Assembly (NCBI RefSeq): GCF_036365525.1
Contig: NW_027141721.1
Span: forward strand, 124,001 to 188,000
Length of the DNA: 64,000 nt
Source: Heterodontus francisci
Lineage: Eukaryota
Direction: 5' to 3'
Part shown: positions 1-64,000 of the stretch, piece by piece
Numbering within the stretch: the stretch's first letter is position 1
Layout of the letters: the number at the start of each line of letters is the position of its first letter
Translations under genes and position numbers: made by a program
Notes under the pieces: generated by a model
What the model was told of the DNA's origin: nothing
The model's database searches: none
The model's input: only the letters and a program-made list of their open reading frames with translations

Positions 1-115
1 GGCAGATTGGTGAGGATGAAGTCAAGTATATTTTCTCCTCTTGTTGGTTCTGTCATCACCTACCGCAGTCCCAGACTAGCAGCTTTGTCTTTTAGGACAC
101 GGCTAGCTCGGTAAG
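1..115 (-). mobile_element. LINE (CR1/L2 group) endonuclease fragment
   Basis: Minus strand reads AASLGLR*VMTEPTRGENILDFILTNLP, the PTR...LD motif of the APE endonuclease. Confidence 0.7.
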
Positions 116-1122
116 GAGTGGGCTGCAGTGACTGAGAGGAGTGGTCTGCAGAGACTGAGGGGAGTGGGATGTAGTGACTGAGCGAATGAGATGCGGTGAC
201 TAGGTGGAGTAGGATACGGTGAATGTGGGGAGTGGGATGTAGTGACTGAGGGGAGTGGGGTGGAGTGACAGGGGAGTGGGAGGTAGTGACTAAGGGGTGT
301 GGGATGCAGTGATTGAGCGGAGTGGGAAGTAGCGACTGAGGGGAGTGGGATGCAGAGACTGAGGGGAGTGGGATACAGTGACTGAGCGAATGAGATGCGG
401 TGACTAGGTGGAGTAGGATACAGTGAATGTGGGGAGTGGGATGTAGTGACTGAGGGGAGTGGGATGTAGTGACTGAGGGGAGTGGGATGTAGTGACTGAG
501 GAGAGTGGGGTGTAGTGACTGAGGAGAGTGGGGTGTAGTGACAGGGGAGTGGGAAGTAGCGACTGAGGGGAGTGGGATACAGAGACTGAGGGGAGTGGGA
601 TACAGTGACTGACGGGAGTGGGATGTAGTGACTAAGGGGAGTGGGATGCTGTAATTGAGGGAAGTGGGATGTAGTGACTACTGAGTGTGATGTGGTAACT
701 GAGGGGAGTAGGATGTAGAGAAGCGGGGAGTGAGGTGCAGTGACTGAAGGGAATGGTACAGAGTGATTCGGTGGAGTGGGTACAGTGACATAGAGAAGTG
801 GGATGCAGTGATTGAGGGGAGTGGGATGCAGTAATTGAGGGGAGTGGGATGCAGCGACTAAGGGGAGAGGGATGCAGTGACTGAGGGCAGTGAGATGTAG
901 TGACTGAGGGGAGTGGGATGTAGTGACTGTGGGGAGTGGGATGTAGCGACTGATGGGAGTGGGTGCACTGACTGAGGGGAGTGGGTGTAGTGACTGAGGG
1001 GAGTGGCATGCAGTGACTCAGGGGAGTGTGATTCAGTGACTGTGGGGATTGGGATACAGTGACTGTGGGGAGTGGGATACAGTGACTGAGGAGAGTGTGA
1101 TACGGTAACTGAGGGGAGTGTG
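116..1122 (+). repeat. 23-bp G-rich minisatellite (CAGTGACTGAGGGGAGTGGGATG/TA)n
   Basis: Directly visible tandem units. Confidence 0.95.
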
Positions 1123-1231
1123 TTCCCTTCCATTTATCATCACATCCTCCCCGGTTTCACTTGTCACTAGAACTTTTCCCAGTTCTGATGTAAGGTCACA
1201 TATTAACATTAAACATCTTTCTGTCACTCAG

Positions 1232-1376
1232 TCACAGACTCTGCACTCACTGACCCGTGTGTAAATCACACAGTCCTGGACCAGCCCTGGAGGAGCAGCG
1301 ATTGTGATGTCACTGGGTGCTCCGGTCAGGAGAAGTGTGATGATAATCTTGCTCAAGGATGGTACAGATTTAAAAG
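1232..1376 (+). CDS. Copy 1 D8C exon a
   Basis: ctcag|tc ... aaaag|gtaatg; TDSALTDPCVNHTVLDQPWRSSDCDVTGCSGQEKCDDNLAQGWYRFK. Confidence 0.9.
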
Positions 1377-4300
1377 GTAATGTAAAGGAACAATTTCAGG
1401 GTAATCTAGTCAATATGGGCAGAGTAAGGGATTTCCCCCAGTTTCTGGTACTATCTGCTGGTACCAGTCTCTCTAACAGTTAATATTTGCCATCAGTTCA
1501 GGGACTGACTCTGTGATTTTTGTTTCAGTTCTGGTGGATGGAAGATTCCGGAGACTGCTGTCCCAGATTTTCACTGCTCCACACATGTTACAGGCTGGTT
1601 AAATGGTAATTTCAGCCTTGAGAATATCAGATTTACATTCACTGTACAGCACTGTTCACATGGGTTACAGTCTTCAATATTTATAAACTCTCATTTCAGG
1701 TTCCCATCCCAGCGTGGGACAGGGGGAAGTAACACGGACAGTTTGTTTATCCTGGGGTAGAAAACACTGCGACAAGGTCCATGAGATAAAGATCAAAAAC
1801 TGCAGCAGTTACTTCGTTTATGAGTTGAAGTCCTTGTTTTATTGCGCTGCGTATTGTACAGGTACATTGATGCTTCTATATCATCCAGAGGGTGATTCTG
1901 GGATGTCCCGTGTCACCCACAGAAATGAGACGGTTTACTCACTCCCCTCCTTATTGTCAGGGACACAGTGAATAAAGGATCTGAAACACAAAGTGTACTT
2001 CACTGAAACTCTAGGGAACTGAACCAGACTCTGCTGTCTCTGTCTATCAGGCACTCTGATCCCTGCAGTGTTCATGGCTCACGTCAGGTCCCCACTGCAG
2101 TGCTGGGCACCTCACACTCCCTCTCCAGGAAGCAATGTTCACGAGGAGTTGGATAGGATCTTCGAGGGTTTGATAAAGATGAAAATCTGACACTGTCTGG
2201 ACTAGAGAACGAAATAAACGAGCTCTTCGGGTTTTCTCCACTCTGCTCTCTTCCTTTATTACAGATCCAGAGACTGTCGCAACTGAGGAACCCGAGGAAC
2301 AAACAACTCGAGAATCCACTAGGGGATCATCGTCTACCCCAGCGGTGTCTGGAACATCAGGTATCCCCCTTGTGGGGTGCATTCGAAACAGATTCCACAC
2401 CCAATGTTGCACCATAGAAGATCAGTCCTCGAGATCATCCAGTCTCTTACTGAGGGAAGTGGGATGGAGTGACTGCGGGAAGTGGAAGGGAGTGAATGAG
2501 GGAAGTTGGATGGAGTGACTGAGGGGAGTGGGATGGGGTGACTGAGGGAAGTGGGATGGAGTGACTGAGGTGAGTGGGATGGGGTGACTGAGGGGAGAGG
2601 GATGTGGTGACTGAGGGGACTGGGATGGAGTGACTAAGGAGAGTGGGATGATGTAATTGAGGGGAGTGGGATGTAGTGACTGAGGGGAGTGGGATGTAGT
2701 GACTGAGGGGAGTGGGATGTAGTGACTGAGAGGAGTGGGATGCACTGACTGAGGGGAGTGGGATGCAGTGACGGAGGGGAATGGGATGCAGTGGACTGAG
2801 GGCAGTGGGATGCAGTAATTGAGGGGAGTGGGATGTAGTGACGGAAGGGAGTGGGATGCAGAGGCTGAGGGGATTGGGATGCAGTGACTGGGGAGTGGAA
2901 TGCACTGATTGAGGGGAGTGGGATGCAGTGACTGAGGGGAGTGGGATGCAGTGACTGAGGGGAGTGGGATGCACTGATTGAGGGGAGTGGGATGCAGTGA
3001 CTGAGAGGAGTGGGATGCAGTGGCTGAGGGGAGTGGGATGGGGTGACTGAGGGGAGTGGGATGTGGTGATTGAAGGGAGTGGGATGCAGTGACTGAGGGG
3101 AGTGGGATGCAGTGACTGAGGGGAGTTCTTTTGGGCCTCCTTATCTCGAGAGACAGTGGATACGCGCCTGGAGGTGGTCAGTGGTTTGTGAAGCAGCGCC
3201 TGGAGTGGCTATAAAGGACTGAGGGGAGTGGGATGATGTAATTGAGCGGAGTGGGATGCAGTAATTGAGGGAAGTGGGATGTAGAGACTGAGTGGAGTGG
3301 AATGCACTGATTGAGGGGTGTGGGATGCACCGATTGAGGGGAGTGGGATGCAGTGCCTGAGAGGAGTGGGATGCAGTGGCTGAGGGGAGCGGGTTGCAGT
3401 GACTGAGAGGAGTGGGATGCACTGATTGAGGGGAGAGAGATGCAGTGACTGAGAGGAGTAGGATGCAGTGGCTGAGGGGTGTGGGTTGCAGTGACTGAGG
3501 GGAGTGGGATGGGGTGACTGAGGGGAGTGGGATGTGGTGACTGAGGAGAGTGGGATGCAGTGACTGAGAGGAATGGGATGGAGGGACTGAGGGGAGTGGC
3601 ATGATGTAATTGAGGGGAGTGGGATGCAGTGATTGAGGGGAGTGGGATGATGTAATTGAGTGGTGTGGGATGTCGTGACATGGGCAGTGCGATGCATGGA
3701 CTGAGTGGAGTGGGATGCAGTGACTGAGGGAAGTGGGATGCAGTGACTGAGGGGTGTGGGATTTAGAGACTTAGGGGAGTGGGATGTAGAGACTGTGGGG
3801 AGTTGAATGTGGTGACTGAGGGGAGTGGGATGGGGTGACTGAGGGGAGTGGGATGTAGAGTCTGAGGGGAGTGGGATGTAGTGACTGAGGGGAGTGGGAT
3901 GCAGTGACTGAGGGGAGTTAGATGCAGTGACTGAGGGGAGTGGGATGATGTAATTAAGGGGAGTGGGATTAAGTGACTGAGGGGAGTGGGATGCATTGAC
4001 TAAGGGGACTGGGAAGTAATGATTGAGGGCAGTGGGAAGAAGTGATTAGGGGAGTGGCATGTAGTGGGTGAAGGGAGTGGGAAGTAGTGAGTGAGGGGAG
4101 TGGCATGTAGTGAGTGAGGGGAGTGGGATGTAGAGACTGAGAGGAGTGGGATGCAGTGACTGAGGGGAGTGGGATGTAATGACTGAGGGGAGTGCGATGT
4201 AGAGACTGAGGGGAGTGGGATGTACTGGCTGAGGGGAGTGGGATGTAGTGACTGAGGGGAGTGGGATGCAGTGACTGAGGGGAGTGGGATGTAATGACTG

Positions 4301-7300
4301 AGGGGAGTGCGATGTTGAGACTGAGGGGAGTGGGATGTAGAAACTGAGGGGAGTGCGATGTAGAGACTGAGGGGAGTGGGATGTAGTGGCTGAGGGGAGT
4401 GGGATGTAGTGACTGAGGGGAGTTGGATGCTGTGACTGAGGGGAGTGGGATGAAGAGACTGAGAGGATTGGGATGTAGTGATTGAGAGGAGTTGGATGCC
4501 GTGAATGAGGGGAATGGGATGTAGAGACTGAAGGGAGTGCGATGTAGAGACTGAGGGGAGTTGGATGCCGTGACCGAGGGGAGTGAGATGTAGAGACTGA
4601 GAGGAGTGGGATGAGGTGACTGAGGGGAGTGGGACACAGCGTCTGAGGGTAGTATGATACAGTGACTGAGGGGTGTGATACAGTCACTCAGGGAGTGTGA
4701 TACAGTGACTGAGGGGAGTGTGATACACTGACTGAGGTGAGTGGGACACAGTGACTGAGGGGAGTGTGATACACTGACTGAGGTGAGTGGGACACAGTGA
4801 CTGAGGGGAGTGTGATACAGTGTCTGAGGGTAGTATGATGCAGTCACTGAGGGGAGTGTGATACAGTGACAGAGGGTAGTGTGATACAGTGACTGAGGGG
4901 AGTGTGATACAGTGACTGAGGGGAGTGTGATACAGTGTCTGAAGGGGATGTGATACAGTGACTGAGGGGAGTGTGATACAGTGACTGAGGGGGATGTGAT
5001 ACAGTGACAGAGGGGAGTGTGATACAGTGTGTGAGGGGGGTGTGATACAGTGACTGAGGGGAGTGTGATACAGTCACTGAGGGGAGTGTGATACAGTGTC
5101 TGAGGGGAGTGTGATACAGCGACTGAGGGGAGTGTGATACAGCGACTGAGGGGAGTGTGATACAGTGACTGAGGGGAGTGGGATACAGTGGCTGAGGGGA
5201 GTGTGATACAGTCACTGAGGGGAGTGTGATACAGCGACTGAGGGGAGTGTGATACAGTGACTGAGGGGGATGTGATACAGTGACAGAGGGTAGTGTGATA
5301 CAGTCACTGAGGGGAGTGTGATACAGTGACTGAAGGGAGTGTGATACAGAGACTGAGGGGAGTGTGATACAGTGACTGAGGGCAGTGTGATACAGTTACG
5401 GAGGGGAGTGTGATACACTGACTGAGGTGAGTGGGACACAGTGTCTGAGGGGGATGTGATACAGTGACAGAGGGTAGTGTGATACAGTGACTGAGGGGAG
5501 TGTGATACAGTGACAGAGGGTAGTGTGATACAGTGACTCAGGGAGTGTGATACAGTGACTGAGGGGAGTGTGATACAGTGTCTGAGGTTAGTATGATACA
5601 GTCACTGAGGGGATGTGATACAGCGTCTGAGGGGGATGTGATACAGTGACTGAGGGTAGTGTGATACAATGACAGAGGAAGTGTGATACAGTGACAGAGG
5701 GGAGTGTGATGCAGTGACTGAGGGGTGTGTGATACAGTCACTCAGGGAGTGTGATACAGTGACTGAGGGCAGTGTGATACAGTTACGGAGGGGAGTGTGA
5801 TACACTGACTGAGGTGAGTGGGACACAGTGTCTGAGGGGGATGTGATACAGTGACAGAGGGTAGTGTGATACAGTGACTGAGGGGAGTGTGATACAGTGA
5901 CAGAGGGTAGTGTGATACAGTGACTCAGGGAGTGTGATACAGTGACTGAGGGGAGTGTGATACAGTGTCTGAGGTTAGTATGATACAGTCACTGAGGGGA
6001 TGTGATACAGCGTCTGAGGGGGATGTGATACAGTGACTGAGGGTAGTGTGATACAATGACAGAGGAAGTGTGATACAGTGACAGAGGGGAGTGTGATGCA
6101 GTGACTGAGGGGTGTGTGATACAGTCACTCAGGGAGTGTGATACAGTGACTGAGGGGAGTGTGATACAGTTACGGAGGGGAGTGTGATACACTGACTGAG
6201 GGGAGTGGGATACAGTGACTGAAGGGAGTGTGGTACAGTGACTGAGGGGTGTGGGATGCAGTGACTGAGGGGAGTGTGATACACTGACTGAGGGGAGTGG
6301 GATACAGTGACTGAAGGGAGTGTGATATAGTGACTGAGGGGAGTGCGATACAGTGTCCGAGGGGAGTGTGATACACTGACTGAGGGGAGTGGGATACAGT
6401 GACTGAAGGGAGTGTGATACAGTGACTGAGGGGACTGCACTACAGTGTCTGAGGGGAGTGTGAGACACTGTCTGAGGGGAGTGGGATACAGTGACTGAGG
6501 GGAGTGTGATACACTGTCTGAGGGGAGTGTGAGACACTGTCTGAGGGGAGTGGGATACGGTGAACTGAAGGGTGTGTGATACAGTGACTGGGGGAGTGTG
6601 ATACAGTGACTGAGTAGAGTGTGATACACTGTCTGAGGAGAGTGGAATGCAGTGACTGAAGGGAATATAATGCAGTGACTGAGGGGATTGTGATACAGTG
6701 AGCTGAAGGGAGTGCGAGACAGCGACTGAGGAGAGTGTGATACAGCGACTGACGGGAGAGGGATACAGCGACTGAGGGGAGTGTGATGCAGTGACTGAGG
6801 GGAATGTGATAAAGTGACTGAGGTGAGTGTAATGCAGTGATTGAGGTGACTGTGATAGAGACTGAGGGCAGCATGATGCTCAAACTCAGGAATCCGAGGA
6901 ACAATCGACTAGAGAATCTACTGAGGTTTCATCCACTACCCACCGGGCTCTGGAAGCTAAGGTATCTGCTTTGTGGGGTTATCATCGCAGAATCATGGAA
7001 TCAAAGACTGGTTACGGCACAGAAAGTTTCTGTTCAGCCCATCTTCACCGTGCCAGCTCTCTGGCAGTGCAACTCACCTACTCCCACTCCTGCCATTTTC
7101 CTGTCGCCCTGCAGATTGTTTCTGCCAGGACAATTATCCAATTCCCTTTTGAAAGCCTCAATTAAACCTGCCTCCAGCACACTCTCATGCAGTGCATTTC
7201 AGATCCTAACCACTCACTGTGTGAAAAGGTTTCCCTGTCTCTGTTGTGACTTTTACCACTCACCTAAAACCGTTGCTCTCTAGTTCTGGATCCTCCCACC

Positions 7301-10300
7301 AAGAGGAACAGTTTTTCCCTGACTACTCTGTCTAGTTCCCTCTTGATTATGAACAACTTGCTCAAATCTCCTCTTAATCGTCTCTTCTCCACGGAGAACA
7401 GCCCCAGCTTCTCCGATCTATTCATGTCACTGACGTCCCTCATCCCGGGAACCATTCTGGTAAATCTTCTCTGCACCCTCTCGAATACCTTAACATCCCT
7501 CCTAAGTATTGACCGCTCTCTCGACCTGTCTTGCCACCTTCAATGATTTGTGCACATGTCCCCCCCAGGTCCCTCTGCCCCTGCATCTCCTTTAGAATTG
7601 TATCCTTTATTTTATATTGCCTCTCGTTCGTCTGACCAAAATGAATCACTTCACAATTCTCTGTGATAAATTTCATTTGCCAGTGTCTGCCCATCCCACC
7701 AGCCTGTCTATAACCTCCTGACGTCTATTGCTATCCTCCTCACAGTTCACAATACTTCCAGGTTTTGTGTCATCTGCAGATTTTGAAAGTGTGCCCTGTA
7801 CGCCCCAGTCGATGTCATTAATATACATCAGGAACAACAGTGGTCTGAGCATTATTAGAGAGCAAAACATAGATGCACAGAGAATTAGGAGGGACAGATA
7901 ACAAAGGAGTCGATAAGAGTATCGTATGAGACGGGGACAGTGTAAGAGGAAAGGTGATGAGCTGTAAATTCAGTTTAATGTGTGTGTATGTGAATGCAAT
8001 GAGAGTGGTAAATAAGGTTGTTTAACTTCAGGCGCAGATAGCCACGTGGAAATATGATGTTGTGGCAATTACAGGGTCCTGGCTCGAAGAGGGGCAGGAC
8101 TGGGTAGTGAATATTCCTGACTACAAGGTGTTCAGGAAAGAGAGGGGAGGAAGGAAAGGAGGAGGGGTATCAGTATTGATTAAGGGGAACATTACAGTGC
8201 TGTTTTCTTTTCTCACTCTTGTTCACACTCATTCCAGATCTCCCTTACTCTTTTCTGTCTCACACCTGTCGCCTTCCCTCCTTTTCTCTCACTCCTGCTC
8301 TCTGTTGTTCTCTGACTCCACTTTCCCCCTGTCGTTTCGCTGATCATTTTGATAATCTCCTGAGTTTTCTCTGTTAGTTTTTGTTTCTTGTTGGAGTAGT
8401 AACTGATTCTGCAGCCGATGATATCTTGTGTCCCCCCTCAGTAAAGGCTGGTATACATTGATTCAGTGTGTCGAGGGAGTTAGATTACATACGAGAGGAG
8501 GTTCTGTGTTGAAACACTTCTGTCCACTCATCCAGCGTTCTGAATCCCAGTGAAATTCCTCTTGTCTTTATTTGACCCTCACAGACTCGGGGATTCCGTC
8601 TACTCCCGAGGAACCTCCCGACTCCCAGCCTGTTTCTGATGATGGTGGGAACATTTCAGATTCTCCACATTTCAGGAATATTAAATCCCTCCTCCTGTCT
8701 CAGTCTGGCACAAATATATCAGGACCGAGGGCCTCCAAACAGCTGTGTGATCGTTCTGTGTAGGGAAACCCATCGTTCTCACTCTCTCTCTGTCTCTCTC
8801 TCTGTCTTGTCTGTGCTGTCAGACAAGAGTTGCAGTCGCTTGTGTTCAGTATGACTGGATACATTGGGAAACACAGAAACGTAAACGTCCAGAAATTCCT
8901 TCAGAAATATCTTTGAGCTTCTATCTCACATCCCTCTCTCTGTAACTCTCAGTTTTATCTCTGTCTCTCTGTTTCTCCTTTATCTGCCTTTCACACGCAT
9001 ATATAAATATATTTCATTTCTGTAACCGCCTCTCTCCTATGTGGTTCTCAGTTTCTCCAGCTCCCTCTTTCACCTCACTCTGTCTCCCACTCTCTCTGAT
9101 GTTCTGTCTCCCTGTCTGTCTCTCTGACTCTCACTTTCTCTCTCTCTGTCTCTCTCACAGATGCTCTTTGTCTGTCTCTCTGTCTTTGTCTTTGTCAGAG
9201 GGACAGAGAGCATCAGAGAGAGAGAGAGAGAGAGTGAGAGTGATAGACAGAGACAGAGAAAAGGGCAGTGAGACCGGAGTAAACACGGAATGCAAATGAT
9301 CTGGGGAGATGGAACAAGGAGGCAACAGAGAAGAGAGTGCAGGATAGAGGATGATAACACAGAGAGGTCAGATTATAGACAAGACGAGTTGAGATAGAGA
9401 GAATAACAGAGACAGATGAACAAACGAGTGGATGACAAACTGGAGGAAAGAGAGTTTAAATTAGAGAGGAGAGTTCATTCGAAATACGTCCCGTTCCCTG
9501 TGCTAAACTCTGGGTGTGTTCAACCTGTTGATGTTGTGACTGTTGTGTTTAGATACTAAATACAAGAGGATTAATGTGAAGATCACTTCAATGACTGATC
9601 TGGATGATGAAACTGCAAAGAGAATCGTTGTGGAGAGGGTGAGAGACTGCACTGGACTGAGGAGAAACACGGGAGACAACAGATCCTCCCTCTCACTGTC
9701 TGTATTCACTGAATGGGAACTCCAGGTCATTATTTAAACAGCTCTAATTCCCCCTCTGCTTATCTTCTGGTCCCCCAGATCAGGCTTGTGAGGGGTTGAA
9801 TGGGCTTCCTCCTGAGCCTGTGTGAAAGGCTGGAGAGGGGGTGAGGGGGCTGAATGGCCTTCTCCTGTTCCTGTGTAATAACTCGAACGAGGGGCTGAAT
9901 GGCCTCCTCCTGTTCCTGTGTAACAGACTCGAGGGGATGAATGGCCTCCTCGTTGTACGGTAACCTCTCTCTGATCTTCCCTCTCACTCTCCCCATTCTC
10001 TCTTTATGTCCTTTCTATCTCTGTCTCTTTCTCTGCCTCGCTCACCCAATCTGTATTTCTCTTTCTGTGTCTTGCTTTCTGTCTCTGTCTGTCCCTCACT
10101 GCATCTCTGACGACCTCTCGCTCTCACACCCTCTGTTTCTCTACCTCTGTCTCAATCCCTGTAGCTCTCCCACCCTCCCTCTCCATCTCTCCCTCTATGT
10201 GAGTATCTTTGCCTCTCCCTGTATCTCACTGTCTTGCCCCCACCCTCTCTCCCGATCTCTGTCTGTATGCTCTCTGTCTATTTCTATTCACTCCTCCCCT

Positions 10301-10434
10301 TGCAGTAATACTCATCGTTTCTCCTCTCTGCGATGCAGATGAAGCACATGTTCCAGGATCAGTGTCCACACACGAAGCTCGAATTGGATCCAGAAGACGT
10401 TCAGTGCTCGGCTAGTGAGCCTGTGGAAGTGTGA
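1232..10434 (+). CDS. D8C (UMOD/GP2/OIT3-type) secreted protein, copy 1. Spliced: 1232-1376, 1529-1605, 1700-1861, 2265-2360, 8585-8644, 9553-9638, 10339-10434; leader exon not in window
   Basis: All introns GT-AG with compatible phases. Translation includes DPCVNHTVLDQPWRS...CDDNLAQGWYRFKSSGGWKIPETAVPDFHCSTHVTGWLNGSHPSVGQGEVTRTVC...IKIKNCSSYFVYELK...CAAYCT, matching the uromodulin/GP2 D8C pattern. Ends ...SASEPVEV-TGA. Confidence 0.85.
1529..1605 (+). CDS. Copy 1 D8C exon b
   Basis: tttcag|t ... aatg|gtaatt; SGGWKIPETAVPDFHCSTHVTGWLN. Confidence 0.9.
1700..1861 (+). CDS. Copy 1 D8C exon c
   Basis: tttcag|gt ... acag|gtacat; SHPSVGQGEVTRTVCLSWGRKHCDKVHEIKIKNCSSYFVYELKSLFYCAAYCT. Confidence 0.9.
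2265..2360 (+). CDS. Copy 1 96-nt phase 1-1 Ser/Thr/Glu stalk exon
   Basis: ttacag|at ... tcag|gtatcc; DPETVATEEPEEQTTRESTRGSSSTPAVSGTS. Confidence 0.85.
2448..6870 (+). repeat. Intronic 23-bp minisatellite array
   Basis: Tandem CAGTGACTGAGGGGAGTG(G/T)GAT(G/A) units. Confidence 0.95.
3127..3216 (-). mobile_element. 90-bp 5'-truncated retroelement 3' end with 13-bp target-site duplication
   Basis: Non-satellite insert flanked by GACTGAGGGGAGT (3114-3126 and 3217-3229); empty site in paralogue at 37403-37415. Confidence 0.75.
6881..6961 (+). pseudogene. Dead stalk exon in copy 1
   Basis: QTQESEEQSTRESTEVSST-like sequence. Acceptor and 5' part replaced by minisatellite, TCA>TAA before the GT donor, small deletion. 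Confidence 0.75.
6988..8200. mobile_element. CR1 LINE composite: antisense RT/3' end (about 6988-7860) joined to sense endonuclease fragment (about 7960-8200)
   Basis: Minus ORFs QRRFTRMVPGMR, FLMYINDID...ADDTK; plus YDVVAITGSWL...YKVFRKER..RKGGGV. Confidence 0.9.
8585..8644 (+). CDS. Copy 1 60-nt phase 1-1 linker exon
   Basis: tcacag|ac ... gatg|gtggga; DSGIPSTPEEPPDSQPVSDD; conserved in copy 2. Confidence 0.7.
9553..9638 (+). CDS. Copy 1 C-terminal domain exon 1
   Basis: gtttag|at ... gagg|gtgaga; DTKYKRINVKITSMTDLDDETAKRIVVER. Confidence 0.8.
9781..9962 (+). repeat. About 4 tandem copies of a CR1/SINE 3'-tail unit (GAGGGGCTGAATGGCCTCCTCCTGTTCCTGTGTAAC)
   Basis: Visible repeats resembling the CR1 3' tail at 13715-13745; paralogue at 60696-60877. 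Confidence 0.65.
10339..10434 (+). CDS. Copy 1 terminal coding exon
   Basis: atgcag|ATG, phase 0; MKHMFQDQCPHTKLELDPEDVQCSASEPVEV*; identical in copy 2. Confidence 0.8.
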   Translation: MKHMFQDQCPHTKLELDPEDVQCSASEPVEV

Positions 10435-11059
10435 AGGTGTTTGGACATGTCAACAAGCACCCGACACGTGTGATCCAGTCTCTGTGTGTTTTACATCCTC
10501 ACTCAATCACTGTACCATCTTATCTTCACCTTGTTTAACTCAAGGAAATTGTCAGCAAAGGGTTAATCTCCGACTAGAAGTATGCTAATGTTATACTGTA
10601 ATTGGTGTGTCTTTATACCGCAGGGGTGTGGGAGCTTTAAGCTATTGCTTTGTTAAATAGAGAAGTACGATCCCATTTGTATACAGTGACCACTGGTCAG
10701 CTGAACCCAGACTAACCTGACAGCTCTGGCCACTTTCAGGATGAAGTGATCTCAGGTTTAATGAGGGAGTTTCTTTAAAGATCTACCATTGAGTAGAGGT
10801 CCCTAAGCTTCATGGAGCTGTCAGCACTGAGAATAGGGGCAAGGAAAACAGTTCGTCCTTGTCCAAGGAGAACCTCAGGGTAGATAACATCTTTTAAATT
10901 GAGGGTTCATGCAGAATGGGGGATCGGTTGATGCTGAACTTTGCAGAATCAAAATATATTGAAAAGGAAAGCTTTCATTGAGTACAAAGCATTTATGTGT
11001 GGCATATGTCAAATGTTTAATAACAAAGGAAGGGAGTTGTACTGAGCTCAGGAACCTAA

Positions 11060-11625
11060 TGCTGACAACACTCCATCTCAATAACACCTCTGTGAATGCT
11101 TCCATTGTCTCTGCTCTGCCACACTGCTTGTCTAACATCCAATACTGGATGAGCAGATATTTTCTCCTACTAAATATTGGGAAGACTGAAGCCATTGTCT
11201 GTGGTCCCCGACACAAATGTCATTCTTGGACCACTGACACCATCTCTGGTACCTGTCTGAAACTGATCAAGACAGTTTTCAGCCTTTGTTGTTGTGTTTG
11301 ACCCCGAGATGAGTTTTCGACCACATATCCACACCATCACCAAGACAGTCCATTTTGCACCTCCATACCATCTCTCGACTCCGCCCCTGCTTCAGCTCAT
11401 CTGCTGCTGAAACCCTCATCCGTGACTCTGTTACCTCCAGACTGGACTATTCCGATACTCTCCTGGCCAACCGCACATCTTTCACAATTCCTGATCTTAT
11501 CCTCATACAAACATTTGCTGCCTGTATCTAAACTCACTCCGAACCCTGTTCACCCATAACCCCTGGAACTATTGCCATTCACTGACTCCCTGCTCCTCTC
11601 CAATTTCCCAATATTAACATCCTGA
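11060..11625 (+). mobile_element. L2-type LINE ORF2 fragment
   Basis: CLSNIQYWMSRYFLLLNIGKTEAIV; ...SSAAETLI...VTSRLDYS motifs. Confidence 0.85.
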
Positions 11626-12149
11626 CCAGTCTGTTGAACTGTTGTGAAATGATTCATTGGTCACAGCTCTCTAGTGTAACAATGTAAAACGTCTGCAATA
11701 AGTGAACATGGCTGTGTATCTTCCATTGATGGACATTCAAACAAGGAGAGCTGCAGCATGGAAAGGCTTTTTAACGTGTTTGACTTCCTGACCACCCAGT
11801 GTGATTGCAAATCTGATTGTAAACTGTGTGTTTAAAGTTTTATTGCATTCTCTGTCTGCTAAATATATCTATGAATATTGAACCTGACCGTCTCAAGAAG
11901 CTGATTGATTTTGCTGGAATGGCTTTACCATCTGATCATGGAAATCCAGTTTTTTTTTTGTTCTGGGAGGGAATACTCACTGTTAAATGATTGCTGAGTG
12001 CTGAGATCAGAAGGGATGTGACTGTACGTGGTGGGACTGCCCAGCATTCCCCAAACCTTGTGCTACTCCATTCTATTCTGGTCTGTGCTTCCACCCTGGA
12101 TAATCCAGCTCATTCAAGGCCTGTCAGATCAAAATGAGAAATCCTGACC

Positions 12150-13320
12150 TTTCAAAAGGCATTTGATACAGTTCCACACATCAGACTTGTGAGCAAACAT
12201 GTAGCTCTTGGAATGCATAGGACGGTAGCAACATGGATTACGAAATTGGCTGAGTGACAGGAAACAGAGAATAGTGGATAATGGATGTTTTTCGGGCTGG
12301 AGAAAGGTTTGTAGTGGACTTCCCCAGGGATCAGTGTTGGGACCCTTGCTTTTCCTGATATATATTAATGTCCTAGACCTCGGTGTACAGGGCACAATTT
12401 CAAAATATGCAGATGATACGAAACTTGGAAGCATTGTGAACTGTGAGGAGGATAGTGTAGAACTTCAAAAGGACATAGACAAGTTGGTGGAATGGGCAGA
12501 CAAGTGACAGATGAGGTTCAATGTGGAGAAATTTGAAGTGATTAATTTTGGTAGCAAGAACATGGAGAGACAATATAGAATCGAGGTTACAATTCTAAAG
12601 GGGGTGAAGGAGCAGAGAGACCTGTGTGTTTCTGTGCATAAGTCATTGAAGATGGCAGGACAGGTTGAGAGAGTGGTTGATAAAGCATACACTATCCTGG
12701 GCTATATTAATAGGGGCATAGATTACAAGAGCAAGGAAGTTATGTTGAACTCGTATCAGACACCAGTTTGTCCTCAGCTGGAGTGTTGCCTCCAATTCTG
12801 GGTGTTGCACTTGAGAAAAGATGTGAGGGCATTTGAGAGAGTACAGACGAGATTCACAAGAATGGTTCCAGGTATGAGGAATTTCAGTTATGAAGATAGA
12901 TTGGAGAAATTAGGACTGTTTTCCTTGGAGAAGAGAAGGCTGGGAGGTGATTTGAGAGAGCTATTCAAAATCATGAGGGGCCTGGACAGAGTAGACACTG
13001 TTTCCACTCGTGAAAGGATCGAGAGCGAGAGGGCACAGATTTAAAGTATTTGGTAAGAGAAGCAAAAGTGACATGAGGAAACAAGTTTTCATGCAGCGAG
13101 TGGTTAAGCTCTGGAATGCGCTGCCTGAGAACATGGTGGAGGCAGATTCAACTGAAACATTTAAAATAAAATTAGACAGTTACATGAAATGGAAGAATTT
13201 GCAGGGTGACAGGAAGAGGCCGGGTGAGTGGAACTGAGGGAGTTGCTCTTTCAGAGAGCCAGTGGGGAGACGATGGGCCGAATGGCCTCCTTCGGCATGG
13301 TCACAATTCTGTGATTCTTT
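12150..13320 (+). mobile_element. CR1 LINE RT and 3' end
   Basis: SGLPQGSVLGPLLFLIYIN...YADDTKL; ends in GATTCT-type tail. Confidence 0.95.
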
Positions 13321-13324
13321 GATT

Positions 13325-13765
13325 ATTATGAGGAATGTTTGAAGAGGTTGGGCAGATACTCATTGGAGTTTAGAAAAATGAGCCACGTAAGATTCTGAGG
13401 GGGCTTGACTGTGTAGATGCTGAGTGGATGTTCCTTCTCGTTGGGGAATCTAGAACTAGGCGTAACAATTTCAGAATAAGGGCCTCTCCCATTTAAGACG
13501 GAGATGAGGAGGATGTTTTTCTCTCAGAGGATTGTGAGTCTGTGGAACTCCGTTCCCTGGAGAGCAACGGAGGCTGGGTCATTGAATATATTCAAGCCTG
13601 AGTTTGACAGATTTTGATTCTACAAGGGAGTCGGGGTTATAGTGGGCAGAAAGGAAAGTGGAGTTAAAGCTGCAATCAGATCAGTCATGAACTTATAGAA
13701 TGGCTGAGCAGGCTCGAGGGGCCGAATGGCCTACTCCTTGCTCCCATTTCGGATAATCTTAATGA
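13325..13765 (+). mobile_element. Second CR1 3' fragment
   Basis: CR1 ORF2 C-terminus and 3' tail GAGGGGCCGAATGGCCTACTCC. Confidence 0.8.
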
Positions 13766-14439
13766 CTGCCCAATTCAATATCGGGGTAGTTAAAGTCTCA
13801 AATCATCACATAATTTTTTTCACCCCTCAGTTATTTCTTTACAGCTCTGCTCCTCTATGTCCTTCCTGCTCAATGGCAGCTGATAAAATACCTGCAAAGT
13901 AAAAATGTTTTTCAGAAGATGCTCACAGTCGGAGAACAGTGGACTGTTCATATCAGAGGCACAGATAAGATCTCCCACAGGCCACAGGTACACATTCAGC
14001 AACATATGCAAACAACAATGAGCAAAGCCAGAGAGCTGGGAGAAGGCTTTTGTCGGCAGGACACACGACACTGTGAGGCCCCTGAGCAGATATCAATGTC
14101 CCTGCTGCTGTGCCCCTGACATTGGGACTGCAATGGATTTGCATTTACAGTCAAGCATTGCCCAGGTTACATTGCAGAAAGATGAATGAATTCTGCCCAC
14201 TTGAGGGAGTTATTGAGAGATCCCTCACCCACAACCAACACATTGCACCAATGGGAAAATACTGCAGATGCTGGAACTCTGAAACACAAACAGAATATTC
14301 AGTAGGTCTGGCAGCATCTGTGGAGATGGAAACAGAGTTAACGTTTCAGCTTGGTCAGCCTTCTTCAGAACGGCAATGGTGAGAGATGGAACAGGTCTTA
14401 ATAAAGTACAGAGGCAGGGAAAGGGACAAAACAACAATT

Positions 14440-17200
14440 TATAATACTCTCGCACCTTTAATGTAATAAAACTTGCCAAGGCTCTTCACAGGAGCATTAT
14501 AAACACAATATGAAACTGAGTGACGTAAGGAAAGATTCGGTCAGACAATCAAAAGCTCAGTCAAAGAGGTAAGTTTTAAGGAGAATTTTAAATTGAAAAG
14601 TGAGGTGGAGAGGCGGAGAGGTGTAGCGAAGCAATTCCAGAGCTTAGGCCGCAGGCAACTGAAGGTGTGGCCACCAATGGTTGAACAATTAAGGTCGGGG
14701 ATGCTTAAAGGGCCAGAATTAGAGGAGTGCAGAGATTTCGGAAGGTTGTAGAGGCTGGAGGACGTTACAGCGATAGGGAGGGCTGTAGGTGCTGGTGGAG
14801 GTTACAGAGAGAGGGATGGCTGTCGGAACTGGTGGATGTTACAGAGATAGGGAGGGTTGTAGGAGCTGGTGGAGGTTACAGAGATAGGGAGTGCTGTTGG
14901 AGCTGGTGGAGGTTAAAGAGATAGGGAGGGATGTAGGAGCTGGTGGAGTTTGAAGAGATAGGGAGTGCTGTTGGAGCTGGTGGATATTACAGAGATAGGG
15001 AGGGTTGTTGGAGCTGGTGGAGGTTACAGAGATAGGGAGGGTTGTAGAGACTGGTGGAGGTTACAGAGATAGGGAGAGTTGTAGAGACTGGTGGAGGTTA
15101 CAAAGATAGGGAGGGCTGTAGGAGCTGGAGGAGGTTACTGCGATTGGGAGGGTTGTAGAGACTGGTGGAAGTTACAGAGACAGGGAGGATTGTTGGAGCT
15201 GGTGGAGGTTACAGAGATAGGGAGAGTTGTAGAGACTGGTGGAGATTACAGAGATAGGGAGGGTTGTAGGAGCTGGAGGAGGTTAACGCGATTGGGAGGG
15301 TTGCAGAGACTGGTGGAGGTTACAGAGATAGGGAGGATTGTTGGAGCTGGTGGAGGTTACAGAGATAGGGAGAGTTGTACGAGCTGGTGCATGTTACAGA
15401 GATAGGGAGGGTTGTTGGAGCTGGTGGAGGTTACAGAGATAGGGAGGGTTGTAGAGACTGGTGGAGATTACAGAGATAGGGAGGATTGTTGGAGCTGGTG
15501 GAGGTTACAGAGATAGGGAGGGCTGTAGGAGCTGGAGGAGGTTAACGCGATTGGGAGGGTTGCAGAGACTGGTGGAGGTTACAGAGATAGGGAGGATTGT
15601 TGGAGCTGGTGGAGGTTACAGAGATAGGGAGAGTTGTAGAGACTGGTGGAGATTACAGAGATAGGGAGGGTTCTAGTAGCTGGAGGAGGTTAACGCGATA
15701 GGGAGGGTTGTAGAGACTGGTGGAGGTTACAGAGATTGGGAGAGCTGTACGAGCTGGTGGATGTTACAGAGATAGGGAGGGTTGTTGGAGCTGGAGGAGG
15801 TTAATGCGATAGGGAGTGTTGTAGAGACTGGTGGAGGTTACAGAGATAGGGAGAGCTGTACGAGCTGGTGGAGGTTACAGAGATAGGGAGGGTTGTAGAG
15901 ACTGGTGGAGGTTACAGAGATAGGGAGAGTTGTAGAGACTGGTGGTGATTACAGAGATAAGGAGGATTGTTGGAGCTGGTGGAGGTTACAGAGATAGGGC
16001 GGGCTGTCGGAGCTGGAGGAGGTTAACGCGATTGGAAGGGTTGTAGAGACTGGTGGAGTCTACAGAGATAGGGAGGATTGTAGGAGCTGTTGGATATTAC
16101 AGAGATAGGGAGGGTTGTTGGAGGTGGTGGAGGTTACAGAGATAGGGAGGGTTGTAGAGACTGGTGGAGGTTACAGAGATAGGGAGGGTTGTAGGAGCTG
16201 GAGGAGGTTAACGCGATAGGGAGTGTTGTAGAGACTGGTGGAGGTTACAGAGATAGGGAGAGCTGTACGAGCTGGTGGAGGTTACAGAGATAGGGAGGGT
16301 TGTAGAGACTGGTGGAGGTTACAGAGATAGGGAGAGTTGTAGAGACTGGTGGTGATTACAGAGATAAGGAGGATTGTTGGAGCTGGTGGAGGTTACTGAG
16401 ATAGGGAGGGCTGTCGGAGCTGGAGGAGGTTAACGCGATTGGAAGGGTTGTAGAGACTGGTGGAGGCTACAGAGATAGGGAGGATTGTTGGAGCTGGTGG
16501 AGGTTACAGAGATTGGGAGGGCTGTTGGAGCTGGAGGAGGTTAACGCGATAGGGAGGGTTGTAGAGACTGGTGCAGGTTACAGAGATAGGGAGGGCTGTA
16601 GGAGCTGGTGGATGTTACAGAGATAGGAAGGGCTGTAGGAGCTGAGGAGGTTAACGCAATAGGGAGGGTTGTAGAGACTGGTGCAGGTTACAGAGATAGG
16701 GAGGGCTGTAGAAGGTCAACGCGATAGGGAGGGGAAGGGCCATGGGGGATTTGAGGACAAGGACGAGAAACTTAAAATGTGGATGTTGCTTGACTGGGAG
16801 ACAATGTAGGGCAGTGAGAGCAGGAGTGACAGGGGATCAGGACTTGGAGCAACTTAAGACACAGGCAGAAGAGTTTTAGATGACCTCAGGTTTACAGAAA
16901 TTGGGTGAGCATCAGGACTGCCTTGACATTGTCAAGTCCAGAGCTGACAATGTCTTGAATGAGGGTTTCAGCCACATTTCAGCTGAAATTGGGGCGCGTT
17001 CGGGTGATCTTACAGAGGTGGAAATGAGTTAGTGATGGTGCCTACATGAGGTCAGAAGCGCATCTCGGCATCAAATGTGGCACCAGGATTTCGAACAGAC
17101 TGGCTTAAACTCAGACCGCTGCCGGGGAGAGAGGTAGAGTCAGTAGTGAAGGAATGGAGTTTGGAGCGGAAACTGAAAACAGTAGCTTCAGTTATGAGGG
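14440..17200 (-). mobile_element. L2 LINE 3' portion with internally expanded minisatellite
   Basis: L2-like sequence continuous across both sides of the 37-bp array; minus-strand VRNPGATFDAEMRF. Confidence 0.75.
14745..16735 (+). repeat. 37-bp minisatellite (GAGCTGGTGGAGGTTACAGAGATAGGGAGGGTTGTAG)n
   Basis: Directly visible; short related array at 30290-30535. Confidence 0.95.
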
Positions 17201-18836
17201 CAGTACTGAGGGAGTGCTGCACTGTCGTAGGGTCAGTACTGAGAGAGTGCTGTACTGTCAGAGGGTCAATACTGAGGGAGTGCTGCACTGTCAGAGGGTC
17301 TGTACTGAGGGAGTGCTGCACTGTTGCAAGGTCAGTACTGAGGGAGCGCTTCACTCACAGAGGGTCAGTACTGAGGGAGTGCTGCACTGTTAGAGGGTCA
17401 GGACTGAGGGTGTGCGGCACTGTCGGAGGGTCAGTACTGAGTGAGTGCTGCACTGTGACAGGGCCAGTACTGAGGGAGTGCTGCACTGACAGAGGGTCAG
17501 TACTGAGTGAGTGCTGCACTGTCAGAGGGGAAAACTGAGGGAGTGCTGCACTGTCGGAGGGTCAGTACGGAGGGAGTGCTGCACTGTCCGAGGGTCAGTA
17601 CTGAGTGAGTGCTGCACTGTCAGAGGGGCTAACTGAGGGAGTGCAGCACTGTGCGAGGGTCAGAACTGAGGGAGTGCTGCACTGTCAGAGGGACAAACTG
17701 AGGGAGTGCTGCACTGTTAGAGGGTCAGTACTGAGTGAGTGCTGTACTGTCAGAGGGTCAGTACTGAGGGAGTGCTGCACTGTCAGTGGATCAGTACTGA
17801 GGGAGTGCTGCACTGTGAGAGGAGCAGTACTGAGTGAGTGCTGCACTGTCAAGGGTCAGTACTGAGTGAGTGCTGTACTGTCAGAGGGTCAGTACTGAGG
17901 GAGTGCTGCACTGTCAGAGGGTCAGTACTGAGGGAGTGCTGCACAGTTATTGGGGCAGTACTGAGTGAGTGCTGCACTGTCAGAGGGTCAGTACTGAGGG
18001 AGTGCTGCCCTGTCAGAGGAGCAGTACTGAGTTAGTGCTGCACTGTCAGAGGGTCAGTACTGAGTGAGTGCTGTACTGTCAGAGGGTCAGTACTGAGGGA
18101 GTGCTGCACTGTGAGAGGAGCAGTACTGAGTGAGTGCTGCACTGTCAAGGGTCAGTACTGAGGGAGTGCTGCCCTGTCAGAGGAGCAGTACTGAGTGAGT
18201 GCTGCACTGTCAGAGGGTCAGTACTGAGGGAGTGCTGCACTGTCAGAGGGTCAGTACTGAGTGAGTGCTGCACTGTCAAGGGTCAGTACTGAGTGAGTGC
18301 TGCACTGTTATTGGGTCAGTACTGAGTGAGTGCTGCACTGTTATTGGGTCAGTACTGAGTGAGTGCTGCACTGTCAAGGGTCAGTACTGAGTGAGTGCTG
18401 CACTGTCAAGGGTCAGCAGTGAGTGAGTGCTGCACTGTTATTGGGTCAGTACTGAGTGAGTGCTGCACTGTCAAGGGTCAGTACTGAGGGATTGCTGCAC
18501 TGTCAGAGGGTCAGTACTGAGGGAGTGCTGCACTGTCAGAGGATCAGTACTGAGGGAGTGCTGCACTGTTATTGGGGCAGTACTGAGTGAGTGCTGCACA
18601 GTCAGAGGGTCAGTACTGAGGGAGTGCTGCCCTGTTAGAGGAGCAGTACTGAGTGAGTGCTGCACTGTCAGAGGGGCAGTACTGATTGAGTGCTGCACTG
18701 TCAGAGCGGCAGTACTGAGGGAGTGCTGCCCTGTCAGAGGAGCAGTACTGAGGGAGTGCTGCACTGTCAGAGGGGCAGTACTGAGTGAGTGCTGCACTGT
18801 CAGAGCGGCAGTACTGAGTGAGTGTTGCACTGTCAG
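17198..18836 (+). repeat. 33-bp minisatellite (AGTACTGAGGGAGTGCTGCACTGTCAGAGGGTC)n
   Basis: Directly visible. Confidence 0.95.
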
Positions 18837-19512
18837 GAGCCCGCTTTCAGATGTGACGTTAAACAGAGACTCCATCCTGCACAGTGACGCAGTGGTTAGC
18901 ACCGCAGCCTCACAGCTCCAGGGACCCGGGTTCGATTCCGGGTACTGCCTGTGTGGAGTTTGCAAGTTCTCCCTGTGTCTGCGTGGGTTTTCTCCGGGTG
19001 CTCCGGTTTCCTCCCACAAGCCAAAAGACTTGCAGGTTGATAGGTAAATTGGCCATTATAAATTGTCACTAGTATAGGTAGGTGGTAGGGAAATATAGGG
19101 ATAGGTGGGGATGTTTGTTGGGAATATGGGATTAGTGCAGGATGAGTATAAAATGGGCGGTTGATGTTCGGCACAGACTCGGTGGGCCGAAGGGCCTGTT
19201 TCAGTGCTGTATATCTAATATAAATAATATAAAAAAATCCTCTTACTCCCGTGGATATAAACAGTCCCATTGGACTATATTGAATAACAGCAGGGGAGTT
19301 CTCCTTGGTGTCCTGGCCAATAATTATCCCTCAATTAACGTCACTAATACAGATTACCTGGTCATTCTCACATTGCTGTTTGTGGGAGCTTGCTGTGGAC
19401 AAATCAGCTGCCATGATTCTTACATTACAACAGTGACTGCACTGCAGCAAAACAAGCATTTCATTGGCTGTGACGCACTTTGGCAGGTGGTCGTGAGGGA
19501 TGATATAAAATA
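18810..19512 (+). mobile_element. Deu-domain SINE (SacSINE1/AmnSINE-like) interrupted by a V-SINE
   Basis: CTTTCAGATGTGACGTTAAAC...[insert]...GCAGGGGAGTTCTCCTTGGTGTCCTGGCCAA...GCTGTTTGTGGGAGCTTGCTGTG, recognised as Deu core from memory. Confidence 0.7.
18878..19237 (+). mobile_element. V-SINE (HE1-like), near full length
   Basis: Pol III A box TGACGCAGTGG, B box GGTTCGATTCC, V-domain GTGTGGAGTTTGCAAGTTCTCCCTGTGTCTGCGTGGG...CTCCGGTTTCCTCCCAC, CR1-like tail, A-rich end. Confidence 0.9.
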
Positions 19513-20269
19513 GCCTGTCAATAACTCCCTCTTTCTATTTGATATTGAAAGTCCAAGTGAATCGCTGTTTCACCTGGAAGGAGAGTTTGGGGTCCTGGAC
19601 GGTTGCTGACATATTGAAGCAATTTATCATGAGAATGATCTGTCTGGGACACTCAGTGTCCATTTATGATCTAATATACACAGCCTATTGCTCAATACTG
19701 ACACATTACTGATATGGGAGGTATTTATCCTGTGAATATTTTATGTCAGATACTCAGTGTCCATTAATCTGAGAGGATACAGAGCACATTGCCCCAATAT
19801 GATCCAGTACTGATGTCGTGCTAGTCAGATGAGTCTCACAGACTGAGGACAATGGACTGTTTAGATCAGAGGCACAGATAGGATCTCCCGAAAAGGCACC
19901 GGTACATATTCAGGTACATAGGCAAACAAGAGGGAAGACAGCCAGAGAGAGAGAGAGAGAGAGGGAGAGAGCTGTGAGAGTCGCTGTGCAACCAGGAAAC
20001 GTGACATTGTGAAGCCTCTGCCCAGCTATCAATGGACCAGAGACTGACTGCTGGTCACACCCTAACATTGGGACAGTGATGGGACTGCGATGGGCTCTGT
20101 ATTTAAATGTCAAGTCAAACATTGCCAAGGGTGTATTTCTCGAAGCATTAGTCTGTATATCTGAGGGAGTTATTGACAGGCTATTGTCAAATACTGACCC
20201 ATTACTGATATGGCTGGTATTAATATCAGAACCATAGCTAGGGGCTGATGGATTCAAACATGGAATTCT

Positions 20270-21935
20270 GGGAAAGCTGGGCACAGCTTGTTCCAGGATT
20301 TCGGAGAGGAAAGGGAGGTTGGAGATGGGACAGTATTTTGTAAGGACAGAGGAGTCAAGGGTTGCTTCTTTTGAAGGAGTCATCGAGTCATTTACGGCAC
20401 TGAAGAAGGCCATTCGGAACGTCGGGTCCATGCTGGCTGTCCACGGTGCTGTGCAATCAGTGCACTCCCCTGGCTCGATCCCTGTAGCCCTGTAAGTCTA
20501 TTTCTCTCAGGTGGCTATCCGGCTATCTCTTGAAGTCATTGATCATCTCCGCTTCCACCATCCTGTGGGCAGTGAGTTCCAGGTCATTAACACCCTTAGT
20601 GCAAATAAAATTCTTCCTTATATTCCCTGCATCTCTTACCCAAACCTTCAACCTCCTTATTGTACCATTAGTTAATGGGAACCAGTTTTCCTTGTCTGAG
20701 TTATCTGTACCCAATGCCTTTATTTATGAAGCCCAAGATCCCACATGCTTTCCTAACCAAGCTCTCACTATGTCCTGCCATTTTCAAAGATGTGTGCACA
20801 TACACCCCCAGGTCCCTCTGTCCCTGCACACTCTTTACAACTGTGCCATTAAGTATATATTGTCTCTCCCTATTCCTTCTGCTAAAATGCATCACCTCAC
20901 ACTTGTCAGAATGAAATTCCATTGGTCACCTTTCTGCCCATTCTGCTCGTCTATCTATGACCTGATCCAGGCAGTTCATATCATCTTCACTGTTTGCTGC
21001 ACCTCCAGGTTTGGTGTGGAGAGCAAATTTTGAGATTCTGCTCTGTATTTCAAGATCCAAGTCATTTATATGTTGCAGAAAAAGCAGTGGTCCCAGCACT
21101 GACCCATGGGGGAACACCAGTGACGACCACCCCTCAGTCAAAAAAGCAACCATTTACTACGATTCGTTGTTTCCTGTCCTGACGGCACTTTTTCACCCAA
21201 TTGAACACTGACCCTCTCATCCATGAGCCTCAGTTGTGTTAACCAGCCTTTTATGTGGTAAATTGTCAAGCGCTTTCTTAAAATCCACATAAACAACATC
21301 CACCACATTCACTCCATCGACCTTCTCTGTTGCTTCATCAAAGAATTTAATTAGATTAGTCAATAATGTTCTGCCTTTTGAAAATCCATGCTGGCTATTC
21401 TTAATTAAACTAGAACCTCTCTAACCGTCTATTGATTTTTCTCTGATTATTGTTTCTAGAACCTTACCCATCACTGATGTTAAACTAAGTGGCCTGTAGT
21501 TGCTCGGACTGTCCTTACACCCTTTCTTGAATATGGGTTTGCCACTCTGTCATCCTCTGGCACCTCCCCCATAACCAGGGAAGATATAAAGATTACGGCA
21601 AGCCCTTCTTCTATCTCTACCCCCCAATTCCTTTCGCAACCTGGGATACAAGTTATCTGAACCAGGTGACTTATCCACCCAAAGCATAGCCAGCCTTTTT
21701 AGTACCAGCTCTCAATTGTTATCCTATCCATTGCCTCTACTCTCTCTGCTTCTACAGATAATTTTCAGCCTCCAGTTCCTTCGGGAACACTGATACAAAG
21801 TTCTCATTAAGTATATTAGCTTTGCCCTGTGCCTCAAAGCACATATTACTCTCTCCGTCCTTACTTGACCCCTCTTTACCTCTTACTACTCACTTACTAT
21901 TTACGAGCTGGTAGAAGATCTTTGAGCCCCTTTTA
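20270..21935 (-). mobile_element. Short L2 fragment followed by antisense CR1 RT
   Basis: YCPISNLPFLSEILEQAV (L2); PHGSVLGPLLFL, KCEVMHF, RDLGVYVH (CR1). Confidence 0.85.
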
Positions 21936-21944
21936 TGAATCTCC

Positions 21945-22660
21945 CTCTCCCCTTTCCACATTGAGGCTGAAATGGGCTTTGTTTGCAACGATTACATCAT
22001 CCAGGTCTGATCAGATACTCGGAGCTTTTGTGAACAAATTCCCATCAACCTCAACAAGTTGTGCTATTTCCCCATTTGTCAGTGTTTTACCCCCTTCTGA
22101 TGTTGTTCAATTTGTTAGTGTTTTTCCCCTGCTGAAGTTGTTGCTGTATTTATTGTTTTTTTCACTGAAGTTGTTGTTGAACTTGTTGGTGTCTTTCCCC
22201 AGCTGAAGTTGCTGCTGCGTTGCTTGATGTACTTCCCTAAAGTTGTTGGTGAAGTTGTTGGTGTTTCCCCTGCTGACGTTGTGAGAATATTAGTTGTTTT
22301 CTTTACTCCCCCCTTCCCCTAAAGTTGCAGGATTTGTTGGTGATTGCTTCCTGAAGTTGTTGTTGAATTTGTTGGTGTAATTTTCCTGTTGAAGTTGTTG
22401 TGATGTTTGTTTTTATTTCTCCTGAAGAAGTTGTTGAATTTGTTGGTGTCTTTCTGCTCCTGAAGTTGTTGTATTTGTTGTTCTTTTTCCCCCTCCTGAA
22501 GTAGTTGTTGAATTCCCCTGTTCCTCCTGAACATGTTACACTCACCACCCCTCATGACTCAGCTTACACTATAAGTGTATCCCTGAGTGAAATCTCTCTA
22601 ATGTGCAGGTAATATCTGCTTCCAGCGTCTCCCTGGGACCCTGTTCCACAGAGTGAACTC
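21945..22660 (-). pseudogene. Possible decayed antigen-receptor V exon split by TTG satellite
   Basis: cag|GA GTT...: GVHSVEQGPRETLEADITCTLERFHSGIHL*CK (22660-22563, stop at the Trp41-like position). Beyond the satellite: ...ANKAHFSLNVERE. No YYC or RSS remains. Confidence 0.4.
22075..22530 (+). repeat. (TTG)-rich degenerate satellite
   Basis: CTGAAGTTGTTGTTGAATTTGTTGGTGTTTT units. Confidence 0.9.
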
Positions 22661-22739
22661 CTGCTCATTGAAATAACCTTTCTGCAGGTTCGTTTCCAGG
22701 TCAAATAATTAAAACATTAAGTAACTATTACAACAAAGA

Positions 22740-23245
22740 GTATTGTCCCTTTTCCCTCAAGGGAGCTGGAATAGAAAGCGCTGGGTGTTGTGTTACTGTT
22801 GTATGCAGCTCGGATTAGTCCCCTTCTGGAGAAACCATGTTGAGTTCTGTGCATCAAAACTCAGGAAGGATGTCTCAGCCTTGGAAGTAATGACACCAGG
22901 TCTAAAAGGGTTCAATTAGCTTCACAGTTTGCATGGCCTAATGTCATATTCTCTTAAGTATAGGAGATTAAAGGGTGATCTCATTGAAATATTTAGGGCG
23001 ATTAAAGGATTCGATGGTGTTAATGGACAGAAACAATTTCCTCTGCTGGGGGAGTCCAGGGCAAGGTGGGGTGGGGCTGTTTAGGAGTGATGTCAGGAAA
23101 CGCTGGTTCACACAGCAGGAAGTGGAAATCTGGAACTCTCTCCCTCAAAAAGCTCTACAGATGGGGGTTTGAGGGGGTTAATCAGACATTCCAAAGCAGA
23201 GATTGCTAGATTGATGTTAGGTGAGGGTATTAAATGATATGGAAT
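22740..23245 (+). mobile_element. Degenerate CR1 fragment
   Basis: FRSDVRKRWFTQ...IWNSLPQK. Confidence 0.75.
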
Positions 23246-23246
23246 T

Positions 23247-23762
23247 CAACAACAACTTCAGGAGAAAAACAACAACATCGAGAAAAAACACCAATAGATT
23301 CAACAGCAACTTTAGCAGGAGACAAACAGGAAAAAATACAAAAACAACTGCACCAGAAAAATAACCCACTAACAAGCTCAGCAATAACTTCAACAGGAGA
23401 AAAATAAAGTACTAATAAAATCAACAACAACTTCAACAGGAGAAAAACACCAACAAAGTCAACAACAACATTAGCAGGAGAAAACACCAACAAATTCAAC
23501 AACAACCTGAAGGAAAAAAGCACCAACAAATTCAACAACAAGAAAAACACCAACAAATTCAACAACAACTTCTGCAGGAGTAAACAACAACAAATTCAAA
23601 ACAACAACCTCAACAGGAAAAACACCAAAAATTTCAACAACAACCTCAGCAGGAAAAACAGCAACAAATGCAACAACAACTTCAACAGGAAAAACACCAA
23701 CAAAGTCAACAACAACTTCAGCAGGAGAAAAAAACAAAAGAAACAAAAACAACTTCAGCAGG
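23247..23762 (-). repeat. Same satellite in opposite orientation (CAA-rich on +)
   Basis: AAAACACCAACAAATTCAACAACAACTTCAGCAGG units. Confidence 0.9.
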
Positions 23763-23899
23763 ATCTGCACATTGTCAGTTCGTGGGATCTTGCCTTGTGG
23801 AAACTGGCTGCCACACTTCCTGCATTACAGCAGCGCCTGTACTTCGAAACAGTAGCAAAGAATATGGGAATAGCAAAACATATGAGATTAGCAAAACTG

Positions 23900-24800
23900 T
23901 GAGATCTTGGGCTTCATAAATAGAGGCACTGCCTACAAAATATGGGAAGTTATGCTGAATCTTTATAAAGCTCTAGTTAGGCCACAACTGGACAATTGCA
24001 TCCAGTTCTGCTCACCACACTTTAGGAAGGAGGTGAGTTTCCTTGAGAGGGTGTAGAGGAGATTTACCACAATGGTTTCGGGGATAGGGGATTTTAATTA
24101 CAAGGTTAGGTTGGAAAACCTGGAGAAAATGAGATTGAGTGGAGACCTGATAGAGGTGTACAAGATTGTGACAGGTTTAGATGAGGATCACAAAGGAAAG
24201 CTGCTCCTCACCCAGGAGTCAGTTCCCCAGCTCCACTGTCTAGTCCCACAGTGTTGGTGTTCCTGCTCCTCGCTCCAGCTGCAGGGAATTTACAGCACAG
24301 AAACAGAGCATTCGGCCAGACACGTCCATGCAGGCCTTTTTGATCCACACGAACGTCGTTCCACGCCCTCTTCATCTCGCCCCCAGCCGCATCTCCTTCT
24401 GTTCCTCTCTCCCTCATGTCCTATGCAGCACCCCCCCCCCCGACCCCCCCGACCCCCGCCACCCCCAGCTTAAATACATCTTGCCTATTCCCCTCAGCCT
24501 GTGGTAATGAGTTCCACATTCTCCTCACTCTCTGGGTGAAGATGTTTCTCCCGAATTCCCAATTGGATTTATTGGTGACTGTCTTATATTGATGACCCCT
24601 CCCCCTTTTTCTGGACTCGCCCGCAAATGGAAAAAATCTTCTCTACATTTATCTGATCAAAACCCCTTTCATAATCTTAAAGAGCTCTATCAGGTCACTC
24701 CTCAGCCTTCTCTTTTCTGGAGAAAAGAGCCCCAGTCTGTTCAGTCTTTTCCTGATCATTATCACCTCTCAGTTCTGATATCATCCTTGAACATCTTTCT
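23900..24800. mobile_element. CR1 fragments (sense about 23900-24200, antisense about 24290-24800)
   Basis: RLSGDLIEVYKIV; antisense CR1 3' region. Confidence 0.75.
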
Positions 24801-24895
24801 GTGTCTTCATGTGGAAGACATGTTCACACTGCAACAGATAAACCGAACAGGATACAGAGCTGCAGGCTTTTATCTGAAACAGGTGTTTCTGTTGG

Positions 24896-24934
24896 TGTTT
24901 TTGTTGAACTGCTCCGTCTCTCTGAGTCACTGTG
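24896..24934 (-). other. Recombination signal sequence, 23-bp spacer
   Basis: Minus strand CACAGTG (24934-24928), 23 nt, ACAAAAACA (24904-24896), directly after CAWS codons. Confidence 0.92.
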
Positions 24935-25427
24935 CTGACTCCAGGCACAGAAATACAGGGCCGAGTGATTCTCCCGCAGGCTGGTGGTCTCCAGGTTGAA
25001 CTGGGAACCAGTCGGTCGTTTGGCATTGAAACCCTCCACCATCCCCTCTGAGTTCACACCTGGTGTAGCTGCAGAGTAAAACATCAGCCGCGGCTCCTTC
25101 CCCGGGTCCTGTCTGTACTAGAACATGTAACCGCTACTCTCACCCTCCACATGGCACTCCAGTCCCACTCCCTCCCCAGGAAATCTGGAGACGGCGGTGT
25201 GAGTCTGGTGGACCCTCGCCGAGATCGCGCCTGCGGGAAGAGACCGGGAGAGAAGAAGGTCAGTGAACAGGGACAAACTGGGATGTGAAGAATGAAGGAA
25301 GGAGAGAAAGATACAGAGAAAGAAAATAAGAAAGAGAGCTGTTAACACAAACAATGGGTGTGTGGGGTGGTGGTGAGAATGATCCCTTACTTTGAAATCA
25401 GACCATGAGACTCAATAACAGATACAT
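24935..25427 (-). pseudogene. T-cell receptor V segment pseudogene, TCRbeta-like (leader 25427-25391, V exon 25230-24935)
   Basis: Leader MYLLLSLMV*FQ|gtaag. V exon GAISARVHQTHTAVSRFPGEGVGLECHVEGESSGYMF*YRQDPGKEPRLMFYS...FNAKRPTGSQFNLETTSLRENHSALYFCAWS. Trp41 is TAG; second stop in leader; 23-RSS. Confidence 0.9.
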
Positions 25428-25504
25428 CTTCCACTGGAAGCTGATCCTGCAATTGGGAAATCAGTGGAAAGAAGAGAGTTGAGTCCTGTGAGAAGCCACA
25501 TGAA

Positions 25505-26310
25505 GACTCAAGCAAGTGATTGAGGTTTGTCCAACACCTCCCTCCCTGATGGGGATCCCACACCCCTCTCTCTACCATTGGCTGCCAGTAGTTGTCGTTG
25601 CATTTGTTGGTATCGCTCTGCTGCTAAAGTTGTTGTTGTTTTTGTTGTTGTATTTGCTGGTGTTTTTCTCCGACTGAGGTTGTTGAATTTGTTGGTGCTT
25701 GAATCTCCTGCTGATCTGTTGTTGAATTTGTTGGCGTTGTTCTCCTGCTGAGGTAGTTGTTGTGTTTTCCCTGCTGGGGTTTTTGTTGTGTTTTTTGTTT
25801 TCTTCCCTGCTTCAGTTGCTGTTGGAATTTTTTTAATGTTGAGCTTGTTGTTGCATTATTTCGAGGTTTTTTTGCCCCCTGCTGAGGTTATTTTCTCTTT
25901 TTTAATTCATTCATGAGATTTTGGGCGACGCTGGTTGAGGCCAGCATTTATTGGCTATCCTTAATCGCCCTTGAGAAGGTGGTGGTGAGCTGCCTTCTTG
26001 AACCACTAGGTCCATGTGGGGTAGGTACACCCACAGTGCTGTTCGGAAGGGTGTTCCAGGATTTTGACCCACGAAAGTGAAGGAACGGTGATATAGTTCC
26101 AAGTCAGGATGGTGTGTGACTTGGAAGGGAACTTGCAGACGGTGATGTTCCCATGCGTCTGCTGCCCTTGTCCTTCTAGTTGGTAGAGCTCATGTGTTTG
26201 GACGGTGCTGTCAAAGGAACCTTGGTGCGTTACTGCAGTACATCTTGTAGCTGGTACAAACTGCTGCCACTGTGCGTCGGTGGCGGAGGGAGTGAATATT
26301 TAAGGTGGTG
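25505..26310 (+). repeat. Local duplication unit (unique head + TTG satellite + antisense LINE 3' end); second copy 28545-29340
   Basis: Both start GACTCAAGCAAGTGATT(G/C)AGGTTTG and stay collinear. Confidence 0.85.
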
Positions 26311-26319
26311 TTTGTTTAA

Positions 26320-26430
26320 TTAGATTCCCCCAGCTGCTGTGGTGGGATTTGAACTCCTGTGCTCTGGATCATTTGGTCGAGGCCTCTGGATTACTAGTCC
26401 CTGTAAAATAACAGCTGTGCCACCGTACTC
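26320..26430 (-). mobile_element. tRNA-derived SINE head remnant
   Basis: Minus strand GGTGGCACAG...GGACTAGTAATCCAGAGGCC...GAGTTCAAATCCCACC (B box). Confidence 0.65.
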
Positions 26431-26466
26431 CCAGAGACTGGGGTTAGGTGTATTACACAATTCCCA

Positions 26467-26505
26467 AGTTTTTGCCATGTTTCCTTGCATTCTAGTTACA
26501 CTGTG
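26467..26505 (-). other. Recombination signal sequence, 23-bp spacer
   Basis: Minus strand CACAGTG (26505-26499), 23 nt, GCAAAAACT (26475-26467). Confidence 0.85.
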
Positions 26506-26787
26506 TGTATCCTTGTGAGCCCCACAGTAGTAAGTGCTGTTGGCTTGGACCCGGGAGCTTTTCAATGACAGAGTGAAAATGTTTGCCTGAGTCTCGTGCT
26601 GGGTTTCAATCCTTTTCCTGTCGTTCAATGAAGAAAGTACACTCTATCTGATCCATTCCATGCAGTCACCAATCTGCAAGTACCAGTCCAAATAACACTC
26701 AGTCATGTTGCCCTGCCCAATGCTTCTGTGGAACGTGGCTTCCTCCACGGGAACCAGGGTTTTGACCACCGGGGACTGGAGAACCAT
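26506..26787 (-). pseudogene. Antigen-receptor V segment pseudogene (TCRdelta/gamma-like; family uncertain)
   Basis: VLQSPVVKTLVPVEEATFHRSIGQGNMTECYLDWYLQIGDCMEWIR*...QANIFTLSLKSSRVQANSTYYCGAHKD plus RSS. Cys23 lost; in-frame TAG at 26646-26644. Confidence 0.8.
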
Positions 26788-27489
26788 CTAACAAGATTCT
26801 TGACACAGGATCGCAAATCAATGGGGAGAGAACGACAGCGGGTTACAGGGCGGGACAGAGGCAAAAGCAGAAGAGAGGGAATAAGAAGGAGACAAATTAT
26901 TCTTCTCCAGTCACGCTGCTACATTCATACTTATATTTGCTCCACAGGTTAAGCCCAATTATAAATCAGATTTATTACATTGATAAAACTATAAATGCAC
27001 CAAACTCGGAAGGATGAACACAAACCAATTCAGTCTGCATCTGAGAAAAAAGAAAATTGGTAATGTTTAATGATGATACTCTGTCAGAATAATCCTAACT
27101 GCTGTTCACATCAAGGAACAGTAAATTATTTCAATTTGGTTGACGAGGAGATTATGTAAGCGATGCATAAAGTAACTATTACAAACATTAATTTCATCAA
27201 CAATGGGACCAAATGGGGATAGTGGTGTTTCCTGTCTTAAAGCTGGAAAGCAGGAATATGGAAAGCAGATCTCAAACTACTTTGAGATTCTTTTCAGAGG
27301 AGGAGGCTCGTTATAAGCAGTGTGATCAAACCGCCCCTGCTGCTGTGGAAACTGCAGATAGGTCAAATAACCAGTGTCACTGGCGTTGTATTCCTTGCAG
27401 AGCACCATCTGACCACATCATACCAACAAAACCTTAGAGGGGAACAGAGCCGGACAGGGAGAGGCCATCCCGGGGAACCCCACATAGGG

Positions 27490-28070
27490 AGAAATAAAGA
27501 GAGAATGAGAGAGAGAGAACAACTGGGAGGGAGCAAGGGAGAGGTAGAGTGAGGCAAAGACAGAGAGAGAGAGAGACAGACTGATCAACACAGCCACTGA
27601 GAGATGGAATGATTCAGGGAAAATTAGTTGGAAAGAGAGAGAGAGATTGAGAGAACTAGTGACAGATAGAGAGAATGAGGCAATAGGAGGTGCAGAGACA
27701 GACAGGGAGAGACAGAGACAGAGCGACACAGAGACAGTAAATGAGAGGAGATAGGCAGAATTAATTAGAGACAGAGAGACAGAATGAGACTGAGTGCGTG
27801 TGAGAGAGGAATAGAGACAGACAGCAAGAGTAAGAGAGGAAATGAGAGGCGAGAAAGAGAGGGGAAGGAAAGAAGAGAGTGAGATAAAGAGAGAGAATGA
27901 GAATGGGTGCGTGTGTGAGAGACAGAAAAAGCATCAGAGCTGAGAGGAAATGAGAGAAGGAAAGAGAGACAGGGATAAAGAAAGAGAATGAGAGTGAGTG
28001 TGTGTGAGAGAGGAAAGATAACAAGACCAACAGAGACAGAGAAACAGACATGACGAGAGAGAGTAAGGAA
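27490..28070 (+). repeat. GA-rich low-complexity tract
   Basis: (GA)n/(GACA)n. Confidence 0.85.
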
Positions 28071-28270
28071 ACAATTTTACAGAACAATGTAAACGATGTT
28101 TTTTATAATCAATATTGGTGAAGTCTGATGTGTTTCCTGGTGCTTGCTCGCCCACTGCTGTCCCCCTGGAGGAGAAAACCCCCCAAAAATACAAAAACAA
28201 CTGCAGCAGAAAAAAACACTAACAAATTCAACAATAACTTCAACAGTAAAAATAAAAGCACCAATGAAAA

Positions 28271-28544
28271 GGGCGGTACAGTGGCCCAGTTGTTACCACC
28301 GCAGCCTCACAGCTCCAGCGACCCAGGTTCAATTCTGGGTACTGCCTGTGTGGAGTTTGCAAGTTCTTCCTGTGTCTGCGTACTTTCCTCTGGGTGCTCC
28401 GGTTTCCTCCCACATGCCATTATAAATTGCCCGTGGTATAGGTAGGTGGGAGGGAAATACAGGGACAGGTGGGGATGTGGTAGGAATATGGAATGAGTGT
28501 AGGATTAGTATAAATGGGTGGTTGGTGGTCGGCACTGACTTGTC
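28271..28544 (+). mobile_element. V-SINE, 3' truncated
   Basis: Same family as 18878-19237. Confidence 0.85.
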
Positions 28545-28939
28545 GACTCAAGCAAGTGATTCAGGTTTGCACAACGCCTCCCTCCCTGATGGGGAACCCA
28601 CGCCCCTCTCTCTACCATTGGCTGCCAGTAGTTGCTGTTGCAAATGTTGGTATCATTCTGCTGCTGAGGTTGTTGTTGTATTTGCTGGTGTTTTCCTCCG
28701 GCTGAGGTTGTTGAATTTGTTGGTGTTTGAATCTCCTGCTGATCTGTTGTTGAATTTGTTGGCCTTGTTCTCCTGCTGAGGTAGTTGTTGTGTTGGTTGG
28801 TGTTTTCCCTGCTGAGGTTTTTGTTGTACTTGTTGTTTTCTTCCCTGCTTAAATTGTTGTTCAATTCGGTTTTTGCATGCTGAGGTTGTTGTTGTATTTT
28901 TGGTGTTTTTCTTTCCCTGCTGAGGTTATTTTCTCTTTT

Positions 28940-30050
28940 TTAATTCATTCATGGGATTTTGGGCGATGCTGGTTGAGGTCAGCATTTATTGTCCATCCCT
29001 AATTGCCCCTTCAGAAGGTGGTGGTGAGCTGCCTTCTTGAACCACTGCAGTCCATGTAGTGTAGGTACACCCACAGTGCTGTTAGGAAGGGAGTTTCAGG
29101 ATTTTGACCCACAGTTAGTGAAGGAACAGCCGATATAGTTCCAAGTCACGATGGTGTGTGACTTGGAGGAGAACCTGCAAGTGGTGGTGTTCCCATGCAT
29201 CTGCTGCCCTTGTCCTTCGAGGTGGTAGAGGTTGCGGGTTTGGAAGGTGTTGACGGAGGGAGCCTTGGAAATTGCTGCAGTGCATCTTGCAGATGGTACA
29301 CACTGCTGACACTGAGCATCAGTGGTGGAGGGAGTGAATGTTTGTAGATGGGGTGCCAATCAAGCGGGCTGCTTTGTCCTGGACGGTGTCGAGCTTCTTG
29401 AGTGTTGTTGGAGCTGCACCCATCCAGGCAAATGGACAGTATTCCATCACACTCCTGACTTGTGCCTTGTAGATGGTTAACAGGCTTTGGGGAGTCAGGA
29501 GGTGAGTTACTGGCTGCAGGATTCCTAGCCTCTGACCTGCTCTTGTAGCCACAGTATTTATATGGCTACTCCAGTTCAGATTCTGTTCAATGGCAATCCC
29601 CAGGATGTTGATAGTGGGGGATTCAGCGATGGTAATGCCATTGAATGTCAAAGGGAGATGGTTATATTCTCTCTTGTTGTAGATGGTCAATGCGTGGCAC
29701 TTGTGTGGCACGAATGTTACTTGCCACTTATCAGCCCAAGCCTGGATGTTGTCCAGGTCTTGCTACATCTGAACACAGGCTGCTTCAGAATCTGAGCTGT
29801 CACGAATGATGCTGAACATTGTGAAGTCATCAGTGAACATCCCCACTCTGAGCTTATGATTGAAGGGAATTTCATTTATGAAGCAGTTGGAGATGGTGGA
29901 ACAGGACGTACCCGGGGATGGCGATAGCGAGGTCTGTGACATTCTCTGTAAGGCATGATTCCCTGAGTATGACTATGTCAGGTTGTTGCTTGACAGCTCT
30001 CCCAACCTTGGCACAAGGCCCGAAATGTTTGTAAGGAGGACCGTGCAGAT
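28940..30050 (-). mobile_element. LINE (CR1/Crack-like group) ORF2 C-terminus and 3' end, internally deleted
   Basis: NHLPLTFNGITIAESPTINILGI...IYKAQVRSVMEYC...LDTVQDKAARLI; EN piece QQPDIVILRESCL. Confidence 0.85.
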
Positions 30051-30051
30051 T

Positions 30052-30285
30052 CAACATGTTGTTGCATCTGCTGCTGTGTTTCACCTGCTGAAGTTGTCTT
30101 TGTTGCTTTTCTCCTCCTGACGCACTTCTTGAATTCTGTTGGTGTTTTTTTCTCCTCCTGACATTGGTTGGTGAGCTTTTTTTTGCCAACGTTGCTTCTG
30201 AATTTGTTGGTGTTTTCCCTCGCTGAGGCTGTTGTTGCATTTGTTGATGCTTTTCGTGCTGAGGTTTTTGTTGCATTTGTTGTAT
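30052..30285 (+). repeat. TTG-rich satellite
   Basis: Same unit as 22075-22530. Confidence 0.8.
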
Positions 30286-31394
30286 TGCCCAGAGGAGGTT
30301 ACAGAGATAAGGAGGGTTGTTGGGCTGGAGGAGGTTACAGTGATAGGGAGTATTGTAGGGGCTGGAGGAGGTTACAGTGATAGGGAGTATTGTAGGGGCT
30401 GGAGGAAGTGACAGAGAGAGGGAGGGATGTAGGGCTCGAGGAAGTTTCAGAGATAGAGAGCATTGTCGGGGCTGGAGGAGGTTACAGAAATAGGGAAGCT
30501 TGTCGGGGGCTGGAGGGGGTTACAGAGACAGGGATAATTGTCACTGTTCATCGAGTGTACTCAGTGTTAACCCCAGTATCATTCTGGTGAATCTCAGCTG
30601 TATCTGGTCTAAGGCAAACAGCTGCTTGTTGAGGAAGGTGCCCAGACTGTGTGCAATATTCCAGATGTAGTCGAACCAGAGCCTCCTACAACTGTGGCAT
30701 TACCTCCAAACCCTTTGTATTGTAGCTTCTTCCATTAATCACACGTTCCATAATGCATGACTGGATGCACGCATACACCAAACACACACTCCCAACTCTC
30801 TCTCCCCCACCCCCTCTCTCTCCTCAGTTTGTTTGACTATGTTGTTAGTTGTGCATCTTTGTCCTTCAGCTGATCGTATCTGTGCCTCTGATATGAAGAG
30901 TCTATTGTTCTCAGTCCTTGACAAACACAACAGCTTCCTGCTTTGCAAAAGTTGACATTTTCCTAGTTGACACACGGCACAACATTCAAATCTGTTAGTC
31001 CCAGGGAATGCAAATATCAAAGCCGGCTCAGAAGTGTTAATGAGTCCATTGTGGGACTGAATGAATATCTGACAACCTGGCATGGACTCAGGGGCACTGA
31101 CAGAATCAGCAATCCAGAGAGAATGGAAACTGTGGAAACTATCAAGGACTAGGCGTTGGACATGGGCTGGTTGGAACTGAGATGCACATTCAGACACCCC
31201 TTTTCACAGGCAGTGTAACATTGAGTAACAATGTGCTGCAAGGTGATTGTGATTACTGAGGGGACAGTGACATTGTGATTCTGTCACAGGAATATTATCT
31301 GGAGCCCTGGACTGACTGCACTGCCCAATGTGCTAATGATCTAACAGAGAAATGTGGGGACAGACGAATCCTACCCCATCAGAAACAAATCCTA

Positions 31395-32075
31395 GAATAG
31401 TACAACAGAGGGAGGCCATTCGGCCCATCGAAGGTTTGTCATCTCTTTCGAAAATCAACCCAGTTAATCCAACTCCGCTCTCTTTCACCATTTCCCTCAA
31501 TTAATTCCCCTTCAAGTTTTGAGCCAATTCCCTTTTTGAATAATACCATTGAATTTCTACCACCCTATCAGACATTGCCCTCCAAATCCAAACCACTCAT
31601 GATATTAAAAAACATTTATCCTCATGTCACCTCTGGTACCTTTGCCCATCACATTAAAGCTGTGCCCTCTGGTGATCTATCGAATCTCCCCTTAACCTTC
31701 TCTGCTCTAAGGAGAACGTCCCTTTCTAGCCCAGTCTTTTTACTTGACTGAAATTCCTCACCAACTTCACCATCCGAGCAAATCTCTTCTGCACCCTCTC
31801 CAAAGCCTGCAGGTCTTTCCGAAAGTGTGGTGCCCTGAATTGGGCACAATGTTCCAACAGGGACCGAGCTGGTGTTTTGTACAGGTTTGGCATGACTCCG
31901 GGAGTTTTGTACTTGACCTATCTATTTACAAAGCCCAGACTGCAATATGATTTATTAATCGCTTTCTCAACCTACCCTGCCACCTTTAAATATTCCTGCA
32001 CAAGCACCCCCAGGTCTCTCTGTTCTTGCACCACTTCACAAATTGTATTGTTTCATCTCTCCTCATTCTTGCTGT
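31395..32075 (-). mobile_element. Degenerate antisense CR1
   Basis: Starts at CR1 3' tail GAGGCCATTCGGCCCATCG; similar to other antisense CR1 copies here. Confidence 0.75.
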
Positions 32076-32967
32076 CAAAATCAAACATATCAAAGACTAA
32101 TCCCACCCATATCTGGGACAAATTACCTGCTTATTATTATTCAGTCAGTCATGACAATGGTCTGCCAGTAACTCTATAAAGTTTACATACAACACTTTTC
32201 CTTCCATAAAACAACATCCTGGGTGGTTCTTGTATTGAAGTTTATACCTGAAGCCCACTGCTATCTCAATGTTAGCAGGTGAGGAGCAGTCAGTGACTGA
32301 GACATTAACATCTGGTCAGGGACCCCTCACAATATCCCATGTCCTGAATACTCAAACACTCTCTCACTGAGAAATTTATGTCCTCCTCATTCTGGTTTGT
32401 ATGTGTTACTAACGCTGTATCTGTGATATTTCGGAGATGGTATCACTGTCGCTGATGTGAGGATTTCCTTGTTCTCATTCTGTGACTATATTCTGAAAAA
32501 CAGAATCATTTACTTTAACCCCAACGACCTCAGGGAGGAAAATGGATGTCTGATCATTTGTCTCTCTGGAACATCTTGTTTCTCTGCCCCCTCTCATCAT
32601 CCCCCCAATACTGACCCACTACTGATAAGAGAGGCATGTCTCCTGTGAATATTCTCTCCCTAATACTTAGTGTCTATGAAATATCAAATATACACAGCCA
32701 ACTGGCAAATACTAACTTTAATATTCAGAGTCCCAGCCCCAGGCTCCAATCTCCCTACACCCTTCCTGTTGGGTAACTGAAGACAAGTTATGTTGCAACA
32801 ACAAAGCTCCGTGGGTTAGCATGGTCCCAGGAGAAATATTAATTTGGTTTATTATGGCAGCTACTTTAACCAAAAGGCCTTCGTTTGCATAGATTATGTA
32901 ATGTCATTCATCATTACTAAATGTTAATATTTCAGCCAACCAGCACTGCAGTCAATCCGTCGTGGTG

Positions 32968-32974
32968 TATATAG
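32968..32974 (+). promoter_or_regulatory. Candidate TATA box (TATATAG) of copy 2
   Basis: Unique sequence about 125 nt upstream of a strong donor TTG|GTAAGC (33098), which precedes the ATG-bearing exon. Confidence 0.5.
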
Positions 32975-32999
32975 GGGTTGGAGCTGTCACTGAGACTGA

Positions 33000-33097
33000 C
33001 ACTGTTCACAGCAGAGTGGACCCGAGACTGAGGAGCAAGCAGCTGGAACTGAACCCACTGCATCTCCCACCCAGCGACATCTACTTTGGAGACTTTG
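33000..33097 (+). other. Candidate non-coding first exon of copy 2 (start approximate)
   Basis: Lies between TATA and GTAAGC donor; next acceptor ttccctttccag|G at 33548. Confidence 0.5.
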
Positions 33098-33562
33098 GTA
33101 AGCAGTCGGGTATGGGAGGACTGTTAGAAAAAGCAAAGGAGTTTGTCACTTGCTAGGTGTTGACCCAGGGGGAGTGTGTCCTGCTTTTCCTGAAACAACA
33201 TCATCCTCAGTAATAACCTTTGTCAGAAATTCAAAGAGGTTTGTTTCAGGGATGCAGGAGACAGACCTGGAGGAGAGAGTCAGGAACACATGTGGTTTAT
33301 TCATAAAAGCTTTGGAGAGTGGAAAGGGTGAAGGATTGGAGTCAAGTTCCTGATGTTTAACAAGAACATGTAGCTGAGCTCACCTCTGTCTGTAAGAGCC
33401 CCAGTGAGAGAGAGATAATTAGATGGAGCTCACCTCTCTAAAACAGATATACTGACGAACTCCTCGGCAACTCCCTATTTAATATTCCCTCCAATTGCAC
33501 GATTCCTTTAGCTCTCTCAAATGTTTGTCTTGTGTTTCCCTTTCCAGGATCTCACCAGTAAG

Positions 33563-33596
33563 ATGTGGACTCTGCTGATCATTCTGGGTTACCTGA
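33563..33596 (+). CDS. Copy 2 signal-peptide exon (exon starts 33548)
   Basis: AAGATGT context; MWTLLIILGYL a|gtgagt, phase 1 matching exon 35523. Confidence 0.85.
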
Positions 33597-36500
33597 GTGA
33601 GTAACTTTCATTCTCGACAAAGTTCACCCCCAGTACAACTAGAACAAGCTGTGTTTATTCAAACCGTTACATAGAATAATCTCCCAAGATGTTGCACAGA
33701 AATCTGATTGAAGAAATGTCTGACACGGCAGGGAAGGAGATGACTGGAGGGCTGACTGTTAGTTTAAAAGAGCAGACGGAGGTGGAGAGGCAGAAAGGTT
33801 TAGGAGGCTAGACATCTTGAAGCCACATCAGACACTGCTGGAGGAAAGGGAGTGGAGGGAAGTTCTACAGGAGGCTTGGGTCAGAGAAACAGAGAGTTGG
33901 TGAAGATTACAGAAATGAGGTGGGAGAGGGTGGAGAGGTCATGAAAGAATTTGAACAGGAAGATGGAAGTTGTACATCAAAGGCGTTTGCAGCTGTGAAC
34001 CAATGTGGGTCAGAGAGCACAGGGGTGATGTGTGACTTAAACTTTCTGCAAGATAACATACAACAGCAGTGTGTTGGAGGAGACCTGACTTCTGGAAAGT
34101 GGAAGCTGGGAGGCTGGCCAGGAGTGGATTAGAAGATTTGACTGTCTAGAAGGTAGAGGGTTTTTGGTAGAGGATTGGCTGAGGCAAAATCAGTGATGGT
34201 GGATATTACGGAGGTTGTAATTGGATGTCCTTGTGATGAGGAGGCTACAGGGAAGGAAGCTGGGCACAGTCGGAAGCTGATGAGAAATTGGAGAGGGACA
34301 AGATAGATTCTCGGGATACCCTAGAGGTAACAGTGCTGGAGTGGGTAGGGAAGACACTGCAGGAGATTCTCTGGCTGAGACTAGACTGGGTTGAGTGGAA
34401 ATAGGCCAGAGCAGTTCCACCCAGCTGGACATGGAAGGAGTGGTGTTGGCAGAGGGTAGTGTGGTGAATTGTGTCAAAGACTGCCGACAATTCGAGAAGG
34501 ATGATCTGAAACAGTATTGCTGACTTGGCTCTTGCAGCTTCACTGCTGCTCAAACCCTTTACGAGTTATTTGGTAACTCTAGACTTGACTATTCCAAAGA
34601 CCTCCTGGCTGATCTCTCACATTCCACCTTCCGTTCATTGAGGTCATCCAGTATGATACTGCCCAAGTCCCGTTCACTTTCATCTCCGTGCTCACTGACC
34701 TACACTGGCTCCCGTTTCAGCAAGGCCTGGATTTCAATATTCTCACAATCGTTTCCAGATCCTTCTATCACCTCGCCGTTCCCTACCGCTGACAGAATCT
34801 CCAACCCCACAACCCTGGAGATCTCTGCGCTCCTCTAATTCAGGCCTCTTGAATATTCCCGATTCGAATCCCTTCCACCATTGGCAGCTGTGCCTTCACC
34901 TGCCGAGGCTTAACGCCATGGAATTCTATCCCTCAACTTCTCCGTCTCTCCACCTCTCTTTCATCCTTTCAGACACTCCATAAAATCTACCTCTTTGACA
35001 GAGCATTTGGCCACCTGCCCGACCAGCTGCTTCTGTGGATCGGTGTCAGTTCGGGATGGTAACACACCGATGAAGTGCTTTGGGACATTTTATTACATCA
35101 AAGGCACTACAGAAATGCAGGTTGTTGTTGGTTTTGAGACTACACGTTCCCTCTCCAGGACCCACCAGTCACACTGGGTCGTTTGTGCTCCACCTGGCAG
35201 TTCTCGCTCCTCCTCCACTTTACATTTTTCCTACTGGGATGAAGTGAAGCTGAGATATTTACTGCTTTCTGTTACCTGAGAGCTGGTGGTTAATCTAGAA
35301 TAGGGAGGACTGTCTGTGAGCAGTGAGTTAGAAGGGGAGGCTGAGCTGGGAAACAGATGGAAACCCAGTTTAGAGAAGGAGGACATTTTCCAGCTTCAAT
35401 CTGGGGGGTTTTGACCAGGGCGGAGGGTGAAACTGAGACTATTGGTATTTCGGGAGGGTACAAGGCGCTGTGTAACATTAACTGCACTTTATATTAACAT
35501 TAAACATCTTTCTGTCACTCAGTCACAGACTCCACACTCACTGACCCGTGTGTAAATCACACAGTCCTGGACCAGCCCTGGAGGAGCATCGATTGTACTG
35601 GGACTGAGTGCTCCGGTCAGGTGAAATGCGATGATAATCTTGCTCAAGGATGGTACAGATTTAAAAGGTAATGTAAAGGAACAAATTCTGGGTAAATCAG
35701 TTAATGAGGGAGGAGTAAGGGATTTCCCCCAGTTTCTGGTACTCTCTGCTGGTACCAGTCTCTCTAAAATTTAATATTTACCATCAGTTCAGGGGCTGAC
35801 TCTGTGATTATTGTTTCAGTTCTGGTGGATGGAAGATTCCGGAGACTGCTGTCCCAGATTTTCACTGCTCTACACATGTTACAGGCTGGTTACAGGGTAA
35901 TTTCAGCCTTTATAATATCAGATTTATATTCACTGTTCAGCACTGTTCACATGGGTTACAGTCTTCAATATTTATAAACTCTCATTTCAGGTTCCCATCC
36001 CAGCGTGGAACAGGGGGAAGTAACGAGGACAGTTTGTTTATACTGGCGTGGAAATCCCTGCCACAAGGTCCATGAGATAAAGATCAAAAACTGCAGCAGT
36101 TACTTCGTTTATGATCTGAAGTCGTCGTTTTATTGCGCTGCATATTGTACAGGTACATTGATGCTTCTATATCATCCAGAGGGTGATTCTGGGATGTCCC
36201 GTGTCACCCACAGAAATGAGACTGTTTACTCACTCCCCTCCTTATTGTTAGGGACACAGTGAATAAAGGATCTGAAACACAAAGTGTACTTCACTGAAAC
36301 TCTAGGGAACTGAACCAGACTCTGCTGTCTCTGTCCATCAGACACTCTGATCCCTGCAGTGTTCATGGCTCACGTCAGGTCCCCACTGCAGTGCTGGATA
36401 CCTCACACTCCCTCTCCAGGAAACAATGTTGACGAGGAGTAGGATTGGATAGACGAGGCTTTGATAAAGATGAAAATTTGACATTGTCTGGACTCGAGTA

Positions 36501-39500
36501 CTAAATACACGAGCTCTTTGTGTTTTCTCCACTCTGCCCTCTTCCTTTATTACAGATCCAGAGACTGTCGCAACTGAGGAACCCGAGGAACAATCAACTC
36601 GAGAATCCGCTAGAGGATCATCGTCTACCCCAGCGGTGTCTGGAACATCAGGTATCCCCCTTGTGGGGTCCATTCGAAACAGATTCCACACCCAATGTTA
36701 CATCATAGAAGATCAGTCCTGGAGATCATCCAGTCTCTTACTGAGGGAGTGAGATGGAGTGACTGCGGGAAGTGGGATGGAGTGACTGAGGGGAGTGGGA
36801 TGGGGTGACTGAGGGAAGTGGGATGGAGTGACTGAGGTGAGTGGGATGGGGTGACTGAGGGGAGTGGGATGTGTTGACTGAGGGGACTGGGATGCAGTGA
36901 CTAAGGAGAGTGGGATGATGCAATTGAGGGGAGTGGAATACAGAGACTGAGGGGAGTGGGATGTCGTGACTGAGGGGAGTGGGATGCACTGACTGAGAGA
37001 AGTGGGATGCACTGACTGAGAGGAGTGGGATGCACTGACTGAGGAGAGTGGGATGCAGTGACTGAGGGGAATGGGATGCAGTAATTGAGGGGAGTGGGAT
37101 GTAGTGACGGAGGAGAGTGGGATGTAGAGGCTGAGAGGATTGGGATGCAGTGACTGGGGAGTGGAATGCACTGATTGAGGGGTGTGGGATGCAGTGACTG
37201 AGGGGAGTGGGCTGCAGTGACTGAGCGGAGTGGCATGCACTGATTGAGGGGAGTGGGATGCACTGATTGAGGGGAGTGGGATGCAGTGACTGAGAGGAGT
37301 GGGATGCAGTGGCTGAGGGGAGTGGGATGGGGTGACTGAGGGGAGTGGGATGTGGTGATTGAGGGCAGTGGGTTGCAGTGACTGAGGGGAGTGGGATGCA
37401 GTGACTGAGGGGAGTGGGATGATGTAATTGAGCGGAGTGGGATGCAGTAATTCAGGGGAGCGCGATGTAGAGACTGAGGGGAGTGGAATGCACTGATTGA
37501 GGGGTGTGGGATGCAGTGACGGAGGGGAGTGGGATGATGTAATTGAGGGGAGTGGTATTTAGTGACTAAGGGGATTGAGAAGATGTGATTGCGGGGAGTG
37601 GGATGCAATGACTGAGGGCAGTGACATTTTATGACTGGGGAAAATGTAATGCAGTTCCTGTGCCAACTGGGATGCGGTGAGTGTGGACAGTGGATTGTCT
37701 CACAATGGTTTTTATATACACTAGCATCTGTGATTTACTGTACTCTAATCTATCCAGTTCGAGCTTTCTCTCACTCCTTCTCTCCCCCATGTTTCTCTTC
37801 CTTTATTACACATCCAGAGACTTCAACAACTGCAAGAACCAAGGAGCAAACAACTCCACACTCCATTGAGAAATCACCATCTAACCCAATCGATATTTTC
37901 ACCTCAGGTGTCAGTATTGTGTTGATCAATCAGGACGGGTTGACTCTTGCACTGACTGCCTGATTTGGGTGAATGGAATCTACCGCACAGGAAGAGGCCA
38001 CTCGGCCCCTCTTGCTACTCCTCTTCATCCAACCTTATCCTTCTTTTCCTTTCTCCCTCAGGTGTTTAACCAGATATACCTTAGATTTCATTGCCCTGGA
38101 CAATTCAGGATTAATTCTACATTCTCACTACACCTTGATGTACTTGTCCATAGTTCACTGAAGGCAGCAGCACAGGTAGATCATGTGGTTTGGAAGGCAT
38201 ATGGGATACTTGCCTGTCTTAGCCGAGGCACAGAATATAAGAGCAGGGCGGTTATGATGGAGCTGTACAAAACGCTAGTTTGGCCACAGCTGGAGTACTG
38301 AGAACAGTTCTGGGCACCACACTAAAGGAAGGATGTGATTGCACTGGAGAGGGTGCAGAGGAGATTCACCAGGAGGTTGCCTGGGCTGGAGCATTTCAGC
38401 TGTGAAGAGAGGCTGGATAGGCTATGGTTGTTTTCCTTAGAGCAGAGAAGGCTGAGGGGGGACCTGATTGAGGTATACAAAATTATGCGGGGCATTGATT
38501 TGTTAGATTGGAAGAAACTATTTCCCTTAGCGGAGGGGTCAGTAACCAGGGGGAATAGACTTAAGATAAAAGGCAAGAGGTTTATAGGGGATTTGAGGAA
38601 ACAGATTTTCACCCTGAGGGTGGTTGGAATCTGGAACACACTGTCTGAAGAGGAGGTAGAGGCAGGAACCCTCACAACATTTAATAAGTATTTAGATAAG
38701 CACTTGAAACGCCGCAGCATACATGATTACGGGCCAAGTGCTGGAAAATGGGATTAGAATAGCTCCATGCTTGATGATCGGCATGGACACGATGGGCCGA
38801 AGGGCCTGTTTCCATGCTGGATAATTGTATGAGTCTAGGGCTGTGACGCACTTTTGAGTAAAGAGGCTTCCTCTGAAATCACCACTGGATTTACTTGTGA
38901 CTGTTTTATTTTCTATCCCTCTCCCTCCACCCTCCTCTCCCACTGCCTCTTTCTGCACTTACTGTCAGTATCTCTTTTGCTCTCCGTGTATCTTTCTCTT
39001 TATATCTCTATATTTGCTCTCTCTCTCTCTGCCATTTTCACTCAGTCTCTGTCGATCTCTATCTGACAATTTTGTTTTCCCTCTGTCTCTCTCTTTATCT
39101 CTGTAACTCACTGCTCTCCCCCTTTCGCTTCTTCTCTCGCTGTCTGTATCTGTTGCTCTCACTCTCGGACTCTTTCTTGATCTCTCACATTTTCTATCGT
39201 TCTCTTTCTTCTCATTTTTCTCTCCCTCTGTTGCCCTCTTTCACTCTGTCTCCCACTCTCACTGTCTCTAACTCTCACACATTATCTCTCACTCGCAGTG
39301 ACTGAGGGCAGTGGGATGCATTGACTGAGGGGAGTGGGATGCATTGACTGAGGGGAGTGGGATGTAGTGACTAAGGGGAGTGCAATGTAATGGCAGAGGA
39401 TGGTGGGGTGTAGTGACTGAGAAGAGTGGGATAGACTGATGGAGGTGAATGGAATGCAATGACTGAGGGGACTGGGATGGAGTGGCTGAGCGGAGTTGTG

Positions 39501-42500
39501 TGAAAGGTTTGAGGGGAGTGGGTTGCAGTGAATGAGGGGAGTGGAATACTGTGGAATGAGGGGAGTGGAATACTGTGACTGATATTAGATCCAGAGAGTG
39601 AGGGAGAGTGGGAGGCAGTGACGGAGGGGCTTGGGATTCCGTGACTGAGGGCAGTGCGATGGCCTGACTGAGGGAGTGGGATGTTGTGACTGAGGGAAGT
39701 GGGAGTGCGAGTTAGAGCCTGAGAGTAGTGGGATGTAGTGACAGAGGGAGGTGGGATGCAGTGACTGAGGGGAGTGGGATAGACTAACGGAGCTGAGTGG
39801 GATGTAGTGACCTATGGGAGTGGGATGCGGTGACTGAGGGGAGTGGAATGTAGAGACCGAGGGTTGTGGGTTACACAGGCTGAGGGGAGTGTAATACAGT
39901 GACTGAGGGGAGTGTGATACAGTGACTGAGGGGAGTGGGATACAGTGACTGAGGGGAGTGGGATACAGCGACTGAGGGGAGTAGGATACAGCGACTGAGG
40001 GGGAGTGGGATACATCGAGTAAGGGGCATGGGACACAGCGACTGAGGGGAGTGGGATACAGTGACTGAGGGGAGTGGGATACAGTAATGTAGTGATCAGG
40101 ATGGAAGATGATGGATTTATAAAGATTGATATCTCACTTTCTCCTGACACTAGTACCATCCTGTTGAAATGTTGTGTTTTTCTCCATCTCTCACTCTGCA
40201 ATGTTTCCCTCCCTTTCTAACAGAGCCCATGACTTCCCAAACTCAGGAATCTGAGGAACAATCGACTGGAGAATCCATTGAGGTTTCATCCTCTATCCTA
40301 GTGGGCTCTGGAACCCCAGGTATCTGCCGTGCCGGATTATAATTACAGAATGATGGAATCAGAGACTGGTTACAGCACAGAAAGAGGCCATTCAGCCCAT
40401 CGTCACCGTGCCAGCTCTCTGCCAGTGCAATCCACCTACTCCCACTTCTGCCATTTCCCCATCACCCTGCAGATTGTTTCTCCTATGATAATTTTCCAAT
40501 TCCCTTTTGAAAGCCTCAATTGAACCTGCCTCCAGTGCACTCTCAGGCATTGCATTCCAGACCCTAACCACTCGCTGTGTGAAAAGATTTTCCTGTCTCT
40601 GTTGCTACTTTTACCAATCACCTAAAACCGGTGTCCTCTGGTTCTGGATTCTCCCACCAATGGGAACAGTTTCTCCCTGTCTGCTCTGTCCACATCCCTC
40701 GTGATTTTGAAAACCTCGATCAAATCTTCTCTTAATCTTCTCTTCTCCAGGGAGAACAGCCCCATCTTCTCCAATCTATCCAAGTAACTGACGTCCCTCA
40801 TCCTGGGAAACATTCTTGTAAATCATCTCCGCACCCTCTCGAATACCTTAACATCCTTTCTAAGTATTAACCGCTCTCTCGACCTGTCTTGCCACCTTCA
40901 ATGATCTGTGCACATGTGCCCCCAGGTCCCTCTGCCCCTGCACCCCTTTACAATTGTATCCTTTATTTTATATTGCCTCTCCTCCTTCTTCCGACCAAAA
41001 TGCATCACTTCACAATTCTCTGCATTAAATTTCATCTGCCACTTGCCTGCCCATTCCACAGGTCTGCTTAAGTCCACTTGAAGTCCATCACTATCCTTCT
41101 CACTGTTCACAACACTTCCAGGTCTTGTGCCCTCCACAAATAAGGTTGTTGAGCTGCAGGCGCAGATAGCCACGTGGAAATATGCTGTTGTGGCAATAAC
41201 CGAGTCCTGGTTCTAAGAGAGGCAGGACTGGGTAGTGAATATTCCTGACTACAAGGTGTTCAGGAAAGAGAGGGGAGGAAGGAAAGGAGGAGGGGCATCA
41301 GTATTGTTTAAGGGGAGAATTACAGTGCTGGAAGGAGATGATGTCGCAGAGGAACCAAGGATAGAATCCATCAGATTAAAGTGAAACAACGAAAGAAATA
41401 CCATGACCTTTCTGGGTGTATGTTCTAGGCCAACAACTAGTGGAAAAGATATAGATGAACAGATTTGCATAGAGCAACCAAGAGATGCAAGAGTTAAAGT
41501 GTAGATATATCATTGGGCAATAATTATCTGAATATAGTCTGGAATAGTAATAGTGTAAAGGGCACAGAGGGACAAGAGTTTCTCGAATATGTTCAGGAGA
41601 ATTTCCTACGTCAGTTTGTTTCCAGTCCAACGAGGAAGGAGGCATTGTTGGATCTGATTCTGGGAAATGAGGTTGGACAAGTGAATTAAGGGTCAGCCGG
41701 GGAACATTTGGGGACAGTGACCAGCGTATCATATGGTTTAGGTTGGCAATGGAAAGTGACAAGGAGAAATCCAGAGGAAAGATAATTCATTGAGGGAGAA
41801 CCAATCTCAATGGAGTGAGAACAGATCTGACCCAAATAAACTGGAATCATATTACAGAGTCCCACACTGTGATGCCTGAAGTGCTCATTCCAAGAGACGC
41901 ATCCAGTCTCTTAATGATGGAGTGTGGGGCAATGATAGAGGGCAGTTGGAAAACAGTGACTGAGGGGAGAGGGATCTCGTGACTGAGGGGGGCGGGGTGG
42001 GATGCAGTGACCGAGGGGATTGGGATGCAGTGACTGAGGGCAGCGGGACATAGTGACTGAGGGCAGTGGGACATAGTGACTGAGGGCAGTGAGATTTAGT
42101 GACTGAAGGGAGTGTGATGTATTGACTGTGCGCATTGGGATACAGTGACTGAGGAGATTGGGATACAGTGTCTGAGGAGATTGGGATACAGTGTCTGAGG
42201 GGAGTGTGATGCAGCAACTGAGGGGAGTGTGATACAGTCAATGAGGGGAGAGCGATACAGTGACTGAGGGAACGGTGATACAGTTACTGAGGGAAGTGTG
42301 ATACACTGACTGAGGGAAGAGCGATACAGTGAGAAAGGGGAGTGTGATACAGGGACTGAGGGAGTGTGACATAGTGACTGAGGGGAGAATGATACAGCGA
42401 CTGAGGGGAGAGTGATACAGCGACTATGGCAGTGTGATACAGTGACTGAGGGGAGTGTGATACAGGGACTGAGGGGAGTGGAATACAGTGACTGAAGGGA

Positions 42501-45500
42501 GTGTGATACAGTGACTGAGGGGATGGGACACAGTGACTGAGGGGAGTGTGATGCAGCGACTGAGGAGAGTGTGATACAGCGACTGAGGGGCGTGTGATTC
42601 AGTGACTGAGGGGAGTGTGGAACAGTGACTGAGAGGAGTGTGATACATTGACTGAGGGGAGTGGGATCGGGCGACTGAGATGACTGTGATACAGTGACTG
42701 AGATGAGTGTGATGCAGTGACTGAGGGGCGTGTGATAGAGACAGAGGGGAGTGTGACGCCGTGACTGAGGGGAGTTTGACACAATAATGTAGGGAACAGA
42801 TGGAAGACTATGGTTTTATAAAGATTGATATCTGACATTCTCCTGACACTAGTACCATCCTGTTGACCTATTGTGTTATCCTCCATGTCTCACTCTGCAA
42901 TGTCTCCCTCCCTTTATTACAGAACCCGTGACTTACCAAACTCAGGAATCCGAGGAACAATCGACTGCAGAATCCACTGAGGGGCCCTCCTCTATCCCAG
43001 CGGGCTCTGGAAGCTCAGGTATCTGCCTTGTGGGGTTATCATCGCAGAATCATGGAATCATAAACCGGTTACAGCACAGAAAGAGGCCGTTCAGACAATC
43101 GTCACCGTGCCAGCTCTCTGCCTGAGCAACTCAACTACTCCCACTCCTGCCATTTGGCCATCTCCCTGCAGATTGTTTCTCCTGTGATAATTATCCAATT
43201 CCCTTTTGAAAGCCTCAATTGAACCTGCCTCCAGCACAGTCTCAGGCAGTGCATTCCAGACCCTAACCACTCGCTGTGTGAAAAGATTTCCCTGTCTCTG
43301 TTGCTACTTTTACCACTCACTTAAAGCCGGTGCCCTCTGGTTCTGGATCCTCCCACCAATGGGAACAATTTCTCCCTGTCTACTCTGTCCACATCCCTCG
43401 TGATTTTGAACATCTCGATTAAATCTCTTCTTAATCTTCTCTTCTCCAGGGACAAGAGCCCCAGCTTCTCCAATGTATCCATGTAACTGACGTCCCTCAT
43501 CCCAGGAACCATTCTCGTAAATCATTTCCGCACCCTCTCGAATACCTTCACATCCTTCCGAACGTATTAACCGCTCTCTGGACCTGTCTTGCCACCTTCA
43601 ATGATTTGTGCACACGTACGCCCAGGTCCCTCTGCCCCTGCACCCCCTTTGCAATTGTATCCTTTATTTTATATTGCCTCTCCTCGTTCGTCCGACCAAA
43701 ATGAATCACTTCACAATTCTCTGCGTTAAGTTTCATCTGCCACTGTCTGCCAATCCCACCAGCCTGTCTATAACCTCCTGACGTCTATCACTATCCTCCT
43801 CACAGTTTACAATACTTCCAGGTTTTGTGTCATCTGCAAATTTTGAAATTGTGGCATGTACGCCCCAGTCTATGTCATTAATATACATCAGGGAAAACAG
43901 GGGTCCGAGCAATATTACAGATCAAAACACAGATGCACAGAGAATTAGGAGGAACAGATAACACTGGAGTAGAAAAGAGTAACGTATTAGACAGGGACAG
44001 TGTAAGAGGGAAGGTGATGAGCTGTAAATTCAGTTCAATGTGTGTGTATATGAGAATGCAATGAGAGTGGTAAAAAAGGTTGTTGAGCTGCAGGCGCAGA
44101 TAGCCATGTGGAAATATGATGTTGTGGCAATAACAGAGTCCTGGCTCTAAGAGGGGCAGGACCTGGTAGTGAATATTCCTGACTACAAGGTGCTCAGGAA
44201 AGGGAGGGATGGAAGGAAAGGAGGAGGGGTATCAGTATTGATAAAGAGGAACATTACAGTGCTGGAAAGAGATGATGTCGGAGAGGAACCAAGGATAGAA
44301 TCCATCAGATTAGAATGAAACAAGGAAAGAAATACCATTACCTTTCTGGGTGTATTCTATAGGCCAACAAGTAGTGGGAAAGATATAGAGGAACAGATTT
44401 GCATGGAGCAACCAAGAAGTGCAAGAGTTAAAGTGTAGATATATCGTTGGGCTTTAGTTATCTGAATATAGACTGGGATAGTAATAGTGTAAAGGGCAGA
44501 GAGGGACAAGAATTTCTAGAGTGTGTCCAGAAGTATTCCCTCCGTCAGTTTGTTTCCAGTCCAACGAGGAAGGAGGCATTACTGGATCTGGTTCTGGGAA
44601 ATGTGGTTGGATAAGTGAATTATGGGTCAGTCGGGGAACATTTAGGGGACAGTGACCATCATATCATGTGGTTTAGGTTGGCAATGGAAAAGGATAATGA
44701 GAAATCCGGAGGAAAGATAATTCATTGAGGGAGAACCAATCTCAGTAGAGTGAGAACAGATCTGACCCAAATAAACTGGAATCATATTATAGACACACAT
44801 AGTGTGATACCTGACGTGCTCAGTCTCAGTGACCCATCCAGTCTCTTACTGATGGAGTGTGGGGAAATGACAGAGGGCAGTGGGATATAATGACCAAGGG
44901 GAGTGGGATGTACTGTCTCAGGGGTGAAGGATGTAATACTGAGGGGAGAGGGATATAGTGACTGTGGGCAGTGGGATATAGTGAGTGAGGGGAGAGGGAT
45001 GCAGTGACTGAGGGGAATGGGACATCGTGACTGAGGGGAGTTGGATATAGTGACTGTGGGCAGTGGGACATAGTGATTGAGGGTACTGTGATAAAGTGAC
45101 TGAGGGGAGTATGATACAGTCACTGAGGGGAGTGGGATGCTGCGACTGAGGGCTGTTTGATAGTGTGACTATGGGGAGTGGGATACAGTGACTGAGAGGA
45201 GTGTGATACAGTGACTGAGAGAGTGTGATGCAGTGACTGAGGGGCGTGTGATGCAGTGACTGAGGGGAGTGTAATACAGCGACTGAGGAGAGTCTGATAC
45301 AGCGACTGAGGGGAGTGAGATACAGCGACTGGCGTGTGTGTGATACAGTGACTGAGGTGAGTGTGATACAGTGAGTGAGGGGAGTGTGATATAGGGACTG
45401 AGGTGATTGTGATAGAGTGACTGAGGGGAATGTGATACAGTGACTGAGGGGAGTGTGATATAGTGACTGAGGTGAGTGTGATGCAGTGACTGAGGGGAGC

Positions 45501-48500
45501 GTGACGCCGTGACTGAGGGGAGTGTGACACAGTAATGTATTGAACAGGATGGAAGATTATGGATTTGTAAAGATTGTTATCTGTCATTCTCCTGACACGA
45601 GCACCATCCTGTTGACCTGATGTGTGTTTCTCCATGTCTCACTTGGCAATGTCTCCCTCCCTTTATTACAGAACCCGAGACTTCCCAAACTCAGGAATCC
45701 GAGGAACAATCGACTAGAGAATCTACTGAGGTTTCATCCTCCACCCCAGCGGGCTCTGGAAGCTCAGGTACCTGCCTTGTGGGGTTATCATCGCAGAATC
45801 ATGGAATCAGAGACTGGTTACAGCACAGAAAGAGCCCGTTGAGCCCATCGTCACTGTGACAGCTCGATGCCTGTGCAACTAACCTACTCCCACTCCTGCT
45901 ATTTCCCCGTCGCACTGCAAATTGTTTCTCCAATGACAATTTTCCAATTCCCTTTTGAAAGCCTCAATTGAACCTACCTCCAGCACACTCTCAGGCAGTG
46001 CATTTCAGATCCTAACCACACGCTGTGTGAAAAGGTTTTACTGTCTCTGTTGTAATTTTTACCACTCACCTAAAACCGGTGCCCTCTAGTTCTGGATCCT
46101 CCCACCAATGGGACTTAGGGCTGTGGGATATAGTGAGTGAGGGGAGAGGGATGTAGTGACTGAGGGGAGTGGGACATAGTGACTTAGGGTAGTGGGATAT
46201 AGTGAGTGAGGGGAGAAGGATGTAGTGACTGAGGGGAGTGGGACATAGTGACTGAGGGGAGTGGGATGTAGTTACTGAGGGCAGTAGGACATAGTGATTG
46301 AGGGCAGTGGGAAATAGTCATCGAGGTGTGCGGAACATAGTGACTGAGGGCAGTGGAATATAATGAATGAGGACAGTGGGACATATTGTCTGAGGGCAGA
46401 GGGATATAGTCATTGTGGGGAGTGGGATATAGTCATTGGGGGCAGTGGGACATAGTCACTGAGGGCAGTGGGACATAGTGACTGAGGTCAGTGGGATATA
46501 GTCATTGAGGGGAGTGGGATATAGTCATTGAGGGCAGTGGGACATAGTCACTGAGGTGAGTGTGATATAGTGACTGATGGGATAGGTATGCAGTGATTGA
46601 GGGCAGTGGGATATAGTGACTGAGGGCAGTGGTATGTATTCACTGCACGGAGTGGGATGTGGTAGCTGCGGAGAGTGGGATGCAGTGACTGAGGTGAGTG
46701 GGATACAGTGACTGAGGGGAGTGGGATACAGCGACTGAGGGTAGTATGATACAGTGACTGAGGGGAGTGTGACACAGTGTCTGAGGGGAGTATGATACAG
46801 TCACTGAGGGGAGTGTGATGCAGCGACTGAGGGTAGTGTGATCCAGTGACAGAGGGAGTGTGAAACAGTGACAGAGGGGAGTGTGATGCAGTGACTGAGG
46901 GGAGTGTGATGGAGACTGAGGGGAGCGTGACGCCGTGACTGAGGGGAGTGTGACATAGTAATGTAGTGAACAGGATGGAAGATAATGGTTTTATAAAGAT
47001 TGTTATCTGTCATTCTCCTCACACGAGCACCATCCTGTTGACCTGATGTGTATTTCTCCATGTCTCACTTTGCAATGTCTCCCTCCATTTATAACAGAAC
47101 CCGTGACTTCCAAAACTCAGGAATCCGAGGAACAATCGACCAGAGAATCTACTGAGGTTTCATCCTCCACCCCAGCGGGCTCCGGAAGCTCAGGTACCTG
47201 TCTTGTGGGGTCATCATCGCAGAATCATGGTATCAGAGACTGGTTACAGCACAGGAAGAGGCCATTGAGCCCATCGTCACCGTGACAGCTCTATGCCTGT
47301 GCAACTCACCTACTGCCACTCGGGCCATTTCCCCGTCGCACTGCAGATTGTTTCTCCTATGACAATTTTCCAATTCTCTTTTGAAAGCCTCAATTAAACC
47401 TGCCTCCAGCACACTCTCAGGCAGTGCATTTCAGATCCTAACCACACGCTGTGTGAAAAGATTTTCCTGTCTCTGTTGTGACATTTACCACTAACCTAAA
47501 ACCGGTGCCCTCCAGTTCTGGATCCTCGCACCAATGGGACTCAGGGGAGTGGGACATAGTTACTGAGGGGAGAGGGATGCATTGACTGAGGGGAGAAGGT
47601 TGCACTGACCGAGGGGAGTGGGATATAGTGACTGAGGGAAGTGGGACATAGTGACTGAGGGCAGTGGGATATAGTGAGTGAGGGGAGAGTGATGTAGTGA
47701 CTGAGGGAAGTGGGACATAGTGACTGAGGGGAGTGGGATGTAGTGACTGAGGGAAGTTGGACATAGTGATTGAGGGCAGTGGGATGTAGTGACTGAGGGG
47801 AGTGATACATAGTGAATGAGGGGAGAGGGATATAGTGACTGTGGGGAGTGGGACAAAGTGACTGAGGGGTGTGGGATATAGTTATTGAGGGCAGTAGGAC
47901 ATAGTGATTGAGCGCAGTGGGATATAGTCAGTGAGGGGCGAGGGATATAGTGACTGAGGGGAGTGGGACATAGTGACTGAGGACAGTGGGACATAGTGAC
48001 TGAGGGCTGTGGGATATAGTGACTGAGGGGATTGGGATATAGTCATTCAGGGCAGTGGGACACAGTGACTGAGTGCAATGGTACATAGTGACTGAGGGCA
48101 GAGGGACATAGTGACTGAGGTGAGTGGGACATAGTCACTGAGGTGAGTGGGATATAGTCATTGAGGACAGTGGGACATAGTGACTGAGGGCAGTGGGATA
48201 CAGTGAGTGAGGGGAGAGGGATATAGTGACTGTGGGGAGTGGGACAAAGTGACAGAGGGGAGTTGGATTTAGTTACTGAGGGCAGTAGGACATAGTGATT
48301 GCGCGCAGTGGGATATAGTCATTGAGGGGCGAGGGATATAGTGACTGAGGGGAGTGGGATATAGTCATTGAGGGCAGTGGGACACAGTGACTGAGGGCAA
48401 TGGTACATAGTGACTGAGGGCAGTGGGACATCGTGACTGAGGTGAGTGGGACATAGTCACTGAGGTGAGTGGGATATAGTCATTGAGGACAGTGGGACAT

Positions 48501-51500
48501 AGTGACTGAGGGCAGTGGGACATAGTGACTGAGGGAAGTGTGATATAGTGACTGAGGGCATTAGGACATAGTGACTGAGGGGAGTGGGATATAGTCATTG
48601 AGGGCAGTGGGACATAGTGACTGAAGGCAGTGGGATATAGTGACTGAGGGCTGTGGGACATAGTGATTGAGGGGAGTGGGACACAGTCACTGAGGTGAGT
48701 GGGATATAGTGACTGATGGGAGAGGGATGCAGTGATTGAGGGCAGTGGGATGTAGTAACTGAGCGGAGTGGGACGTAGTGACTGAGGGCCGTGGGATATA
48801 GTGACTTAGGGCAGTGGGATGCATTGACTTTGCGGAGTGGGATGTGGTAACTGCGGAGAGTGGGATGTAGTGACTGAGGTGAGTGGGATACAGTGACTGA
48901 GGGGAGTGGGATACAGAGACTGAGGGTAGTATGATACAGTGTCTGAGGGGAGTGGGATACAGCAACTGAGGGGAGTGTGATACAGTCACTGAGGGTAGTG
49001 TGATACAGTGTCTGAGGGGAGTATGAAACAGTCACTGAGGGGAGTGTGATGCAGCGACTGAGGGTAGTGTGATACAGTGTCTGAGGGGAACTTGACACAG
49101 TGACAGAGGGTAGTGTGATGCAGTGACAGAGGGAGTGTGATACAGTGACAGAGGGGAGTGTGATACAGTGAGTGAGGGGAGTGTGATACAGTGACTGAGG
49201 GGAATGTGATACAGTGACTGAGGGGAGTGTGATACAATGACAGAGGAAGTGTGATACAGTGACAGAGTGGAGTCTGACACAGTGAGTGAGGGGAGTGTGA
49301 TACAGTGACTGAGGGGTGTGTGATGCAGTACAGAGGGAAGTGTGATACTGTGACTGAGCGAGTGTGACACAGTGACTGAGGGGAGTGTGATACAGTGTCT
49401 GAGGGGAGTGTGATGCAGTGTCTGAGGGGAGTGCGATACAGTGACTGAGGGGAATGTGATACATGACTGAGGGGAGTGTGATACAGAGTCTGAGGGGAGT
49501 ATGAAACAGTCACTGAGGGGAGTGTGATGCAGCGACTGAGGGTAGTATGATACAGTGTCTGAGGGGAACTTGTTACAGTGACTGAGGTTAGTGTGATGCA
49601 GTGACAGAGAGAGTGTGATACAGTGAGTGAGGGGAGTGTGATACAGTGACTGAGGGGAGTGTGATACAATGACAGAGGAAGTGTGATACAGTGACAGAGT
49701 GGAGTCTGACACAGTGAGTGAGGGGAGTGTGATACAGTGACTAAGGGGAGTGTGATGCAGTGACAGAGGGAAGTGTGATACTGTGACTGAGCGAGTGTGA
49801 CACAGTGACTGAGGGGAGTGTGATGGAGTGACTCAAGGACTGTGATACAGTGTCTGAGGGGAGTAGGATACGGTCACTGAGGGGAGTGGGATGCAGCGAC
49901 TGAGTGTACTGTGACACCGTGACTGAGGGGAGTATGATACAGTCACTGAGGGGAGTGGGATGCAGCGAATGAGGGTAGTGTGATCGAGTGACTGTGGGGA
50001 GTGGAATACATTGACTGAGAGGAATGTGATATAGTGACTGAGGGAAGTGTGATACAGTGACTGAGAGAGTGTGATGCAGTGACTGAGGGGAGTGTGATGC
50101 AGTGACTGAGGTGAGTGTGATACAGTGACTGAGGTGAGTGGGATACAGTGAGTGAGGGGAGTATGATATAGTGACTGAGGTGAGTGTGATGCAGTGACCG
50201 CTGGGAGTGTGATGCAGTGACTGCTGGGAGTGTGATACAGTGACTGAGGGGAGTGTGACGCAGTAATGTAGTGAACAGGATGGAAGATAATGGTTTTATA
50301 AAGATTGTTATCTGTCATTCTCCTGACACGAGCACCATCCTGTTGACCTGATGTGTTTTTCTCCATGTCTCACTTTGCAATATCTCCCTCCCTTCAATAC
50401 AGAACCCGTGACTTCCAAAACTCAGGAATCCGAGGAACAATCAACTAGAGAATCTACTGAGGTTTCATCCTCCACCCCAGCGGGCTCTGGAAGCTCAGGT
50501 ACCTGTCATGTGGGGTCATCATCGCAGAATCATGGTATCGGAGACTGGTTACAGAACAGGAAGAGGCCATTGAGCCCATCGTCACCTTGACAGCTCTATG
50601 CCTGTGCAACTCATCTACTCCCACTCCTGCAATTTCCCCGTCGCACTGCAGATTATTTCTCCAATGACAATTTTCCAATTCCCTTTTGAAAGCCTCAATT
50701 GAACCTGCCTCCAGCACACTCTCAGGAAGTGCATTTCAGATCCTAACCACTCGCTGTGTGAAAAGGTTTTCCTGTCTCTGTTGTGACTTTTACCACTCAC
50801 CTAAAACCGGTGCCTTCCAGTTCTGGATCCTCCCACCAATGGGACTTAGGGGAGTGGGGCATAGTTAGTGGGGGAGAGGGATGTAGTGACTGAGGGGAGA
50901 AGGTTGCACTGACCGAGGTGAGTGGGATATAGTGACTGAGGGCAGTGGGGCATAGTGACTGAGGGCAGTGGGATATAGTGAGTGAGGGGAGAGGGATGTA
51001 GTGACTGAGGGGAGTGGGACAGAGTGACTTAGGGTAGTGGGTTATAGTGAGTGAGGGGAGAGTGATGTAGTGACTGAGGGGAGTGGGACATAGTGACTGA
51101 GGGGAGTGGGATGTAGTTACTGAGGGCAGTTGGACATAGTGATTGAGGGCAGTGGGATGTCGTGACTGAGGGGAGTGAGACATAGTGAATGAGGGGAGTG
51201 GGATATAGTGAGTGAGGGGAGAGGGATATAGTGACTGAGGGGAGTGGGATATAGTTACTGAGGGCAGTAGGACATAGTGATTGAGGGCAGTGGGATATAG
51301 TCATCGAGGGGTGCGGAACATAGTGACTGAGGGGAGTGGGATATAGTCATTCAGGGGAGTGGGATATAGTCATTGTGGGCAGTGGGACATAGTGACTGAG
51401 GGCAGTGGGACATAGTCACTGAGGTGAGTGGGATATAGTGACTGATGGGATATGGATGCAGTGATTGAGGGCAGTGGGAGATAGTCACTGAGCAGAGTGG

Positions 51501-54500
51501 GTCGTTGTGACTGAGGGCAGTGGGTTATAGTGACTGAGGGCAGTGGTATGTATTCACTGTGCAGAGTGGGATGTGGTAACTGCAGAGTGTGGGATGCAGT
51601 GACTGAGGTGAGTGGGATACAGTGACTGAGGTGAGTGTGATACAGTGACTGAGGGCAGTGGGATACAGTGACTGAGAGGAGTTGATACAGTGACTGAGAT
51701 ATTGTGATGCAGTGACTGAGGTGAGTGTGATGCAGTGACTGCTGGGAGTGTGATACAGTGACTGAGGGGTGTGTGACGCAGTAATGTCGTGAACAGGATG
51801 GAAGATAATGGTTTTATAAAGATTGTTATCTGTCATTCTCCGGACACGAGCACCATCCTGTTGACCTGATGTGTTTTTCTCCATGTCTCACTTTGCAATG
51901 TCTCCCTCCCTTTAATACAGAACCCGTGACTTCCCAAACGCAGGAATCCGAGGAACAATCGACTAGCGAATCTACTGAGGTTTCATCCTCCACCCCAGCG
52001 GTCTCTGGAAGCTCAGGTACCTGCCTTGTGGTGTTATCATCGCAGAATCATGGAATCAGAGACTGGTTACAACACAGAAAGAGGCCATTGAGCCCATCGT
52101 CACTGTGACAGCTGTATGCCTGTGCAACGCACCTACTCCCAGTCCTGCCAATTCCCCATCTCCCAGCAGATTGATTCTCCGATGACAATTTTCCAATTCC
52201 CTTTTGAAGGCCTCAATTGAACCTGCCTCCAGCACACTCTCAGGCAGTGCATTTCAGATCCTAACCACTCTCTGTGTGAAAAGATTTTCCTGTCTCTGTT
52301 GTGACTTACATCACTCACCTAAAACCGGTGCCCTCTAGTTCTGGATCCTCCCACCAATGGGACTGAGGGGAGTGGGACATAGTTACTGAGGGGAGAGTGA
52401 TGCAGTGACTGAGGGGAGAAGGTTGCACTGACCGAGGGGAGTGGGATATAGTGACTGAGGGCAGTGGGACATAGTGACTGAGGGTAGTGTGATGCAATGA
52501 CAGAGGAAGTGTGATACAGTGACAGAGGGGAGTGTGATACAGTGTGTGAGGGGGGTGTGATACAGTGACTGAGGGGAGTATGATACAGTGACTGAGGGGA
52601 GTGTGATGCAGTGAGTAAGGGATTGTGATACAGTGACTGAGGGGATAGCGATACAGTTACGGAGGGAGTGTGATACACTGACTGAGGGGAGAGGGATACA
52701 GTGACTGAAGGGAGTGTGATACAGTGACTGAGGGGTGTGGGATGCAGTGACTGAGGGGAGTAGGATACAGTCACTGTGGGGAGTGGGATGCAGCGACTGA
52801 GGGTAGTGTGATACGGTGACTGAGGGGAGTGTGATGCAGTGACTGAGGGGAGTGAGATACACTGACTGAGGGGAGTGGGATACAGTGACTGAAGGGAGTG
52901 TGATCCAGTGACTGAGGGGTGGGGCATGCAGTGACTGAGGGGAGTAGGATACAGTCACTGAGGGAAGTGGGATGCAGCGACTGAGTGTAGTGTGATACAG
53001 TGACTGAGGGGAGTATGATACATTCACTGAGGAGACTGGAATGCAGCGACTGAGTGCACTGTGATAGAGTGACTGAGGGGTGTGGGATGCAGTGACTGAG
53101 AGAGTGTGATGCAGTGACAGAGGGAAGTGGGATACAGTGACTGAGAGACTGTGATACAGTGACTGAGAGAGTGTTACACAGTGACAGAGGGAAGTGGGAT
53201 ACAGTGACTGAGGGGTGTGTGATACTGTGACAGCGGGGAGTGCGATACAGTGACTGAGGGAGTGTGATACGGTGACTGGGGGAGAGTGCTACAGTGAGTG
53301 ATGGGTGTGTGATACAGTGACTGAGGGGAGCATGATACAGTGACTGAGGGGAGTGTGATACAGTGACTCAGGGAGCGTGATACAGTGACTGAGGGGAGTG
53401 TGATACAGTTTCGGAGGGGCGTGTGATACACTGACCGAGGGGAGTGGGATACAGTGACTGAAGGGAGTGCGATATAGTAACTGAGGGTAGTATGATACAG
53501 TGACTGAGGGGATTGTGACACAGTGTCAGACGGTAGCATGATACAGCCACTGAGGGGAGTGTGATGCAGCGACTGAGGGTAGTGTGATACAGTGTCTGAG
53601 GGGGGTGTGATACAGTGACTGAGGGTTGTGTGATACAATGACAGAGGAAGTGTGATACAGTGACAGAGGGGAGTGTGATACAGTGTGTGAGGGGGGTGTG
53701 ATACAGTGACTGAGGGGAGCATGATACAGTTACTGAGGGGAGTGTGATACAGTGACTGAGGGGATAGCGATACAGTGACTGAAGGGAGTGTGATACAGTG
53801 ACTGAGGGGTGTGGGATGCAGTGACTGAGGGTAGTGTGATACGGTGACTGAGGGGAGTGTGATGCAGTGACTGAGGGGAGTGTGATAAACTGACTGAGGG
53901 GAATGGGATACAGTGACTGAAGTGAGTGTGATACAGTGACTGAGGGGTGTGGGATGCAGTGACTGAGGGGAGTAGGATACAGTCACTGAGGGGAGTGGGA
54001 TGGAGCGACTGAGGGGAGTGTGTTCCAGTGACTGAGGGGAGTTGGATACAGTCACTGAAGAGACTGGAATGCAGCGACTGAGTGGAGTGTGATAGAGTGA
54101 CTGAGGGGAGTGGGATACGGTGACTGAGAGAGTGTGATACAGTGACAGAGGGAAGTGGGATACAGTGACTGAGAGAGTGTGATACAGTGACTGAGAGAGT
54201 GTGACACAGTGACAGAGGGAAGTGGGATACAGTGACTGAATGTGTGGGATACAGTGACTGAGGGGATTGTGATACTGTGACAGCGGGGAGTGTGATACAG
54301 TGACTGAGAGAGTGTGATACGGTGACTGGGGTAGAGTGATACAGTGACTGTGGGGAGTGTGATACACTGTCTGAGGAGAGTGGGATGCAGTGACTGAGGG
54401 GAGTGTGATGCAGTGCCTGAGGGGTGTAGGATACAGTGAACTGAAGGGAGTGTGATCCAGTGACTGGAGGAGTGTGATACAGTGACTGAGGGGAGTGTGA

Positions 54501-57500
54501 TACAGTGTCTGAGGGTAGTATGATACAGTCACTGAGGGGAGTGCGATGCTGCGACTGAGGGTAGTGTGATACAGTGTCTGAGGGGGATGTGATACAGTGA
54601 CAGAGGGTAGAGTGATACAATGACAGAGGAAGAGTGATACAGTGACAGAGGGGAGTGTGATCCAGTGGGTGAGGGGAGTGTGATGCAGTGACTAAGGGGA
54701 GCATTATACAGTCACTGAGGGGAGTGTGATACAGTGACTCCGGGAGTGTGATACAGTGATTGAGGGCAGTGCGATAAAGTTACGGAGGGGAGTGTTATAC
54801 ACTGACTGAGGGGATTGGGATACAGTGACTGAAGGGAGTGTGATACAGTGACTGGAGGAGTGTGACACAGTGACTGAGGGGAGTGTGATACAGTGTCTGA
54901 GGGTAGTATGATACAGTCACTGAGGGGAGTGCGATGCAGCGACTGAGGGTAGTGTGATACAGTGTCTGAGGGGGATGTGATACAGTGACAGAGGGTAGAG
55001 TGATACAATGACAGAGGAAGAGTGATACAGTGACAGAGGGGAGTGTGATACAGTGGGTGAGGGGAGTGTGATGCAGTGACTAAGGGGAGCATTATACAGT
55101 GACTGAGAGGAGTGTGATACAGTGACTCCGGGAGTGTGATACAGTGATTGAGGGGAGTGCGATAAAGTTACGGAGGGGAGTGTTATACACTGACTGAGGG
55201 GATTGGGATACAGTGACTGAAGGGAGTGTGATCCAGTGACTGGAGGAGTGTGATACAGTGACTGAGGGGAGTGTGATACAGTGTCTGAGGGTAGTATGAT
55301 ACAGTCACTGAGGGGAGTGCGATGCAGCGACTGAGGGTAGTGTGATGCAGTGTCTGAGGGGGATGTGATACAGTGACAGAGGGTACAGTGATACAATGAC
55401 AGAGGAAGAGTGATACAGTGACAGAGGGGAGTGTGATACAGTGGGTGAGGGGAGTGTGATGCAGTGACTAAGGGGAGCATTATACAGTGACTGAGGGGAG
55501 TGTGATACAGTGACTCCGGGAGTGTGATACAGTGATTGAGGGGAGTGCGATAAAGTTACGGAGTGGAGTGTTATACACTAACTGAGGGGATAGGGATACA
55601 GTGACTGAAGGGAGTGTGATACAGTGACTGAGGGCTGTGGGATGCAGTGACTGAGGGGAGTAGGATACAGACACTGAGGGTTTGGGATGCAGCGACTGAG
55701 GGTAGTGTGATACAGTGACTGAGGGGAGTGTGATACAGTCACTGAGGAGAGGGGAATGCAGCGACTGAGGGGAGTGGCATACAGTGACTGAAGGGAGTGT
55801 GATACAGTGACTGAAGGGTGTGGGATGCAGTGACTGAGGGGAGTAGGAAACAGTCACTGAGGGGAGTGGGATGCAGCCACTGAGGGTAGTGTGTTACAGT
55901 GACTGAGGGGAGTATGATACAGTCACTGAGGAGAGTGGAATGCAGCGACTGAGGGGAGTGTGATAGAGTGACTGAGGGGAGTGTGATACAGTGACTAAGG
56001 GGAGCATTATACAGTGGCTGAGAGAGTGTGATACGGTGACTGGGGGAGAGTGATACAGTGACTGTGGGGAGTGTGATACGCTGTCTGAGGAGAGTGGGAT
56101 GCAGTGACTGAGGGGAGTGTGATGCAGTGTCTGAGTGGTGTAGGATACAGTGAACTGAAGGGAGTGTGATACAGTGACTGGGGGAGTGTGATACAGTGAC
56201 TGAGGGGAGTGTGATACAGTGTCTGAGGGTAGTATGATACAGTCACTGAGGGGAGTGCGATGCAGCTACTGAGGGTAGTGTGATACAGTGTCTGAGGGGG
56301 ATGTGATACAGTGACAGAGGGGAGAGTGATACAATGACAGAGGAAGAGTGATACAGTGACAGAGGGGAGTGTGATACAATGGGTGAGGGGAGTGTGATAC
56401 GGTGACTAAGGGGAGAATTATACAGTGACTGAGGGGAGTGTGATACAGTGACTCAGGGAGTGTGATACAGTGATTGAGTGGAGTGCGATAAAGTTACGGA
56501 GGGTAGTGTTATACACTGTCTGAGGGGATTGGGATACAGTGACCGAAGGGAGTGTGATTCAGAGACTGAGGGGTGTGGGATGCAGTGACTGAGGGTAGTA
56601 GGATACAGTCACTGAGGGGAGTGGGATGCAGCGACTGAGGGTAGTGTGATGCAGTGACTGAGGGGAGTATGATACAGTCACTGAGGAGAGGGGAATGCAG
56701 CGACTGAGGGGAGTGGGATACAGTGACTGAAGGGAGTGTGATACAGTGACTGAGGGGTGTGGGATGCAGTGACTGAGGGGAGTAGGAAACAGTCACTGAG
56801 GGGAGTGGGATCAGCGACTGAGCATAGTGTGATGCAGTGACTGAGGGGAGTATGATCCAGTCACTGAGGAGAGTGGAATTCAGTGGCTGAGGGGAGTGTG
56901 ATAGAGTGACTGAGGGGAGTGGGATACAGTGACTGAGGTGAGCATGATACAGTGAAAGAGGGAAGTGGGATACAGTGACTGAGAGAGTGTGATACAGTGA
57001 CTGAGAGAGTGTGATACAGTGACAGAGGGAAGTGGGATACAGTGACTGAATGTGTGGGATACAGTGACTGAGGGGTGTGTGATACTGCGACAGCGGGGAG
57101 TGCGAAACAGTGACTGATAGAGTGTGATACAGTGACTGGGGGAGAGTGATACAGTGACTGGGGGAGAGTGATACAGTGACTGAGGGGAGTGTGATACACT
57201 GACTGAGAGAGTGTGATACAGTGACAGAGGGAAGTGGGATACAGTGACTGAATGTGTGGGATACAGTGACTGATAGAGTGTGATACAGTGACTGGGGGAG
57301 TGTGGTACATTGACTGAGGGGAGTGTGATACAGTGACTGATAGAGTGTGATACAGTGACTGGGGGAGTGTGGTACATTGACTGAGGGGAGTGTGATACTC
57401 TGTCTGAGTAGAGTGGGATGCAGTGACAGAAGCGAATATAATGCAGTGACTGAGTGGAGTGTGATACATTGAATGAGGGGAGTGTGAGACTCTGTCTGAG

Positions 57501-60500
57501 GGGAGTGGGACACAGTGAACTGAAGGGAGTGTGATACTGTGACTGGGGGAGTGTGATACAGTGACTGAGGAGAGTGTGATACACTGTCTGAGGGGAGTGG
57601 AGTGCAGTGACTGAAGGGAATATAATGCAGTGACTGAGGGGAGTGTGATACAGTGCCTGAGGGGCGTGTGTTGCAGTGACTGAGGGGAGTGTGATACAGC
57701 GACTGAGGAGAGTGTGATACAGTGACTGAGGGGAATGTGATAAAGTGACTGAGGTGAGTGTAATGCAGTGACTGAGGGGACTGTGATAGAGACTGAGGGC
57801 AGCATGATTCTCAAACTCAGGAATCCGAGGAACAATTGACTAGCGAATCTACTGAGGTTTCATCCACTACCCCAGCGGGCTCTGGAAGCTAAGGTATCTG
57901 CTTTGTGGGGTTATCATCGCAGAATCATGGAATCAAAGACTGGTTACGGCACAGAAAGTTTCTGTTCAGCCCATCTTCACCGTGCCAGCTCTCTGGCAGT
58001 GCAACTCACCTACTCCCACTCCTACCATTTTCCTGTCGCCCTGCAGATATTTTCTGCCATGACAATTATCCAATTCCCTTTTGAAAGCCTCAATTAAACC
58101 TGCCTCCAGCACACTCTCATGCAGTGCATTTCAGATCCTAACCACTCACTGTGTGAAAAGGTTTCCCTGCCTCTGTTGTGACTTTTACCACTCACCTAAA
58201 ACCGTTGCTCTCTAGTTCTGGATCCTCCCACCAAGAGGAACAGTTTTTCCCTGACTACTCTGTCCAGTTCCCTCTTGATTATGAACATCTTGATCAAATC
58301 TCCTCTTAATCTTCTCGTCTCCAGGGAGAACAGCCCCAGCTTCTCCGATCTATTCATGTCACTGACGTCCCTCATCCCGGGAACCATTCTGGTAAATCTT
58401 CTCTGCACCCTCTCAAATACCTTAACATCCTTCCTAAGTATTGACCGCTCTCTCGACCTGTCTTGCCACCTTCAATGATTTGTGCACATGTCCCCCCAGG
58501 TCCCTCTGCCCCTGCACCTCCTTTAGAATTGTAGCCTTTATTTTATATTGCCTCTCGTTCGTCCGACCAAAATGAATCACTTCACAATTCTCTGTGATAA
58601 ATTTCATTTGCCAGTGTCTGCCCATCCCACCAGCCTGTCTATGACCTCCTGACATCTATCACTGTCCTCCTCACAGTTCACAATACTTCCAGGTTTTTTG
58701 TCATCTGCAGATTTTGAAAGTGTGCCCTGTACGCCCCAGTCTTTGTCATTAATATACATCAGGAAAAACAGTGGTCTGAGCAATATTAGAGAGCAAAGCA
58801 CAGATGCACAGAGAATTAGGAGGGACAGATAACACTGGAGTCGATAAGAGTATCGTATTAGACGGGGGCAGTGGAAGAGGAAAGGAGATAAGCTGTCAAT
58901 TCAGTTTAATGTGTGTGTATATGGATGCACGGACAGTGGTAAATAAGGTTGTTGAGCTTCAGGCGCAGATAGCCACGTGGAAATATGATGTTGTGGCAAT
59001 TACAGGGTCCTGGCTCGAAGATGGGCAGGACTGGGTAGTGAATATTCCTGACGACAAGGTGTTCAGGAAAGGGAGGGGAGGAAGGAAAGGAGGAGGGGTA
59101 TCAGTATTGATTAAGGGGAACATTACAGTGCTGTTTTCTTTTCTCTCTCTTGTTCTCACTCATTCCAGATCTCCCTCACTCTTTTCTGTCTCACTCCTGT
59201 CGCCTACCCTCCTTTTCTCTCATTCCTGCTCTCTGTTGTTCTCTGACTCCACTTTCCCCCTGTCGTTTCGCTGATCACTTTGATAATCTCCTAAGTTTTC
59301 TCTGTTAGTTTTTGTTTCTTGTCGGAGTAGTAACTGATTCTGCAGCCGATGATATCTTGTGTCTCCCCTCAGTAAAGGCTGGTATACATTGATTCAGTGT
59401 GGCGAGGGAGTTAGATTACATACGAGAGGAGGTTCTGTGTTAAAACACTTCTGTCCACTCATCCAGCGTTCTGAATCCCAGTGAAATTCCTCTTGTCTTT
59501 ATTTGACCCTCTCAGACTCGGGGATTCCGTCTACTCCCGAGGAACCTCCCGACTCCCAGCCTGTTTCTGATGACGGTGGGAACGTTTCAGATCCTCCACA
59601 TTTCAGGAATATTAAATCCCTCCTCCTGTCTCAGTCTGGCACAAATATATCAGGACCGAGGGCCTCCAAACAGCTGTGTGATCGTTCTGTGTAGGGAAAC
59701 CCATCGTTCTCAATCTCTCTCTCTGCCTTGTCTGTGCTGTCAGACAAGAGTTGCAGTCACTTGTGTTCAGTATGAGTGGAATCATTGGGAAACAAAGAAA
59801 CGTAAACGTTCAGAAATTCCTTCAGAAATATCTTTGAGCTTCTATCTCACATCCCTCTCTCTGTAACTCTCAGTTTTATCTCTGTCTCTCTTTTTCTCCT
59901 TTATCTGCCTTTCACACGCATATATAAATATATTTCATTTCTGTAACCGCCTCTCTCCTATGTGGCTCTCAGATTCTCCAGCTCCCTCTTTCACCTCACT
60001 CTGTCTCCCACTCTCTCTGATGTTCTGTCTCCCTGTCTGTCTCTCTGACTCTCACTTTCTCTCTCTGTCTCTCTCACAGATGCTCTTTGTCTGTCTCTCT
60101 GTCTTTGTCTTTGTCAGAGGGACAGAGAGCATCAGAGAGAGAGAGAGAGAGTGAGAGTGAGAGACAGAGACAGAGAAAAGGGCAGTGAGACCGGAGTAAA
60201 CACGGAATGCAAATGATCTGGGGAGATGGAACAAGAGGCAACGGAGAAGAGAGTGCAGGATAGAGGATGATAACACAGGGAGGGCAGATTAGAGACAAGA
60301 CGAGTTGAGATAGAGAGAATAACAGAGACAGATGAACAAACGAGTGGATGACAAACTGGAGGAAAGAGAGTTTAAATTAGAGAGGCGAGATCATTCGAAA
60401 TACGTCCCGTGCCCTGTGCTAAACTCTGGGTGTATTTAACCTGTTGATGTTGTGACTGTTGTGTTTAGATACCAAATACAAGAGGATTAATGTGAAGATC

Positions 60501-61353
60501 ACTTCAATGACTGATCTGGATGATGAAACTGCAAAGAGAATCGTTGTGGAGAGGGTAAGAGACTGCACTGTACTGAGGAGAAACACGGGAGACAACAGAT
60601 CCTCCCTCTCACTGTCTGTATTCACTGAATGGGAACTCCAGGTCATTATTTAAACAGCTCTAATTTCCCTCTGCTTATCTTCTGGTCCCCCAGATCAGGC
60701 TTGTGAGGGGTTGAATGGGCTTCCTCCTGAGCCTGTGTGAAAGGCTCGAGAGCGGGTGAGGGGGCTGAATGGCCTTCTCCTGTTCCTGTGTAAGAACTCG
60801 AAAGAGGGGCTGAATGGCCTCCTCCTGTTCCTGTGTAACAGATTCGAGGGGATGAATGGCCTCCTCGTTGTACGGTAACCTCTCTCTGATCTTCCCTCTC
60901 ACTCTCCCCATTCTCTCTTTATGTCCTTTCTATCTCTGTCTCTTTCTCTGCCTCGCTCACCCACTCTGTATTTCTCTTTCTTTGTCTTTCTTTCTGTCTG
61001 TGTCTGTCTCTCCCTCACTGCATCTCTGACGACCTCTCGCTCTCACGCCCTCTGTTTCTCTACCTCTGTCTCAATCCCTGTAGCTCTCCCACCCTCCCTC
61101 TCCATCTCTCCCTCTATCTGAGTATCTTTGCCTCACCCTGTCTCTCACTGTCTTGTCCCCACCCTCTCTCCCGATCTCTGTCTGTATCCTCTCTGTCTCT
61201 TTCTATTCACTCCTCCCCTTGCAGTAATACTCATTGTTTCTCCTCTCTGCGATGCAGATGAAGCACATGTTCCAGGATCAGTGTCCACACACGAAGCTCG
61301 AATTGGATCCAGAAGACGTTCAGTGCTCGGCTAGTGAGCCTGTGGAAGTGTGA
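33563..61353 (+). CDS. D8C secreted protein, copy 2 (about 443 aa). Exons 33563-33596, 35523-35667, 35820-35896, 35991-36152, 36556-36651, 40224-40319, 42923-43018, 45672-45767, 47098-47193, 50403-50498, 51921-52016, 59516-59575, 60469-60554, 61258-61353
   Basis: Contiguous open frame through GT-AG junctions: MWTLLIILGYLITDSTLTDPCVNHT..., D8C, seven 32-aa repeats, C-terminal domain, TGA. Confidence 0.85.
33640..35130. mobile_element. L2 fragments, antisense (about 33640-34545) then sense (about 34550-35130)
   Basis: Minus ILLELSAVFDTIHH..GTALAYF; plus SRLDYS region and L2 3' end. Confidence 0.75.
35523..36152 (+). CDS. Copy 2 D8C exons a-c (35523-35667, 35820-35896, 35991-36152)
   Basis: Constant offset of 34291 from copy 1; ...WRSIDCTGTECSGQVKC...WLQGSHPSVEQGEVTRTVCLYWRGNPCHKVHE...YDLKSSFYCAAYCT. 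Confidence 0.9.
36556..36651 (+). CDS. Copy 2 stalk exon R1
   Basis: DPETVATEEPEEQSTRESARGSSSTPAVSGTS; AG/GT intact. Confidence 0.85.
36738..37625 (+). repeat. 23-bp minisatellite
   Basis: Collinear with 2448-3700. Confidence 0.95.
37812..37907 (+). pseudogene. Stalk pseudo-exon R2 (acceptor AG>AC)
   Basis: ctttattacaC|atccagagact; 96 nt, open frame PETSTTARTKEQTTPHSIEKSPSNPIDIFTS; GT donor retained. Confidence 0.7.
38130..38835 (+). mobile_element. CR1 3' portion
   Basis: ALERVQRRFTRRLPGL...RRLRGDLIEVYKIM. Confidence 0.95.
40224..40319 (+). CDS. Copy 2 stalk exon R3
   Basis: ctaacag|ag...ccag|gtatct; EPMTSQTQESEEQSTGESIEVSSSILVGSGTP. Confidence 0.75.
40345..41850. mobile_element. CR1 antisense/sense composite within stalk cassette
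   Basis: Paralogous to 6988-8200 and 43047-44785. Confidence 0.85.
42923..43018 (+). CDS. Copy 2 stalk exon R4
   Basis: EPVTYQTQESEEQSTAESTEGPSSIPAGSGSS; AG/GT intact. Confidence 0.8.
43047..44785. mobile_element. CR1 antisense/sense composite within stalk cassette (longest version)
   Basis: Antisense RT 3' end then sense endonuclease (YDVVAITESWL, PTRKEALLDLVLGN). Confidence 0.85.
45672..45767 (+). CDS. Copy 2 stalk exon R5
   Basis: EPETSQTQESEEQSTRESTEVSSSTPAGSGSS; AG/GT intact. Confidence 0.8.
47098..47193 (+). CDS. Copy 2 stalk exon R6
   Basis: EPVTSKTQESEEQSTRESTEVSSSTPAGSGSS; AG/GT intact. Confidence 0.8.
50403..50498 (+). CDS. Copy 2 stalk exon R7
   Basis: EPVTSKTQESEEQSTRESTEVSSSTPAGSGSS; AG/GT intact. 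Confidence 0.8.
51921..52016 (+). CDS. Copy 2 stalk exon R8
   Basis: EPVTSQTQESEEQSTSESTEVSSSTPAVSGSS; AG/GT intact. Confidence 0.8.
57812..57893 (+). pseudogene. Dead stalk exon R9 (paralogue of 6881-6961)
   Basis: 5' end and acceptor lost; TAA at 57890-57892. Confidence 0.75.
57920..59132. mobile_element. CR1 composite, paralogue of 6988-8200
   Basis: Collinear, near-identical ORFs. Confidence 0.9.
59516..59575 (+). CDS. Copy 2 linker exon
   Basis: DSGIPSTPEEPPDSQPVSDD; one silent change versus copy 1. Confidence 0.7.
60469..60554 (+). CDS. Copy 2 C-terminal domain exon 1
   Basis: DTKYKRINVKITSMTDLDDETAKRIVVER|gtaaga. Confidence 0.8.
61258..61353 (+). CDS. Copy 2 terminal coding exon
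   Basis: MKHMFQDQCPHTKLELDPEDVQCSASEPVEV*. Confidence 0.8.
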   Translation: MKHMFQDQCPHTKLELDPEDVQCSASEPVEV

Positions 61354-61979
61354 AGGTGTTTGGACATGTCAACAAGCACCCGACACGTGTGATCCAGTCT
61401 CTGTGTGTTTTACAACCTCACTCAATCACTGTACCATCTTATCTTCACCTTGTTTAACTCAAGGAAATTGTCAGCAAAGGGTTAATCTCCGACTAGAAGT
61501 ATGCTAATGTTATACTGTAATTGGTGTGTCTTTATACTGCAGGGGTGTGGGAGCTTTAAGCTATTGCTTTGTTAAATAGAGAAGTACGATCCCATTTGTA
61601 TACAGTGACCACTGGTCAGCTGAACCCAGACGAACCTGACAGCTCTGGCCACTATCAGGATGAAGTGGTCTCAGGTTTAATGAGGGAGTTTCTTTAAAGA
61701 TCTACCATTGAGTAGAGGTCCCAAAGCTTCATGGAGCTGTCAGCACTGAGAGCAGGGGCAAGGAAAACAGTTAGTCCTTGTCCAAGGAGAACCTCTGGGT
61801 AGATAACATCTTTTAAATTGAGAGTTCATGAAGAATGGGGCATCGGTTGATGCTGAACTTTTGAGAATCAAAATATATTTAAAAGGAAAGCTTTCATTTG
61901 GTACAATAGCATTTATGTGTGACAAGTGTCAAATGTTTAATAACAAAGGACGGAGTTATAGTGAGCTCAGGAAACGAAT

Positions 61980-62540
61980 GCTGACAACACTCTATCTCAC
62001 TAACATCTCTGTGAATCCCTCCATTGTCTCTGCTCTGTCACACTGCTTGTCTAACATCCCATACTGGATAGCAGATATTTTCTCCGACCAAATATTGGGA
62101 AGACTGAAGCCATTGTCTGTGGTCCCCGACACAAATGTCATTCTTGGACCACCGACACCATCTCTGGTACCTGTCTGAAACTGATCAAGACAGTTTTCAG
62201 CCTTTGTTGTTGTGTTTGACCCCGAGATGAGTTTCCGACTACATATCCGCACTATCACCAAGACTGTCCATTTCCACCTCCATACCATCTCTCTACTCCG
62301 ACACTGCCTCAGCTCATCTGCTGCTGAAACCCTAATCCGTGTCTCTGTTACCTCGAGCCTGGACTATTCCAATGCTCTCCTGGCCAAGCTCACATCTTTC
62401 ACACTTCCTGATCTTATACTCATGCAATCATTTGCTGTGTCTTAACTCACTCAGAACCTTGTTCACCCATCCCCCTGAAATGATTGTCATTCAGTGACTC
62501 CCTGCTACTCTCCAATTTCCCAATATTAACATCCTGATCA
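61980..62540 (+). mobile_element. L2 fragment, paralogue of 11060-11625
   Basis: FDPEMSFRLHIRTITKTVHFHL...SSAAETLIRVSVTSSLDYSNALL. Confidence 0.85.
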
Positions 62541-63114
62541 GTCAGTTGCACTGTTGTGAAATGACTCATTGGTCACAACTCTCGAGTGTAACGATGTAAA
62601 ACGTCTGCAATAAGTGAATATGGCTGCGTATCTTCCATTGATGGACATTCAGACAAGGAGAGCTGCAGCTTGGAAAGGGCTTTTAACGTGTTTGACTCCC
62701 TGAACACCCAGTGTGATTGCAAATCTGATTGTAAACCGTGTGTTTAAAGTTTTATTGCATTCTCTGTCTGCTCAATATATCTATGAATATTGAACCTGAC
62801 CGTCTCAAGAAGATTATTGATGTTGCTGGAATGGCTTTCCCATCTGATCATGGAAATCCAGTGTTTTCTTGTTCTGGGAGGGAACACGCACTGTTAAATG
62901 ATTGCTGAGGGCTGGGATCAGAAGGGATGTGACTGTACGTAGTGGATCTGCCCAGCATTCCCCAAACCTCATGCTGCTCCATTCTATTCTGGTCAGTGCT
63001 TCCACCCTGGATATTCCAGCTCACTTGAGGACTCACAGAGGAAAATGAGAAATCCTGGCAACAGGAGTGGACCATTCGGCCCATTCGAGCTTGCTGTTGA
63101 CGTGATGAACCTGG

Positions 63115-64000
63115 CCCTTCAAAAGACATTTGATACAGTTCCACACAACAGACTTGTGAGCAAACATGTAGTTCATTGAATAAAAGGGATGGTAACAACA
63201 TGCATATAAAACTGGCTGAGTGACAGGAAACTGAGAATAGTGATTAATGGATGTTTTCGGGCTGGAAGAAGGTTTGTGGTGGAGTTCCCCAGGGATCGGT
63301 GGTGGGACCCTGGCATTTCCTGATATATATTAATGTCCTAGACCTCGGTGTACAGGGCACAACTTCAAAATTTGCAAATGATACGAAACCTGGAAGCATT
63401 GTGAACTGTCAGGAGGATAGTGTAGAACTTCAAAAGGACATCGACAAATTGGTGGAATGGGCGGACAAGTGACAGATGAGGTTCAATGTGGGGAAATGTG
63501 AAGTGACTAATTTTGGGAGGAAGACCATGGAGAGACAATATAGAATAGAGGTTACGATTCTAAAGAGGGTGCAGGAGCAGAGAGACCTGGATGCATTTGT
63601 GCATAAGTCATTGAAGGTGGCAGGACAGGTTGACAGAGTGGTTCATAAAGTATACAGTATCCTGGGTTTTATTAATAGTGGCACAGATTAAAAGAGCAAC
63701 GAAGTTATTTTGAACTTGTGCAAGGCACTAGTTCGTCCTCAACTGGAGTATTGCCTCCAGTTTTGGGTGCTGCACTTGAGAAAAGATGTGAGGGCATTGG
63801 AGAGAGTACAGACGAGATTCACAAGAATGGTTCCAGGGATGAGGAATTTCAGTTATGAAGATAGATTCGAGAAGTTAGGGCTGTTTTCCTTGGAGAAGAG
63901 AAGGCAGAGAGGTGATTTGAGAGAGATATTCAAAATCATGAGGGGTCTGGACAGAGTAGATAGAGAGAAACTGTTCCCACTCGTGAAAGGATCAAGAACA
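63115..64000 (+). mobile_element. CR1 RT, paralogue of 12150-13030 (runs off window)
   Basis: GVPQGSVVGP...FANDTK; same junction context as copy 1. Confidence 0.9.

What the first reader, a model, noticed from the sequence alone, without database searches (positions are those of the whole stretch)
33563..61353. Secreted ZP-less uromodulin/GP2 'decoy module' on an extensible acidic stalk, a candidate shark innate-immune or mucosal protein family
Seen: a 14-coding-exon open frame reading signal peptide, one D8C/D10C domain, seven 32-aa S/T/E repeats, and a ~60-aa C-terminal domain, with no ZP module and no hydrophobic C-terminus. A tandem paralogue lies 34 kb upstream. Known: in UMOD and GP2 this domain is the branch that carries the glycan bound by the bacterial adhesin FimH, and it is displayed on ZP polymers or a GPI anchor. 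Inference: here the module is freed from the ZP scaffold and displayed as a soluble head on a rod-like stalk, possibly multimerised by the C-terminal domain (a collectin/ficolin-like layout). Automated pipelines may already label such genes GP2-like or uromodulin-like, but I know of no functional description of this architecture.
Basis: partly seen in the sequence, partly recalled or inferred. Interest (0 to 1): 0.85.

Follow-up and report, generated by a model that had tools for sequence, protein, structure and literature searches.

The report
Shark ZP-less D10C stalk gene
A real, intact horn-shark gene encodes a secreted protein with a uromodulin/GP2-type D10C head, a long acidic Ser/Thr stalk built from seven duplicated exons and a small conserved tail, but no filament-forming ZP module; it belongs to a large shark and ray family for which I found no published study.

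Summary
An open frame runs from the ATG at 33563 to the TGA at 61353 over 13 constant exons and 2 cassette exons, all with AG/GT sites. It reads signal peptide, one D10C/D8C domain (Pfam PF23283; GP2 and UMOD are the only significant solved relatives), seven 96-nt phase-1 exons of 32 aa each, then a 60-aa hydrophilic tail. No EGF, ZP or hydrophobic C-terminus occurs anywhere in the 64 kb. RNA contigs from one sample show the predicted e1-e2, e2-e3 and e4-r1 junctions, but they carry paralogue differences. Expression is therefore shown for the family, not for this copy. The 3' end rests on RefSeq models and on conservation of the tail across sharks and rays.

The protein is secreted and ZP-less. 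The full bipartite 'decoy module' is absent: there is no beta-hairpin and the C3-C6 disulfide is lost. The GP2-N65-type sequon is present here but in only 34% of family D10C copies. Multimerisation and an immune role are untested.

The 'paralogue 34 kb upstream' is the second D10C of a two-D10C gene. The scan found the same family on other DNA of this genome (s1-872196). No literature on it was found. Verdict: new variant of a known kind.

The parts
33563..33596 (+). Exon 1: ATG and signal-peptide core (MWTLLIILGYL), ends in phase 1
   Evidence: Sequence. It is the only hydrophobic piece of the protein. The same N-terminus occurs in RefSeq relatives of many sharks. An RNA contig joins 33596 to 35523 with GT..AG ends.
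35523..35667 (+). Exon 2: N-terminal third of D10C (C1, C2, an extra Cys pair, and the NHT sequon aligned to GP2 N65)
   Evidence: PDB phmmer matches GP2 7p6r at E 4.9e-6, aligning DPCVNHTVLDQPWRS to DPCQNYTLLDEPFRS. The e2-e3 joint appears in all three runs.
35820..35896 (+). Exon 3: middle of D10C (C4 kept, C3 replaced by Val)
   Evidence: Alignment of the paralogue P0171 to GP2 and a weak UMOD alignment. Splice sites and phase checked.
35991..36152 (+). Exon 4: C-terminal part of D10C (C5, C7-C10; C6 replaced)
   Evidence: Pfam PF23283 at E 4.7e-7, 30.3 bits against a cut-off of 27. GP2 and UMOD match at E 1.5e-5 to 1e-4. The e4-r1 joint is seen in RNA contigs of X1 and X2.
36556..36651 (+). 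Stalk repeat exon 1 (96 nt, phase 1-1; DPETVATEEPEEQSTRESARGSSSTPAVSGTS)
   Evidence: Covered by spliced RNA contigs.
37818..37907 (+). Optional 90-nt phase 1-1 cassette exon (ETSTTARTKEQTTPHSIEKSPSNPIDIFTS)
   Evidence: Good acceptor and donor. Included in the RefSeq paralogue model P0023 at 93% identity. Its use in this gene is not shown.
40224..52016 (+). Stalk repeat exons 2-7 (each 96 nt, phase 1-1): 40224-40319, 42923-43018, 45672-45767, 47098-47193, 50403-50498, 51921-52016. Each lies about 139 nt after a 23-bp minisatellite array
   Evidence: Alignment A1, exact limits and translations, minisatellite arrays.
57798..57893 (+). Degenerate eighth repeat copy: the acceptor region is overrun by the minisatellite and there is an in-frame TAA. 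Probably not an exon
   Evidence: The same decayed copy lies at 6867-6962 in the upstream gene, so it predates the gene duplication.
59516..59575 (+). Optional 60-nt phase 1-1 exon (DSGIPSTPEEPPDSQPVSDD)
   Evidence: Splice sites. 100% match to RefSeq models P0009 and P0174, but skipped in P0171.
60469..60554 (+). Tail exon 1 (DTKYKRINVKITSMTDLDDETAKRIVVER)
   Evidence: Identical to the tail of RefSeq P0171. The tail family is conserved at the extreme C-terminus in 31 of 235 relatives from sharks and rays.
61258..61353 (+). Tail exon 2 with stop (MKHMFQDQCPHTKLELDPEDVQCSASEPVEV, then TGA)
   Evidence: 100% nucleotide identity to the upstream gene's copy at 10339-10434. Hydrophilic, with no GPI or TM signal.
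36740..57799 (.). 23-bp G-rich minisatellite arrays (unit ACTGAGGGGAGTGGGATGCAGTG) filling the stalk introns: 36740-37623, 39295-40085, 41953-42783, 44868-45533, 46112-46959, 47538-57799
   Evidence: TRF, strong GC skew. The same array lies at 115-1120 and 2449-6868 in the upstream gene.
1232..10434 (+). 3' part of the upstream tandem paralogue: second D10C (1232-1376, 1529-1605, 1700-1861), a single repeat exon (2265-2360), a decayed repeat (6867-6962), the optional exon (8585-8644) and tail exons (9553-9638, 10339-10434)
   Evidence: Matches RefSeq P0171 (360 aa: two D10C, one repeat, tail) exon for exon.

Best explanation
What is shown:
- This is an intact member of a chondrichthyan gene family, in the horn shark Heterodontus francisci or a very close relative.
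- The product has a cleavable signal peptide and one D10C domain of the uromodulin/GP2 type.
- A stalk of 224-274 residues follows, about 42% Ser/Thr, about 20% Asp/Glu, with almost no aromatic residues. It is predicted disordered and is encoded by seven symmetric 96-nt exons plus up to two cassette exons.
- The protein ends in a conserved hydrophilic tail of about 55 residues.
- It has no EGF, ZP, transmembrane or GPI element. It therefore cannot polymerise the way UMOD and GP2 do and should leave the cell as a soluble glycoprotein.

What is inferred:
- It most likely works as a soluble extracellular binding or decoy glycoprotein of epithelial secretions or body fluids.
- The folded D10C head is the functional end. 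It carries an N-glycan sequon at the position of the FimH-binding GP2 N65 glycan, and its surface loops vary between copies.
- The polyanionic, probably O-glycosylated or phosphorylated stalk holds the head away from the tail as a flexible spacer.
- The tail, with its near-invariant last cysteine, probably links chains to each other or to another component.

The family varies the number of heads (1 to more than 10) and the stalk length (1-7 repeats among the copies seen here). Stalk length changes by unequal exchange between the 23-bp minisatellite arrays that bound each repeat exon.
For: Gene anatomy:
- Open frame and canonical splice sites over 15 exons.

D10C homology, by four routes:
- Pfam.
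- PDB sequence search.
- AF2 model of the paralogue P0171, with D10C pLDDT 80-93.
- Structure comparison: Foldseek to GP2 7p6r gives TM 0.84 and rmsd 1.8; VIA-align gives Z 19.3.

Stalk:
- pLDDT about 30.
- Composition: 114 S+T, 54 D+E and 10 K+R out of 274 residues.

Absence of other modules:
- No ZP or EGF in the 64 kb.
- Only 12 of the 233 other fetched D8C proteins carry a ZP module, and none of the tail-bearing ones does.
- No hydrophobic stretch apart from exon 1.

Transcription:
- Spliced RNA contigs carry exactly the predicted e1-e2, e2-e3 and e4-r1 junctions.

Tail:
- Conserved at the extreme C-terminus from sharks to rays.
- 98.8-100% identical in nucleotides between the two in-window genes, against 91-96% for the head exons.

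Head features:
- The sequon aligns to GP2 N65. N65 carries oligomannose, and the N65A mutation abolishes FimH binding (PMC8930769).
- Variation among seven horn-shark D10C copies falls in discrete loops on an invariant scaffold.

Analogy:
- A related but ZP-bearing multi-D10C family in zebrafish protects against bacteria (PMC11415648).
Against: - No copy-specific RNA. The contigs carry paralogue differences and come from one sample of unknown tissue.
- The 3' end and the use of exons r2-r7 were not seen in reads. They rest on RefSeq models of paralogues and on conservation.
- No canonical AATAAA lies within 1.8 kb of the stop.
- The beta-hairpin that, together with D10C, forms the glycan-shielding groove of GP2/UMOD is absent. 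The N65-type sequon is present in only 34% of family D10C copies.
- dN/dS between the two in-window heads is 0.45, so there is no overall signal of positive selection.
- Tail self-association is unsupported: the complex prediction gave no answer, and the monomer model shows only one helix there.
- Tissue, ligand and modifications are all unknown.
Confidence: 0.55

Rival explanations
1. The heads are diversified protein-recognition domains, a germline-encoded soluble agglutinin or pattern-recognition repertoire. Binding would go through the variable D10C loops. The N-glycan would be incidental, and the protein would not be a passive glycan decoy.
For: - Variation among horn-shark copies clusters in the C1-C2 loop, the C4 region and the C5-C7 loop, on an otherwise invariant scaffold.
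- The N65-type sequon is missing from two thirds of family D10C copies.
- The family is large and tandemly amplified, with 1 to more than 10 heads per protein.
- UMOD D10C carries a known protein-binding epitope for Bence-Jones proteins (legend text in PMC8930769).
Against: dN/dS over the whole head is 0.45, from only 28 substitutions. No ligand is known. Only seven copies were compared. The variable loops were not mapped onto one face of the fold.
Confidence: 0.25
2. This particular copy is a silent or decaying duplicate. Only its paralogues are expressed, and the intact frame merely reflects recent duplication.
For: - RNA contigs over the D10C exons carry up to 14 differences from this copy (table 8).
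- No database protein equals a seven-repeat product.
- The nearest RefSeq model, P0177, uses another first exon and differs in repeats 1-2.
Against: - All 13 constant exons keep their frame and AG/GT sites. The one truly decayed repeat copy shows what decay looks like here.
- 17 contigs of X1 are at least 99% alike to the stretch, and an e1-e2 junction contig fits without any listed differences.
Confidence: 0.15
3. The acidic stalk is the functional part. It would be a secreted, Fam20C-type phosphorylated, calcium- or mineral-binding protein, analogous to SCPP or SIBLING proteins or to crystal inhibition by UMOD. The D10C would serve as a folding or targeting head.
For: 14 S-x-E/D motifs in 274 stalk residues, two per repeat (QESEE, RESTE). 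Net charge is about -44.
Against: Motif counting only. The exons are phase 1-1, not the phase-0 exons typical of SCPP genes. Head and tail are conserved across the family, while stalk sequence and length vary freely between species. No tissue data.
Confidence: 0.07
4. It is an ordinary GP2/UMOD-type gene whose EGF, ZP and anchor exons lie further downstream and were missed.
For: Only 2.6 kb lie between the stop and the window end. The 3' end was not checked with reads.
Against: - An in-frame stop lies in a well-formed terminal exon.
- The upstream gene has the same tail. It is followed by 23 kb holding minisatellites and TRBV-like segments on the opposite strand, then the next gene's start, with no ZP or EGF match.
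- Orthologous models in at least 12 shark and ray species end within 0-16 residues of the same tail.
- Pfam finds only D8C in them.
Confidence: 0.03

Closest known systems
Human GP2 and uromodulin (UMOD) branch / 'decoy module' (PDB 7p6r, 7pfp; PMC8930769)
   Same: Homologous D10C fold: about 40% identity, TM 0.84, VIA Z 19.3 on the paralogue model. Four of the five D10C disulfides are kept. There is an N-x-T sequon at the exact position of GP2 N65. The protein is secretory.
   Different: - No beta-hairpin, EGF domains, ZP module, consensus cleavage site or GPI signal, so no filament formation.
- The C3-C6 disulfide is lost and an extra Cys pair sits in the C1-C2 loop.
- The head is followed by an acidic Ser/Thr stalk and a new tail.
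Zebrafish omcin family (omc1-15; PMC11415648)
   Same: Lineage-specific, tandemly amplified fish genes with one to several D10C domains. omc5 loss lowers survival with E. coli, the only functional hint for fish D10C expansions.
   Different: Omcins keep EGF IV, the ZP module and a predicted GPI anchor, and were described as teleost-specific. The shark and ray family has none of these and ends in its own tail.
RefSeq models 'uromodulin-like', 'GP2-like', 'OIT3-like', 'mucin-5AC-like' or 'uncharacterized protein' of sharks and rays (e.g. H. francisci XP_067884563.1 = P0009)
   Same: Same family and same architecture. P0171 is the upstream gene of this window, and P0177 has a D10C identical to this gene's.
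   Different: These are automatic predictions only. Several are visibly mis-modelled, with transposon-derived read-through or a first exon lacking the signal peptide. None has seven repeats.
DMBT1 / salivary agglutinin (functional analogue, from general knowledge)
   Same: A secreted mucosal protein built of repeated Cys-rich heads separated by Ser/Thr-rich spacers. Copy number varies through exon-cassette duplication.
   Different: Its heads are SRCR domains, not D10C, and DMBT1 ends in CUB and ZP domains. There is no homology.
SEA domain of membrane mucins (MUC1 2acm_B; weak structural lead only)
   Same: The tail follows a mucin-like stalk and has a strand-helix-strand pattern. VIA-align gives Z 3.0, rmsd 3.4, 47 residues aligned to the C-terminal half of MUC1 SEA.
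   Different: Z 3 is at noise level. Pfam SEA does not hit any of 28 members. The tail is half the size of a SEA domain, and no transmembrane segment follows.

Membership tests
D8C/D10C domain family (Pfam PF23283, UMOD/GP2/OIT3) | Sequence match to the family profile above the curated cut-off | tested here: met
   Exon 4 alone scores 30.3 bits against a cut-off of 27. The paralogue P0171 scores 75 bits. GP2 and UMOD are the only significant PDB hits.
D8C/D10C domain family (Pfam PF23283, UMOD/GP2/OIT3) | D10C fold | tested here: met
   AF2 model of P0171, whose second D10C is encoded in this window: Foldseek to 7p6r gives TM 0.84 and rmsd 1.8; VIA gives Z 19.3. The joined product of this gene itself was not folded.
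D8C/D10C domain family (Pfam PF23283, UMOD/GP2/OIT3) | Ten cysteines forming C1-C8, C2-C9, C3-C6, C4-C10 and C5-C7 (PMC8930769) | tested here: not met
   C3 (GP2 C107) aligns to Val and C6 (C145) to Pro/Arg, so that pair is lost together. The other eight Cys align. Two extra Cys lie in the C1-C2 loop, so the count is again ten but the pattern differs.
GP2/UMOD bipartite FimH decoy module | Disulfide-stabilised beta-hairpin packed against D10C | tested here: not met
   The signal peptide runs straight into ...TDSTLTDPC (C1). No residues are available for a hairpin.
GP2/UMOD bipartite FimH decoy module | N-glycan sequon in the hairpin/D10C groove (GP2 N65 or UMOD N275) | tested here: met
   DPCVNHT aligns to GP2 DPCQN65YT. 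The UMOD N275 position has no sequon (YDLK). The sequon is present in 120 of 349 family D10C copies.
GP2/UMOD bipartite FimH decoy module | The glycan is high-mannose and binds FimH | not testable with these tools
   Needs glycoproteomics and binding assays.
ZP-module filament proteins (UMOD, GP2, omcins) | ZP-N/ZP-C module, with EGF domains in UMOD | tested here: not met
   tblastn with two frog uromodulins finds nothing but D10C exons in 64 kb. Pfam finds only D8C in 26 of 28 tail-bearing relatives.
ZP-module filament proteins (UMOD, GP2, omcins) | C-terminal hydrophobic GPI or TM signal | tested here: not met
   Highest 11-residue mean hydropathy in the tail exons is 0.53, against 2.07 in exon 1. 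No dedicated GPI predictor was available.
Mucins (gel-forming or membrane-tethered) | Pro/Thr/Ser-rich tandem repeats, usually in one large exon | tested here: inconclusive
   The stalk is 42% S+T but only 9% Pro and 20% acidic, and each repeat is a separate 96-nt exon. O-glycosylation was not testable.
Mucins (gel-forming or membrane-tethered) | VWD/CK domains, or SEA plus a TM segment | tested here: not met
   No Pfam hit. Only a noise-level structural resemblance of the tail to half a SEA domain.
   The stalk has no Gly-X-Y periodicity and the head is N-terminal. Oligomerisation is unresolved.

The most novel reading that the evidence does not exclude
Sharks and rays run a second, germline-encoded soluble recognition system built on the D10C fold. 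Hundreds of heads would carry hypervariable loops. Head number and stalk length would be shuffled by minisatellite-driven cassette exchange. The genes would be co-amplified with, and perhaps co-regulated inside, T-cell-receptor beta V arrays. The conserved tail would assemble them into multivalent agglutinins.
Probability: 0.15. Interest if true: 0.8.

Novelty: new variant of a known kind. Interest (0 to 1): 0.5.

Why it matters
In the characterised D10C proteins considered here (UMOD, GP2 and the zebrafish omcins), D10C is the outward-facing branch of ZP-module proteins. Its function has been read entirely in that context.

A large family conserved across elasmobranchs uses the same head without the ZP scaffold, on a length-variable polyanionic stalk with its own terminal domain. 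This shows that D10C is an autonomous extracellular module.

It also offers a natural system for asking two questions. What does D10C itself bind? Is glycan display, or the protein surface, the ancestral function?

The locus is a clean example of protein length evolving by exon-cassette duplication between intronic minisatellites. It is also an example of non-immune-receptor genes amplified together with TCR V segments.

Tried and rejected
- **Joined protein:** Exons were searched one by one by reference. The RefSeq paralogue P0171, whose tail is identical and whose second D10C is encoded in this window, served as proxy.
- **The look-up of encoding contigs:** The annotated locus and neighbours in other species could not be inspected.
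- **Complex prediction, tail x 2 copies:** no answer, score 0.10 against a mark of 0.32. This is evidence neither way.
- **Word-based search with the tail alone:** it found only horn-shark proteins, so it says nothing about the tail outside D10C proteins.
- **Pfam on the tail, stalk and exon 1:** nothing.
- **Structural search for the tail:** only Z of 3.5 or less, including SEA-domain halves, which is noise level.
- **dN/dS between the two in-window heads:** 0.45, so whole-domain positive selection is not supported.
- **Poly(A) signal:** the nearest canonical AATAAA is at 63179, so the 3' UTR end is undetermined.
- **The look-up of sequencing runs:** it gave only three small contig-only runs of one sample, with coded tissue and organism.
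- **Literature:** searches for D8C or uromodulin-like or GP2-like with shark, elasmobranch or Chondrichthyes terms found nothing relevant. A shark skin-mucus proteome paper does not mention such proteins.

Full report
**What is in the sequence**

The window is vertebrate DNA. It is rich in LINE fragments and in G-rich minisatellites that give it a strong GC skew.

- Exon 1 (33563-33596) starts at an ATG and reads MWTLLIILGYL.
- Exons 2-4 (35523-35667, 35820-35896, 35991-36152) encode a Cys-rich domain.
- Seven exons of exactly 96 nt follow, all in phase 1-1. Their acceptors (…TTTATTACAG|A) and donors (CAG|GTA) are nearly identical. They lie at 36556, 40224, 42923, 45672, 47098, 50403 and 51921, and each codes 32 residues of the type EPVTSKTQESEEQSTRESTEVSSSTPAGSGSS.
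- Two tail exons close the frame: 60469-60554 and 61258-61353, the latter ending in TGA.
- Two more symmetric phase 1-1 exons with good splice sites lie at 37818-37907 and 59516-59575. RefSeq models of paralogues use them.

A phase-by-phase check shows AG/GT at every boundary. The frame is open for 473 codons with both cassette exons, 443 without the first, and 423 without both. An eighth repeat copy at 57798-57893 has had its acceptor region overrun by the minisatellite and carries an in-frame TAA. The same wreck lies in the upstream gene at 6867-6962.

Exons were searched singly by reference.

**The head**

Exon 4 alone passes Pfam's cut-off for D8C_UMOD, at 30.3 against 27 bits. Against all solved structures, exons 2 and 4 hit only GP2 and uromodulin significantly, at E 5e-6 to 1e-4.

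RefSeq protein P0171 has its second D10C, its repeat and its tail encoded at 1232-10434 of this window. An AlphaFold model of it has D10C pLDDT 80-93. It superposes on the GP2 decoy-module crystal structure with TM 0.84, rmsd 1.8 Å and 40% identity, and VIA-align gives Z 19.3.

Compared with the published D10C description (PMC8930769), the shark domain differs in four ways.

- It keeps the C1-C8, C2-C9, C4-C10 and C5-C7 disulfides.
- It has lost C3 and C6 together (Val and Pro/Arg at GP2 107 and 145).
- It has gained a Cys pair in the C1-C2 loop.
- It lacks the beta-hairpin that, with D10C, makes up the 'decoy module'. The signal peptide runs directly into TDSTLTDPC.

The sequon DPCVNHT aligns exactly with GP2 DPCQN65YT. 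That site carries oligomannose, and mutating it abolishes FimH binding. However, only 120 of 349 D10C copies in the relatives I fetched have a sequon there.

**Stalk and tail**

The stalk comprises r1-r7 and the two cassette exons, 274 residues in all. It has 114 Ser+Thr, 54 Asp+Glu, 10 Lys+Arg, 24 Pro, two aromatic residues and 14 S-x-E/D motifs. In the model of P0171 the single repeat has pLDDT of about 30.

The 60-residue tail reads DTKYKRINVKITSMTDLDDETAKRIVVER|MKHMFQDQCPHTKLELDPEDVQCSASEPVEV. It is hydrophilic and matches no Pfam family.

A local jackhmmer search over the 235 relatives fetched finds the same tail in 31 proteins. It lies at the very C-terminus (0-16 residues from the end) in all but a few of these, including visibly mis-modelled ones. 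By the source names, these proteins come from Heterodontus, Scyliorhinus, Mustelus, Pristiophorus, Chiloscyllium, Carcharodon, Cetorhinus, Rhincodon, Heptranchias, Mobula, Hemitrygon, Hypanus, Leucoraja and Rhinoraja.

The last cysteine is kept in nearly all of them, whereas the earlier one (DQC) is absent in many. That pattern fits an intermolecular disulfide, but this is inference. The monomer model shows one confident helix at residues 319-337. The two-copy complex prediction returned no answer. Structural neighbours of the tail are at noise level (Z of 3.5 or less), although halves of SEA domains are among them.

Between the two genes of this window the tail exons are 98.8-100% identical in nucleotides. 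The head exons are 91-96% identical.

**No ZP, no anchor**

tblastn with two complete frog uromodulins (EGF + D8C + ZP) matches only the D10C exons anywhere in the 64 kb. The only hydrophobic segment is exon 1.

The upstream gene ends in the same tail. It is followed by 23 kb containing other minisatellites and TRBV-like V segments on the opposite strand, and then by the start of this gene. Of the 233 other D8C proteins fetched, 12 have a ZP module, and none of them has this tail.

**Is it expressed?**

The one run search gave three small contig-only runs of a single sample. I laid them on 33450-36720. They contain spliced contigs with joints at:

- 33596>35523 (GT..AG);
- 35667>35820, in all three runs;
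- 36152>36556.

These are exactly the predicted e1-e2, e2-e3 and e4-r1 junctions. There is no coverage of the introns between them, so the runs are RNA.

A 'goes back' joint (36121>35520) comes from transcripts of paralogues with tandem D10C domains. The longest contigs differ from this copy at up to 14 positions in exon 4. This shows that the family is transcribed and spliced as modelled, signal-peptide exon included. It does not show that this copy is.

I had no reads call left for the 3' exons. Their support is the RefSeq models P0009 and P0171 and the cross-species conservation above. No canonical poly(A) signal lies within 1.8 kb of the stop.

**Family and organism**

A full HMMER scan with exon 4 found 545 proteins at E of 1e-3 or less, many with 2-17 D8C stretches. 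A search with P0009 returned 95 proteins. Most are from sharks, rays and skates, several from characiform teleosts and two from frogs (ZP-bearing uromodulins). Pfam shows D8C only in all but a few of them. Their names are 'uncharacterized', 'uromodulin-like', 'GP2-like', 'OIT3-like' or 'mucin-5AC-like'.

Two Heterodontus francisci models tie the window to that species or a very close relative. P0171 matches the upstream gene's in-window exons. P0177 has a D10C identical to this gene's, but another first exon (33689-33796) and slightly different repeats. No database protein corresponds to a seven-repeat product.

**How it probably works**

Shown: it is a secretory, ZP-less, anchor-less protein with a D10C head, a disordered polyanionic stalk and a conserved tail. 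Stalk length differs between copies (1 repeat upstream, 7 here, 3-4 in RefSeq paralogues). Each repeat exon sits about 139 nt after a 23-bp minisatellite array, an arrangement that invites unequal exchange.

Inferred: it is a soluble extracellular binding or decoy glycoprotein.

- For a glycan-decoy reading: the GP2-N65-type sequon in this gene.
- Against it: the missing hairpin, and the absence of the sequon from two thirds of family heads.
- For direct recognition by the head: differences among seven horn-shark D10C copies fall in a few loops on an invariant scaffold.
- Weakening that: dN/dS between the two in-window heads is only 0.45, on 28 substitutions.
- A mineral- or calcium-binding role for the S-x-E-rich stalk cannot be excluded.

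The nearest functional precedent is the zebrafish omcin cluster, which protects against bacteria. Omcins keep EGF IV, ZP and a GPI anchor, and were described as teleost-specific.

**Novelty**

I found no paper on the chondrichthyan family. The scan itself has met it repeatedly in this genome. A search of the scan's notes for 'D8C' in this genome returns 29, and one follow-up on another piece (s1-872196) has the same reading.

I rate it a new variant of a known kind. The head is known; what is new is its ZP-free architecture with a new, unnamed terminal domain. The sequences are already in public databases as automatic predictions.

Noticed in passing
window 24827-25117 (-) and 26323-26643 (-): V-domain-like open frames (…YRQDPGKEPRLMFYS…LYFCAWS… and …STYYCGA…) lie between the two D10C genes on the opposite strand. 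The first matches TCR beta V domains best in the PDB (E 4e-11 to 1e-7). D10C genes and TRBV-like segments appear to have been duplicated together.
   Followed up: partly
window 115-1120, 2449-6868, 36740-57799: A 23-bp G-rich minisatellite (ACTGAGGGGAGTGGGATGCAGTG) fills the stalk introns of both genes and accounts for the strong GC skew. On the minus strand it produces long spurious ORFs (…PLSHCITLPSVTVSHSPQSLYHT…).
   Followed up: partly
window 14740-16714 and 17196-18836: Two other long minisatellites (37-bp and 33-bp units, about 50 copies each) lie in the intergenic region between the D10C genes.
   Followed up: no
window 33689-33796: RefSeq model P0177 starts in an open frame inside intron 1 (MLHRNLIEEMSDTAGKEM…) instead of the signal-peptide exon. 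The RNA contigs show e1 (33596) joined to e2, so that model's first exon is probably an artefact or a minor form.
   Followed up: partly
window 36121>35520 (read laying joint): RNA contigs that 'go back' from the end of D10C to its start, with 31 inserted letters coding …PPPDCEAVYC…. These are transcripts of tandem-D10C paralogues such as the upstream gene, present in the same sample.
   Followed up: partly
window 9553-9638 and 10339-10434 versus 60469-60554 and 61258-61353: The tail exons of the two genes are 98.8% and 100% identical in nucleotides, while the D10C exons are 91-96% and the introns 89-96% identical. This points to stronger constraint or gene conversion on the tail.
   Followed up: partly
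window 50499-50534 and 47194-47229: The frame stays open for 12 codons past the normal donor of repeats 5 and 6 (GTCHVGSSSQNH), up to a second GT. RefSeq model P0009 uses the equivalent extended donor in its last repeat, so this may be an alternative 5' splice site.
   Followed up: no
window 38335-38757, 40622-40813, 43321-43512, 58196-58408, 63248-64000: Fragments of LINE reverse-transcriptase C-terminal regions (…RVQRRFTRM.PGM…LGLFSLE.RRLRGDLIEV.KI…) recur once per stalk cassette. They were duplicated along with the repeat exons.
   Followed up: no
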